From contig NC_086097.1 in NCBI RefSeq assembly GCF_963921235.1, positions 106,766,001-106,830,000 of the forward strand: a stretch of DNA of 64,000 nucleotides. The letters run 5' to 3'. Both the position numbers and the translations under genes were made by a program. Below are positions 1-64,000 of this stretch, piece after piece. Position 1 is the first letter of the stretch; each line of letters opens with the position of its first letter. The notes beneath the pieces were generated by a model. That model ran no database searches. It worked only from the letters and a program-made list of their open reading frames with translations, and had not been told where the DNA came from. Source of the stretch: Mobula hypostoma. Its lineage: Eukaryota.

Positions 1-126
1 GGCACAGAGGAGTCTTCATTATACGGAGGCGATCTGCTGCCTGGAGCTCTTAGCAAAGTTGGAGGCACATATCTTCTTAACTCTCTGTGCTCAGAGGTCA
101 ACTGTTCATGACCTTTATATGGAAAT
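1..126 (-). other. Candidate host exon (runs off window edge)
   Basis: Minus strand has an acceptor-like TTGTTTGTTTTAATACAG|A at 127/126. Only one frame is open to the edge: FPYKGHEQLTSEHRELRRYVPPTLLRAPGSRSPPYNEDSSV. No recognisable homology. Confidence 0.25.
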
Positions 127-359
127 CTGTATTAAAACAAACAAGTTTATTGTCAGACTGAAGAACACACTATTTGAAGACACTTTTCAATGCCATCTCA
201 GTTTTGATGATTGTACATATTTTTAAGAATAACATTCACCTTTTCACGGATTTCACTTTGCTTTCGTCATCTTTGCAAGATGGAGGTGACTACTCTTTAT
301 GGCTGGAACCTGCCAATTTGTAGATTGTTCAATTTATTCCAGTCAATAGAGTGAAGACC

Positions 360-811
360 TACTTGCTTCAGTGTCAGACAATCTAGAGAAGACCACCCCC
401 CCCAAGACTTGAGTTATAAATGGGTCTTAGACCAATAGTAAAAAAGGCTTGTTATAATTCGATATTATTATGTTACTTTGTTATAATTTGATATGATTAA
501 GTTGCTAAGTAAACAAATGGTAGGCATTTGTATGTTAAGGGTAAATATATTTGTTTAGCATAATGCCCCAGTAAAAAAAAAGTTGATGCACTATTAAAAT
601 AAAAGTGGAGGAGTGTACCGTATAGCCTACATCATAATAAGGAACTACTTTATGTTTTAGTAACATGTCATTGCATGTGCTGTTAGGCGCGTATTGATCT
701 GTACGTGTGTGCCGAGTTTGGATTATGCCAGTAAAGAACCATGAAACTTAGCTCCCGCCTCCAGCGTTTTTATTAATAGCATTGTTGTGTAGTCAGGCCA
801 CATACACAACA
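360..811 (+). mobile_element. 3' end of an LTR retrotransposon (Gypsy-like): PPT plus ~198-bp LTR at 614-811
   Basis: Polypurine tract AAAAGTGGAGGAG (601-613) is followed directly by TGTACC...ACACAACA (614-811, TG...CA), with AGTAAA at ~730. An upstream decayed R..R.PP.RL.L-stop-like integrase tail lies at ~375-418. Confidence 0.5.
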
Positions 812-1772
812 GCAGCAAAATAACAAAAACTACACCAACCATAAAATCATTGTGTAACAGTGTGTAAAGTACTACAAGAAAGCAGGTCATCACCTGCTCA
901 AGAATAGGAGATCATCTCCAAATGGATTTGAGATCAGGTACAAAATCTACCAGAAAGGAGTCAAGGATCAGCTGAAACTGAGCCAAAGATGAGCTAAAAC
1001 TGAGCAGATCAGCCACGAAAGAATAGTAAAGCACCAACAAAAGAATGGAATATCACAGGTGAATCAGAACACAAGCTCTGGACCAGGGAAAAATGGGAAA
1101 TCTGATGTCAACCAGGTGAACTCAGCCGCAACACTGCTGGAAACTAGACACGATACAGAATACAGGCTACAGTGGAGCATGAAACCAGCTACAAATTAGC
1201 AGGAACTCAGTTTGCGATCAGCTACAAAAGAGCAGAAAGTAGGCCAAGAAGGATATCAGGATCAGGCAGAAGAATTCATTACAAAAGTGTCAGAGAACCG
1301 CTATAGACAGTGAGAATTCTGCGAAAAAAAATGGGGATCTTAGTTGAAAAAGGAGATCAAGTAAATTAGCCAGAAAAGACTGGAAGGTTGCAGAACAACA
1401 AGCCAATAAGTTACTGAAGACTGGAGATATGCTATAAGAGAACAAGAAACCAATTGTAAAGCAGTAAGACAAACGCTAAGCCAAAGTGAGGATCCAGAAG
1501 ATCAGGCAATTAGTTTAAAACAGATCTCTGTTACGAAAGAATGAAAGTTCAAAAGAGTTCATGATCAGATACACAAGAGCAGGAAATAAGAAAGGGCAGA
1601 CAAACTACCATATAGCAGGTGATAAGCTACAAAAGAGCAATAGAGAAGTCACTAAAGCGGAGAAGATAAGCAATAGAAGAGTGGGTAATTAGCTACATCA
1701 GAGCAGGAGATAATCCATGGAAAAAGCAAGAGACAAGCTACTAATATACATGAAGTCAGGTGCTAAAGAACA

Positions 1773-2035
1773 GCATAAGACCATAAAATTCAGGAACAGA
1801 ATTAGGCCATTTGGCCCATCAAGTCTGCTCTACCATTTCTTCATGGCTGATTGATTTCCCTCTCTGCCCAATTCTCCTGCCTTTTCCCCATAATCTTTAA
1901 TGCTCTGGCTATCAAGAATCTATCAACCCCTGCCTTAAATATACCCAATGATTTGGCCTCCATAGCCACCCGTGGCAACAAATTCCATAGATTTCCCTCT
2001 CTCTGGCTAAAGAAATTCCTCCTCATCTCCATTCT
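1773..2035 (-). mobile_element. CR1 LINE 3' fragment
   Basis: ORF 1841-2032 (EMRRNFFSQR..NLWNLLP) is the CR1 ORF2 C-terminus, followed by a CR1-type 3' UTR and tail. Confidence 0.85.
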
Positions 2036-2925
2036 AATTCAAGATTCAAAAAACTTTATTGTCATTCTAACCGTACATCAGCTCTGCAGGGCAGAATGAG
2101 ACAGCGTTTCCCAGGAGCAGTGCAATCATAACATAACAAACGCAACACTAAATAATAAACATAACAATAAATAGTAAAACACAACAGCCACATGTCAGTT
2201 AAAATCAAGTTATAAGTGTCCAGTGCAAATCAAAAGTGTCCAAAAGCAGAGTCAGGTAGAGCAGTTATTTAGCAGTCTGACTGCCTGTGGGAGGAAGCTG
2301 TTTAGTAACCTTGTGGTTTTAGTTTTGATGCTCCTGTAACGTTTGCCTGATGGCAGAAGAACAAACAGTTCATGGAGAGGGTGTGAGGGGTCTTTAATGA
2401 TGTACCGTGTCTTCTGGAGGCATCAACTCTGAAAGAGGTCTTGGACAGAAGGTAGGGAGACCCCACTAACCTTCTCTGCTCCCCTAACCACCCTCTGCAA
2501 GGCTTTTTTGTCGACAGCACTGCAGCTGGAGTACCAGGTTGTGATGCAAAAGGTCAGCACACTCTCAACCACGCCTCTGTAGAATGTAGTTAAGATGTTA
2601 GTGGGGAGTGATGCTTGTTTAAGCTTCCTCAGTAAATGCAATCTCTGCTGGGCCCATTTCACAATCCCAGTGGTGTTCCTGGACCAGGTGAGATTGTCCG
2701 AGATCTGCACCCCAAGGAACTTGATGTTTTCCACTGTCTCCACTGTGGAGCCGCTGATGCTGAGGGGTGTGTGCTCAGGCTGAGACCGTCTGAAATCGAC
2801 GATCATCTCCTTGGTTTTGGTGACATTAAGCATCCAGTTGATATCAGTGCATCAGCTCTCTAGGTGTTTGACCTCCTCCCTGTACATAGTTTCAACATTT
2901 TTGCTGATGAGCCCCACCACTGTAA
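2036..2925 (-). mobile_element. Rex1/Babar-type LINE 3' fragment
   Basis: ORF 2423-2833 (LNVTKTKEMIVDFRRS...KFLGVQISDNLTWS...QQRLHLLRKLK) is an RT C-terminal region. Minus-strand AATAAA and a (TTGAATC)-type tail lie at ~2037-2062. Confidence 0.85.
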
Positions 2926-4572
2926 TGAACTGTAATGCATGATAAGCTGCATATAAGCTGCAACTAAACATAAGATCAGCTTCAATGGGACAGGAGATCG
3001 ACTCCATTAGGATGGAGAATAGCTACAAAAGGATGGGATATCATCTACCAGACAGGGAAGAAGATTAGGATAAGAGGATTCCTAGAACAGATCAGCCAAT
3101 AACCTTCAAAATAGCCTCAAAAGAAACGGTGATGAGCTACAAAGGAGCAAATGATAAACTACTAGAGAACATAATGAATGACCCATCTGCACTTTAAAGA
3201 GCAGGTGGTAAGTTTCAAACAACCGAGGCAGTGTATGCATTAGCTATAGAAAAGAGAAGTTACAATAGACAAGGAGATCTACTGCAAAAGCCAGGGATTA
3301 CAAACTGCAGGAGCAGAGCCATCACACAGCAGGGAATAAACTACAAATGTGGAGATCATCCAAAAAGAAAGGAGATAAAAGAGCAAAGGTAAGCAGTAAC
3401 AGCAGATATTGGAGAGAAAGACTAGTGATCAACTGCAAAAGAGTGGGAAAACATCAGCAGAAAATAACTGAAAAGTAGTGGAAGAGAAGCCACTAAAGAC
3501 CAGGACAACATTTACGAAAGAATAGAAAGAAAGCACCAATAGATCATAACACCTGTAATAGAGTGGAGATCCACAAAACAAAAGCAGTTAAAGCTAGAAT
3601 GCTAAAGCAGATAAGACAGAACAGTAGGAGATACTGTGCAAAAATTAAGATAACATAAATTGTGCAGGAAATAGCACAAAAGAGCAGAAGACAAGCAAAA
3701 AAAAAGAGAAATAAGGCATTACAGACAGAAGACCCAACTAGAAAGGGGCTGGAGATCATCTGCAAAACAGTGGGATAATTTCAGAAAAAGAGCAGGAGAT
3801 AACCTTCCAATTAGCTCATCGGCTACAAAACAATGCGATGTAAGCCACCAAATATGGAAAGAGGTATAAGCAACAAAGAAATGGGAGCGGGCGATCTATG
3901 GCGAAAGAGCAGGAGGTATTATGCAAAAAAAAAACAAAAGAAAAATACCTGCAAAAAAAAAGGGGCAGGAGATCAGCTACAAAAGAGCTGTTATACTATA
4001 GAACCATATACTACAGAAGTTATGCTATAAAACCAAGAGAAAGCATTAGAAAAGCTTCAAATAACAAGAAGTAAGCCACAAGGAAATACAGTGATATGGT
4101 AGAACAAAATCACCCATTAAAAATCCAATAAAAGATAAGCTATAAAATTATACTAGCTCAGTTACCAAACAGCAGTGTATAAGCTACAGAAGTGTGTGCT
4201 GAGCAACAACAGAACAAAAGAATAACTGCAGAAGAGCAGGAGGTAAGCATAGAAAGAGCAAGAGACCAGTTACAAGGGTACAGGAGGTAATAAATGGAAG
4301 AGGTGAAAAACTATAAAGCAGCGGGATTTAACTAAAGTAGAACAGATCATTTTCTATAAAACATGGATGTGAACATGGATGTGTGCAGAAGGTCATCTGC
4401 TAAAGGACAGGGGACTGGCAACATCGAAGCAGTATAGCTAACAAAAAGCTTGAGAAATCAGTGACAAATTAACATGCAATCAGCTACAGAAGTGCCACAA
4501 GTCAGCCATGTAAGAGTAGGAGAGAACTTTCCTCAGAGCAAGAGAAAATGTACTACAGAGCAGAACAGGTAA

Positions 4573-4810
4573 ATTGATAAATTAGCTTATTGTTGTCACG
4601 TGTATTGAGGTACAGCGAAAAACTTGTCTTGCATACCATTCATACAGATAAATTTATTACAGGGGTTCCCAACCTGGGGTCTACAGACCCCTTGCTTAAT
4701 GGTATTGGTCTGTGGCTTTAAAAAAAGTGGTTGGGAACCCCTGATTTATTACAATACTGCATTAGGTTGTACAAAGTAAAACAATAACAGATTGCAGAAT
4801 AAAGTATTAA
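4573..4810 (-). mobile_element. LINE 3' UTR remnant (Rex1-like), interrupted by a hAT MITE
   Basis: TTATTGTTGTCACGTGTATTGAGGTACAG layout resembles the other Rex1-type tails in the window. Confidence 0.45.
4660..4743. mobile_element. 84-bp hAT (Charlie/MER5-like) MITE
   Basis: 15-bp TIR CAGGGGTTCCCAACC / GGTTGGGAACCCCTG and a perfect 8-bp TSD ATTTATTA (4652-4659, 4744-4751). Confidence 0.92.
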
Positions 4811-4929
4811 AGAAATCAGCTCAAATAAGCAGGAGGTCAGCTACAATTCGTCTGTCAATTGCTATAAAAGCAGGTAGTTTTCTCTGACACCTGACTTCTA
4901 GTTCATCCTAAACCCATTTACAATATGAG

Positions 4930-5720
4930 AGACATAGGAAAGTACAGCACAGAAACAGGCCCTTTGGCCCATCTAGTCTGTACCAAACCATTTAAACTGC
5001 CTTCTCCTATCAACCTGCACCAGGAATACAGCCCTCCGTATAGTCCTTACCATCCATGTACCAATCCAAATTTCTCTTAAACATTGAAATTGTGCTTGCG
5101 TGCACCACTTCCACCAGCAGCTTGTTCCATACTCACACGGCCCTTTGAGTGAAGAAGATAATGTTCCCCTTAAGCTTTTCACCTTTTACCTTTAACCCAT
5201 AACCTCTTGTAGTCCCACATAAACCTCAGTTGAAAAAGCTTGCTTGCAGTTACCATATTTATACTCCTTATAATTTTGTATACCTCTATCAAATCTCCCC
5301 TCCAATTTCTACATTCCAAGGAATAAGTCCTAATCTATTCAATCTTTCCTTATAACTTAGGTCCTCCAGTCCCTAAGCAATATCCCTGTAAAATTTCTCT
5401 GTACTCTTTCAATCATTTTTACATCTTTCCTGTAGGTAGGTGACCAAAACTGCACACAATACTCCAAATTAGGCCTCACCAATGTCTTATACAACTTCAA
5501 TGTAACATCCCATCTCCTGTACTCAATAGTTTGATTTATGAAAGCCAATGTGCCAAAAGCTTTCTTTACAACCGTATCTACCTGTGACACTACTTTCAAT
5601 GAACTATTACCTGTATTCCCAAATCCCTTTGTTCCACAGCACTCCTCAGTGCCCACCCACTCACTGTGTATGCCTACCCTGGCTGGTCCTACCAAAGTGC
5701 AACACCACGCACTTGTCTTT
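4930..5720 (-). mobile_element. CR1 LINE 3' fragment
   Basis: ORF 5357-5764 contains LYKTLVRPNLEYCVQFWSP; CR1 3' UTR at ~4930-4990. Confidence 0.9.
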
Positions 5721-5864
5721 GATGGGATTAAATTTAGTGAAAGCTTACAAAACAACACTACCAATAACTCTACAAAAATATATTAAAACCAAGCAATACC
5801 ACAAATAAGATAATACCTGTATATGCAGAATACAAATGGTATTACATAAGTTACATGAGTTTAC

Positions 5865-6150
5865 CCAGAATCAGAAAAATATTTTACGAAATTTGTAATT
5901 GTGCAGCAGCAGCGCAGTGCAAGACATAACAATTACCATGAGTTGCAAAAATAAACAAATAATTTAAAAAAAAGAATAACGAAGTTGTGTTCATGAGTCC
6001 ATGAACATTCAGAAATCTGATGCTGGTAGGGAAAAACTGTCTTAATATGTTGAATAGGGGTTTTTAGGCTCCTGCACTTTTTCATAATGGTGTAACAAGT
6101 AAAGAGTATGTTCTGGACAATAATAGTCCTTAATGATGGATGCCACCTTA
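5865..6150 (-). mobile_element. Decayed Rex1-like LINE 3' fragment
   Basis: CAGAATCAG tail and CAGAAATCTGATGCTGGTAGGGAAAAACTG, similar to other Rex1-type 3' ends here. Confidence 0.45.
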
Positions 6151-6269
6151 AGGCCTTTTGAATACAAAAATCTAATGAAAAACCTTGCTAACTACTGTAT
6201 ACTGTTATGGCTTCTGAAATCTATATCTTTATACCTTAATAAATAACCTATGTCATATCCTTGTATCTA

Positions 6270-6625
6270 CTATAAGATATAGGAGCGGAATTAGGTCATT
6301 TGACCTATCGAGCCTGCTCCACCATTTCATCATGGCTGATCCAATTTTTCTCTCAGCCCCAGTCTTCCACCTTCTGCCTTCTCCTTGAATTCCTTCAAGC
6401 CCTGACCAATTAATGAACTTCTGCTTTAAATATATATACAGACTTGGCCTCTACAACTGCCTATGGCAAAGAATTCCACAGATTTACCACTCTGGCTAAG
6501 GAATCTCCTCCTCATCTCTGTTCTAAAAGAACACCCCTCTATTCTGAGGCTGTGTCCTCTAGTCTTAGACTCCCACCGCAAGAAACACCCTCTCCATATC
6601 CACTCTATCAAGACTTTTCAACATT
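6270..6625 (-). mobile_element. CR1 LINE 3' fragment
   Basis: ORF 6426-6611 (TRGHSLRIEG.SFRTEMRR) plus a CR1 3' UTR. Confidence 0.85.
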
Positions 6626-8074
6626 CAAACATACTTCTCTTAAACACTGCACAGAAGATCAACTTTGCCCATAATTCTCATGCAAACTATTCTTTAACTT
6701 TAAATATTACATCCTTTAATTAGAGATGATTTTAGATAGAGCTCATCCTGGCAATCACCATCTCAATGGGCCAAATAGCCCAATTCTGCTCCTAAGTCTT
6801 ATGTTGAAGGAATATATTTTTCTATAGATTTTTGCTGGTTGCAAAAAGTCTTTCTGGCGTTTTCCCAATCTTATGGTCCAAAAATCACATCAGTCACAGC
6901 TTAAGTGCTGCAACAAACAACCTGCTGGAGGAACTAAACAGGTCAAGCAGCTCTTCAGGGGAAGAGTATTATCAAAACTTTAGATTGAAGCTGTTGGATC
7001 CTGATGCTTTTCTCATCTAAAGGTTCTTCAGAAGACAAGAATGAAGCATAAACAAGTATTACAAACAAAAAAAAATCAAACAAGCAAGGGGGTCAAGAGA
7101 ACAAAGAAAAAGGGGAAAAATGTAACTGTGATCTTCTACTCAGACTAGAGATAAACAAAGTTCCAATAATAAGTTTACTTATCAAATATCCAAATTCAAG
7201 TAGTGTGATACATGCTCCAAAAAACCATGAAGTTTCTAGAAAAATATGTCAAGAACTGTACTGTTATTCCTGGAAAATTCACTGAACAATTACATGTACA
7301 GGTGATTATATAAATATAGAAGCAAGCAGAGGAAAGGTAAACTACAAGAAAAGTAACAATTCTGCATCCCAAATCCAATAAAACTCTACATCAGGACCAC
7401 GAATGGAGAGGGAAGACAACCAGGATAAGGTGTAGTGAGGAAGTGCTAAGACAGGGGCAGCCATTCATCGAACTACAATGAGCAAAATTCTGCTTAATTA
7501 AAAATTAATTAATTAAAAATCAGCAAAATTGTTAACGTGCTGCTTTTTTGCCTTTAGTGACACATTTAGTGTTTCTTTTAACCCTTGGTGACATTGCAAG
7601 GGTCCATAAAGAACTGCCTGATTCTACGTCAATGAATATGTCAAGATTTTATTTAAATAAACAGGAGTTGGGGTCTAAAAAAGCTGGAGTTTAGCATCCA
7701 ATTAGAAGGAGGGAAACTAAGCAAGAGCAGGTCTGCATCCAAACATATAAAGACACAATGAAAAAGATCAGGAGAAAACACTGCCAACAGATCAGATTCA
7801 AAGAACAGATCAAGATGGCACCAAACTGGCTGCAATGTCCATCAATGTCATTACTCAGATTTAGTTGTTTGTTGGGTTTGTAGTGATGGTTTTTGGGACA
7901 GTATGAGGAGTTAGGGATCCGGGACAGGGTTGAGGGAGAGTTGAAGATCAGGGGCAATAAATGAAGAGTCAGAGACTGGAGCTGGTGTACAGGTTTCAAG
8001 TCGAAGCACTCCACAATCATCATGAGGAAACATTGAAGATAGATTGGGCACGTGATGTGAAGAAAGAGCAACTC

Positions 8075-8290
8075 CATCATCAAGACAACACTTCATTGCA
8101 CCCTGAAGAGCGGGGGAATCATGGGAGACCAAAGACAACTTGGTGCCATACCGTAGAGACAGAAACGAGGACCACAAACCACACCTGGGGCACAATGGAG
8201 AAGATGGCCAAAGACTGACAGAGATGGAGGACCTTCATTGCTGCTGTAAGCGCCAGCAGTGTAACTGGCAGTAAACAAGTAAATAAGTAA
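8075..8290 (+). mobile_element. RTE-clade LINE 3' end
   Basis: GRPKTTWCHTVETE...TWGTMEKMAKD*QRWRTFIAA matches the RTE C-terminal motif; (AAGT)n-like tail. Confidence 0.7.
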
Positions 8291-8634
8291 TGGGCAGTAA
8301 GTGAAACCTGTAAGCAAGCACCTCAAAGGAATTGGTAGATCAGCCAGAAAAGAGCCTGACATCAACTATAAAAAAGCAGGAGATCAGCAAATCAACTAGA
8401 AAAGAAAGGGAAATAAAACAACAAGCAATGGGTCAGTTAGAAAAGAAAGTGAAAATATTTTCAAACGCACAAAAGATAAACTACCAAAGAAAATGAAAAA
8501 GCTATAAAACAGCAGCAAGTAAACTGTGATTGCAAGAAAAGTAAGGTCAGCTGCAGAAGATCGAGATAGTTGCTGCAAAATAGAACATAGTACAGTTCTA
8601 TCAGCCCACAATGTTGTGACAACCCTTAATATGG

Positions 8635-9710
8635 GCCACTATGGTAGTGCAGCTGTTAATGCAATGCTATTATAGCTTGGGGCATCAGAGTTCACAGAGT
8701 TTAATTCTGGCATCCTCTGTAAAAAAGCTGGTACATTCCTTCCCTTGTGCACACAAGTTTCCTTCGGCTATTCTCATTTCCTCTCACAGTCCAAATACGT
8801 ACCAGTTAGAAGGTTAATTGGTTATTGCATATGTTACGTACCCTGTAACTGGGTTGCCAAACCAGCAGAAATGGACCACTCGTTGGAGTCTGGATTACTA
8901 GGAACTAATAAAAGTTTTATTAAAGAAATAAGTAACACTACTCTAATCGTAAGGATATAAATGCAACAGGTTAGCAATGATAATACACACATGTACACAG
9001 AACTAGGGTAACAGGAATCAAACCAAGCTCTATCGCAGTCTAGGACTAAAATGGTCAGTCTTAAGTGACGCATAGTTCAGTTCAGCTTAGTACAGTTCGC
9101 AGTAATCGCTGTTGTGCCGTGGGGGGATGCAGTTTGTTTCAGGCAGACCTTTGATGTCTTCTATCCCGCTGTGGTCACCGACTGTGACCCTTCCATTCCG
9201 GATACGACCGTTCTTCCGCAGTGAACCCGGCACCCAGGCAAGGGCGGACACACACACCAGGTTCCCACCGATCGTACCTTTACACCCTGTGAGTCGATGG
9301 TCGGTTCCCGTGAACCGGACCTCCAAACTCTCACCAACTTGTGGGGGCACACCACTCTTTCCAGGGTCTCGTTATCTCGATCTCGTGGTGTGTCCAGTGC
9401 CTTAGCGAACCTGCTCTTTTTATCCCCTTGCTGGGGTATCACCTGTCCATCAAACTTCAAACAGTTCAGGTTCAAAGTAACCGGTCTGTCAATATTCTGA
9501 ATTGTGTTTCTTTTCCGTTAATCCCTCTCTCCTCTCTTATTAGCATTTTGAATGTTTCTCCATTGTCTCTCTTATCTCTCCAATTAGCATCAATCATCCG
9601 ATACCTTGGTTTGGCATCACACATATTGTCCCATGATTAAACCAGGATTATCATATCAGTAGGTTGCTGGGTGACACAGCTTAAAGGGCCGTAAATGCTC
9701 CGCATTTATC
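8635..9710 (+). mobile_element. tRNA-derived V-SINE-like element split by a solo LTR
   Basis: Degenerate V-domain GTTTCCTTCGGCTATTCTCATTTCCTCTCACAGTCCAAATACG...GGTTAATTGG. The sequence resumes as TTGTCCCATGATT after 9625. Confidence 0.6.
8832..9621 (-). mobile_element. 790-bp solo LTR
   Basis: TGT...ACA termini with a 4-bp TSD CATA (8828-8831, 9622-9625). Minus-strand AATAAA at ~8916-8921 and TATA-like GATAAAAAG at ~9416-9424. No coding capacity. Confidence 0.75.
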
Positions 9711-9968
9711 AAGTGTAAAAGAGAGGCGAGAGTGGCTATTGGACTGCTGGAAAACTATGCTGGAATGATAGTAATGGGGAACAATGAAATAGCAGACAAA
9801 ATGAATAAGTATTTTGCATCAGTCTTCACTTTGGAAGACACGAGCAGTATGGTGGAAGTTCCACATGTCGGGGGGCATAAAGTGTTTGAAGTTACCATAA
9901 CTAGAGAGTAGGTTCTTGGAAAACTGAAAGGTCTGAAGGTAGACAAGTTACCTGGACCAGATGGTGTA

Positions 9969-11682
9969 CATAAGAAAAAGGAGCAGGAGTAGGCCATCTG
10001 GCCTATCGAGCCTGCCCCGCTATTCAATAAGATCATGGCTGATCAGTCCGTACACTCAGCTCCATCTACCTGCCTTTTCCCCTTAACCCTTAATTCCCCT
10101 ACTATGTAAAAATCTATTTAACTGTATCTTAAATATATTTAGTGAAGAAGCCTCAACTGCTTTCCTGGGCAGTGAATTCCACAAATTCACCACTCTCTGG
10201 GAAAAACAGTTTCTCCTCATCTCCGTCCTAAATTTTCTCCCCTGAATCTTGAGGCAATGTCCCCTAGTTCTAGTCTCACCTACCGATGGAAACAACTTTC
10301 CTACTTCTATCTTATTTACCCCTTTCAAAATGTATGTTTCTATAAGATCTCCTCTCATTCTTCTGAATTCCAGAGTATAGCCCCAGGTGACTCAATCTCT
10401 CCTCGTAGGTTAATCCCTTCATCCCTGGAATCAACCTGGTGAACTTCCTCTGCACTGCCTCCAAAGCCAGTATATCCTTCCTCAAGTATGGAGACCAGAA
10501 ATGCACACAGTACTCCAGGTGCAGCCTCACTAGTACCCTGTATAGTTGCAGCATGACCCCCTGCTCTTGAATTCAATCCCTCTAGCAATGAAGGCCAACA
10601 TTCTATTTGCCTTCTTAATAACCTGTTGTACCTGCAAGCCAACATTTTGCGATTTGTGAGCAAGCACTTCCAAGTCCCTCTGAACAACAGTATGCTGCAA
10701 TCTTTCACCATTTAAATAATAATCTGCTCTTCTATTATTCCTTCCAAGGTGGATAATCTCACATTTACCAACATTGCATTCCATCTGCCAAACCTTGGCC
10801 CACTCATTTAACCTATCTATATTCCTCTGCAGACTCTCCACATCCTCTGTACTATTTACATTTCCACTCAGTTTAGTGTCATCAGCAAATTTTGTTACGC
10901 TACACTCAGTCCCCTCTTCCAAATCATCAATGTATATGGTAAACAGCTGCGGACCCAGCACCGACCCCTGCGACACCCCACTCACCACTGACTGCCAACC
11001 GGAGAAACACCCATGTATACTAACTCTATGTCTTCTATTGGTTAACCAATCCACTATCCATGGCAATACACTTCCTCTGACTCCATGCATCCGTATCTAA
11101 TTTATAAGTCTCTTGTGTGGCACCTTATCGAACGCCTTCTGGAAATCCAAATATGCTACATCCACCTGTTCCCCTCTATCCACTGCACTCATTATGTCCT
11201 CAAAGAACTCCAGTAAGTTTGTCAAACAGGACCTGCCCTTTCTGAATCCATGCTGCATCTGTCTAATGGAGCCACTCCTTTCTAAATGTTTTGCTATTTC
11301 TTCCTTAATGACAGTTTCAAGCATTTTCCTGACTACAGATGTTAAGCTAACTGGCCTATAGTTGCCTGTCTTTTGCCTACATCCTTTTTTAAAAAGTGGC
11401 GTGAAACTTTCTGTCTTTCAATCCACCGGGATCTGCCCAGATACTAGAGAGTTTTGATAAGTGATTACCAATGCATCTACTATAACCTCCGCCAATTCCC
11501 TCAGCACCCTGGGATGCATCCCATCAGGACCAGGGGACTTATCTTCCTTCAGGCCCTCTAGTTTGCTCATCACTATCTCTTTAGTGACAGTGATTTTATC
11601 AAGGTCCTCACCTCCCATTTCATCCATAACATCCTTCTTTGGCATATTAGATGTGTCCTCCACCGTGAAGACGGACACAAAA
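9969..11682 (-). mobile_element. 5'-truncated CR1 LINE
   Basis: ORFs 11418-11735, 11097-11324, 10530-11090 (KFADDTKL), 10312-10554 and 10083-10358 are consecutive frameshifted CR1 ORF2 parts; tail at ~9969. Confidence 0.93.
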
Positions 11683-12251
11683 ACCAGAGTTCTGAAAGAG
11701 GTGGCTGAAGAGATCATTGAGGCATTAGTAATCATCGTTCAGGAATCATTAGATTCTAGACTGGTTCCAGAAGACTGGAAAATTGCCAATGTCACTCCAC
11801 ACTTCAGGAGGGGAGAGAGGCAGTAAAAAGGAAACTATTGGCCAGTTAGTCTGACCTCAGTCGTTGGGAAGATCTTGGAGACAATTATTAAGGATGAGGT
11901 CTCCGGGTGCTCGGAGCCACATGACAAAATAGGCCGTATCAGCATAATTTCCTCAGGGGAAAATCTTGACAAACAAAATCTGTTGAAATTATTCGAAGAA
12001 GTAATAAGCAGGATAGACAAAGGAGAATCGGTTGATGTTGTGTACTTGGAAGATCTTTGACAAGATGCCACTCATGAAGCTACTTAACAAGTTTAGAGCA
12101 CATGGTATTACAGGAAAGATTCTAGCATGGATAAAGCAGTAGCTGATGCCAGGAGGCTAAGAGTGGGAATAAAGGGAGCCTTTTCAGATTGGCTGCCAGT
12201 GACGAGTGGTGTTCCAGAGGGGGTTGTGTTGGGACCGATTCTTTTACATTA

Positions 12252-12831
12252 CAGGTGTCCCCTGCTTTCGGAATGTTGTCTTTACAACATTTCGCTTTTA
12301 TGAAAGACCTACATTTGTACCTGTTTTCGTTAACCGAAAGAGGATTTTCGCTTTTACGAAAAAAGATGCTCGCTTTAAGCTTGTGTTTACCCCAAGAAAG
12401 ACTACCATGACCATGAAGCCTTGCACGGGCAGGTGTGTGCACATGCGTGACATGCGAATGCTTGTACGTGTGCATGCGTGACGCGTGTGTACGTGCGAAT
12501 GCGTGACGTGCACATGCGTGTACGTGCCGATTTTTTTCAATTTTGGCTCAAACTTCCCGATTCTGTTAAGTGAAACTACACTGTACATACATTATTTCTA
12601 CTTTATATAGGCTGTGTATTTATCATATCATTCCTGCTTTTACTATATGTTAGTGTTATTTTATGTTTTATGTGCTATTTAGTTTGATTTGGTAGGTTAT
12701 TTTTTGAGTCTGGGAACGCTCAATAATTTTTCCCATGTAAATTAATGGTAATTGCTTCTTCGTTTTACGCCATTTCGGCTTACAAACGGTTTCATAGGAA
12801 GGCTCTACATTCGGATAGCGGGGGAAACCTG
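12252..12831. mobile_element. Tc1/mariner superfamily (Tigger-like) MITE
   Basis: 24-bp TIRs, 20/24 identical (CAGGTGTCCCCTGCTTTCGGAATG vs CAGGTTTCCCCCGCTATCCGAATG), preceded by TA. Confidence 0.75.
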
Positions 12832-12835
12832 TGTA

Positions 12836-13235
12836 CAAGGGGTGATTGATAAGTTTGTGGCCTAAGGTAGACGGAGATTTGTTATACAGCTCTCGATACA
12901 TGCACATGCAGGTCAACTCTTTGAGCGATTATGCAGAAAGCTTGAAGTTAATAACTCATCAATGGCTTCTTCCTATGGATGCTATCTGGCCTGCTGCGTT
13001 CCACCAGCATTTTGTGTGTGTTGCTTGAATTTCCAGCATCTGCAGATTTCCTCGTGTTTGCGTTTTTAAATCACACATCTGTGGACACTTTCGGGAGGTC
13101 CAAGATCCATATGCTCCACGACTGCTGGACTAAGTGTGTAAATGTAGGAGGGAACTCTGTTGAAAAGTAAATGTACTAGGTTTTCTAAAATTGACTCCTT
13201 CTACCTTAGGCCAGGAACTTATCAATCACCCCTCA
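12836..13235. mobile_element. Mariner-like MITE
   Basis: 41-bp TIRs, 36/41 identical (..AGGGGTGATTGATAAGTT..TGGCCTAAGGTAGA.GGAG), preceded by TA. Confidence 0.82.
12965..13068 (+). mobile_element. Penelope-like terminal fragment inside the mariner MITE
   Basis: GGCCTGCTGCGTTCCACCAGC...TTGAATTTCCAGCATCTGCAGA matches the end of the Penelope at 57205. Confidence 0.75.
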
Positions 13236-13598
13236 CATGTCAATCATTTGGACGATGGAATTGATGGTTTTGTTGCAAAGTTTGCAGACAATATGAAGAT
13301 AGGTGGAGGGGCAGGTAATTTTGAGGAAGTAGAGAAGCTACAGAAGGACTTAAATTAGGAGAATGAGCAAAGATATGGCAGATGGATTACAGTGTCGGGA
13401 AGTGAATGGCCATACATTTTGGTAGAAGAAATGAAAGGGTTGACTACTTTCAAAATGGAGAGAAAAAAACAAAAAAAAACTAAGATACAAAGGGACTTGG
13501 GGGTCCTTGTGCAAGATTCTCTAAAGGTAATTTGCAAACACAATGTTAGCATTCTTTTCAGGAGGACTATAATATAAAAGCAAATATATAACGCTGAA

Positions 13599-13829
13599 GC
13601 AACACACATCAAAGTTGCTGGTGAACGCAGCAGGCCAGGCAGCATCTCTATGAAGAGGTACAGTCGACGTTTCAGGCCGAGACCCTTCGTCAGGACTGAC
13701 AAAGGGTCTCGGCCTGAAATGTCGACTGTACCTCTTCCTAGAGATGCTGCCTGGCCTGCTGCATTCACCAGCAACTTCGATGTGTGTTGCTTGAATTTCC
13801 AGCACCCGCAGAATTCCTGTTGTTTGCGT
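13599..13829. mobile_element. Palindromic Penelope-derived mini-element
   Basis: 97-nt inverted arms (13597-13693 / 13696-13792) with a 2-nt loop. TSD TATATAACGC(T/A)GAA at 13585-13598 and 13830-13843. Confidence 0.87.
13661..13698 (-). ncRNA. Minimal type I hammerhead ribozyme (Penelope-type)
   Basis: Minus strand CAGUC-CUGACGA-AGG(GUCUCGG)CCU-GAAACGUC^GACUG has an intact core, a 5-bp stem I, a 3-bp stem II and a palindromic ACGU stem III. Confidence 0.78.
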
Positions 13830-14389
13830 TATATAACGCAGAAACTTTTTAAAGCACTGGTGAGGCCTCATTCGAGTATTATGGGCCCTTTATCTTAGAA
13901 AGAATGTGCTGAAACTGGAGAGGGTTCAAAGAAGGTTCACAAAAATGGCTTGTCAATTGAAGAGCGTTTGATAGCTCTGGGCCTGTATTCACTGGAATTC
14001 AAAAAATGAGGGGTGACCTCATCAAAGACTATCGAATGGTGAAAGGCCTTGATACAGTGGATGTGATGAGGATGTTTCCTATGTGGAAGAGTCTAAGACC
14101 AGAGGACATAACCTCAGAAAAGAGGGGCATCCTTTTTGAATGGAGCTTAGGAGGAATTCCTTTAGCCAGAATGGTAAACCTGAGGAATTCTTTGCCAAGA
14201 GCAGCTGTGGAGGCCAAGTCTTTATGCATGTTTAAGGTGGAGGTTGATAGCCGGAGCATGAATGGATACTGGGAGAGGGTAGGAGATTGGAGCTGAAAGG
14301 AAAATTGGATCAGCCATGATGAAATGGTGGAGCAGACTCGATGAGGCAAAGAGCATAGTTCTGCTCCTACATATCATGGTCTTTTCTCT

Positions 14390-14685
14390 ATACAAATTAA
14401 ATTAACCTGCTCCAATATCAATCCAACTCTTTCCTTCCATATAACCCTCAATTTTTCTTTCATCCATGTGCCTATCTAAGAGTCTATCAAAAAATATCTC
14501 TGACATCTCCTTATACTTTCCTCCAAACAACGCCCCCTCATATTAGTTATTTCCACCCTGGAGAAAAACCCTCTCTAGCTGTACACTCAATCTGTGCCTC
14601 TTGAACATCTCTATCAAGTCACCTCTTATCCTCCTTCATTCCAAAGAAAAAAGGCTGAGCTCATTCATTCTATCTTCATAAGATG
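14390..14685 (-). mobile_element. Decayed CR1 3' fragment
   Basis: CATCCATGTGCCTATCTAAGAG and ATCAAGTCACCTCTTATCCTCC are the reverse complement of the CR1 MRGDLI region. Confidence 0.65.
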
Positions 14686-14835
14686 TATTGAGGTGATCTG
14701 CCATATATGAGGGAGATTGATGACAAAAGAGCAGGAGATCAGAGGTAAAAATAGAATAAGGTTATCTATCAAGACAAAAATAAAACTACAGAACTACATC
14801 ACTAAGTACAGAAGTCCACCAACATGTGAATAGAT

Positions 14836-17800
14836 GTTACGAAGGATCAGGCACAGCTACAGTTACAACAGATCGGAACAGCTACAGTTACAACAGATCA
14901 GGACGCAGCTACAGTTACAAAACATCAGGACACAGCTACAGTTACAACAGATCAGGGACACAGCTACAGTTACAACAGATCAGGCACAACTACAGTTACA
15001 ACAGATCAGGGACACAGCTACAGTTACAACAGATCAGGCACAGCTACAGTTACAACAGATCAGGGACACAACTACAGTTACAACAGATCAGGGACACAGT
15101 CACAGTTACAACAGATCAGGGACACAGTCACAGTTACAACTGATCAGAGACACAGCTCCACACAGTCACAGTTACAACTGATCAGGGACACAGCTCCACT
15201 TACAACTGATCAGGGACACAGCTACAGTTACAACAAATTAGGGACACAGCTACAGTTACAACAGATCAGGCACAGCTACAGTTACAACAGATCAGGGACA
15301 CAGTCACAGTTACAACAGATCAGGCACAGTCACAGTTACAACTGATCGGGGCAGAGCTACAGATACAACAGATCAGGACATAGTTACAGTAACAAAACAT
15401 CAGGACACAGCTACAGTTACAAAAGATCAGGCACAGATGCAGTTACAACTGATCAGGACAACAGCTACAGTTAAAATACTTCAGGACACAGTTACAGTTA
15501 CAAAAGATCCCGGCATAGCTACAGTTACAAAAGATCAGGACAGATCTACAATTACAATAGATCAGGACACAGCTACTGTAACAGAACATCAGAACACAGC
15601 AACAGTTACAACAGATACGGACACAGCTAGAATTACAAAAGATTAGGCACAGCTACAGTTACAACAGATCAGGGACGCAGTCACAGTTACAACAGATCAG
15701 GCACAACTACAGTTACAACAAATCAGGGACACAGCCACAGTTACAACAGATCAGGCACAACTACAGTTACAACAGATCAGGGACGCAGTCACAGTTACAA
15801 CTGATCAGGCACAACTACAGTTACAACAGATCAGGGACACAGCTACAGTTACAACAGATCAGGCACAACTACAGTTACAACAGATCAGGGCCACAGCTTC
15901 AGTTACAACAGATCAGGCACAACTACAGTTACAACAGATCAGGGACACAGCTACAGTTACAACAGATCAGGCACAACTACAGTTACAACAGATCAGGGAC
16001 ACAGCTACAGTTACAACATATCAGGCACAGCTACAGTTACAACAGATCAGGGACACAACTACAGTTACAACAGATCAGGGACACAGTCACAGTTACAACA
16101 GATCAGAGACACAGTCACAGTTACAACTGATCAGAGACACAGCTCCACACAGTCACAGTTACAACTGATCAGGGACACAGCTCCACTTACAACTGATCAG
16201 GGACGCAGCTACAGTTACAACAAATCAGGGACACAGCTACAGTTACAACAGATCAGAGACACAGTCACAGTTACAACAGATCAGGCACAGTCACAGTTAC
16301 AACTGATCAGGGCAGAGCTACAGATACAACAGATCAGGACATAGTTACAGTAACAAAACATCATGACACAGCTACAGTTACAAAAGATCAGGCACAGATG
16401 CAGTTACAACTGATCAGGACAACAGCTACAGTTAAAATACTTCAGGACACAGTTACAGTTACAAAAGATCCCGGCATAGCTACAGTTACAAAAGATCAGG
16501 ACAGATCTACAATTACAATAGATCAGGACACAGCTACTGTAACAGAACATCAGAACACAGCAACAGTTACAACAGATACGGACACAGCTACAATTACAAA
16601 AGATCAGGCACAGCTACAGTTACAACTGATCAGGAACACAGCTACAGTTACAACAGATCAGGTCACAGCTACAGTCACAACAGATATGGACACAGCTACA
16701 GTTACAAAAGATTGGAACACAGCTACAGTTAAAACAGATAGGGACACAGCTACAGTTACAACAGATACGGACACAACTACAGTTATAAAAGATCAGGGCA
16801 CAGCTACAGTTACAACAGATCTGGACAACAGCTACAGTTACAAAAGATCAAGGCACGGCTACGGTTACAACAGATCAGGACGCAGCTAGTTACAACAGAT
16901 CAGGGACACAGCTACAGTTACAAAAGATCAGGACACAGCTACATAGAAACATAGAAAATAGGTGCAGGAGTAGGCCATTCGGCCCTTCGAGCCTGCACCG
17001 TCATTCAGTATGATCATGGCTGATCATCCAACTCAGAACCTGCCTTCTCTCCATACCCCCTGATCCCTTTAGCCACAAGGGCCATATCTAACTCCCTCTT
17101 AAATATAGCCAATGAACTGGCCTCAACTGTTTCCTGTGGCAGAGAATTCCACAGATTCACCACTCTCTGTGTGAAGTTTTTCCTCATCTCGGTCCTAAAA
17201 GGCTTCCCCTTTATCCTCAAACTGTGACCCCTTATTCTGGACTTCCCCAACATCAGGAACAATCTTCCTGCATCTAGTCTGTCCAATCCTTTTAGGATTT
17301 TATACGTTTCAATAAGATCCCCCCTCAATCTTCTAAATTCCAGCGAGTATAAGCCTAGTCGATCCAGTCTTTCATCATATGAAAGTCCTGCTATCCCAGG
17401 AATCAATCTGGTGAACCTTCTTTGTACTCCCTCTATGGCAAGAATATCTTTCCTCAGATTAGGGGACCAAAACTGCACACAATACTCCAGGTGTGATCTC
17501 ACCAAGGCCTTGTACAACTGCAGTAGTACCTCCCTGCTCCTGTACTTGAATCCTCCTGCTATGAATGCCAGCATACCATTCGCCTTTTTCACCGCCTGCT
17601 GTACCTGCATGCCCACTTTCAATGACTGCTGTACAATGACACCCAGGTCTCATTGCACATCCCCCTTTCCTAATCGGCCACCATTCAGATAATAATCTGT
17701 TTTCCTGTTTTTGCCACCAAAGTGGATAAACTCACATTTATCCACATTAAATTGCATCTGCCATGAATTTACCCACTCACCTAACCTATCCAAGTCACCC

Positions 17801-18081
17801 TGTATCCTCTTAGCAATCTCCTCACAGCAATCTCCTCACAGCTAACACTCATCGTGTCATCTGCAAACTTAGAGATGCTGCACTTAATTCCCTCATTTAA
17901 GTCATTAATATATATTATAAACAACTGGGGTCCCAGCACTGAGCCTTGCGGTACCCCACTAGTCACTGCAGTTCCAACAGATCAGGGTACAGCTACAGTT
18001 ACAACAGATCAGGACAACAGGTACAGTTACCACAGATCAGGACAACAGGTACAGTTACCACAGATCAGGACAACAGGTACA
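14836..18081 (+). repeat. Young tandem array of 26-28-nt units (GTTACAACAGATCAGG[GA]CACAGCTACA), interrupted by a CR1 at 16944-17969
   Basis: Dozens of near-identical units from 14836 to 16943, with about 4 more at 17970-18081. Runs of alternating 28/26-nt units and a ~961-987-bp internal duplication are present. Confidence 0.97.
16944..17969 (-). mobile_element. Young 5'-truncated CR1
   Basis: ORF 17014-17622 (CR1 ORF2 C-terminus) and a (CATAGAAA)n tail; same subfamily as the copies at 46.3 and 62.0 kb. Confidence 0.95.
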
Positions 18082-18909
18082 ATAGTGAGGGTCTCAAGAC
18101 CTCTGACAAAAGTAGAGAAACATCTACAAGAACAGGCGATGACAAACAAAAGAGGGAGATACAAATTACAAAGTCTCATGAAATAGCTTCAAAAGAGCAA
18201 GAAGCTTGCTACAAGCTAGTGGTGACCAGTTTCCCCAGATGGCAAGATCAGCTACATAACAGCAATATCACAACTTAAAGCAGCCGCACAGCGGAACAAT
18301 ATCAGAATCAGGTTTATTATCACTGACGTACATCATGAAATTTGTTATTCTGTGGCAGCAGTGCAATACATAAAATAGACTATAAATTATAATAAGGAAT
18401 ATATATTAAAGAAGAACTGGAGATCAGACACATCAGAGCAGAGGTGAGTGAAGAAGGACTGAAGATCAGCAACAGAACAGGTGATAAGATACAAGAGATC
18501 AAATTGAAGGTTAACAACAATTAAACATGTCATTACGTACAGAAGAGCAGATCAGCTACGAAAGAACTGGAGATAAGCTATGGAGAGCAAATGTCCTGCT
18601 ACAAATCAGCAGGAGATAAGGTTAAAAAGGACAAAAGGGATTGGTTACAAATGATCACAAGATTAGCTTAAACTAAGCAATCATCTGAAAAAAATACTGA
18701 AGAGCAGTAAGTAAGATACAACAGTGTTTGAAATCTTCTGCAAAAGAGTAAGAGATCAGTTCAAATGAAGTGCATCATTCAATATTAAAAAAAGCAGATT
18801 GTCCACCAAAAATCAGGAGGATAGATAGCAACAAATAAGCAAAAGATCTGGTTCTAAAGATGTTATCTGATGGGAGAATAATCTTTAAAATTACAGGGAC
18901 TCTGCTTCA

Positions 18910-19105
18910 TAGTTCAGAGTTCAAAGTAAATTTATTATCAAAGTGCATAAAGGTCACTATACACAACCCTGAGATTCATTTTTGTGGGCATACTTAATAA
19001 ATTCATAATAGAATAATAATCATAATACAGTCAATGAAAGACCGGACCAACTTGGGCATTCAGCCAGTGTGCAAATGACAACAAACCGTGCAAGTACAAA
19101 AAGAA
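18910..19105 (-). mobile_element. Rex1-like 3' UTR remnant (a similar one lies at ~18298-18410)
   Basis: GTTCAGAGTTCAAAGTAAATTTATTATC tail layout. Confidence 0.45.
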
Positions 19106-19127
19106 GGAAAGTGCTGGGCCCGCAACT

Positions 19128-19607
19128 GTTCACCAGATTGATTCCTGGGATGGCAGGACTTTCATATGAACAAAGACTGGATTGACTAGGCTTATACTCG
19201 CTGGAATTTAGAAGATTGAGGGGGGATCTGATTGAAACGTATAAAATTCTAAAGGGATTGGACAGGCTAGATGCAGGAAGATTGTTCCTGATGTTGGGGA
19301 AGTCCAGAACAAGGGGTCACAGTTTGAGGATAACGGGGAAGCCTTTTAGGACCGAGATGAGGAAAATCTTCTTCACACAGAAAGTGGTGAATCTGTTGAA
19401 TTCTCTGCCACAGGAAACAGTTGAGGCCAGTTCATTGGCTATATTTAAGAGGGAGTTAGATATGGCCCTTGTGGCGAAAGGGATCGGGGGTATGGAGAGA
19501 AGGCAGGTACAGGGTTCTGAGTTGGATGATCAGCCATGATCATACTGAATGCGGTGCAGGCTCGAAGGGCCGAATGGCCTACTCCTGCACCTATTTTCTA
19601 TGTTTCT
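19128..19607 (+). mobile_element. Young CR1 3' fragment nested in a CR1
   Basis: ORF 19216-19539 and a TTTCTATGTTTCTA tail; 5' junction through shared GTTCAC. Confidence 0.9.
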
Positions 19608-19654
19608 ATATACATTAATGATCTGGAAGAGGGGACCAAGTGTAGTGTATCTAA

Positions 19655-20524
19655 GGCTACGTCCACACCAGACCGGATAATTTTGAAAACGCCGGTTTCG
19701 CGTAAAAACGATAGGTGTCCACACTTGAAAATACCTCTGTCCACATTAAAATGGATATTTGGGCGAATCTCCTCCTACTGGGCATGCGCAGGACACACAC
19801 AGAAAACAAGCGAAGAGGAAGCAGTATACTTGGTGCGTGTTTGTCCAGTTACAGACTAGAAAAACTTAAAAGGAAATTGCCAAACGAAAGACTTGGTGCA
19901 CGTTTGTCCAGAAACATTTCCCACAGCCATAGTCTCTTCACCAATGAAAGGGACGACAGCTACAACTAAATGCAATAAGGCTTGTTACTGGGAAAAAGTG
20001 AAATTTGCTGTTACCTCATTTGTTTGCCTTTACTTTTGCCATGTCTTTGAGTATTATTTTGCTGTATTTAACATGTGCAATAAAACGAGTTACTGGGCAA
20101 AAGTGACAATTGCATCTATTGAATGTTTGCACAAGCAATGCATTAATAAAGCACCTTGTTAAATGTATAACACATATCTGCATCAGTGTTATCTTGTATT
20201 TCCATACAATGTTACATTAGGCTGTTACACATCTATTGTCAGATATTGTTGTGGTGTTGGAGGTTGCGTTCAAGAAGACAGTGAAATACCGCGCTGCCGC
20301 CACCATCTGTTCCAGCACGTTATGACCACGTTTTTAAAATTAGCCGATTACCCCGTACACACTACAACAGCCAACCGGCGTTTTCAGATTTAAACACTCT
20401 GGAGAGTGTTTTAGAAAAGCTCCATTTTCGGGGGAGGAAAACGCCGTTTCAGTGTGGACGGAGGGTCAAAACGAAGAGAAAAAGCTTCGGTTACAGACTT
20501 ATCTGGTCTAGTGTGGACGTAGCC
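19655..20524. mobile_element. 870-bp non-autonomous PIF/Harbinger-like element
   Basis: TIR GGCTACGTCCACAC(C/T)AGACC(G/A)GATAA, 24/26 identical; left flank TAA; no transposase ORF. Confidence 0.82.
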
Positions 20525-21434
20525 ACACTAATTTAGTATGCTGATGACATTAAATTGAGTGGAAAAGCAAATTGTCCTGGGGATACAGAGGGTCTGTAGA
20601 GAGATATAGATAGGTTAAATGAGTGAGCAAGGGTCTGGCAGATGGAGTACAATGTTGGTAAATGCGAGGTCATCCACTTTGAAAGGAAAAATGGAAGATC
20701 CAATTATTATTTAAATGGTAAAAGATTGCAGCATGCTGCTGTGCAGAAGGACTTGGGAGTGCTCGTGCACAAATTGCAAAAGGTTGGCTTGCAGGTGTGG
20801 CAGGCTATCAAGAAGGCAAATGCAATGTTGACCTTAATTGCTAGAGGGATTGAATTTAAGAGCAGGGAGGTTATGCTGCAAATGTACAGGGTACGGGTGA
20901 GGCCACAATTGGAGTACTGCATGCAGTTCTGGTCTCCATACTTGCGGAAGGATATACTGGCTTTGGAGGCAGTGCAGAGGAGGTTCACCAGGTTGATTCC
21001 AGAGATGAGGGGTTAGACTATGAGGAGAGATTGAGTCACTGGAAAGCAGAAGGATGAGAGGAGATCATATGGAAACATATAAAATTATGAAAGGGATAGA
21101 TAAGATAGAGGCAGGAAAGTTGTTTCCAATGGTAGGTGAGACTAGAACTAAAGGACATAGCCTCAAGAGTCAGGGGAGTAAATATAGGATGGAGATGAGG
21201 AGGAAACGCTTTTCCCAAAGAGTGGAGAATCTGTGGGATTCTCTGCCCAATGAAGCAGTGGAGGCTACCTCAGTAAATACATTTAAGACAAAGTTGGATA
21301 GATTTTTGCATAGAAGGGGAATTAAGGGTTATGAGGAAAAGGCAGGTAGGTGGAGATGAATCCGTGGTCAGAGCAATCATGATCTTATTGAATGGTGGAG
21401 CACCTACTCGTGCTCATATTTCTTATGTTCTTAC

Positions 21435-24400
21435 GTAATAATAATAAATAAGTAGGCATCAAACATTGTGAACATGAGATGAAGAGTCCTTGAAAGTGAG
21501 TACATAGATTGTGGGAACATTTCAATAATGGGGCAAGTGAAGTTGGGGGAAATGATCCTCTTTCATTCAAGAGCCTGATGGTTGAGGGGTGGAAAGCGGA
21601 CAGTGAGTGAGTGGGCCAGTGAAGGAGTGGAGCTTTGAGGTTTTGACTCGAAAGGCTTCGATGAGAAGAGGCGGAGGACAAGCTTGCTCACAGTTAGTCT
21701 TTACAATGCCTCCTGAGACGGTGATGGGCCTCTCATGTGAGATGTGGCAGTCCTGGGGGAACGCCCCTCTCCTGCAGAGTCACATTTGCCAGAAGTGCAT
21801 ACGGCTGGGCGATCTGGAAGACCATGTAAGGAATCTGGAGCAGCAGCTGGATGACCTTCAACTCATAAGGGAGAATGAGGCAGTCATAGATGACAGCTAC
21901 AGGGAGGTAGCCACACCTAGGTTGTCGGAAGCAGGTCGTTGGGTGACAGTCAGAGGGGGGAAAGTGAAGGAGAGCAGACAGGTAGTGCAGAGCACCCCTG
22001 TAGCCATTCCCCTGAATAATAAGTTTACCGTCCCGGATACCGTTGGCAGGGACGACCGACCAGGTGTGAGCCATGGTGGCAGGGCCTCTAGCACTGAGTC
22101 TGACCCGGTGCTGCAGAAGGGGAGAGCTATCGTCATTGGAGACTCTATAGTCAGGGGAGCTGACAGGAGATTTTGTGGATGTGAGAAGGACACCCACATG
22201 GTTTGTTGCCTCCCGAGTGCCAGGGTCCGGGATGTCTCTGACAGGGTGCACGACATCCTGGTACAAGAGGGAAAGCAGCCAGAAGTCGTGATACATGTTG
22301 GTACCAACGACATAGGCAGGGAGAGGAATGAGGTCCTGAAGTGTGAGTTTCGGGAACTAGGCAGAAGGTTGAAGAACAGGACCTCAAGGGTGGCGTTCTC
22401 AGGATTGCTGCCAGTGCTACGTGACAGTGAGATGGTAAGAATTGGAGGAGATGGCAGTTGAATGCGTGGCTGAGGAGTTGGTGCAAGGAGCAGGGTTTTA
22501 GATTTTTAGATGATTGGGATCTCTTCTGGGGAAGGTGGGACCTGTACAGATTGGATGGGTTGCACCTGAACTTGAGGGGGAGCAATATCCTTGCAGGTAG
22601 GGTTGCTAGCATGGTTCGGGAGGGTTTAAGCTAATTTGCGAAGGGGATGGGACCCAGAGCAATAGAGCAGTGAAAGAAGTGCATGGAGTAAAGCCAGATG
22701 TAACATATAGAGAGGCTTTGAGGAGAGAGAAACAGAATAAACAGTGTAAAGGTAGTAAGGCAGAAGGGATGAAGTGTGTGTACCTCAATGCAAGAAGCAT
22801 CAGGAACAATGATGATGAACTGAGAGCATGGATACATACATGGAATTATGATGTAGTGGCCATTACAGAGACTCGGCTGGCACCAGGGCAGGAATGGATT
22901 CTCAATATTCCTGGATTTCAGTGCTTTAAAAGGGATAGAGAGGGCGGAAAAAGGGGAGGAGGAGTGGCATTACTGGTCAGGGATAGTATTACAGCTACAG
23001 AAAGGGTGGGTAATGTAGCAGGATCCTCTTTTGAGTCAGTATGGGTGGAAGTCAGGAACAGGAAGAGAGCAGTTACTCTATTGGGGGTTTTCTATAGGCC
23101 CCCTGTTAGCAGCAGAGATACAGAGGAGCAGATTGGGAGGCAGATTTTGGAAAGGTGCAAAAATAACAGGGTTGTTATCATGGGTGACTTTAACTTCCCT
23201 AATATTGATTGGCACCTGATTAGTTCCAAGGGTTTAGATGGAGCAGAGTTTAAGTGTGTCCAGGACGGATTCCTGGACAGGCCGACTAGGGGGAATGCCA
23301 TACTAGATCTAGTACTAGGTAATGAACCGGGTCAGGTCACAGATCTCTCTGTGGGTGAGCAACTAGGGGACAGTGACCACCGCTCCCTGGCCTTTAGCAT
23401 TATCACGGAAAAGGATAGAATCAGAGAGGACAGGAAAATTTTTAATTGGGGAAGGGCAAATTATGAGGCCATAAGGCTAGAACTTGCGGGTGTGAATTGG
23501 GATGATGTTTTTGCAGGGAAATGTACTATGGACATGTGGTCGATGTTTAGAGATCTCTTGCAGGATGTTAGGGATAAATTTGTCCCAGTGAGGAAGATGA
23601 AGAATGGTAGGGTGAAGGAACCATGGGTGACAAGTGAGGTGGAAAATCTAGTCAGGTAGAAGGCAGCAAGATTGAGAAATATAGGGAAGCAGGAAAGGAG
23701 CTTAAGAAGGGACTGAGAAGAGCAAGAAGGGGGCATGAGAAGGCCTTGGCGAGTAAGGTAAAGGAAAACCTCAAGGCATTCTTCAATTATATGAAGAACG
23801 AAAGGATGACAGGAGTGAAGGTAGGACCGATTAGAGATAAAGGTGGGAAGATGTGCCTGGAAGCTGTGGAAGTGAGCGAGGTCCTCAATGAATACTTCTG
23901 TTTGGTATTCACCAATGAGAGGGAATTTGATGATGGTGAGGACAATATGAGTGAGGTTAATGTTCTGGAGCATGTTGATATTAAGGGAGAGGAGGTGCTG
24001 GAGTTGTTAAAATACATTAGTACGGATAAGTCCCCGGGGCCTGACGGAATATTCCCCAGACTGCTCCACGAGGTGAGGGAAGAGATTGCTGAGCCTCTGG
24101 CTAGGATCATTATGTCCTCGTTGTCCACGGGAATGGTACCGGAGGACTGGAGGGAGGCGAATGTTGTCCCCTTGTTCAAAAAAGGTATTAGGGATAGTCT
24201 GGGTAATTATAGACCAGTGAGCCTTACGTCTGTGGTGGGAAAGCTGTTGGAAAAGATTCCGAGAGATAGGATCTATGGGCATTTAGAGAATCATGGTCTG
24301 ATCAGGGACAGTCAGCATGGTTTTATGAAGGGCAGATCATGTCTCACAAGCCTGATAGAGTTCTTTGAGGAGGTGACCAGGCATATAGATGAAGGTAGTG

Positions 24401-26030
24401 CAGTGGATCTGATCTATATGGATTTTAGTAAGGCATTTGACAAGGTTCCACACGGTAGGCTTATTCAGAAAGTCAGAAGGCATGGGATCCAGGGAAGTTT
24501 GGCCAGGTGGATTCAGAATTGGCTTGCCTGCAGAAGGCAGAGAGTTGTAGTGGAGGGAGTACATTCAGATTGGAGGATTGGCACTAGTGGTGTCTCACAA
24601 GGATCTGTTCTGGGGCCTCTACTTTTCGTGATTTTTATTAACGACCTGGATGTGGGGTTAGAGGGGTGGGTTGGCAAGTTTGCAGACAACACAAAGGTTG
24701 GTGGTGTTGTAGATCGTGTAGAGGATTGTCAAAGATTGCAGAGAGACATTGATAGGATGCAGAAGTGGGCTGAGAAGTGGCAGATGGAGTTCAACCCGGA
24801 GAAGTGTGAGGTGGTACACTTTGGAATTGACAAACTCCAAGGCAAACTACAAAGTAAATGGCAGGATACTTGGTAGTGTGGAGGAGCAGAGAGATCCGGG
24901 GGTACATGTCCACAGATGCTTGAAAGTTGCCTCACAGGCAGACAGGGTAGTTAAGAAAGCTTATGAGGTGTTAGCTTTCATAAGTCGAGGGATAGAGCTT
25001 AAGAGTCACGATGTAATGATGCACCTCTATAAAACTCTGGTTAGGCCACAAGTGGAGTACTGTGTCCAGTTCTGGTCGCCTCACTATTGGAAGGATGTGA
25101 AAGCATTGGAAAGGGTACAGAAGAGATTTACCAAGATGCTGCCTGGTTTAGCGAGTATGGATTATGATCAGAGATTAAGGGAGCTAGGGCTTTACTCTTT
25201 GGAGAGAAGTAAGATGAGAGGAGACATGATAGAGGTATACAAGATATTAAGGGGAATAGCTAGAGTGGATAGCCAGCGCCTCTTTCCCAGGGTACCACTG
25301 CTCAATACAAGAAGACCTGGTTTTAAGGTAAGGGGTGGGAAGTTCAAGGAGGATATTAGAGGAAGGTTTTTTTACTTAGAGAGTGTTTGGTGCCTGGAAT
25401 GCACTGTCTGAGTCAGTGGTGGAGGCAGATACACTCGTGAAGTTTAAGAGACGACTAGACAGGTATATGGAGGAATTTAAGGTGGGGGGTTATATGGGAA
25501 GCAGGGTTTGAGGGTCGGCACAACATTGTGGGCCGAAGGACCTGTAATGCGCTGTACTATTCTATGTTCTATGTTAACTGTTTCTGATCCAGGTGGTGTG
25601 AGTCCTGAGGCTCTTGTACCTTCTTCCTGATGGCAGCAGCATGAAGAGAGCATGACCTGTGTGGGGCTCCCTGATGATGGATACTGCTTTTCTGTAACAA
25701 TGCTTCATGTAAATGTGCTCAATGGTGGGGAGGGCTATGGACTGGACTGTATCCACTACACTTTGTAGGATTTTCTTTTCAAGGGCATTGATGTTTCCAT
25801 AACAGTTTGTGATGCAGCCCGTCAATATACTCTCCACCACACATCTATAGAAGTTTGTCAAAGTTTTAGATGTCATGCCAGATCTCCACAAACTCCTTAG
25901 GAAGTAGAGGCTCTACCATGCTTTCCGCGTCATGCACTTAAGTGTTGCATGCAGGACAGTCCTCAGAAATGATAACACCGAGGAATTTAAAGTTGACCCT
26001 CTCCACTTCTGATGAGGACTGGCTCATGGA
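21435..26030 (-). mobile_element. Rex1/Babar-type LINE split by a CR1
   Basis: AGAGCCTGATGGTTGAGGGG (~21572-21589) continues as TAACTGTTTCTGATCCAGGTGG (~25575). ORF 25574-25891 reads LTNFYRCVVESILTGCIT...LLPSGRRYKSL. Confidence 0.8.
21591..25575 (+). mobile_element. Near full-length CR1 LINE (defective): ORF1 zinc finger/coiled coil/SGNH esterase; ORF2 APE endonuclease + RT
   Basis: ORF 21607-22461 has GDSIVRG and HVGTND. ORF 22670-23659 has LNARS, ITET, YRPP, GDFN and SDH. ORF 23746-24876 is the RT (FADN). Stops and frameshifts are present; (TTCTATG)n tail. Confidence 0.96.
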
Positions 26031-26452
26031 TCTGCTACAAACACAAAACCAGGGAAAATAGCCAACGAATCAGTTTCGAGAGAATGCAAACTTAACCAAT
26101 GTAAGCTCAGGTTGAAACGAAAGTGAGGTGAGGAACCTTAAGAGATTTGCTGCAAAGGAATGGAAGATCAGTAAAAAAAAAGTGGGAGACCAATAAGAGT
26201 GATAATCAGCTACACCACAGCAAGAGATTATTACAACAGAGGACGAGATTGCTTGCAATGGAGCACAGAATATACATTAACGGAGAAAATATCTAAAAAT
26301 GTAGATGGACATCTACAAAACAGCTCAATATCGGATTCAAAAGAATCAGAGATCAGGCACAAAGAGCAACAACAAATGGAGCTGAGGCTGGCTCTTGGAG
26401 ACTGGAGATCTGAGGTGATAAGAGAAGAATTTGGATGACAGTGGTAGGTCAG

Positions 26453-29400
26453 AATGTTAGAATGCTCCTCTTGCAGGATGTGGGAAGTCAGGGTGCCCTC
26501 CGGTGTCCCTGACAACGACACCTGCAAGAAGTGCATCCAGCTGCAGCTCCTAACAAACCACGTTAGGGAACTGGAGCAGGAGCTGGATGGCCTGCAGATC
26601 ATTCGGGAGAATGAGGAGATTATAGATCGTAGCTACAGGGAGGTAGTTACGCCAAAGGAGCAGAGGACAGGAAATTGGGTCACTGTCAGGTGAGGGAAGA
26701 GGAAAGTGCAGGCAGAGCAGGGTTCCCCTGTGGCCATTCCCCTCAACAACAAGTATACCGCATTGGATACTGTTGAGGGGGATGACTTACCTGGGACAAG
26801 CTGCAGTAGCCGGATCTCTGGCACTGAGTCTGGCTCTGCAGTGCAGAAGGGAGGGGGGGAAAAGAGGAGAGCGGTAGTGACAGGGGACTCAATAGTTAGA
26901 GGTGCAGATAGGAGGTTCTGTGGTCGTGACAGAGAATCCAGGATGGTTTGTTGCCTCCCGGGTGCCAGGGTCAAGGATGTCTCTGATCGATTGCATGACA
27001 TTCTGAAGTTGGAGGGTGACCAGCCAGATGTCGTGGTGCACATCGGTACCAATGACATAGCAAGGAAGAGTGAAGAGGTCCTGGACAGTGAGTATAGAGA
27101 GCTTGGTAGGAAGTTGAAAAGCAGGACCTCGAGGGTGGTAATCTCAGGATTGCTACCTGTGCTAGGTGCCAGTGAGGGTAGGAATAGGATGCTCTGGAGG
27201 AGGAACAAGTAGCTGAGGAACTGGTGTAGGGGGCAGGGTTTCAAATTTCAGGATCATTAGGACCTCTTCTGGGGCAGGTGGGACCTGTACAAGAGAGACG
27301 GGTTACATTTGAACCACAGGAGGACCAATATCCTTTCAGGAAGGTTTGTTAGTGCTATTGGGGAGGCTTTAAACTAGATTTGCAGGGGGATGGGAACCAG
27401 AGTGCCAGAGCTGACAGTGTGGCTGAGGTGAAAATAAATGATATTGAAGGTTTAAGCAAATCCGCTGATAGAAAGTTTGTGAGTGGTGTTAAAAATCTTC
27501 TGAGGTGTATATATTTCAATGCTAGGAGTATTGCGGGGAAGGCGGATGAGTTGAGGGTGTGGATTGACACGTGGAATTATGATGTTGTAGCAATTAGTGA
27601 AACTTGGCTACAGGAGGGGCAGGACTGGCAGCTTAATATTCCAGGGTTCCGATGTTTAGATGTGATCGAGGCAGAGGAATGAAAGCTGGGGGAGTAGCAA
27701 TGCTTGTTAGGGAAAATATTACAGCAGTGCTCAGGCAGGACAGATTAGAGGGCTTGTCTACTGAGTCCTGGGTGGAGTCCTGGGTGGAGCTGAGAAACAG
27801 GAAAGGTATGGCCACATTAGTGGGATTGTATTACAGACCACCCAATAGTCAACAAGACTTGGAAGAGCAAATCTGCAGAGAGATAGCAGGAAACTGCAGG
27901 AAACATAAAGTTGTGGTGGTAGGGGATTTTAATTTTCCATACATTGATTGGGATTCCCATACTGTTAGGGGTCTAGATGGTTTAGAGTTTGTAAACTGTG
28001 TTCAGGAAAGTTTTCTAAATCAGTATATAGAGGGACCAACTAGAGGGGATGCAATATTGGATCTCCTGTTAGGAAACGAATTAGGGCAAGTGACAGAAGT
28101 CTGTGTAGGGGAGCACTTTGGTTCCAGTGATCATAACACCATTAGTTTCAATTTGATCATGGACAAGGATAGATCTGGTCCTAGGGTTGAGGTTCTGAAC
28201 TGGAAGAAGGCCAAATTTGAAGAAATGAGAAAGGATCTAAAAAGCGTGGATTGGGACAGGTTGTTCTCTGGCAAGGATGTAATTGGTAGGTGGGAAGCCT
28301 TCAAAGGGGAAATTTTGAGAGTGCAGAGTTTGTATGTTCCTGTCAGGATTAAAGGCAAATTGAATAGGAATAAGGAACCTTGGTTCTCAAGGGATATTGC
28401 AACTCTGATAAAGAAGAAGAGGGAATTGTATGAAATGTATAGGAAACAGGGAGTAAATCAGGTGCTTGAGGAATATAAGAAGTGCAAGAAAATACTTAGG
28501 AAAGAAATCAGGAGGGCTAAAAGAAGACATGAAGTTGCCTTGGCAGTCAAAGTGAAGGATAATCCAAAGAGCTTTTACAAGTATATTAAGAGCAAAAGGA
28601 TTGTAAGGGATAAAATTGGTCCTCTTGAAGATCAGAGTGGTCGGCTTTGTGCGGAACCAAAGGAAATGGGGGAGATCTTAAACAGGTTTTTTGTGTCTGT
28701 ATTTACTAAGGAAGCTGGCATTAAATCTATGGAATTGAGGGAATCAAGTAGTGAGACCATGGAAACTGTACAAATTGAAAAGGAGGAGGTCCTTGCTGTC
28801 TTGAGGAAAATTAAAGTGGATAAATCCCCGGGACCTGACAGAGTGTTCCCTCGGACCTTGAAGGAGACTAGTGTTGAAATTGCGGGGGCCCTGGCAGAAA
28901 TAATTAAAATGTCGCTGTCTACGGGTGAAGTGCCGGAGGATTGGAGAGTGGCTCATGTTGTTCCGTTGTTTGAAAAAGGATCAAAAAGTAATCCGGGAAA
29001 TTATAGGCCGGTGAGTTTAACGTCAGTAGTAGGTAAGTTATTGGAGGGAGTACTAAAAAACAGAATCTACAATCATTTGGATAGCTAGGGGCTTATTAGG
29101 GAGAGTCAACATGGCTTTGTGCGTGGTAGGTCATGTTTGACCAATCTATTGGGAGTTTTTCGAGGAGGTTACCAGGAAAGTGGATGAAGAGAAGGCAGTG
29201 GATATTGTCTACATGGACTTCAGTAAGGCCTTTGACAAGGTCCTGCATGGGAGGTTAGTTAGGAAAATTCAGTCGCTAGGTATACATGAAGAGGTGGTAA
29301 ATTGGATTAGACATTGGCTTGATGGAAGAAGCCAAAGAGTGGTGGTAGAGAATTGCTTCTCTGAGTGGAGGCCTGTGACTAGTGGTGTGCCACAGGGATC

Positions 29401-30388
29401 AGTGCTGGGTCCATTGTTATTTGTCATCTATATCAATGATCTGGATGATAATGTGGTAAATTGGATCAGCAAGTTTGCTGATGATACAAAGATTGGAGGT
29501 GTAGTAGACAGTGAGGAAGGTTTTCAGAGCCTGCAGAGGGACTTGGACCATCTGGAAAAATGGGCTGAAAAATGGCAGATGGAGTTTAATACTGACAAGT
29601 GTGAGGTATTGCACGTTGGAAGGACAAACCAACGTAGAACATACAGGGTTAATGGTAAGGCACTGAGGAGTGCAGCGGAACAGAGGGATCTGGGAATACA
29701 GATACAAAATTCCCTAAAAGTGTCGTCACAGGTAGTTAGGATCGTAAAGAGAGGTTTTGGTACATTGGCCTTTATTAATCGAAGTACTGAGTATAAGAGC
29801 TGGAATGTTATGATGAGGTTGTATAAGGCATTGGTGAGGCCGAATCTGGAGTATTGTGTTCAGTTTTGGTCACCAAATTACAGGAAGGATATAAATAAGG
29901 TTGAAAGAGTGCAGAGAAGGTTTACAAGGATGTTGCCGGGACTTGAGAAACTCAATTACAGAGAAAGGTTGAATAGGTTAGGACTTTATTCCCTGGAGCG
30001 TAGAAGAATGAGGGGAGATTTGATAGAGGTATATAAAATTATGATGGGTATAGATAGAGTGAATGCAAGCAGGCTTTTTCCACTGAGGCAAGGGGAGAAA
30101 AAAACCAGAGGACATGGGTTAAGGGTGAGGGGGGAAAAGTTTAAAGGGAACATTAGGGGGGGCTTCTTCACACAGAGAGTGGTGGGAGTATGGAATGAGC
30201 TGCTGGACGAGGTGGTAAATGCAGGTTCTCTTCTAACATATAAGAATAAATTGGACAGATACATGGATGGGAGGTGTATGGAGGGATATGGTCCGTGTGC
30301 AGGTCAGTGGGACTAGGCAGAAAATGGTTCGGCACAGCCAAGAAGGGCCAAAGGGCCTGTTTCTGTGCTGTAGTTTCTATGGTTCTAT
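26453..30388 (+). mobile_element. Near full-length CR1 LINE (defective)
   Basis: ORF1 has CSSC...CKKC plus SGNH motifs (26454-27212). ORF2 is in pieces at 27380-27682, 27652-29088 and 29180-30316 (FADD). Putative TSD GGTCAG at 26447-26452 and 30389-30394. Confidence 0.96.
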
Positions 30389-30509
30389 GGTCAGCTACAA
30401 ATGAGCAAAGGATAAGCTCCACAAGAGTAGTTGATCAACAAGGATGAGGCAGACATCATCTCCAGTTAAGGAAGATGTAAGCTACAAAACAGCATAATAT
30501 TAGGAGATA

Positions 30510-30780
30510 ACACACAAAATATTGTTGGAACTCAGCAGGTCAGACACGTCTATGGAAATGAATAAGCAGTTGACATTTCAGGCCAAAACCCTTCTTCAGG
30601 ACTAGAAAGGAAGGGGGAAGATGCCAGAATAAAAAGGTGGAGGGAGGGTAGCTGGAAGATGATAGGTGAAGCCAGGTATGTGGGAAAGGTAAAGAACTGG
30701 AGATGAAGGAATCTGACTGGAGAGGAGAGTGGACCGTAGGAGAAAGGGAAGGAGGAGGGGACGCAGGGAAAAAGGAGGCA
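30510..30780 (-). mobile_element. Older Penelope-like terminal fragment with a decayed hammerhead
   Basis: Minus strand AGTC-CTGAAGA-AGGGTTTTGGCCT-GAAATGTCAACT at ~30567-30603, followed by the purine-rich PLE UTR. Confidence 0.7.
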
Positions 30781-31085
30781 TCAGCTGAAAATACCAAATT
30801 AGATCCACCTGGAACAGAAGTAGGAGAAACATCAAGTGAAAAACTAGAAAGATGCATAAATCAGATGAAAAGGGGAATAGATAAACCTTAAAAAAGTGGA
30901 TTAGCTGCCAAAAAGCAGGCGGGCAGCAATAAAAGACATAAGATCCTCAGAATCTACAAAAGAACTGGGGATCTGTTAGACTTGCGGGTGGCATTACCAG
31001 CCAAATTGCAGGTAAACAGCTGGAAAAATTGGAGGATAAGATACACTGGAGATCAGCAATACAAAATCAGAGAATTGCAAAATAT

Positions 31086-31765
31086 TAGATTTAGATTATG
31101 AGGACACTCAGTCCTTGTTTATTGTCATTTAAAAATGCATGCATTAAAAACGATACAATGTTCCTCCAGAATGATATCACAAGAAACACAGGACAAATCA
31201 AGACTAAAACTGACAAAACCACATAATTATAACATATAGTTACAACAGTGCAAAGCAATACCGTAATTTTATAAAGAGCAGACCATGGGCACGGTAAAAA
31301 AAAAGGTCTCAAAGTCTCATCATCTCACGCAGACGGTAGAAGGGAGAAACTCTTCCTGCCATGAACCTCCAAGTGCCGCAAACTTGCCGATGCAGCACCA
31401 ATGGAAGCACCCGACCACAGTGGACTCTGAGTCCGTCCGAAAACTTCGAACCTCCGACCAGCCCTTCGACACTGAGCACCAAGCACCATCCTCTGCTGAG
31501 CGCTTCAACCACCCGCCACCCCCCGGCCACCAAGCAACAAGCAAAGCCGAGGACTCGGGGCCTTCCCTTCCACAGATTTCGGACCACAAAGTAGCAGCAG
31601 CAGCAAAACAGGCATTTCAGAGTTTCAAAAGATGTTCCTCCGTGTTCTCACGTCCGTCTCCATCAAATCAGGATTGTGCACGGCACCCTACTTGACAAAT
31701 AACAGACATCACTACCGGAGTGGCCACTGTGAGCTGCGCCACGCTGCCATCTTCTCCTCTCCTCC
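31086..31765 (-). mobile_element. 680-bp non-autonomous retroelement (LINE-like 5' end and 3' tail, no ORF)
   Basis: Minus strand starts GGAGGAGAGGAGAAGATGGCAGCG, has a CpG-rich body, and ends AATAAAC...ATAATCTAAATCTA. TSD AAATAT at 31080-31085 and 31766-31771. Confidence 0.65.
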
Positions 31766-32234
31766 AAATATCTTCTTCGCTACATATTAGGTAAACCAAT
31801 AGCAATAGCGCAGCTAGAAAAGACACGAGATCACTTCCAAAAGACAGGGTTGTCAAAAATAGAGGAAAAACCTGAAAGAAAACACAGGAGATAAGCAGTA
31901 GAGGAGCAGGAAATCAACTCCTAGCAAAGGATTCAATGGCATCTGCAATGAAATGTACCACTGGTACAAAATGGTGAAGATTAGACATCAACAGAGCATG
32001 ATATCTGATAAAAATGAGTGTGAGATCAGATACAAAAAGGGAACGGTAACAAAGGAGATGAGATAAACTGCAAGATCTAAGAGGTCAACAACAAGAAGGA
32101 AGAAACAGGTAATAATCTATGTTCAAGCTGGAGCTCAGCTATGATACAGTGGCAGGTTAGAATATAGAACAGTGCAGTACATGAACAGGCTCTTTCACCC
32201 ATGATAGCTGTGCTGACTATAATGCCTAGTGCCA

Positions 32235-32720
32235 ACCATTAAGCTGATGCTGAGATACATCCTAGGTTGCGCAGGGCCATATCGTCGGTGATGTAACCTG
32301 GGGTCATCAGGTATTTTAGGTCTTTCAACATCAGACACTCTCACCCAGGTGACCTAGCCAGGGTTGATCAGGCCTCAGCTTGTGACCCAGCTGTATTAGT
32401 CCGGGTCACCGCTCGTGGTCCATGGCTATCTTGAGGCTTTCTCAGCAGCCTTTGTGACAGAATTGATTGGTCTTTTCTTTGCAGCCCTATAATGCCATGC
32501 AGAGAGTAGGGTCTTCAGTGAGCAGCCAGCAAAACCTCTACACCCCACCTCTATAGGCTCGCATTGTGCCCTCTACCCCTGACTCTGGCATAGCTCTACC
32601 AGCTCCTGGTATTTGGCTTTCTTACATTTCAATGGCTCCTCAATCTAGTCTTGGCAAGGAACTGTCAGTTCTACCACAACCACCTGCTTTGAGGTTTCTA
32701 ATAGAATGACCATGTCATCA
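32235..32720 (-). mobile_element. HERO (R2-Hero) non-LTR retrotransposon 3' fragment, restriction-like endonuclease domain
   Basis: Manual minus-strand translation gives DMVILLETSKQVVVVELTVPCQD*IEEPLKCKKAKYQELVELCQSQG*RAQCEPIEVGCRGFAG, matching the HERO ELTVP...K..KY...PIEVGCRG pattern. Confidence 0.82.
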
Positions 32721-32861
32721 TCGTCAGGGATGATAATGCACTGAGGTCCAAATACCATCAGCTACAGATGAGAAGGTGAAAAGCCAAAAGAGTGAGTGAT
32801 GTCAAAAAAGGGCAAACACTTACAAAATAGCAAGCAATGTCAATGGATAATAATGTTGATT

Positions 32862-33095
32862 GGACAGCATGGCAGCACAGTAGTTAGTGTAATGCTTTAC
32901 AATGCCAACGACCCAGGTTTAAGTCCGCTGTTACCTATAAGGAGTTTGTACAATCTCCCTGTGACCATGTGGGTTTCCTCTGCATGCTCTAGTTTCCTCT
33001 TACATTCCAAAGAAGTATGAGTTAGGATTAGTAAATTGTGGGCATGCCTGTGTTGGCACTAGAAGCATAGTAACCTGCCTCCAGCACATTCTTGG
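32862..33095 (+). mobile_element. tRNA-derived V-SINE-like element
   Basis: tRNA-like head followed by GTGGGTTTCCTCTGCATGCTCTAGTTTCCTCTTACATTCCAAAGA (V-domain-like). Confidence 0.65.
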
Positions 33096-33564
33096 ATAGA
33101 TAAAGCTAATCTGTTGTCAAAAAAATGACAATAAAGAATGATAAAAGATAGGCTAAAAGTGAGCAGGGATCAGCTAAAGAAAATGGGCAGCAGAACACTT
33201 GATGGTCAGCTGGAAAACAGCAGAAAGTCAACAACCAAAAGCCAGGTGAGCAAAGTAACACAAGATCACGTATAAGACAGGAGAGAAGCTACAAAAGAGT
33301 GGAGATAAAGCTAAAAATACAGATCAGAGACAAAAGAGAGGCAGTAATCTACATCAGTGTAGGAGGTCAGCTATAATAAAACTGTAAGACATCTGCATAT
33401 GAGCAGGAGATACACAACAAAAAAACACTAGATCTGACAGAAAGGTAGGTGACATACTTGCAAAGATGTAAGGTACAAAAATAATCTACATAGAAACAAG
33501 GGCCATCAACAACAAAAGGACAGAAGATCAACTAAAATAAAGGGCAATATTAGTTACAAAAGTG

Positions 33565-33915
33565 TGGGGGATCAACCACTGATGCCCAGGAACAGAACAC
33601 ACTACAGTAAGTGGTGGACACAGTCCGATCCATCGCAGGTTAAGGCTTCCCTGCTACTAAGCACATTTACAAGAAGTACTGCCACAAAAAAACTGTATCT
33701 AACATCAAGAACCCCCACCATTCAGCCCATGCTCTCTTCTCACTGCTACCACTGTGCAGAGAGTACAAGAGCCTTATGACCCACAGCATCAAGTTTAGGA
33801 ACTGTTGTAACCATGCAACCATCAGGCTCCTGAACCACCATGGATAACTTCTCTCACCTCAACTCTGAACTACTTCCACAAGCTACAGATTCACTTCCAA
33901 GGATTCCACAACTAG
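33565..33915 (+). mobile_element. Decayed Rex1-like 3' fragment
   Basis: CATGCTCTCTTCTCACTGCTACCA...AGAGTACAAGAGCC resembles the HALFSLLPSGRRYRS region. Confidence 0.6.
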
Positions 33916-36900
33916 ATCCTGGAATGGTGTAATAATAACAGAGTTGTCGTGATGGGAGATTTTAATTTCCCAAATATTGATTGGCATCTCCCTACAGTAA
34001 GGGGTTTAGATGGGGGGGAGTTTGTTAGGTGTGTTTAGGAACGTTTCTTTACACAATATGTAGATAAGCCGACAAGAGGAGAGGCTGTACTTGATTTGGT
34101 ATTGGGAAATGAACCTGGTCAGGTGTCAGATCTCTCAGAGGGAGAGCATTTTGGAAATAGTGATCATAATTCTATCTTCTTTACAATAGCATTGGAGAAA
34201 GATAGGAACAGACAAGTTAGAAAAGCGTTTAATTAGAGTAAGGGGAATTATGAGGCTATCAGGCAGGAAATTGGAAGCTTAAATTGGAAACAGATGTTCT
34301 CAAGGAAAAGTTCGTTAGAAATGTGGCAAATGTTCAGGGAGTATTTGTGTGGAGTTCTGCATAGGTGCGTTCCAATGAGACAGGGAAGTTATGGCAGGGT
34401 ACAGGAACCGTGGTGTGCAAAGGCTGTAATAAATCTAGCCAAGAAGAAAAGCTTACAAGAGGTTCAGAGAGCTACGTAATGTTAGAGATTTAGAAGATTA
34501 TAAGGCTAATAGGAAGGAGTTTAAGAAGGAAGTTAGGAGAGCCAGAATGGGCCATCAGAAGGCCTTGGCGGGCAGGATTAAGGAAAACCCCAAGGCATTC
34601 TACAAGTATATGAAGAGCAAGAGGATAAGACGTGAAAGAAGAGGACCTATCAAGTGTGACAGTGGGAAAGTATGTATGGAACTGGAGGAAATAGCAGAGA
34701 TACTTAATGAATACTTTACTTCAGTATTCTCTGTGGAAAAGGATCTTGGTGATTGCAGTGATGACTTACAGCAGATTGAAAAGCTTGAGCATGTAGATAT
34801 TAAGAAAGAGGATGTGCTGGAACTTTTGGAAAGCATCAAGTTGGGTAAGTTGCCGGGACCAGATGAGATGTACCCCAGACTACTGAGGTAGGCAAGGCAG
34901 GAGAGTGCAGAGCCTCTGGCAATGATCTTTACATCATCAATGGGGACAGGAGAGGTTCCGGAGAATTGCAGGGTTGCGGATGTTGTTCCTTTATTCAAGA
35001 AAGGGAGTAGAGAGAGCCCAGGAAATTATAGACCAGTGAATCTTACCTCAGTAGTTGGTAAGCTGATGGAGAAGATCCTGAGAGGCAGGATTTATGAACA
35101 TTTCGAGAGGTATAATACAATTAGGAATAGTCAGCATGGCTCCGTCAAGGGGAGCTCATGCCTTACGAGCCTGACTGAATTTTTTGAGGATGTGACTAAA
35201 CACATTGATGAAAGAAGAGCAGTAGTTGTAGTGTATATGGATTTCAGCAAGGCATTTGATAAGGTACCCCATGCAAGGTTTATTGAGAAAGTAAGGAGGC
35301 ATGGGATCCAAGGGGACATTGCTTTGTGGATCCAGAATTGGCTTTCCCACAGAAGGCAAGGAGTGGTTGTAGACGGGTCATATTCTGCATGGACATCGGT
35401 CACCAGTGGAGTGCCTCAGGGATCTGTTCTGGGACCCTTACTCTTCGTGATTTTTATAAATGACCTTGATGAGGAAGTGGAGGGATGGGTTAATAAGTTT
35501 GCTGATGACACAAAGGTTGGAGGTGTTGTGGACAATGTGGAGGGCTGTCAGAGGTTACAGCAGGACATCGATAGGATGCAAAACTGGGCTGAGAAGTGGC
35601 AGATGGAGTTCAACCCAGATAAATGTGAAGTGATTCATTTCGCTAGGTCAAGTATGATGGCAGAATACAGCATTAATGGTAAGACTCTTGGCAGTGTGGA
35701 GGATTAGAGGGATCTTGGGGTCCGAGTCCACAGGACATTCAAAGCAGCTGCAAAGGTTGACTCTGTGCTTAAGAAGGCGTACGGCGTATTAGCCTTCATC
35801 AATCGTGGAAGTGAATTTAGGAACCGATAGGTAATGTTGCAGCTATATAGGACCCTGGTCAGACCACACTTGGAGTACTGTGCTCAGTTCTGGTCGCCTC
35901 ACTACAGGAAGGATGTGGAAGCCATAGAAAGGGTGCAGAGGAGATTTACAAGGATGTTGCCTGGATTGGGGAGCATGCCTTATGAGAATACAATAGACAA
36001 TAGACAATAGGTGCAGAAGTAGACCACTCAGCCCTTCGAGCCTGCACCGCCATTCTGAGATCATAGCTGATCATCTACTATCAATACCCGGTTCCTGCAT
36101 TGTCCCCATAACCCTTGATTCCCCTATCCATAAGACACCTATCTAGCTCCCTCTTGAAAGCATCCAGAGAATTGGCCTCCACTGCCTTCTGAGGCAGCGC
36201 ATTCCACACCTCCACAATTCTCTGGGAGAAGAAGTTCCTCCTCAACTCTGTCCTAAATGACCTACCCCTTATTCTCAAACCATGCCCTCTGGTACTGGAC
36301 TCTCCCAGCATCTGGAACATATTTCCTGCCTCTATCTTGTCCACTCCCTTAAGAATCTTATATGTCTCAATCAGATCCCCCCTCAATCTCCTTAATTCCA
36401 GCGTGTACAAGCCCAGTCTCTCTAACCTCTCTGCGTAAGACAGTCCGGACATCCCAGGAATTAACCTAGTGAACCTACGCTGCACCTCCTCCACAGCCAG
36501 GATGTCCTTCCTTAACCCTGGAGACCAAATCTGCACACAATACTCCAGGTGCGGTCTGACCGGGGCCCTGTACAAATGCAAAAGGCTTTCTTTGCTCTTG
36601 TACTCAATTCCCTTTGTAATAATGGCCAACATTCCATTAGCCTTCTTCACTGCCTGCTGCACTTGCTCATTCACCTTCAGAGACTGATGAACAAGTACTC
36701 CTAGATCTCTTTGTATTTCTCCCTTACCTTACTCCACACCGTTCAGATAATAATCTGCCTTCTTGTTCTTGCTCCCAAAGTGAAGAACCTCACACTTATT
36801 CACATTAAACGCCATCTGCCAAGTTTCTGCCCACTCACCCAGCCTATCCAAGTCACCTTGAATTCTAACATCCTCATCACATGTCACACTGCCACCCAGC

Positions 36901-39552
36901 TTAGTATCATCAGCAAACTTGCTGATGTTATTCACAATACCTTCCTCTAAATCACTGACGTAAAACGTAAACAGCTGTGGTCCCAATACCGAGCCCTGTG
37001 GCACCCCACTAGTCACCACCTGCCATTCCGAGAAACACCCATTCACTGCTACCCTTTGCTTTCTATCTGCCAACCAGTTTTCTATCCATGTCAATATCCT
37101 CCCCCCAATGCCATGAGCTCTGATTTCACCCACCAATCTCCTATGTGGTACCTTATCAAATGCCTTCTGAAAGTCAAGGTACACCACATCCACTGGATCT
37201 CCTGCGTCTATCTTCCTGGTTACATCCTCAAAAAACTCCAATAGATTAGTCAAGCATGATTTGCCCTTGGTAAATCCATGCTGGCTCGGCCCAATCCTAT
37301 CACTGCTATCATGATATGCCACTATTTCATCTTTAATAATGGTCTCTAGCATCTTCCCTACTACTGATGTTAGGCTAACAGGGCGATAGTTCTCTGTTTT
37401 CTTCCTCCCTCCTTTCTTAAAAAGTGGGATAACATTAGCCATTCGCCAATCCTCAGGAACTGATCCTGAATCTAAGGAACATTGGAAAATGATCACCAAC
37501 GCATCTGCAATTTCCAGAGCCACCTCCTTTAGTACCCTAGGATGCAGACCATCTGGACCTGGGAATTTGTTAGCCTTCAGTCCCACCAGTCTACTCATCA
37601 CCGTTTCCTTCCTAATGTCAATCTGTTTTAGTTTCTCTGTTACCCTATGTCCGTGGCCCATCCATACATCTGGGAGATTGCTTGTGTCTTCCCTAGTGAA
37701 GACAGATCCAAAGTACTTCTTAAATTCGTCTGCTATTTCTCTGTTTCCCATAACAATTTCTCCCAATTCATTCCTCAAGGCCCCAACATTGTTCTCAACT
37801 ATCTTCTTTCTCTTCGCATACCTAAAAAAACTTTTGCTATCCTCCTTTATATTCCTATCTAGCTTGTGTTCATAGCTCATTTTTTCTCCCCGTATAGCCT
37901 TTATAGTTAAGTTCTGCTGCTCCTTAAAAATTTGCCATTCATCCATCTTCCCACTCACCTTAGCTCTGTTATACTTCTTTTTTAATGCTATGCCAACTCT
38001 GACTTCCTTTGTCAACCACTGTGGCCACCTTCCCCCCTTTGAATCCTTCCTTCTCCGGGGGATGAACTGATTTTGCACCTTGTGCATCATTCCCAAGAAT
38101 ACCTGCCATTGCTGTTCCACTGTCTTTTCTGCTAGGATATCTGACCAGTCAACTTTGGCCAGCTCCTCCCTCATGGCTCCATAGTCTCCTTTGTTCAACT
38201 GCAATACTGACACTTCTGATCTGCCCTTATCCCTCTCAACTTGCAGATAAAAACATCATATTATGGTCACTACCTCCTACTGGCTCCTTTACTTCAAGTT
38301 CACTTATCAAGTCCTGCTCATTGCACAACACTAAATCCAGAATAGCCTTATCCCTGGTCGGCTCTCGTACAAGCTGCACCAAAAATGCATCCCGTAGGCA
38401 CTCTACAAACTCCCTATCCTGGGGTGCAGTACCAACCTGATTTTCCCAGTTCACCTGCATGTTGAAATCCCCCATAACTACTGCGACATTTCCTTTGCCA
38501 CATGCCATTGTGAACTCCCTATTCAACTTGCACCCAATATCCATGCTACTGTTTGGGGGCCTGTAGATAACACTTATTAGGGTCTTTCTGCCCTTACTGT
38601 TCCTCAGTTCTATCCACACTGACTCTATTTCTCCTGATTCTATGTCCCCCCTTGCAAGGGACTGAATCTCATTCCTCACCAACAGGGCCACCCCACCCCC
38701 TTCTGCCCACCTTTCTGTCCCTTCAGTAGCACGTATACCCTTGTACATTCAATTCCCAGGTCTGATTCCCCTGCAGCCATGTCTCCGTTATCCCAAGAAC
38801 ATCATAGTTACCCATTCGCACCTGAGCTTCAAGCTTATCTGCCTTATTTCTGACACCACGCATTCAGATACAGAATTTTTAACCCATTTCTCCTCTCTCT
38901 GTTTAAATCGCTACCTATTGTGCATAACCCAGCTCCCCGAACTCTCACCGGGCTATACGCCCCTTGAATTTTGTTGTCCTTCTAAAATTTACTTACTCTT
39001 TCTGCACATTTAACTCCATGCTCTGTCAGACCATCCCTCTGCACATGTATCCTCCTTATCACTCGTTCCACCTCACCTTTCTCTACTTCACACTTAATAT
39101 TCCAGAACCGTGTAGTCCCCAACTGTCCTTTATAATAGGTTGAGTGAACTCGGCCTTTCCCCTTGGAGCGATGGAGGATGAGAGGTGACTTGATAGAGGT
39201 GTATAAGAGGATGAGAGGCATTGATGGTGTGGATAGTCAGAGGCTTTTTCCCAGGGCTGGAATGGTTGCCACAGGACGACACAGGTTTAAGGTGCTGGGG
39301 AGTAGGTACAGAGGAGATGTTAGGGGTAGGTTTTTTACTCAGAGAGTAGTGAGTGCGTAGAATGGGCTGCTGGCAACGGTGGTGGAGGTGGATTCGATAG
39401 GGTCTTTTAAGAGACTTATAGATAGGTACATGGAGCTTAAAAAAATTGAGGGCTATGGGTAAGCCTAGTAATTTCTAAGGTAGGGACATGTTCGGCGCAA
39501 CTTCGTGGGCCGAAGGGCCTGTATTGTGCTCTAGGTTTTCTATGTTTCTGTT
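33916..39552 (+). mobile_element. CR1 LINE (APE to 3' end) split by an antisense CR1
   Basis: ORFs 34547-34891 and 34922-35707 (FADD); the element resumes at 39134, with ORF 39163-39360 (MRGDLIEVYK). Confidence 0.92.
35991..39133 (-). mobile_element. CR1 LINE, most of ORF2, with (CAATAGA)n tail
   Basis: ORFs 38236-38748 (APE), 36729-38213 (RT) and 36081-36674; 4-bp duplication AATA at 35987-35990 and 39134-39137. Confidence 0.95.
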
Positions 39553-42500
39553 TGTAACTCGTCTTTTCAGTATTATTTATTTACATAATTTATTTCCTTT
39601 TGCACATTGGTTGTAAGTATTTATCTATGTATTGTTTTTCATAATTCTATTGTATTTCTTTATTTTCCTGTAAATGCCTGCAAGAAAATTAATCTCAAGG
39701 TCGTATATGGTGGCATATGGGTGTCAATATCTCTTGAGGATCTATCCTGGTCTCAACATATTGGTGCAGCTATGAAGAAAGAACAACAGTAGCTATATTC
39801 CATTTTGAGTTTCAGAAGATTTGGTATATCACCAAAAAGACTTGCAAATTTCTGCAGATGTACTGTGGAGAGCATTCTAACTGGCTGCATCACCGTCTGG
39901 TATGGTGGGGGGAAGGGTGGCTACTGCACACGATCAAAATAAGCTGCAGAGAGCTGTAAACTTAATCAGCTCCATCTAGCTTCCGTCGTATCCAGGAAAT
40001 CTTCAAGGAACAAAGCCTCAAAAGGCAGCATCCATCATTAATGATCAACATCACTCAGGTCGTGCCCTGTTTTCATTGTTACCACCAGGAAGGAAATACA
40101 AAAGTCTGAAGACACACACTCAGTGATTCAGGAACAGCTGCTTCTCCTCCGCCATCTAATTTCTGGATGGACATTGAACCCATGAACACTACCTCACTAC
40201 TTTTTTTTAAATTTTGCACTATTTAGATATCCTGAAGGGGGAGGGAGAGGAACCAGAGGACGTGGTACATATGACATAGGTAGGAAAAGGGGAGAGGTCC
40301 TGAAAGGAGAATATAGGGAGTTAGGAAGGGAGTTGAGAAAAAGGACCGCAAAGGTAGTAATCTCAGGATTTTACTGCCTGTGCTACACGACAGTGAGAGT
40401 AGGAATGCAATGAGGTGGAGGATAAATGCGTGGCTGAGGGATTGGAGCAGGGGGCAGGGATTCAAGTTTTTGGATCATTGGGACCTCTGTTGGCGCAGGT
40501 GTGACCTGTACGAAAAGGATGGGTTACACTTGAATCCTAGGGGGACCAATATCCTGGCGGGGAGATTTGCGAGGGCTACTGAGATGACTTTAAACTAGAA
40601 TGGTTGTGGGGGTGGGAATCAAATTCAGGAGACTAGGAGAGAGGAGGTTAGTTCACAAATAGAGAAAGCTAGTAGACAGTGTATGAGGGAGGATAGGCAG
40701 GGGACAGAGATCAGGAGCATTCAGACCAAAGATGTAGGGGACAACGATGAAAAAGATAACAAAGTTGTTTGCTACATTAAGGATAAAAAGAGAGTAGGAG
40801 GTGGAGAGTTTTTTTAAATGCATCTATTTAGGAGCATTGTAAGAAAGGTGGATGAGTTTAGAGCATGGATTGATACCTGGAAATATGATGTTGTAGCTAT
40901 TAGTGAAATGTGGTTGCAGGAGGGGTGTGATTGGCAACTAAATATTCCAGGATTTCATTGCTTCAGGTGTGATAGAATAGGAGGGGCAAAAGGGGGAGGT
41001 GTTGCATTGCTTGTCAGAGAAAATATAACAGCGGTCCTCTGGCAGGATAGATTAGTGGACTCATCCAGGGAGGCTATTTGGGTGGAATTGGGCAATAGGA
41101 AAGGTGTAGTGATGCTTATAGGGGTGTATTATAGACCACCTAATGGGGACCGAGAACCCGAGGAGCAAACTTGTAAGGAGATAGCAGATATTTGTAGTAA
41201 GCACAAGGTTGTGATTGTGGGAGATTTTAATTTTCCACACATAGACTGGGCAGCCCGTTCGGTAAAAGGGCTGGAAGGTTTGGAGTTTGTCAAATGTGTG
41301 CAAGATAGTTTTTTGCAGCAATACATGGAGGTATCAACTAGAGAAGGAGCAGTGTTGGATCTCCTGTTAGGGAATGAGACAGGGCAGGTGACGGAGGTAT
41401 GTATTGGAGAGCACTTCGGGTCCAGTGATCACAATACCATTAGTTTCAATATAATTATGGAGAAGGATAGGACTGGACCCAGGGTTGAGATTTTTGATTG
41501 GAGAAAGGCTAACTTTGAGGAGATGTGAAAGGATTTAGAAGGAGTGGATTGGGACAATTTTTTTATGGGAAGGATGTAATAGAGAAATGGAGGTCATTTA
41601 AAGGTGAAATTCTGAGGGTACACAATCTTTATGTTCCTGTTAGGTTGAAAGGAAAGGTTAAAAGTTTAAGAGAGCCATGGTTTTCAAGGGATATAGGAAA
41701 CATGGTTCAGAAAAAGAGAGGGATCTTCAATAAATATAGGCAGCTTGGAGTTAATGAGGTGCTCGAGGAATATAAAGAATGTAAAAAGAATCTTAAGAAA
41801 GAAATTAGAAAAGCTAAAAGAAGATACGAGGCAGCTTTAGCAAGTAAGGTGAAAATAAATCCAAAGGCTTTCTGCAGTTATATAAATAGCAAAAGGATAG
41901 TGAGGGATAAAATTGGTCCCTTAGAGAATCAGAGTGGATGGCTATGTGCGGAGCCAAAAGAGATGGGGGAGATTTTGAACAATGTCTTTTCTTTGATATT
42001 CACTAAGGAGAAGGATATTGAATTGTGTAAGGTAAAGGAAACAAGAAGGGTAGTTATAGAAAGTATGATGATTAAAGAAGAGGAAGTACTGGCGCTTTTA
42101 AGGAATATAAAAGTGGATAAGTCTCCAGGTCAGGACAAGATATTTCCTGGGACCTTGAGGGAAGTTAGTGTGGAAATAGCAGGGGCTCTGAAAGAAATAT
42201 TTCAAATGTCATTAGAAACGGGGATGGTGCCGGAGGATTGGCGTATTGCTCATGTGGTTCCATCGTTTAAAAAGGGTTCTAAGAGTAAACCTAGCAATTA
42301 TCGGCCTGTGAGTTTGACATCGGTAGTGGGTAAATTGATGGAAAGTATCCTTAGAGATGGTATATATAATTATCTGGATAGACAGAGTCTGATTAGGAAC
42401 AGTCAACATGGATTTGTGCATGCAAGGTCATGTTTGACAAATCTTATTGAATTTTTTGATGAGGGTTACTAGGAAAGTTGACGAGGGTAAAGCAGCGGAT

Positions 42501-42994
42501 GTTGTCTATATGGACTTCAGTAAGGCCTTTGACAAGGCTCCACATGGAAGGTTAGTTAGGAAGGTTCCATCGTTAGGCATTAATATTGAAGTAGTAAAAT
42601 GGATTCAGCAGTGGCTGGATGGGAGACGACAGAGAGTAGTGGTGGATAACTGCGTCAGATGCAGGATGGTGTGTAGCGGTGTGCCTCAGGGATCTGTACT
42701 GGGTCCAATGTTATTTGTCATATATATTAATGATCTGGATGATGGGGTGGTAAATTGGATTAGTAAGTATGCAGATGATACTAAGATAGGTGGCGTTGTG
42801 GATAATGAAGTAGGTTTTCAAAGCTTGCAGAGAGATTTAGGCCAGTTAGAAGAGTGGGCTGAAAGATGGCAGATGGAGTTTAATGCTGAAAAATCTGAGG
42901 TGCTACATTTTGGTAGGACTAATCAAAATAGGACATACATGGTAAATGGTAGGGCATTGAAAAATGCTGTAGAACAGAGCGATCTAGGAATAAT

Positions 42995-43588
42995 GGTAAA
43001 CGCAGCAGGCCACGCAGCATCTCTAGGAAGAGGTACAGTCGACGTTTCAGGCCGAGATCCTTCGTCAGGATTAACTGAAGGAAGATTTAGTAAGAGATTT
43101 GAAAGTGGGAGGGGGAGGGGAGATCCAAAATGATAGGAGAAGACGGGAGGGGGAGGGATGGAGCCAAGAGCTGGACAGGTGATTGGCAAAGGGGATATGA
43201 GAGGATCATGAGACAGGAGGCCCGGGGAGAAAGACAAGGGGGGGTGGAACTCAGAGGATGGGCAAGGGGTATAGTCAGAGGGACAGAGGGAGAAAAAGGA
43301 GAGAAAGAGAAAGAATGTGTGTATAAAAATAAATAACGGATGGGGTACGAGGGGGAGGTGGGGCATTAGCGGAAGTTAGAGAAGTCAATATTCATGCCAT
43401 CAGGTTGGAGGCTACCCAGACAGAATATAAGGTGTTGTTCCTCCAACCTGAGTGTGGCTTCATCTTTACAGTAGAGGAGGCCGTGGATAGACATGTCAGA
43501 ATGGGAATTGGATGTGAAATTAAAATGTGTGGCCACTGGGAGATTCTGCTTTCTCTGGCGGACAGAGTGTAGGTGTTCAGCAAAGCAG
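42995..43588 (-). mobile_element. Penelope-like 3' fragment inserted in a CR1
   Basis: Closely matches 57260-57850 (GIY-YIG C-terminus, UTR and hammerhead). Confidence 0.9.
43036..43073 (-). ncRNA. Minimal hammerhead ribozyme with an intact core and one stem I mismatch
   Basis: Minus strand UAAUC-CUGACGA-AGG(AUCUCGG)CCU-GAAACGUC^GACUG. Confidence 0.65.
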
Positions 43589-45124
43589 TCGATGTTGTCG
43601 TTTAAAGTTAAATTGGATAGATATATGGACAGGAAGGGAATGGAGGGTTATGGACTGAGTGCAGGTCGGTGGGACTAGGTGAGGATAGGAGTTCGGCACG
43701 GACTAGAAGGGCCGAGATAGCCTGTTTTCGTGCTGTAATTGTTATGTGGTTATATGGTTATTTAACTATTTGATATATATACACTTACTGTAATTCAGTT
43801 TGTTCTCAATTATTATTTACTGTTTACTTTGTACTATATTATTTATTATTAATTATTATTATTTATACTACAGCAATACATTGTACTACTGCCGCAACAA
43901 CAAATATCACAACATATGCTAGTGATATTAAACCTGATTTTGATTCATATGCATACTTGAATTAGAGAAGAACAAGCAGCAGCTGCTATGGAAAAGTACA
44001 GGGACCACAAAAGTACAGAAGGTCAGCATCAAATAGGTGGGAAGTCAGCTACAAAAATATGCAGATATGGGGATAGGGGAATGGGGGATATGCCTGTAAT
44101 ATCAACAGGGGTTAAGCTTCAAGAGTGTGGGGATTAGATACAGAAGCAGAGTACATCAGCCAATAAAGCAAGGGAAATGTTTGGAATATTCAAACAATAA
44201 GCTTGAAGAAAGCGTAGATAGCCTACTAAATACAAGACAACATCATCAACAGATCAGCAAGAATTACCCTAGAGGAAAGCATCAGCTACAAAAGAGCACG
44301 AAAGTCTTGAGAAAAGAACTGATATTCTCCGGAATCAAATGAACATCAGCTACAATCGAGAAGGAGATAAACAGAAAAAGATCAGGCGAACAATAACAAA
44401 AGATGGGGGGAGCACCTACAAGATAGAGATCAGACACAAAAGAGAGGAGATTGGGTAAAGAAGAATAGGGAATCAGCTGCAAAAGAGCAGAAAACTATTT
44501 AAAAATGGGCAGAACATGTGCAAAAGTGCAAAGATTCAATGACAGATGAGGAGATCAGAAGGCAGAGAGCAGTATTTCATCTACAGATGATCCAGAGGTC
44601 CGATATATTGGATCCTAACAATGGGTACAGAAAAGTAGGAAATCAGTTTTTAAAAAAAAGTCAGCCACATAATAACGAAAGACCAGCTACGAAAGACCAG
44701 GAGAGCAGCTGAAAGGCTGCACAAGATCAGGTGAAAGGATTGGAGATAGGCTGCTATTTAACAGCATTATTACTTACTTATTTTAATCTATTAGTTATAC
44801 GATTCATTCTCCTTTGCATATTGGTTGCTTGTCAGTCTTAGTCTGTGTATAGTTTTTCATAAATTCTATAAATGCCTACAAGAAAATGAATCTCAAGGTA
44901 GTGTATGGTGACATACACATACATACTTGGACAATAAATTTACTTTGAATTTTGAACAGGTAACATGATAGCAGTAGGTAACAGAGGGAGATGAGCAGCA
45001 ATAAGCTAAAAAGAGCATATCAACTGGAAAGGTGTGAAAATCACCAATGTCCAGGCTATTGGGAGAAGTGGAGATAAGTCACAAAATACTAGAGATTGCA
45101 GGCTACAGAACAGATCAAATACTA

Positions 45125-45470
45125 AAGCAACACATACAAAATGCTGGAGGAACTCTGCAGGTCAGACAGCATCTATAGAAATGAATAAATAGTCGATATT
45201 TCTGGCTGAGACTCTTCTTCACGACTGAAAAGAAAGTGTCAGAATAAAAAAGTGGAGGTAAGGGGAAGAAGGATAGTTGGAAGGTTATAGTTGAAGTCAG
45301 GTGGATAGGAAAGGTAAAGAGCTGGACAGGAAGATATCCGATTGCGGAAGAGAGTGGGTCATAGGAGAAAGGAAAGGAGGAGGGGACCCAGGGGGAGGTG
45401 ATGGACAGGTGAGAAGGGGTAAGAGGCCAGAGTGGGGAATAGAAAAAGAGAGGAGGGCAGGAAAAAAATC
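45125..45470 (-). mobile_element. Old Penelope-like terminal fragment
   Basis: AAATGCTGGAGGAACTC...AGCATCTATAGAAATGAATAAA, similar to the 30510 copy; hammerhead degenerate. Confidence 0.65.
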
Positions 45471-46345
45471 GATAACAAGAGAGCAATGAAAACAAACTCC
45501 CAGGGAAGATATGTGCCTGTGATAGCAAGTAGATTGAGTACATAGCCAGAGATCACAGCGGGGGAGCAGTCAGAGTGTCTCACTGAACTCCTGTCGAAGA
45601 GAAGATTTAAACTTTTTCAGGGCAGACATGACTCAAAGAGATTGAAGAGCCAATCATTAGCTACAAAAGAGCACAGGAACAGCTGGAAAAGGGAAGTTAT
45701 CCGCTACAAGAGAGTAGGAAACAAACTCTGAAAGAACAGAGGTACAGCTGCAAAGGATTAAAACTTCGACTACAAACAATGGAAAAACAGCTAGAGAAGC
45801 AAAGAAACTGCTCAAAGATACAGAAAATAACCAGCAAAGGAGCAGACAAAAGCTGCATAACACAGCAAAAGATCAGGCACAAATCAGTAGACAATTAACC
45901 GCTGTAGATTCAAAACACCAGCTCCATCAGAGTGGGAGCTGTGCTGTAATGGAGCATAATTTTAGAAAACAAAGAGAGCTGGAGATAACAGGAAATCACA
46001 GGAAATCATCTATTGAAGGAATGGGATATCAGCTACAAATCAATGGAAAATCAGCTATAGAATAAAATGAGATCAAGTACAAATCTCTAGGAAATATAAA
46101 ATTAGATAAAATACAACGAGAACTCAACTTCAAAGAGCAGGAGATATGTCACAAAAAAGCAAGAGTCCAGGTAAAAAATGCATGCAGATCAACTGTAAGA
46201 CAAGTCTGAGGTGTTGCAGTTCAAGAGGTTTAATGTAAGGGGAAAGTATAGAATTAATGGAGGTCCTTTAGCAGGACACCAAAACAACCAGCCGCTGGTC
46301 TCCACTCATGCTACGGTAGGAATAATACCTCTTTCTCCCTTGTTG

Positions 46346-47632
46346 GTGAAAGGAAAATCATGTCTGACGAATCCCATAGAATTTTTTGAGGATGTAACTA
46401 GTAGAGTGGATAGGGGAGAACCAGTGGATGTGGTATATTTGGATTTTCAAAAGGCTTTTGACAAGGTCCCACACAGGAGATTAGTGTGCAAACTTAAAGC
46501 ACATGGTATTGGGGGTAAGGTATTGGTGTGGGTGGAGAATTGGTTAGCAGACAGGAAGCAAAGAGTGGGAATAAACGGGACCTTTTCAGAATGGCAGGCG
46601 GTAACTAGTGGGGTACCGCAAGGCTCAGTGCTGGGACCCCAGTTGTTTACAATATATATTAATGACTTGGATGAGGGAATTAAATGCAGCATCTCCAAGT
46701 TTGCGGATGACACGAAGCTGGGTGGCAGTGTTAGCAGTGAGGAGGATGCTAAGAGGATGCAGGGTGACTTGGATAGGTTGGGTGAGTGGGCAAACTCATG
46801 GCAGATGCAATTTAATGTGGATAAATGTGAAGTTATCCACTTTGGTGGCAAAAATAGGAAAACAGATTATTATCTGAATGGTGGCCGATTAGGAAAAGGG
46901 GAGGTGCAACGAGACCTGGGTGTCATTATACACCAGTCATTGAAAGTGGGCATGCAGGTACAGCAGGCGGTGAAAAAGGCGAACGGTATGCTGGCATTTA
47001 TAGCGAGAGGATTCGAGTACAGGAGCAGGGAGGTACTACTGCAGTTGTACAAGGCCTTGGTGAGACCACACCTGGAGTATTGTGTGCAGTTTTGGTCCCC
47101 TAATCTGAGGAAAGACATCTTTGCCATAGAGGGAGTACAAAGAAGGTTCACCAGATTGATTCCTGGGATGGCAGGTCTTTCATATGAAGAAAGACTGGAT
47201 GAACTGGGCTTGTACTCGTTGGAATTTAGAAGATTGAGGGGGGATCTGATTGAAACGTATAAGATCCTAAAGGGATTGGACAGGCTAGATGCGGGAAGAT
47301 TGTTCCCGATGTTGGGGAGGTCCAGAACGAGGGGTCACAGTTTGAGGATAGAGGGGAAGCCTTTTAGGACCGAGATTAGGAAAAACTTCTTCACACAGAG
47401 AGTGGTGAATCTGTGGAATTCTCTGCCACAGCAAACTGTTGAGGCCAGTTCATTGGCTATGTTTAAGAGGGAGTTAGATATGGCCCTTGTGGCTACAGGG
47501 GTCAGGGGGTATGGAGGGAAGGCTGGGTTCTGAGTTGGATGATCAGCCATGATCATAATAAATGGCGGTGCAGGCTCGAAGGGCCGAATGGCCTACTCCT
47601 GCACCTATTTTCTATGTTTCTATGTTTCTATG
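46346..47632 (+). mobile_element. Young 5'-truncated CR1 with uninterrupted RT C-terminal frame
   Basis: ORF 46211-47533 is CR1 from KGKSCLTN onward (FADD); (TTTCTATG)3 tail. Confidence 0.96.
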
Positions 47633-48980
47633 AAAGATAGAGCCTGTGTCATGTCGAAATGCTGGGTTTTGGACTGTGGCTTTTGATGGACTCCAGGTCA
47701 CGGTCTTTTTAGGGGCTTTGCTATTGCCTGCACAGTGGGTATTGGGAGGGCTATGCTTCCAGCTGGAACAAGTGGGGCAGAGGGTTAATGCTTTGCTGCT
47801 GCTTGTGCATGGGAAGGGGGAGAGGGGGCTTTGGGGTTCTAACATTTTTCTGTAGTTCATTCTTTGAGGTTTTTCTTCTGTTTCGTGGATGTCTGTAAAG
47901 AGTAAGAATTTCAGGTTGTATACTATATACATTCTCTCATATTAAATTGAACTGTTGAAGTTTTTAACCACTGACTGATGTACAAAGCGATCTTGGGATC
48001 CCAGTCCATAACTTACTGAAAGTGGCAATTCAAGTGGTTAAAGGAAAAGAAGGCAAGTGGCATGCTAGCCTTCATTAGCCAGGGCACTGAATATAAAAGT
48101 TGGAAGTCATGTCACAGCTATATAACACTTCGGCTAGGCCACACTTGAAGTATTGTGTGCAAGTAGAAGCTACCAAATTGGCAAATTAGCTTCTACTGAG
48201 CACAGGTAAGCAAAATAATTGATTATAATTACAAAGGAGCAAGGAATCAACTACAGAATCATGGAAGTTCACTTAAACAAGGATCAAACTAAATAAAAGA
48301 GCAAGTGATTGGCTGCAAGGCATTACGAAGCTCTACTATTGATAAGTTGAACCAAGAATCTAGCATCTGCAATCTCTTGTGTCTCTCTGCTATTGAAGAC
48401 TTGGAAATTGGTTTCAAATGAATAGGAGTTCAGCAGTAAAACAGTGGCAGAGTAGCCACAAAACATTGGGAGATATAATGCAAAAACAGAGGGAGATCCG
48501 CAACAGCCACTTGTTGAGACTAGCGAAGAAAAAAAAGGAAGAGGTCAAATTCAAACGGCAGAAGATTAGGGTGAACAACTGCTGTTGGGCAGTAAGATCA
48601 ACTGCAGTGCACATCCAGATAATCCCTAAAGAACTACTAAACAAGAAATAGAATGGAACCACTGAAAGTTGAGCAATCCAGTAAATAAAAGCAGGAGAGC
48701 AACTACAAAAGATCAGGGTGATAAGATAAAAAGAGCAAGAGAACAGCCTCAAAAAAATAGTGGGTGTAAAAAAAAAATCAGGGAGACCAAAGAGGTTAGC
48801 TTCAAAAAGGCACGGACACAGTCAAATTGTGGATTTGCAAAATGGTGTATTTCAAAACTAGCTGCAATCAAAATAATTGCATCATGAATTAGGTACAAAA
48901 GAGTGGCAAATTGGTCAAGGAAAAAGCAGAAATCATCCACAAAAGAGCAGTACATGCTGCAAAAGGTAAGATGGTAAAGT

Positions 48981-51375
48981 TATTTACTAACAACCAAAGA
49001 TCCCCTTTTTTTCATTTATTCCGTGGTACTAGGCAGGGTTGCCCTCTTAGTCCATTACTATTTGATATTGCCTTGGAACCGCTAACTATTGCCATTCGTG
49101 ACTCCCCTAATATATTTGGTATTACCCGTGGAAATGAGACTCATAAATTATCACTACATGCAGATGATCTACTATTATATATTTCTAACCCAGGAAAATC
49201 TATTCCGGCAGTATTAACTTTGCTCAGTTTAGTAGCTTTTCTGGTTATAAACTGAACCTAAGTAAGAGTGAACTCTTTCCATTAAATATGCAGGTTCCTA
49301 TTTATAGAAATTCTCCATTTAGACTGATTACTGATTATTTTACTTATTTGGGAGTTAAAATTACTGAGAGACATAAGGATCTATTCAATTTCAACCTTTT
49401 ACCATTAATTAATCAGGTTAAACAACTCATTACTAAATGGTCCCCTTTGTCTCTATCATTGATTGGCCGTATTAATGCTTTTAAAATGATTATTTTACCC
49501 AAATTTTTATATTTATTTCAAGCGATACTGATTTTTATTCCTAAATCTTTTTTTGATACTATTGACTCTAAAATCTCTTCTTATATATGGCAAAATAGAA
49601 ATCCCAGATTAAGTAAAAAAAATACTTAAAGACATCTAAGAAAGAGGGTGGTTTGGCATTGCCTGTCCTAAGATTTTACTACTGGGCAATTAATATCCGA
49701 TACTTAATATTTTGGATACAAGATTGGAATATAACTCCAAGCCCACATTGGGTAAACCTTGATGGCCATTCTGTACAAGGGTTTTCTTTAGCCTCCATTT
49801 TAGGAACTTCATTGCCTTTTGCACTATCTAAATTGAATAAACAAATTTTCAACCCTATAGTTAAACATACATTGCGAATATGGTTTCAATTTAGTAAATT
49901 TTTTGGTCTGAATGAATTTATGTTATCAAGTCTTATTATATCTAATTTTTTTTTCCAACCCTCGGTAATGGACCAAGCCTTTTTGATATGGAAAACGAAA
50001 GGCGTAATATGTTTTCGTGATTTATTTTTGGATAACTGCTTTATGTCTTTTGAGCAGTTACCTGAGAAATTTGATTTGCCTAGATCCCATTTCTTTAGTT
50101 ACTTACAAATAAGAAATTTTTTTAAATACTACGTTGCCTACTTTTCCGACTTCAAATCCTTCTGGCATTCTTGATAAAATTTTAGGTTTTAATCCTTTGC
50201 AGAAGGGATTAATAGCAATAATTTATGACATAATTATGAAATTACAGCCAGATATATCTGATAAAATTAAAAGTGAATGGGAAAGGGAACTTCAACTTTC
50301 CCTACCTACAGAGAAATGGGATAATATTTTTCAATTAGTTAGTACTTCTTCTATATGTGCTAAACATACTTTAATACAATTTAAAGTAGTACATAGAGCT
50401 TATATGTCCAAAGATAAACTAGCTCGTTTTTATTCCCATATAAACCCTACTTGTCATAGATGTCACTCTGAAGTGGCTTCTTTAACTCATATGTTTTGGT
50501 CCTGTCCTCTTTTGGAAAAATATTGGAAAGATCAAATATCTGGAATGAGCTGCCAGATGAGGTGGTAAATGCGGGTTCTTTTTTAACATTTAAGAATAAA
50601 TTGGACAGATACATGGATGGAAGGTGTATGGAGGGATATGGTCCGTGTGCAGGTCAGTGGGACTAGGCAGAAAATGGTTCGGCACTGTCAAGAAGGGCCA
50701 AAAGGCCGTTTCTGTGCTGTAGTTTCTATGGTTTCTAACAGTTCTATGCTTTGATTTAAAACCCCATCCTATTACGGCAATCTTCAGATTGCCAATGGTA
50801 GAACATAGATCTTTATCTTCTTCAGCCTCTCAAATGACAGCTTTTGTTACTTTGCGAGAAGATCTATTTTGTTGAACTGGAAGGAAATTAATCCTCCAAC
50901 TACATTCCAATGGTTTTCTCAAACCATATTAAGTTTAAATTTAGAAAAAATTAGAAGTGATATTTTTGACCCTTCGGTTAAATTTGAAGATACCTGGAAA
51001 CCTTTTATGCAACGTTTTCATATGATGTAATCTGACCTTTCCGAATCTTTTTTTTTAAATTACATGCTGAGAGGAGCGGAGTTAGCGACATTATGGATCA
51101 TGTCTGATACAAGTTGTTGGTCTAGCCCTGTTTTGCCTTTTTTCGGGGTTTTTTTTCTCTTTTTCTTTTGGGGTTTTTTTTGTTTATATATATTTTTTTC
51201 TTTTTATTTCTTTGTTAATGTTTAATCTCATTATGAGTTTGGAAGTCTTTTATTTCTATGTTAGTTAAAATTCATTTTATATATGCTGATGAACATTTTT
51301 CCAATCTCTTTGTACCAACTTTGTTATTGAGTTTATAATTTTGAAAATTAATAAAAAGATTTAAAGAGAGAAAGG
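48981..51375 (+). mobile_element. 5'-truncated L1/Tx1-clade LINE (AT-rich)
   Basis: RGTRQGCPLSPLLF...LSLHADD, SLIGRINAFKM.ILPKFLY and a zinc knuckle CHRC...HMFWSC; T-rich 3' UTR with AATAAA. 13-bp TSD AAGATGGTAAAGT at 48968-48980 and 51376-51388. Confidence 0.92.
50540..50748 (+). mobile_element. CR1 3' tail fragment inside the L1
   Basis: Nearly identical to the 30190-30388 CR1 end. Confidence 0.88.
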
Positions 51376-52089
51376 AAGATGGTAAAGTCAATGAGAAAAG
51401 AGAGAAATGGTCAACTATATAATAGTATGAAATCAACTACAAAAGAATGGCAGGTCTGCTACACTATTGTTTAGGTCAACTTCAAAAGAATTGGAGATAC
51501 GTTGCAAGAGTGAAAATGAGTTGCCAAAGAGGAGGGGATCCTCTTAAAAGAAGGGAAAATGATCTCCAGTAAAGTAGCTAGATGAGTTACAAGCCAGTGA
51601 CAGCAGGATTTCAAACTCCATGGGGCTCAAAACAATCAAGCTAAAGAACAGTTGACATGACGGGACCCTTGTTCCAGAAGAGGAGGAGACCAGCCTCATA
51701 AGAATTGAGAGATCAGCTATGAATGAGCAGGATAGTGGCATTAAAAAATAAACTGTTGTGGAAGAGCAAGAGATGTTCACGGAAATTCCAACAAGTCTGC
51801 TAGGGAAATCGAAGGCCCAATATCTGTGAGTCCGAGTCCACTGGAGGGTGGACGCCCAGAGGCAGCCTGTCCTGGGTTTGGAGACCTGTGTGTGAGTGGG
51901 TGGGTGGGCAGGAGGGAGGAAAGTGCTTGATTTACAGCTGCTGTTTTGTCGCTGTTGTGGTCCTTTATGTTGCTCTGCTGAACATTGTGGGCATGCTACA
52001 TTGGCACTGAAATGTGTAGCAACACTTGTGGGCTGCCTCCAGATCATCCTTAAGTTATGTTAGTTGTTAATGCATATGCATATAGTAGG

Positions 52090-53450
52090 GTACAAACAGA
52101 ACGAGATGGAGAGAGTAGGATGACAGATGGGATGAGGGGAATGTGAAGGAGGAATATCAGATGACAAAAACGAGGTGAGTATGTATGGAAACACGAGGAA
52201 ATCTGCAGATGCTGGAATTTCAAGCAACACACAAAAAAGTTGCTTGTGAACGCAGCAAGAAGGGTCTCGGCCCGAAACGTCGACTGTACCTCTTCCTAGA
52301 GATGCTGCCTGGCCTGCTGCGTTCACCAGCAACTTTTTTGTGTGTTGCTTGAGTATGTATGGGAAGACAGCACTGGGCATGTGAGTCACTTGGAAATGGA
52401 AAGTTTTAATGTTCTACTCAAGTGGAATAGGAGATAACATTCTTCCTATCTATGTTTGGTCTCTGCAAAACAATGCAGAGAGGCAAGGATAGTCAGGTTG
52501 GTTTGTAAGCGGAGGGAGAGTTAAATTAACCTGCAACTAGAAGTTTTAAGTGGCCACTGCAGACAGAGCTCAGGTGACCTATGCCTTAACCACTGTAGAG
52601 GCAATCACAGTGTGTATACTAAATGAAACAGACCAAGCTGGAAGAGGCGCAGGTGAACAGGATTGTTTAGGTCCTTGTATATTGGTGAGGGTGAAGATGA
52701 AGGGACAACTCCTCCAGCTGAAGGGATTGGAAAGGGTGGCTGGGGATAGATGAGCAAAACAGGGAGCAATGAAGAGAGTGGTCTCTGCAGAAAGGAAAGA
52801 GAGTCAGGGCAGGGGGGTTTTCAGGGAGGATGTGACTGGTGGTGGTATGGCATTGGAGATGGCAGAACTGGCAAATAATAATGTCTTAGTTGTGGAGACT
52901 GGTAGGATGGAAGACGAAGACTCAGGAAGAGAGCAGATGAGGAAACGCGTGTAGGCGTACCTTTAACTATTGCATAGACTAGACAACCGTTTTGTGGAGC
53001 TCCTGCACTCTGTCTGAAACAACCACCAGCAACTTTCATTTGCAGATTATTTAACTCTTCTTTCCACTCCTACAATGACTTGCCTGTGTTTGTCTTTCTG
53101 CATTGCTACACATAAGCCAGACACATTTATATTCTCTTTAGATAACTTACCATTTTCTATTTCTAAGTAAACCATAGCCCCAAGCTCCCCTCCCACATAC
53201 ACTTATATGTCGTGTTTGCATTCACCAGCAACTTTGATGTGTGTCACTTATATGTTCCATGTATTCATCATTCCCACTACATCTGCTTCCACCTATTACC
53301 TACCAGCCTCTGACCCACAGCTATGTACTAGCAGTCTTTCCTGTACCCTCTCAGACCTGATGCAAGTCTTGACCTTAAATATTGACTTCAACCTCAGATT
53401 CCCATAGATGTGCTTGACCCACCATGGCCAGTTTTGTTTTTGTTCAAAAC
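52090..53450. mobile_element. Ancient Penelope-like element with inverted (minus then plus) segments
   Basis: A decayed GIY-YIG tail is recognisable on + at ~52975-53140 (RLDNRFVELLHSV). The purine-rich minus-oriented part lies at 52090-52950, with a decayed terminal motif at ~53350-53420. Confidence 0.5.
52189..52349. mobile_element. 161-bp inverted-repeat Penelope-derived insertion
   Basis: 13-bp TSD TGAGTATGTATGG (52176-52188, 52350-52362); inverted arms AGCAACACACAAAAAAGTTGCT.GTGAACGCAGCA. The hammerhead lacks CUGANGA. Confidence 0.85.
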
Positions 53451-53584
53451 TGTGGTCCCCTTTCTATACAAAAGAATAAGAGATGAGCTCAAAAGAATGG
53501 GAGATTAGTTTTTAAAAAAGTGGGATACACGCCACTAAAGAGGGAGAAAATCTCTAATAGTGAAAAACACTGTTAAAAAGGTAA

Positions 53585-53828
53585 GAGAACATAAGACTAT
53601 ATGATATAGGAGCGGAATTAGGCAGTTTGACCCATTGAGTCTGCTCTGTCATTTCATCATGGCTCATATATTTCTCTCTCAGCCCCAATCTCCTACCTTC
53701 TTTCAGTATCCCTTCATGCCCTTACGAATGAAGAACCTATAGCCCTCTACCTTAAATATACCCAATGACTTAACCCCCATAGCCACCTGTGGCAATTAAT
53801 TCCACAGATTCACCACTATCTGGCTAAG
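53585..53828 (-). mobile_element. CR1 3' fragment
   Basis: Same 3' UTR as the 1773 and 6270 copies. Confidence 0.8.
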
Positions 53829-54439
53829 AGATAAGCTACCCAAAAGAGGGGAGTCAGCAGAAAAGCCTTGCAGGTGAAAAAGATTGAGAAAGCAACCATA
53901 AAAGGTCAGGGAGATCCACTGTTAAATATCATGGAGAACTGCTTCCAAAGAGCAGAGCTTCAGTTGAAAGGAGTGGGGAGATGAGCCACAAGTGAGGGGG
54001 AGATGAGTGTCAATGAGCCTTGTGATTAGCTGCATTAAGATTGTGATGCCAGTTACAAAATAATTGTGACTGTGGAGTGGAAGATCAGCTATGAAAAAAT
54101 CAATTATAAAAGAACTAGGATAATAATTTCAAAAACACAGGGAAAAAAATATCAGTATTGGAAGTCAGGAAAGTAATTGGCTGGTACGTATGTATTGTAG
54201 TTTTTTTCTGTCTCTACCTTCCAGTGGTTTGCTCTATAAATAAAGTTAATACCTTAAAGCCAGTTTATTGTTTAGTTCTAATTGTATGAAACATCAGCAG
54301 AACCAATTAAAAAGTTTAATTATAGATCAAATACATTAAGCTTTGATGGAAGTCCAAGAGCAGTTATATCCAGTGATCGTGGCATATGGATACTGGCAGA
54401 TACCATTGTGATTCACGTGGCCTCATCTTCAGTAATTGG

Positions 54440-54590
54440 CTGCAACACACACAAAACGCTGGTGGAACTCAGCAGGTCAGGCGCACCTATGGAAATGAAT
54501 AAACATGTATGCTATCCAACCTGCTGAGTTCCTCCAGCATTTTATGTGCACTGAAGTTAGATTTTCAAGATCTGCAGAATCTCTTGTATT
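54440..54590. mobile_element. Old hairpin-shaped Penelope-derived insertion
   Basis: Inverted pair GCTGGTGGAACTCAGCAGGT / ACCTGCTGAGTTCCTCCAGC plus ATCTGCAGAATCTCTTGT. Confidence 0.65.
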
Positions 54591-55389
54591 TATGATATTC
54601 AGTAAATAGTTGCATCTCAAGGGACTAAACAGGAATAGATGAACTAGAGTCTAAGATTTGGAACTGTGATGCATCGTGAAGAGAGACTGTAACTTGGTAT
54701 CACCGATCCAAGAGACTGTCACACCTCTTAGGCTAGATACATTAGATATGCTCATTAGTCAGAGACATGAAAGTATTACTGTAGGTTGGCAAGTGTGGAT
54801 ATTCAAAAAATCATGCCAGAAGAACTTGAGCTTTTACACTCATCCAGCAGATACAAAGTTATTGCTGCCTGTGTAGATGAGATTCTTTTCAGCATCATTT
54901 GGGGACATTGTTTTATATAGTCAAAGACAAGAGTCCCAGAGCCACATCATCTGCCCATGTGTACACCAGTGGAAGAGAAACTTTGAACTAGAAATGAAAG
55001 ATCCAGCTGGCATGTTGAAAAAGATAGGAATCACAGCAAGGAATAAAAAAAGAATAGGTTTTTCTGAGAAACTACATGCAGCTTGAATTCATATGTAAAA
55101 GTAGAATCAGAATGCTCAGATGGTAATCTTTTGATTACCACCCGAGCCACATCCAAATTCGCTTACAGTTTCCTATGTTTTTAAATCAATACCTTGGGTT
55201 TTCTTTTGCGAAATACTGACATTTTCCATATCCTCAAGTTTACTGTGCTTTCTGACAACATTATGAAAGTTTTACTTCTATATATTAATCTCCTGTTGAA
55301 ATGTATGGTCCCCCACTCAGATGAATTATTTCATGATTTTCAACAAAAATATATTCCATTGGGCAATATTAAAAATAGCTGGGGTTAAT

Positions 55390-55950
55390 GGTTTCCCTTA
55401 GACAAAGTGACTGGGAAATTAATGATAAAAAAATGATGCAACATCAGAAATTTTGAATAAATATTTGGTATGGTTTCACAGTTGAACACACTAATTTTCA
55501 TAATAATAACAGCAAATAAAAGTGAAAAAAACAGGGAACAATCATTATACAAAAGAAAAAGAACATGACGAACTAATGGAGTAAAGTTTGACAGATTCCT
55601 TGGACCTACTGTTCTGCATCTGTGGGTCTTAGGAGAGAGGTCTGCGAAGATTCCTAGTGATGTTCCAAAATTCCTTAGATTCTGGAAAGATTCCAGCAGA
55701 TTACAGAAGTGTAAATAGAATATCTCCATTTAAGAAAGGAGGAAGACAGAAAGCAGGAAAGCTGTAAATCAGTGGCTTAACATTAGGCATTGGGAACATG
55801 CCAGAATTCATTATTAAGAATGTAGTAGTCAGGTACTTAAAAAAAATCATAATACAATTAAGCAAAGTCAGTATATTTTTCTGAAAGCAAATCATTACTT
55901 GACTGATGTATTACAGATTTTTGTGGATAAAGGCAGCTGAGTGATGAAGG
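55390..55950 (+). mobile_element. Highly decayed CR1 ORF2 fragment
   Basis: Recognisable TTTAAGAAAGGAGGAAGACAGAAAGCAGGAAA (FKKGGRQKAG) and PGP-like regions. Confidence 0.6.
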
Positions 55951-55980
55951 AGGACCTGAAAACTAGGAGGAGACTCCTCA

Positions 55981-56280
55981 ACTACCACACCACTCTTTGA
56001 CCATCAAGTCCATCTATTGACTACCAAGCTCACTGGACAACAGCAAATTCTACTCTTTGACTTCTAAATCATCGCCCACTAACCAGCAATCCCAAAATGA
56101 AGCCCAATCACCAACTCAATGATTCAAATACTAGCTGCACCATTAGTCCTTAAGTACCAACCACATGCCGATTAACAATCCAATCCCAGAATAGTAATCA
56201 AACACAATGTCACTCTCCCAACTCACCAACCTCTTCTCACTGATTACCAATTCTACTTTGCAATTATCAGTACATTTAAA
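55981..56280 (+). repeat. Degenerate C/A-rich ~20-nt tandem repeat (approx. ACTACCAAGYCYACTCTTTG)
   Basis: Unit starts at 55981, 56000, 56020, 56040 and 56060; similar composition at ~61965-62028 and ~63464-63586. Confidence 0.5.
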
Positions 56281-57299
56281 ATTCCTCTTATGAGGTCTGG
56301 GCAGCAATGATAAGATGAACATTTATATTCTGTCTCTAATTGCTCCTTAAAAGATGGTAGTGAAATGCCCAAAAGAAATGGTGATAGGTTCCCAAGTCAG
56401 AGTAAAGCATGATTTGGAGTCCTACATAAAGTAACTGTCCATGATTCTGAATTTGAACACCATTTTGTGTTGGTCAAATTCCACCTTAAGAGATGCGGTC
56501 ACAGTTGCCCAGATGAGTAACTGTAGTACATAATACAGAGTGTATGCACTTTCGCAATAGTGAGCTGGTAGTGGGGGGAATAGATATATAGGGTAGTGAA
56601 TGAGGTGCCAGTCAAATGAACTACTTTGCCCTCAATCATGCTGAGCATCTTAAATACTGTTAATAATTCCTCCAAACTCCTGACATGACAGAAAAGCTTT
56701 GGATTGTCAGGAAGTATATCATTCTGACTTGCACTATCAGATGAGCATTTATGGGGATAACTTGTCTGAGCTTCTGCTCAGGTGACAGCATTACCACTGG
56801 AAGGCTAGGCAGTTCAACTCTTTACTTTTGGGAGTGTTTCTTACTTGATACATGTCTATCAGCCCATGCCAAGATAGTACTGAGTTACTAGAGACAAGCA
56901 TCAACTGTTTCATTTGCTGAGGAGTTCCAAACAGAATTAACCATTATACAATCATGAGCAAACATCTCCACTCGTGATCTTATGACAGAAGGAAGATCAT
57001 AAGATCATTAGTTGAAGACATTAGGGTCTAGGATATGACCTGAGGAACTCCCGCAGAGACATCTGATGTCTAGGATGATTGATCTCCAACAACCACAATC
57101 AGTTTTCTTTTGTAGAAAGGACTTCAAGCAATGGAAGGTTTTCCTCAATGTCCACTGAGTTCATTTTACCAGCTGTCCTTGACGTCACATATGGTCAAAC
57201 ACTAACAACAGGAATTCTGCAGATGCTGGAAATTCAAGCAACATACATCAAAGTTGCTGGTGAACGCAGCAGGCCAGGCAGCATCTATAGGAAGAGGCG

Positions 57300-57337
57300 C
57301 AGTCGACGTTTCAGGCCGAGACCCTTCGTCAGGACTA
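57300..57337 (-). ncRNA. Minimal type I hammerhead ribozyme (Penelope-type)
   Basis: Minus strand UAGUC-CUGACGA-AGG(GUCUCGG)CCU-GAAACGUC^GACUG; predicted cleavage between 57305 and 57304. Confidence 0.8.
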
Positions 57338-57628
57338 ACTGAAGGAAGAGTGAGTAAGGGATTTGAAAGCTGGAGGGGGAGGGGGAGATGCAAAATGATA
57401 GGAGAAGACAGGAGGGGGAGGGATGGAGCCGAGAGCTGGACAGGTGATAGGCAGAAGGGGATACGAGAGGATCATGGGACAGGAGGTCCGGGAAGAAAGA
57501 CGGGGGGGGGTGACCCAGAGGATGGGCAAGAGGTATATTCAGAGGGACAGAGGGAGAAAAAGGAGAGTGAGAGAAAGAATGTGTGCATAAAAAAGAGTAA
57601 CAGATGGGGTACGAGGGGGAGGTGGGGC

Positions 57629-58657
57629 CTAGCGGAAGTTAGAGAAGTCAATGTTCATGCCATCAGGTTGGAGGCTACCCATACGGAATATAAGGTGTTG
57701 TTCCTCCAACCTGAGTGTGGCTTCATCTTTACAGTAGAGGAGGCCGTGGATAGACATGTCAGAATGGGAATGGGATGTGGAATTAAAATGTGTGGCCACT
57801 GGGAGATCCTGCTTTCTCTGGCGGACAGAGCGTAGATGTTCAGCAAAGCGGTCTCCCAGTCTGCGTCGGGTCTCACCAATATATAAAAGGCCACATCGGG
57901 AGCACCGGACGCAGTATATCACCCCAGTCGACTCACAGGTGAAGTGATGCCTCACCTGGAAGGACTGTTTGGGGCCCAGAATGGTGGTAAGGGAGGAAGT
58001 GTAAGGGCATGTGTAGCACTTGTTCCGCTTACACGGATAAGTGCCAGGAGGGAGATCAGTGGGGAGGGATGGGGGGGACGAATGGACAAGGGAGTTGTGT
58101 AGGGAGCAATCCCTGCGGAATGCAGAGAGAGGGGGGGAGGGAAAGATATGCTTAGTGGTGGAATCCCGTTGGAGGTGGCGGAAGTTACGGAGAATAATAT
58201 GTTGGACCCGGAGGCTGGTGGGGTGGTAGGTGAGGACCAGGGGAACCCTATTCCTAGTGGGGTGGTGGGAGGATGGAGTGAGAGCAGATGTACGTGAAGT
58301 GGGGGAGATGCGTTTAAGAGCAGAGTTGATAGTGGAGGAAGGGAAGCCCCTTTCTTTAAAAAATGAAGACATCTCCCTCGTCCTAGAATGAAAAGCCTCA
58401 TCCTGAGAGCAGATGCGGCGGAGACGGAGGAATTGCGAGAAGGGGATGGCGTTTTTGCAAGAGACAGGGTGAGAAGAGGAATAGTCCAGATAGCTGTGAG
58501 AGTCAGTGGGCTTATAGTAGACATCAGTGGATAAGCTGTCTCCAGAGACAGAGACAGAAAGATCTAGAAAGGGGAGGGAGGTGTCGGAAATGGACCAGGT
58601 AAACTTGAGGGCAGGGTGAAAGTTGGAGGCAAAGTTAATAAAGTCAACGAGTTCTGC
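57629..58657 (-). pseudogene. Penelope RT-thumb/GIY-YIG ORF, 5'-truncated
   Basis: LPFLDL, YYKPTD..SYL, CKRNKCYTC and VIYCVRCSRCGLLYIGETRRRLGDRFAEH motifs. Confidence 0.93.
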
Positions 58658-58685
58658 ATGGTCAAACACTACCTGAATGAAAAGG

Positions 58686-59369
58686 GTGTCACAGGTAGAC
58701 AGGGTTGTAAGGAAGGCTTTTGACATCCTGGCATTCATAAATCAAATTATTGAGTATAGGAGTTGGGATGTTATGATGAGGTTGTATAAGACATTGGTGA
58801 GGCCAAATTTGGAGTATTAAGTGCAGTTCTGGTCAACTAACTATAGGAAGAATATCAGTAAGATTGAAAGAGTGCAGAGCAGACTTACTAGGATGTTGCC
58901 GGGTCTTCAGGAGTTGAGTTACAGGGAAAGATTGTAAACACAAAATACAGGGAAGGATTGAACAGGTTAGGACTTTATTCCCTGGAGCGTAGAAGAATGA
59001 AGGGGGATTTGATAGAGGTTTACAAAATTATGAGGGGTATATGACAGAGTAAATGTAGGTAGGCGCTTTCCACTTAGATTAGGACAGATAAATATGAGAG
59101 GACATGGCTTTAAGGTGAAAGGGGAAAGGTTTAGGGGGAACATTAGGGGGAACTTCTTCACACAGAGTGGTGGGAGTGTGGAACGAGCTGCCATCTGATG
59201 TGGTAAATGCAGGCTCACTCTTAAGTTTTAAGAATAAATTGGATAGATACATGGATGGGAGAGGTCTGGAGGGTTATGGACTGGGTGCAGGTCAATGGGA
59301 CTAGCGGAATAAAGTTTCGGCACAGACTAGAAGGGAAGAATGGCCTGTTTTCTATGCTGTAGTGTTCTA
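58686..59369 (+). mobile_element. CR1 3' fragment (last tail bases resume at 61053-61071)
   Basis: LYKTLVRPNLEY* and MKGDLIEVYK, followed by a CR1 3' UTR. Confidence 0.9.
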
Positions 59370-61052
59370 GGAGGGTACATGTGTATGTGCACCCTCTACC
59401 AGTACATCACCAAGGTCCGGACTGATGAGAACATCCCACAGCAATGCAGAAATGCAAACATCTTTGTCATTTATAAGAACAAGGGTGACAAGGCCATCTG
59501 CAGCAATAGTAGGGGCATATCACTCCTTTCTGTTGCTAGAAAGGTCCTGGCTAAGGTGATGCTTCAGAGACTCATTAGCAACATCACCGAGTCAATGCTG
59601 TCTGAATCGCAACGTGGATTTAGGAAGAACAGCAGCACAATCGACATGATCTTTACAGCCCGGCAGCTTCAAGAAAAGTGCTGGGAGCAACATTCGGACC
59701 CGTTAATGGCCTTTGTCGACCTCTCCAAAGCATTCGACACTGTGCAAAGAGAGCTCTTATGGGATGTTCTCCTTAGGTTTGGCTGTCCCAATAAATTTGT
59801 TAACATCCTCCACCAGTTCCACGATAGGATGACTGCTCGGGTGACCATAGGAGGACAAGAGTCCGAGTCCTTCCTGGTAAGCACAGGGGTGAGGCAGGGG
59901 TGTGTACTAGCGCTAGTGCTCTTTAACATCTTCCTCTTGTGTGTTACCAAGCTTCTCCACAACGAGATTGAAGACAGCAGGAGTGTGGCTGTGGACGTCA
60001 GATTAGATGGCAACCTCTTTGACATCAGGAGGCTTGACACAACCAGCAAACTCTGGAGAGAGTGGGTCCTGGAGCTGTAGTATGCAGATGACTGTGCTCT
60101 TGTGGCCCATACTCGAGAGGATCTTCAGACTGTCCTTGCTGTGGCGGTGAGAGCGTACAGCAGGATGGGGCTGACTGTCAATACCACCAAGACAGAAGTG
60201 GTTTGCCAATGGAGTACCAGTGTCCCACCCACTCTACCTGCCTTCACTGTTGGTGATGAAAAGCTGTCAGTAGTGCCATCTTTCAAATATCTGGGGAGCA
60301 TTCTCTCTGAGGATAACAGCATTGACAACAACATCCAGAGCCGCATTAAACAGGCATCAGCTGCCTTTGGGAGATTTCGGCGTAGAGTCTTTCAGAACAG
60401 GAGCTTTCGTCCCTCCACAATGGTCGCCGTATACCAAGTGGTCTGTGTCATCACCCTCCTTTCTAGCTGTGAAGCTTGGGTAACCTACAGTCCTACATCA
60501 AGTCCTTGGAGCGCTTCCACATAAGCTGCCTCCAGCGCATCCTGGGAATTACCTGGCATGAGCGGGTGCCTCACATTGAAATACTTGTAAAGACCAACTG
60601 TAGAAGTATTGAGGCCATGATCACCCAGCATCAGCTGCAGTGGCTGGGACACGTGATAAGGATGCCCCCCATGTTGGCTACCCCGCAAAGTGTTATGCGG
60701 CCAGCTACATCATGGTCGACGCTCAGCTGGAAGGCCGAAGAAGCGCTATAAGATCAGATGAAGAATGCTTTAAGGGAGGACCTGAGGACCTGGAGGAGGT
60801 TGCTGCTGACCGTACCACTCGGCGACAGCTGTGTAGGGACGGGGTTCATATTCTGGAGATGGAAAGAACAACCAGAAGACAGCAGAAGAGAACCAGGAGA
60901 AATGCAGCCATGGTTGCCACCACTACTACATATACATGTCCCACCTGCAATACAGCTTGTGGGTCCAGGATAGGACTATGTAGTCATCAAAGATCTCACT
61001 GTTAAAGGAATGGATGTCGTCATCAGATTTTGATGGACAACTGAAGAAGAGA
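59370..61052 (+). mobile_element. 5'-truncated RTE-clade LINE (BovB-like)
   Basis: RT motifs SRGISLLS, AFVDLSKAFD, GVRQGCVL and *YADD; C-terminal CPTC...SRIGL.SH. (GAA)n tail; 9-bp TSD AGTGTTCTA at 59361-59369 and 61053-61061. Confidence 0.93.
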
Positions 61053-62028
61053 AGTGTTCTATGGTTTTATGGCAGTCACTCTTCTTAGTTTCAAAATTCA
61101 TCACTTAGGCCATGACTATGGAGAAGGATGAAGCCATGAAGTTTAGGCAAAACCTTGCTGTGTCCAGTGTTCTCTGTTATTTCTTGTCCCTTGTGGAATA
61201 AACCGAATTTGCCAATTCCATGATGGTGGAGATGTCAGGTGAAATCTGAGATGGGTGATCCACCTGAAACTCTTGGCTGACTGCTCAATCTTCTGCCTCT
61301 AGAAATCTACCAATTCTGCTGGGCCTTGCATTTGCTGAGGAGCCTCTTCCTCTCTTTTAACTGCCCATCAATCATGACTACAGTAGCTGTGACAGAACAG
61401 CAGATCTTTGACCTGACGCACCGCTTGTAGGAGCTGTCCATTATTAGTTGCAATTGCTCTTTGAAGTGCTCTGCTACTTTGGAACCTCATTTTCAAGTTC
61501 ACCTAGTGCTACTTCCAACAGATACTTCTGTTCTTTTCACTGCACCGCTGCTTGAAGTATGCCTGGCCTTGAGGATACAATTTTACAGGTGTTGATGGCT
61601 TTTAGCACATTTGATTCTATCTGATTTAGCAGGAATGGTAGTGCCTCACAAAATGATGCAGGATACCCTTAGTGTCCAGGCAGAATTTGTCCCCATAAAA
61701 ACTCTGTGGTAGCCACTTTTACAATAGATAGACTGATAAAAACAAGATCAAGTAGTTGCTCACTATCTGTTACAGACAGAGTCTGGCAAATTATGTACAG
61801 TATTTCAGAACTTCACCAGCTGAGGTTGGGATGATCTTACTAGGCCATGGCCATGGACAACTCACTGTATTAGCTGATTCTTCTAAGCAATGTTTAACCT
61901 AGAGGAACAGCTACTGCAAGGTTGTAGGTAGTAATCAATATGAGACTTTTTTCATACATTTTCCTTCACCTTGCCCACCTCATTTCTCCAATACTCCAAC
62001 CACCAAATTCTACACACCACACTTCCCA

Positions 62029-63463
62029 TACATAGAAACATAGAAACATAGAAAATAGGTGCAGGAGTAGGCCATTCGGCCCTTCGAGCCTGCACCGCCA
62101 TTTATTATGATCATGGCTGATCATCCAACTCAGAACCCCGCCCCAGCCTTCCCTCCATACCCCCTGATCCCCATAGCCACAAGGGCCATATCTAACTCCC
62201 TCTTAAATATAGCCAATGAACTGGCCTCAGCTGTTTCCTGTGGCAGAAAATTCCACAGATTCACCACTCTCTGTGTGAAGAAGTTTTTCTTAATCTCGGT
62301 CCTAAAAGGCTTCCCCTTTATCCTCAAACTGTGACCCCTCGTTCTGGACTTCCCCAACATCGGGAACAATCTTCCTGCATCTAGCCTGTCCAATCCCTTT
62401 AGGATTTTATACGTTTCAATCAGATCCCCCCTCAATCTTCTAAATTCCAACAAGTACAAGCCCAGTTCATCCAGTTTTTCTTCATATGAAAGTCCTGCCA
62501 TCCCAGGAATCAATCTGGTGAACCTTCTTTGTACTCCCTCTATGGCAAGGATGTCTTTCCTCAGATTAGGGGACCAAAACTGCACACAATACTCCAGGTG
62601 TGGTCTCACCAAGACCTTGTACAACTGCAGTAGTACCTCCCTGCTCCTGTACTCGAATCCTCTTGCTATAAATGCCAGCATACCATTCGCCTTTTTCACC
62701 GCCTGCTGTACCTGCATGCCCACTTTCAATGACTGGTGTATAACGACACCCAGGTCTCGTTGCACCTCCCCTTTTCCTAATCGGCCACCATTCAGATAAT
62801 AATCTGTTTTCCTATTTTTGCCACCAAAGTGGATAACTTCACATTTATCCACATTAAATTGCATCTGCCATGAATTTGCCCACTCACCCAACCTATCCAA
62901 GTCACCCTGCATCCTCTTAGCATCCTCCTCACAGCTAACACTGCCGCCCAGCTTCGTGTCATCCGCAAACTTGGAGATGCTGCATTTAATTCCCTCATCC
63001 AAGTCATTAATATATATTGTAAACAACTGGGGTCCCAGCACTGAGCCTTGCGGTACCCCACTAATCACCGCCTGCCATTCTGAAAAGGTCCCGTTTATTC
63101 CCACTCTTTGCTTCCTGTCTGCTAACCAATTCTCCATCCACATCAATACCTTACCCCCAATACCGCGTGCTTTAAGTTTGCACACTAATCTCCTGTGTGG
63201 GACCTTGTCAAAAGCCTTTTGGAAATCCAAATATACCACATCCACTGGTTCTCCCCTATGCACTCTACTAGTTACATCCTCAAAAAATTCTATGAGATTC
63301 GTCAGACATTATTTTCCTTTCACAAATCCATGCTGACTTTGTCCGATGATTTCACCGCTTTCCAAATGTGCTGTTATCACATCTTTGATAACTGACTCCA
63401 GCAGTTTCCCCACCACCGACGTTAGGCTAACCGGTCTATAATTCCCCGGTTTCTCTCTCCCTC
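62029..63463 (-). mobile_element. Young 5'-truncated CR1
   Basis: ORF 62130-63263 is near-identical to the 46.3-kb copy; (CATAGAAA)3 tail. Confidence 0.96.
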
Positions 63464-63586
63464 ACTCATCAGCTAATCCCATCCAAAGATCACAATGCTA
63501 CCTATCCACCAATCTCACCTCCTAAATACTAACCATACTTCTTGAATACCAACATAACCCTCTGGTTACTTATTCTGTCATCTACC

Positions 63587-63800
63587 TATAGTCATAGTCA
63601 TACTTTATTGATCCCGTGGGAAATTGATTTTCGTTACAGTTGCACCATAAATAATTAAATAGTAATAAAACCATAAATAGTTAAATAGTAATATGTAAAT
63701 TATGCCAGGAAATAAGTCCAGGACCAGCCTATTGGCTCAGGGTGTCTGACCCTCCAAGGGAGGAGCTGTAAAGTTTGATGGCCACAGGCAGGAATGAGCT
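63587..63800 (-). mobile_element. Rex1-like 3' end
   Basis: (ATAGTC)n tail followed by ACTTTATTGATCCC, then GAGCTGTAAAGTTTGATGGCCACAGG. Confidence 0.55.
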
Positions 63801-64000
63801 CCACAGAATCTAACAAGTCCCTATTGCTCTACTCAGAAGATGGCCCCAATACCTCTTTCTCAATCTCAGTCTTGTTCTTTACTCTTGCCTCACTTGCCAG
63901 CAATCCTGTCAAACCAAGACGTGCATATATTTTTTTTGTGTGTGTGCTCCTGATCAGTGCAGCAAAGGGAGGAATGGTTTGGTTGTACGAGGCTTGTACG

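What the first reader, a model, noticed from the sequence alone, without database searches (positions are those of the whole stretch)
812..54180. The 'unique' DNA between TEs over ~53 kb is one ancient, strand-consistent ~22-nt tandem repeat
Seen: once TEs are removed, the remaining blocks are purine-rich on + and repeatedly show variants of GGAGATCAGCTACAAAAGAGCA. The blocks include 812-1770, 2926-4570, 8290-8580, 18410-18900, 26030-26450, 30390-31080, 31770-32160, 33095-33560, 43950-44750, 45640-46200, 48165-48980, 51390-51780 and 53825-54180. Near-perfect copies occur at 1216, 1621, 3965, 44281 and 45657, and 22-nt steps at 4234/4256/4278 and 18550/18572. I saw no inverted copy. Inference: a single array of more than 10 kb and hundreds of units predates the TE insertions and has been inflated several-fold by them. 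A period of 22 is not a multiple of 3, so this is not a coding repeat. I do not recognise it as a described satellite, and it is probably too diverged for default repeat finders.
Basis: partly seen in the sequence, partly recalled or inferred. Interest (0 to 1): 0.82.

Follow-up and report, generated by a model that had tools for sequence, protein, structure and literature searches.

The report
Fossil 22-base satellite split by transposons
About 410-450 worn copies of one 22-base unit lie in a single orientation, in 21 pieces between jumping genes across 53 kb of this fish genome; they are likely the remains of a once-uniform repeat array that stopped being maintained very long ago, and one worn unit likely re-expanded later into a new 27-base repeat.

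Summary
An unsupervised model finds the same 22-mer from 4 of 4 random starts; lag-22 autocorrelation z=13.7; 118 matches on +, 1 on -. The old array holds 9.1 kb in 21 pieces, 806-54156, about 0.47 substitutions per site from consensus. Neighbouring units share no more variants than random pairs; AGCT is not kept preferentially. Its first kilobase is single-copy and collinear in 4 of 4 other organisms laid (1.8-6.5% different); 11 of 19 polarised recent changes lead away from consensus. Best reading: a dead satellite/minisatellite, a known kind. Additions: the 27-mer array at 14845-16943 aligns to the old unit (0 of 1000 shuffles as good), likely a rebirth in place; base 812 is a mobile-element edge, not the array's end. 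Unexplained: old decay is transversion-rich (ts/tv 1.0) against about 2.2 today, and a constant clock would make the array 14-15 times older than the deepest split seen, which echoes a proposed hypermutable phase of freshly dead satellites. The scan noted a similar 32-base dead array elsewhere in this genome (e1-9829717); this repeat was not found on other DNA.

The parts
812..1801 (+). old 22-mer array, piece 1 (about 45 units); single-copy and collinear in organisms B, C, D, F
2937..4568 (+). old 22-mer array, longest piece (about 74 units)
8320..8586 (+). old array piece
14690..14844 (+). old array piece directly before the young 27-mer array
14845..16943 (+). young 26-28-nt tandem array (79 unit slots, 92% identical to its own consensus, with an internal duplication of about 0.6 kb at about 1 kb spacing); its unit matches the old consensus at 16 of 22 positions plus a 5-nt insertion
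16944..17968 (-). retrotransposon 3' fragment that splits the young array in register (CR1-type by my reading of the translation)
17969..18081 (+). tail of the young array (27-28-nt units)
18082..18910 (+). old array piece
26029..26452 (+). old array piece (HMM to 26376; read to the insertion edge)
26453..30388 (+). near full-length non-LTR retrotransposon inserted within one unit, 6-nt direct repeat at its ends
   Evidence: endonuclease domains in 27637-29088
30389..30536 (+). old array piece
30773..31082 (+). old array piece
31791..32178 (+). old array piece
33119..33609 (+). old array piece
43963..44758 (+). old array piece
45645..46202 (+). old array piece
48166..48978 (+). old array piece (two HMM segments with a 33-base gap)
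48981..51388 (+). non-LTR retrotransposon fragment (zf-RVT domain) with a 13-nt target-site duplication made of array sequence
51405..51777 (+). old array piece
53825..54156 (+). last old array piece; no periodicity in 54157-57196, so probably the true right end
1..811 (.). high-copy mobile-element sequence (contig depth in the hundreds to tens of thousands against 4-14 in the array) that ends at 811/812 and hides the array's left end

Best explanation
These are about 410-450 degenerate copies of one non-coding 22-base unit, all on one strand and split by retrotransposons, likely a dead satellite/minisatellite: a once nearly uniform array of at least 9 kb that likely stopped being homogenised at about one time and has since decayed unit by unit. 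Steps. (1) Shown: one unit, one orientation, equal decay in all pieces. (2) Inferred: the array was amplified fast to near-uniformity, because neighbouring units share no more variants than random pairs. (3) Inferred: homogenisation stopped, and point changes (about 0.47 per site), small indels and CpG decay built up independently in each unit. (4) Shown at a few junctions, inferred for the rest: mobile elements inserted into it and spread it over 53 kb. (5) Inferred: one decayed unit with a 5-6-base internal duplication re-expanded in place by slippage or unequal exchange into the 2-kb 27-mer array, which was then itself split by a retrotransposon. (6) Shown for the first kilobase: the sequence is single-copy, collinear in four other organisms and still drifting from the consensus. 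No present function is needed. Part of the decay possibly came in an early, transversion-rich burst (untested beyond simulations).
For: Same consensus from 4 of 4 unsupervised starts. Identity homogeneous over 21 pieces, chi2 15.8, df 20, no gradient. Shared variants between adjacent units 0.134 against 0.133 in permutations. Mismatches per gap-free unit (n=212): mean 7.5, variance 4.2 against 4.8 for independent sites. No array-to-array BLAST hit at E<1e-6. Retention follows base identity, not position: A 0.65-0.78, T 0.72, C 0.54-0.65, G 0.57-0.63. Intact AGCT occurs 1.02 times as often as independent decay predicts. CA columns show excess TG and a lack of CG (34 against 11.7 expected and 6 against 31.0 at columns 21-22), the mark of methyl-CpG decay. 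Single-copy orthologous contigs in B, C, D and F. Of 19 changes placed on the window's lineage, 11 lead away from consensus, 5 towards it, 3 neither. Indels up to 19 bases between species. Young unit against old consensus: score 165 against 73+-21, 0 of 1000 shuffles as high. No Pfam family at E<=0.001 in 30 of 30 frames of five non-array stretches.
Against: No neutral reference stretch was compared across species, so weak constraint is not excluded; the direction test used only the 35 array rows among the 40 shown of 121 and cannot tell neutrality from two-fold constraint. A constant clock makes the array 14-15 times older than the split from D and F. The accumulated changes have ts/tv 1.02 (bootstrap 0.89-1.18), while recent changes are 24:11 and simulations at 2.2 return 1.3-1.95: simple uniform decay at today's spectrum does not fit. 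Slight structure remains: variant sharing at two units' distance 0.149 against 0.132+-0.007 (1 of 200 permutations; one of four lags tested) and column 21 differs left and right (p=0.002, one of 22 columns). One RNA-type contig of organism A covers 806-1088 without a difference, at depth 4.4.
Confidence: 0.8

Rival explanations
1. The array is the repeat domain of a long non-coding or intronic RNA under weak selection. On the minus strand the consensus reads like a minimal 3' splice site (CTGAT, a pyrimidine run, TAG), so it could bind splicing factors as a decoy array.
For: The minus-strand unit has that order of motifs (read from the consensus; the splice-site consensus is recalled). The array is old and kept in four other organisms. 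One RNA-type contig covers 806-1088.
Against: The columns that would be the branch point and the AG are kept no better than other columns of the same base. More than 40 kb of insertions were tolerated. 11 of 19 recent changes lead away from consensus. No exon was recognised.
Confidence: 0.08
2. It is an immunoglobulin-switch-like AID target: a purine-rich strand with an AGCT and an AGCA motif every 22 bases.
For: The consensus has two WGCW motifs 11 bases apart; AGCT 9.8 per kb against 3.5 per kb in the rest of the window.
Against: AGCT is not retained preferentially (ratio 1.02). No Ig domain in the frames scanned. The array is single-copy, whereas shark Ig genes lie in several to hundreds of clusters and are stated to lack switch regions (PMC4279169, passages).
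Confidence: 0.03
3. The units were never uniform: the array was made or diversified by an error-prone process, so that most of the variation is original and the array is far younger than a clock suggests.
For: Transversion-rich spectrum and the age problem. The young daughter array also has transversion-rich variants, 74 transitions to 83 transversions counted over units, with several two-base changes. A model with half of the change in a burst at ts/tv 0.5 fits the estimate (1.07, 1.01, 0.97).
Against: A uniform ts/tv of about 1.0-1.2 in the past fits as well. CpG decay marks show long ordinary germline change. Adjacent mismatches are only 1.10 times expectation, within the simulations' 1.00-1.11. 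The young array's counts include copies of the same event.
Confidence: 0.09

Closest known systems
Dead (monomeric) alpha-satellite layers beside primate centromeres (Shepelev et al. 2009, PMC2729386; passages read)
   Same: Once homogeneous tandem arrays that stopped being homogenised, diverged and collected retrotransposons; divergence within the array larger than the age suggests (2-3-fold there), for which the authors propose a hypermutable phase by error-prone synthesis.
   Different: Unit 22 nt rather than 171 nt (recalled); far more decayed (66% identity to consensus, against 71-85% between monomers); transposons make up about four fifths of the span; single-copy locus with no active relative known; no link to a centromere shown.
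The 32-base dead array noted elsewhere in this genome (e1-9829717; an unreviewed AI note)
   Same: Worn copies of one short unit in pieces between transposons over about 60 kb.
   Different: Other unit and other genome piece; about 160 copies there; I could not see its sequence.
Micro- and minisatellite life cycle: death by interruption, rare rebirth (recalled; PMC4102424 seen only as a search listing and abstract start)
   Same: An interrupted repeat stops expanding and decays; a variant can seed a new run.
   Different: Here the scale is 9 kb, and parent and daughter arrays lie nested at one locus.
Immunoglobulin switch regions of tetrapods (features recalled; sharks stated to lack them in PMC4279169, passages)
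   Same: Degenerate, strand-asymmetric repeats rich in AGCT/WGCW.
   Different: No Ig gene seen, motif not preferentially kept, broken by 40 kb of insertions.

Membership tests
Dead (non-homogenised) satellite array | Head-to-tail units of one length in one orientation | tested here: met
Dead (non-homogenised) satellite array | Homogenisation has stopped: units diverge independently, no recent internal duplications | tested here: met
   exception: the nested young 27-mer array
Dead (non-homogenised) satellite array | Transposons have accumulated inside the array | tested here: met
Dead (non-homogenised) satellite array | Present-day change at the normal rate of surrounding DNA | tested here: inconclusive
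   direction of change fits drift, but no single-copy neutral flank was in the stretch laid
Dead centromeric layer in the sense of Shepelev 2009 | Lies beside an active or former centromere, with related layers on other chromosomes | not testable with these tools
   no genome is held for this window
Dead centromeric layer in the sense of Shepelev 2009 | Divergence within the array exceeds independent dating (hypermutable phase) | tested here: inconclusive
   14-15 times the deepest split seen and a low ts/tv, but no independent date for the array
Ig switch region | Lies before an Ig constant-region gene | tested here: not met
   no Ig domain in five non-array stretches scanned in six frames (12.8 kb), none recognised among 132 ORFs of 90 aa or more; DNA outside the window not seen
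Ig switch region | AGCT/WGCW motifs dense and preferentially kept | tested here: not met
   enriched 2.8-fold over the rest of the window but retained at 1.02 times chance
Repeat-domain lncRNA (Xist/Rsx-like, recalled) | A discrete transcript spans the repeats | tested here: inconclusive
   contigs cannot show strand or level; one 283-nt contig at depth 4.4
Coding tandem repeat | Period a multiple of three with an open frame | tested here: not met
   period 22; the young units are 26, 27 and 28 nt and shift frame

The most novel reading that the evidence does not exclude
The locus is a fossil record of a mutational burst: about half of the decay was laid down early by a transversion-rich, error-prone process acting on the near-perfect array, as proposed for freshly dead primate satellites, and the nested young 27-mer array shows the same process at work now. 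Slowly evolving ray genomes, with several such fossil arrays, would then let that hypothesis be tested by spectrum and by date. The other way out is also notable: recognisable neutral repeat DNA some 300 million years old.
Probability: 0.3. Interest if true: 0.6.

Novelty: new member of a known kind. Interest (0 to 1): 0.35.

Why it matters
As a dead satellite it is an ordinary process seen at an unusual depth. It matters in three modest ways. DNA that repeat finders call 'unique' in ray genomes can be fossil tandem repeat (TRF sees about 150 of 9,091 bases at period 22). A star-shaped set of about 400 copies of one known ancestor is a ready-made meter of long-term neutral substitution spectra in cartilaginous fish. 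And it holds a parent array and a daughter array nested at one place. If the low ts/tv is particular to arrays, it would support an early error-prone phase in dead satellites, an idea proposed in 2009 from rates in the passages I read.

Tried and rejected
No whole genome is held, so no genome-wide scan for other copies or neighbouring genes was possible. Run search: no RNA holder listed; this is no evidence on expression. In the four RNA-type runs laid on 1-4900, the bins 1149-1640 and 2953-3772 had no cover; contigs show presence only, so this is not used. Cover at 3773-4100 in run X17 came from pieces too short to be listed and lies on an A-rich stretch; not used. I first took 2-384 for a processed pseudogene and meant to use it as a clock; DNA depth showed a high-copy element and Pfam gave nothing above its cut-offs in 7 of 7 readings, so I dropped it. 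An automatic search for target duplications at all 20 gaps gave one clear case (13 nt); my hand-set junctions in that call were off by a few bases in places, so those alignments are illustrations, not a statistic. No Rfam match. An idealised six-unit array folds no better than shuffled units on either strand. No exact consensus match in metagenome contigs or viral contigs. No look-alike in earlier findings for 1-6400, 14845-15400 or 2937-4568. Literature: searches gave no description of this repeat among the 20, 20, 15 and 1 papers listed; four motif strings were found in 0 papers. The library lacks most subscription journals, and repeat libraries (Dfam, Repbase) could not be searched. Subfamilies, a higher-order repeat and a gradient along the array were tested and not found beyond the weak hints given in the Against line.
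Full report
Observation. The quoted 22-mer matches at 7 or fewer mismatches 118 times on + and once on - in the whole window. Within the 13 blocks (8,280 bases) there are 30 matches at 5 or fewer mismatches against a mean of 0.08 in 200 dinucleotide shuffles, and the autocorrelation peaks at lag 22 (z=13.7), 44 (7.8) and 11 (5.9) against 100 shuffles. A cyclic 22-state HMM trained without the motif reached the same consensus from 4 of 4 random starts. A two-strand scan of the window gave 21 segments on + between 806 and 54156 and one doubtful 42-base segment on -. Without the young 27-mer arrays the old array holds 9,091 bases, which is 413 units by length and 453 unit slots by alignment. The near-perfect copies lie 3-5 bases from the stated places, and the 22-nt steps are there. 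TRF at score 30 reports period 22 at two short places only.

Surroundings. The DNA between the pieces is mostly non-LTR retrotransposon: reverse transcriptase, endonuclease, zf-RVT and GIY-YIG domains were found in 6 of 10 ORFs that I picked for a Pfam check; two more had other hits and two had none. The labels CR1, L1 and Penelope are my reading of the translations, from memory. No Pfam family was found in 30 of 30 frames of five non-array stretches, 12.8 kb in all, and no Rfam family in the window. The element at 48981-51388 is flanked by a 13-nt duplication of array sequence. The element at 26453-30388 has a 6-nt direct repeat at its ends that falls inside one unit (read). Most other gaps are nested and gave no clear duplication. 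On the right, 54157-57196 shows no periodicity (z=0.1), so 54156 is probably the true end. On the left, 1-811 is a high-copy element that ends at 811/812; a contig of organism D aligns from 813 with 147 unlike letters before it. I infer that the element is absent there and that the array may go on beyond the window.

How the units differ. Identity to the consensus is 0.675 over 8,839 aligned bases and the same in all 21 pieces (chi2 15.8, df 20). Adjacent units share variants no more than permuted units (0.134 against 0.133). By my estimate a single shared variant per unit at the time of freezing would have raised this by about 0.06, so the array was nearly uniform. Mismatches in 212 gap-free units are spread as for independent sites, and no piece is a recent copy of another. 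Retention depends on the base (A and T 0.65-0.78, C and G 0.54-0.65), not on the column. Intact AGCT is found 1.02 times as often as chance predicts (157 clean units). The strongest link between columns is CA to TG with a lack of CG, as expected from methyl-CpG decay. The distance from consensus is 0.467 substitutions per site (bootstrap 0.44-0.49). Weak leftovers of structure exist: sharing at two units' distance 0.149 against 0.132+-0.007, and a left-right difference at column 21; each is one of several tests.

Other species. Runs labelled as nine organisms hold words of 1-1790. I laid four DNA-type or unlabelled runs on 1-1785. In 4 of 4 the array is covered by one contig at a time at depth 3-14, with 18 differences in 1,023 bases (B), 43 in 1,003 (C), 51 in 865 (D) and 53 in 819 (F), and with indels of 1-19 bases. 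The table showed 40 of 121 difference rows, chosen by support; 35 lie in the array. Of 19 that parsimony places on the window's lineage, 11 lead away from the consensus, 5 towards it and 3 neither; over the 34 aligned rows 8 involve no consensus letter, near my hand estimate of 20% for drift. This fits neutral decay but cannot exclude two-fold constraint, and no neutral flank was in the stretch.

The daughter array. 14845-16943 is a 26-28-nt repeat, 92% identical to its own consensus over 79 unit slots, on the same strand and between two pieces of the old array. Its unit matches the old consensus at 16 of 22 positions with a 5-nt insertion; the score is 165 against 73+-21, and 0 of 1000 shuffled units reach it. 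Six mismatches is close to the 7.5 of an average worn unit, so I infer that a worn unit re-expanded late. A retrotransposon fragment splits it in register at 16944-17968. Whether this 27-mer occurs elsewhere in the genome could not be checked.

What does not fit. The accumulated changes have a transition/transversion ratio of 1.02 (0.89-1.18). Recent changes in the array are 24:11 (ratio 2.2; one-sided p=0.024 against 1.02; the interval reaches down to 1.03), and 36:16, 47:21, 61:28 and 58:25 per run over the whole stretch laid, element included. Simulated decay at 2.2, put through the same alignment and estimator, returns 1.7-1.95, or 1.3-1.5 with more indels or uneven rates; a uniform ratio near 1.0-1.2, or half the change in a transversion-rich burst, fits. 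The young array's variants are 74 transitions to 83 transversions counted over units, though copies of one event are counted many times. Also, the distance from consensus is 14-15 times the per-lineage distance to D and F, 21 times that to C and 52 times that to B. Earlier notes call this genome a devil ray (e1-7791569; not tested), and a preprint gives about 20 million years for the split of two mobulids (10.64898/2026.10.27.761883, passages). If the deepest split laid here were of that order, which I do not know, a constant clock would give about 300 million years. Low rates in sharks (PMC10587355, abstract start and passages) make great age plausible for recognisable DNA but push the date further back. 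Shepelev et al. found dead alpha-satellite layers 2-3 times more diverged than their age allows and proposed error-prone synthesis in freshly abandoned arrays (PMC2729386, passages; the word 'transversion' does not occur in its main text; I did not read its supplement Text S1, which may bear on this). Changes towards A on + also exceed their mirror changes towards T (G>A 0.24 against C>T 0.19; T>A 0.15 against A>T 0.11; C>A 0.135 against G>T 0.10), which I leave unexplained.

Rivals. A functional RNA repeat is suggested by the minus-strand unit, which reads like a branch point, pyrimidine run and AG, and by one 283-base RNA-type contig at 806-1088 with no difference and depth 4.4 (it may be DNA). 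But those columns are not kept better than others. A switch-like region is suggested by AGCT at 9.8 per kb against 3.5 elsewhere, but the motif is not preferentially kept, the locus is single-copy, no Ig domain was found, and shark Ig loci are stated to lack switch regions (PMC4279169, passages). A coding repeat is excluded by the period.

Novelty and verdict. The kind is known: a dead satellite invaded by transposons. I did not find this repeat in print (searches; open-access library only), in metagenome or viral contigs or in earlier findings. The scan noted a 32-base array of the same kind elsewhere in this genome (e1-9829717), which suggests such fossils recur here. What this locus adds is the depth of decay, cross-species collinearity, a nested daughter array and a spectrum anomaly that can be tested. 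New member of a known kind; interest 0.35. The most novel open reading, an early error-prone burst recorded in the array, has probability 0.3 and would deserve 0.6.

Noticed in passing
window 1-811: High-copy element with no Pfam match; related species hold internally deleted versions (joints from about 158 to 385-463) and a shorter form 614-811 with a 16-nt imperfect inverted repeat near 598-613/759-774; well covered in RNA-type runs. Possibly a non-autonomous DNA transposon; unclassified.
   Followed up: partly
window 14845-16943: The young array has three zones: alternating 26/28-nt dimers, a more varied block, and a near-identical copy of that block about 1 kb further on (602 matches, 6 transitions, 3 transversions). 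Many variants are two-base changes.
   Followed up: partly
window 1596-1614 and 1677: Organisms D and F lack 19 bases between two short direct repeats of neighbouring units, and both stop aligning at 1677 with about 30 unlike letters beyond: a shared deletion or insertion.
   Followed up: no
unit column 7 across the array: C>A is unusually common (59 of 179 units left of 20 kb, 44 of 222 right of it); it may be an ancestral second unit type.
   Followed up: partly
window 57629-58741 (-): 370-aa open frame with a GIY-YIG domain, a Penelope-type element by my reading; its end sequence recurs at about 12960-13070, 13590-13830, 42995-43590 and 52170-52360, inserted in other elements.
   Followed up: no
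window 46343-47632 and 62031-63326: Two young retrotransposon copies, 96.8% identical, in opposite orientation 15 kb apart.
   Followed up: no
window 7020-7654: A-rich stretch next to an array piece with lag-22 z=1.7; may be more decayed array or unrelated.
   Followed up: partly
chromosome context: Earlier notes lie up to 99.7 Mb before and 35.8 Mb beyond the window on the same piece, so the array is interstitial on a large chromosome; a preprint says large mobulid chromosomes arose by fusions. A link to a fusion point is untested.
   Followed up: no
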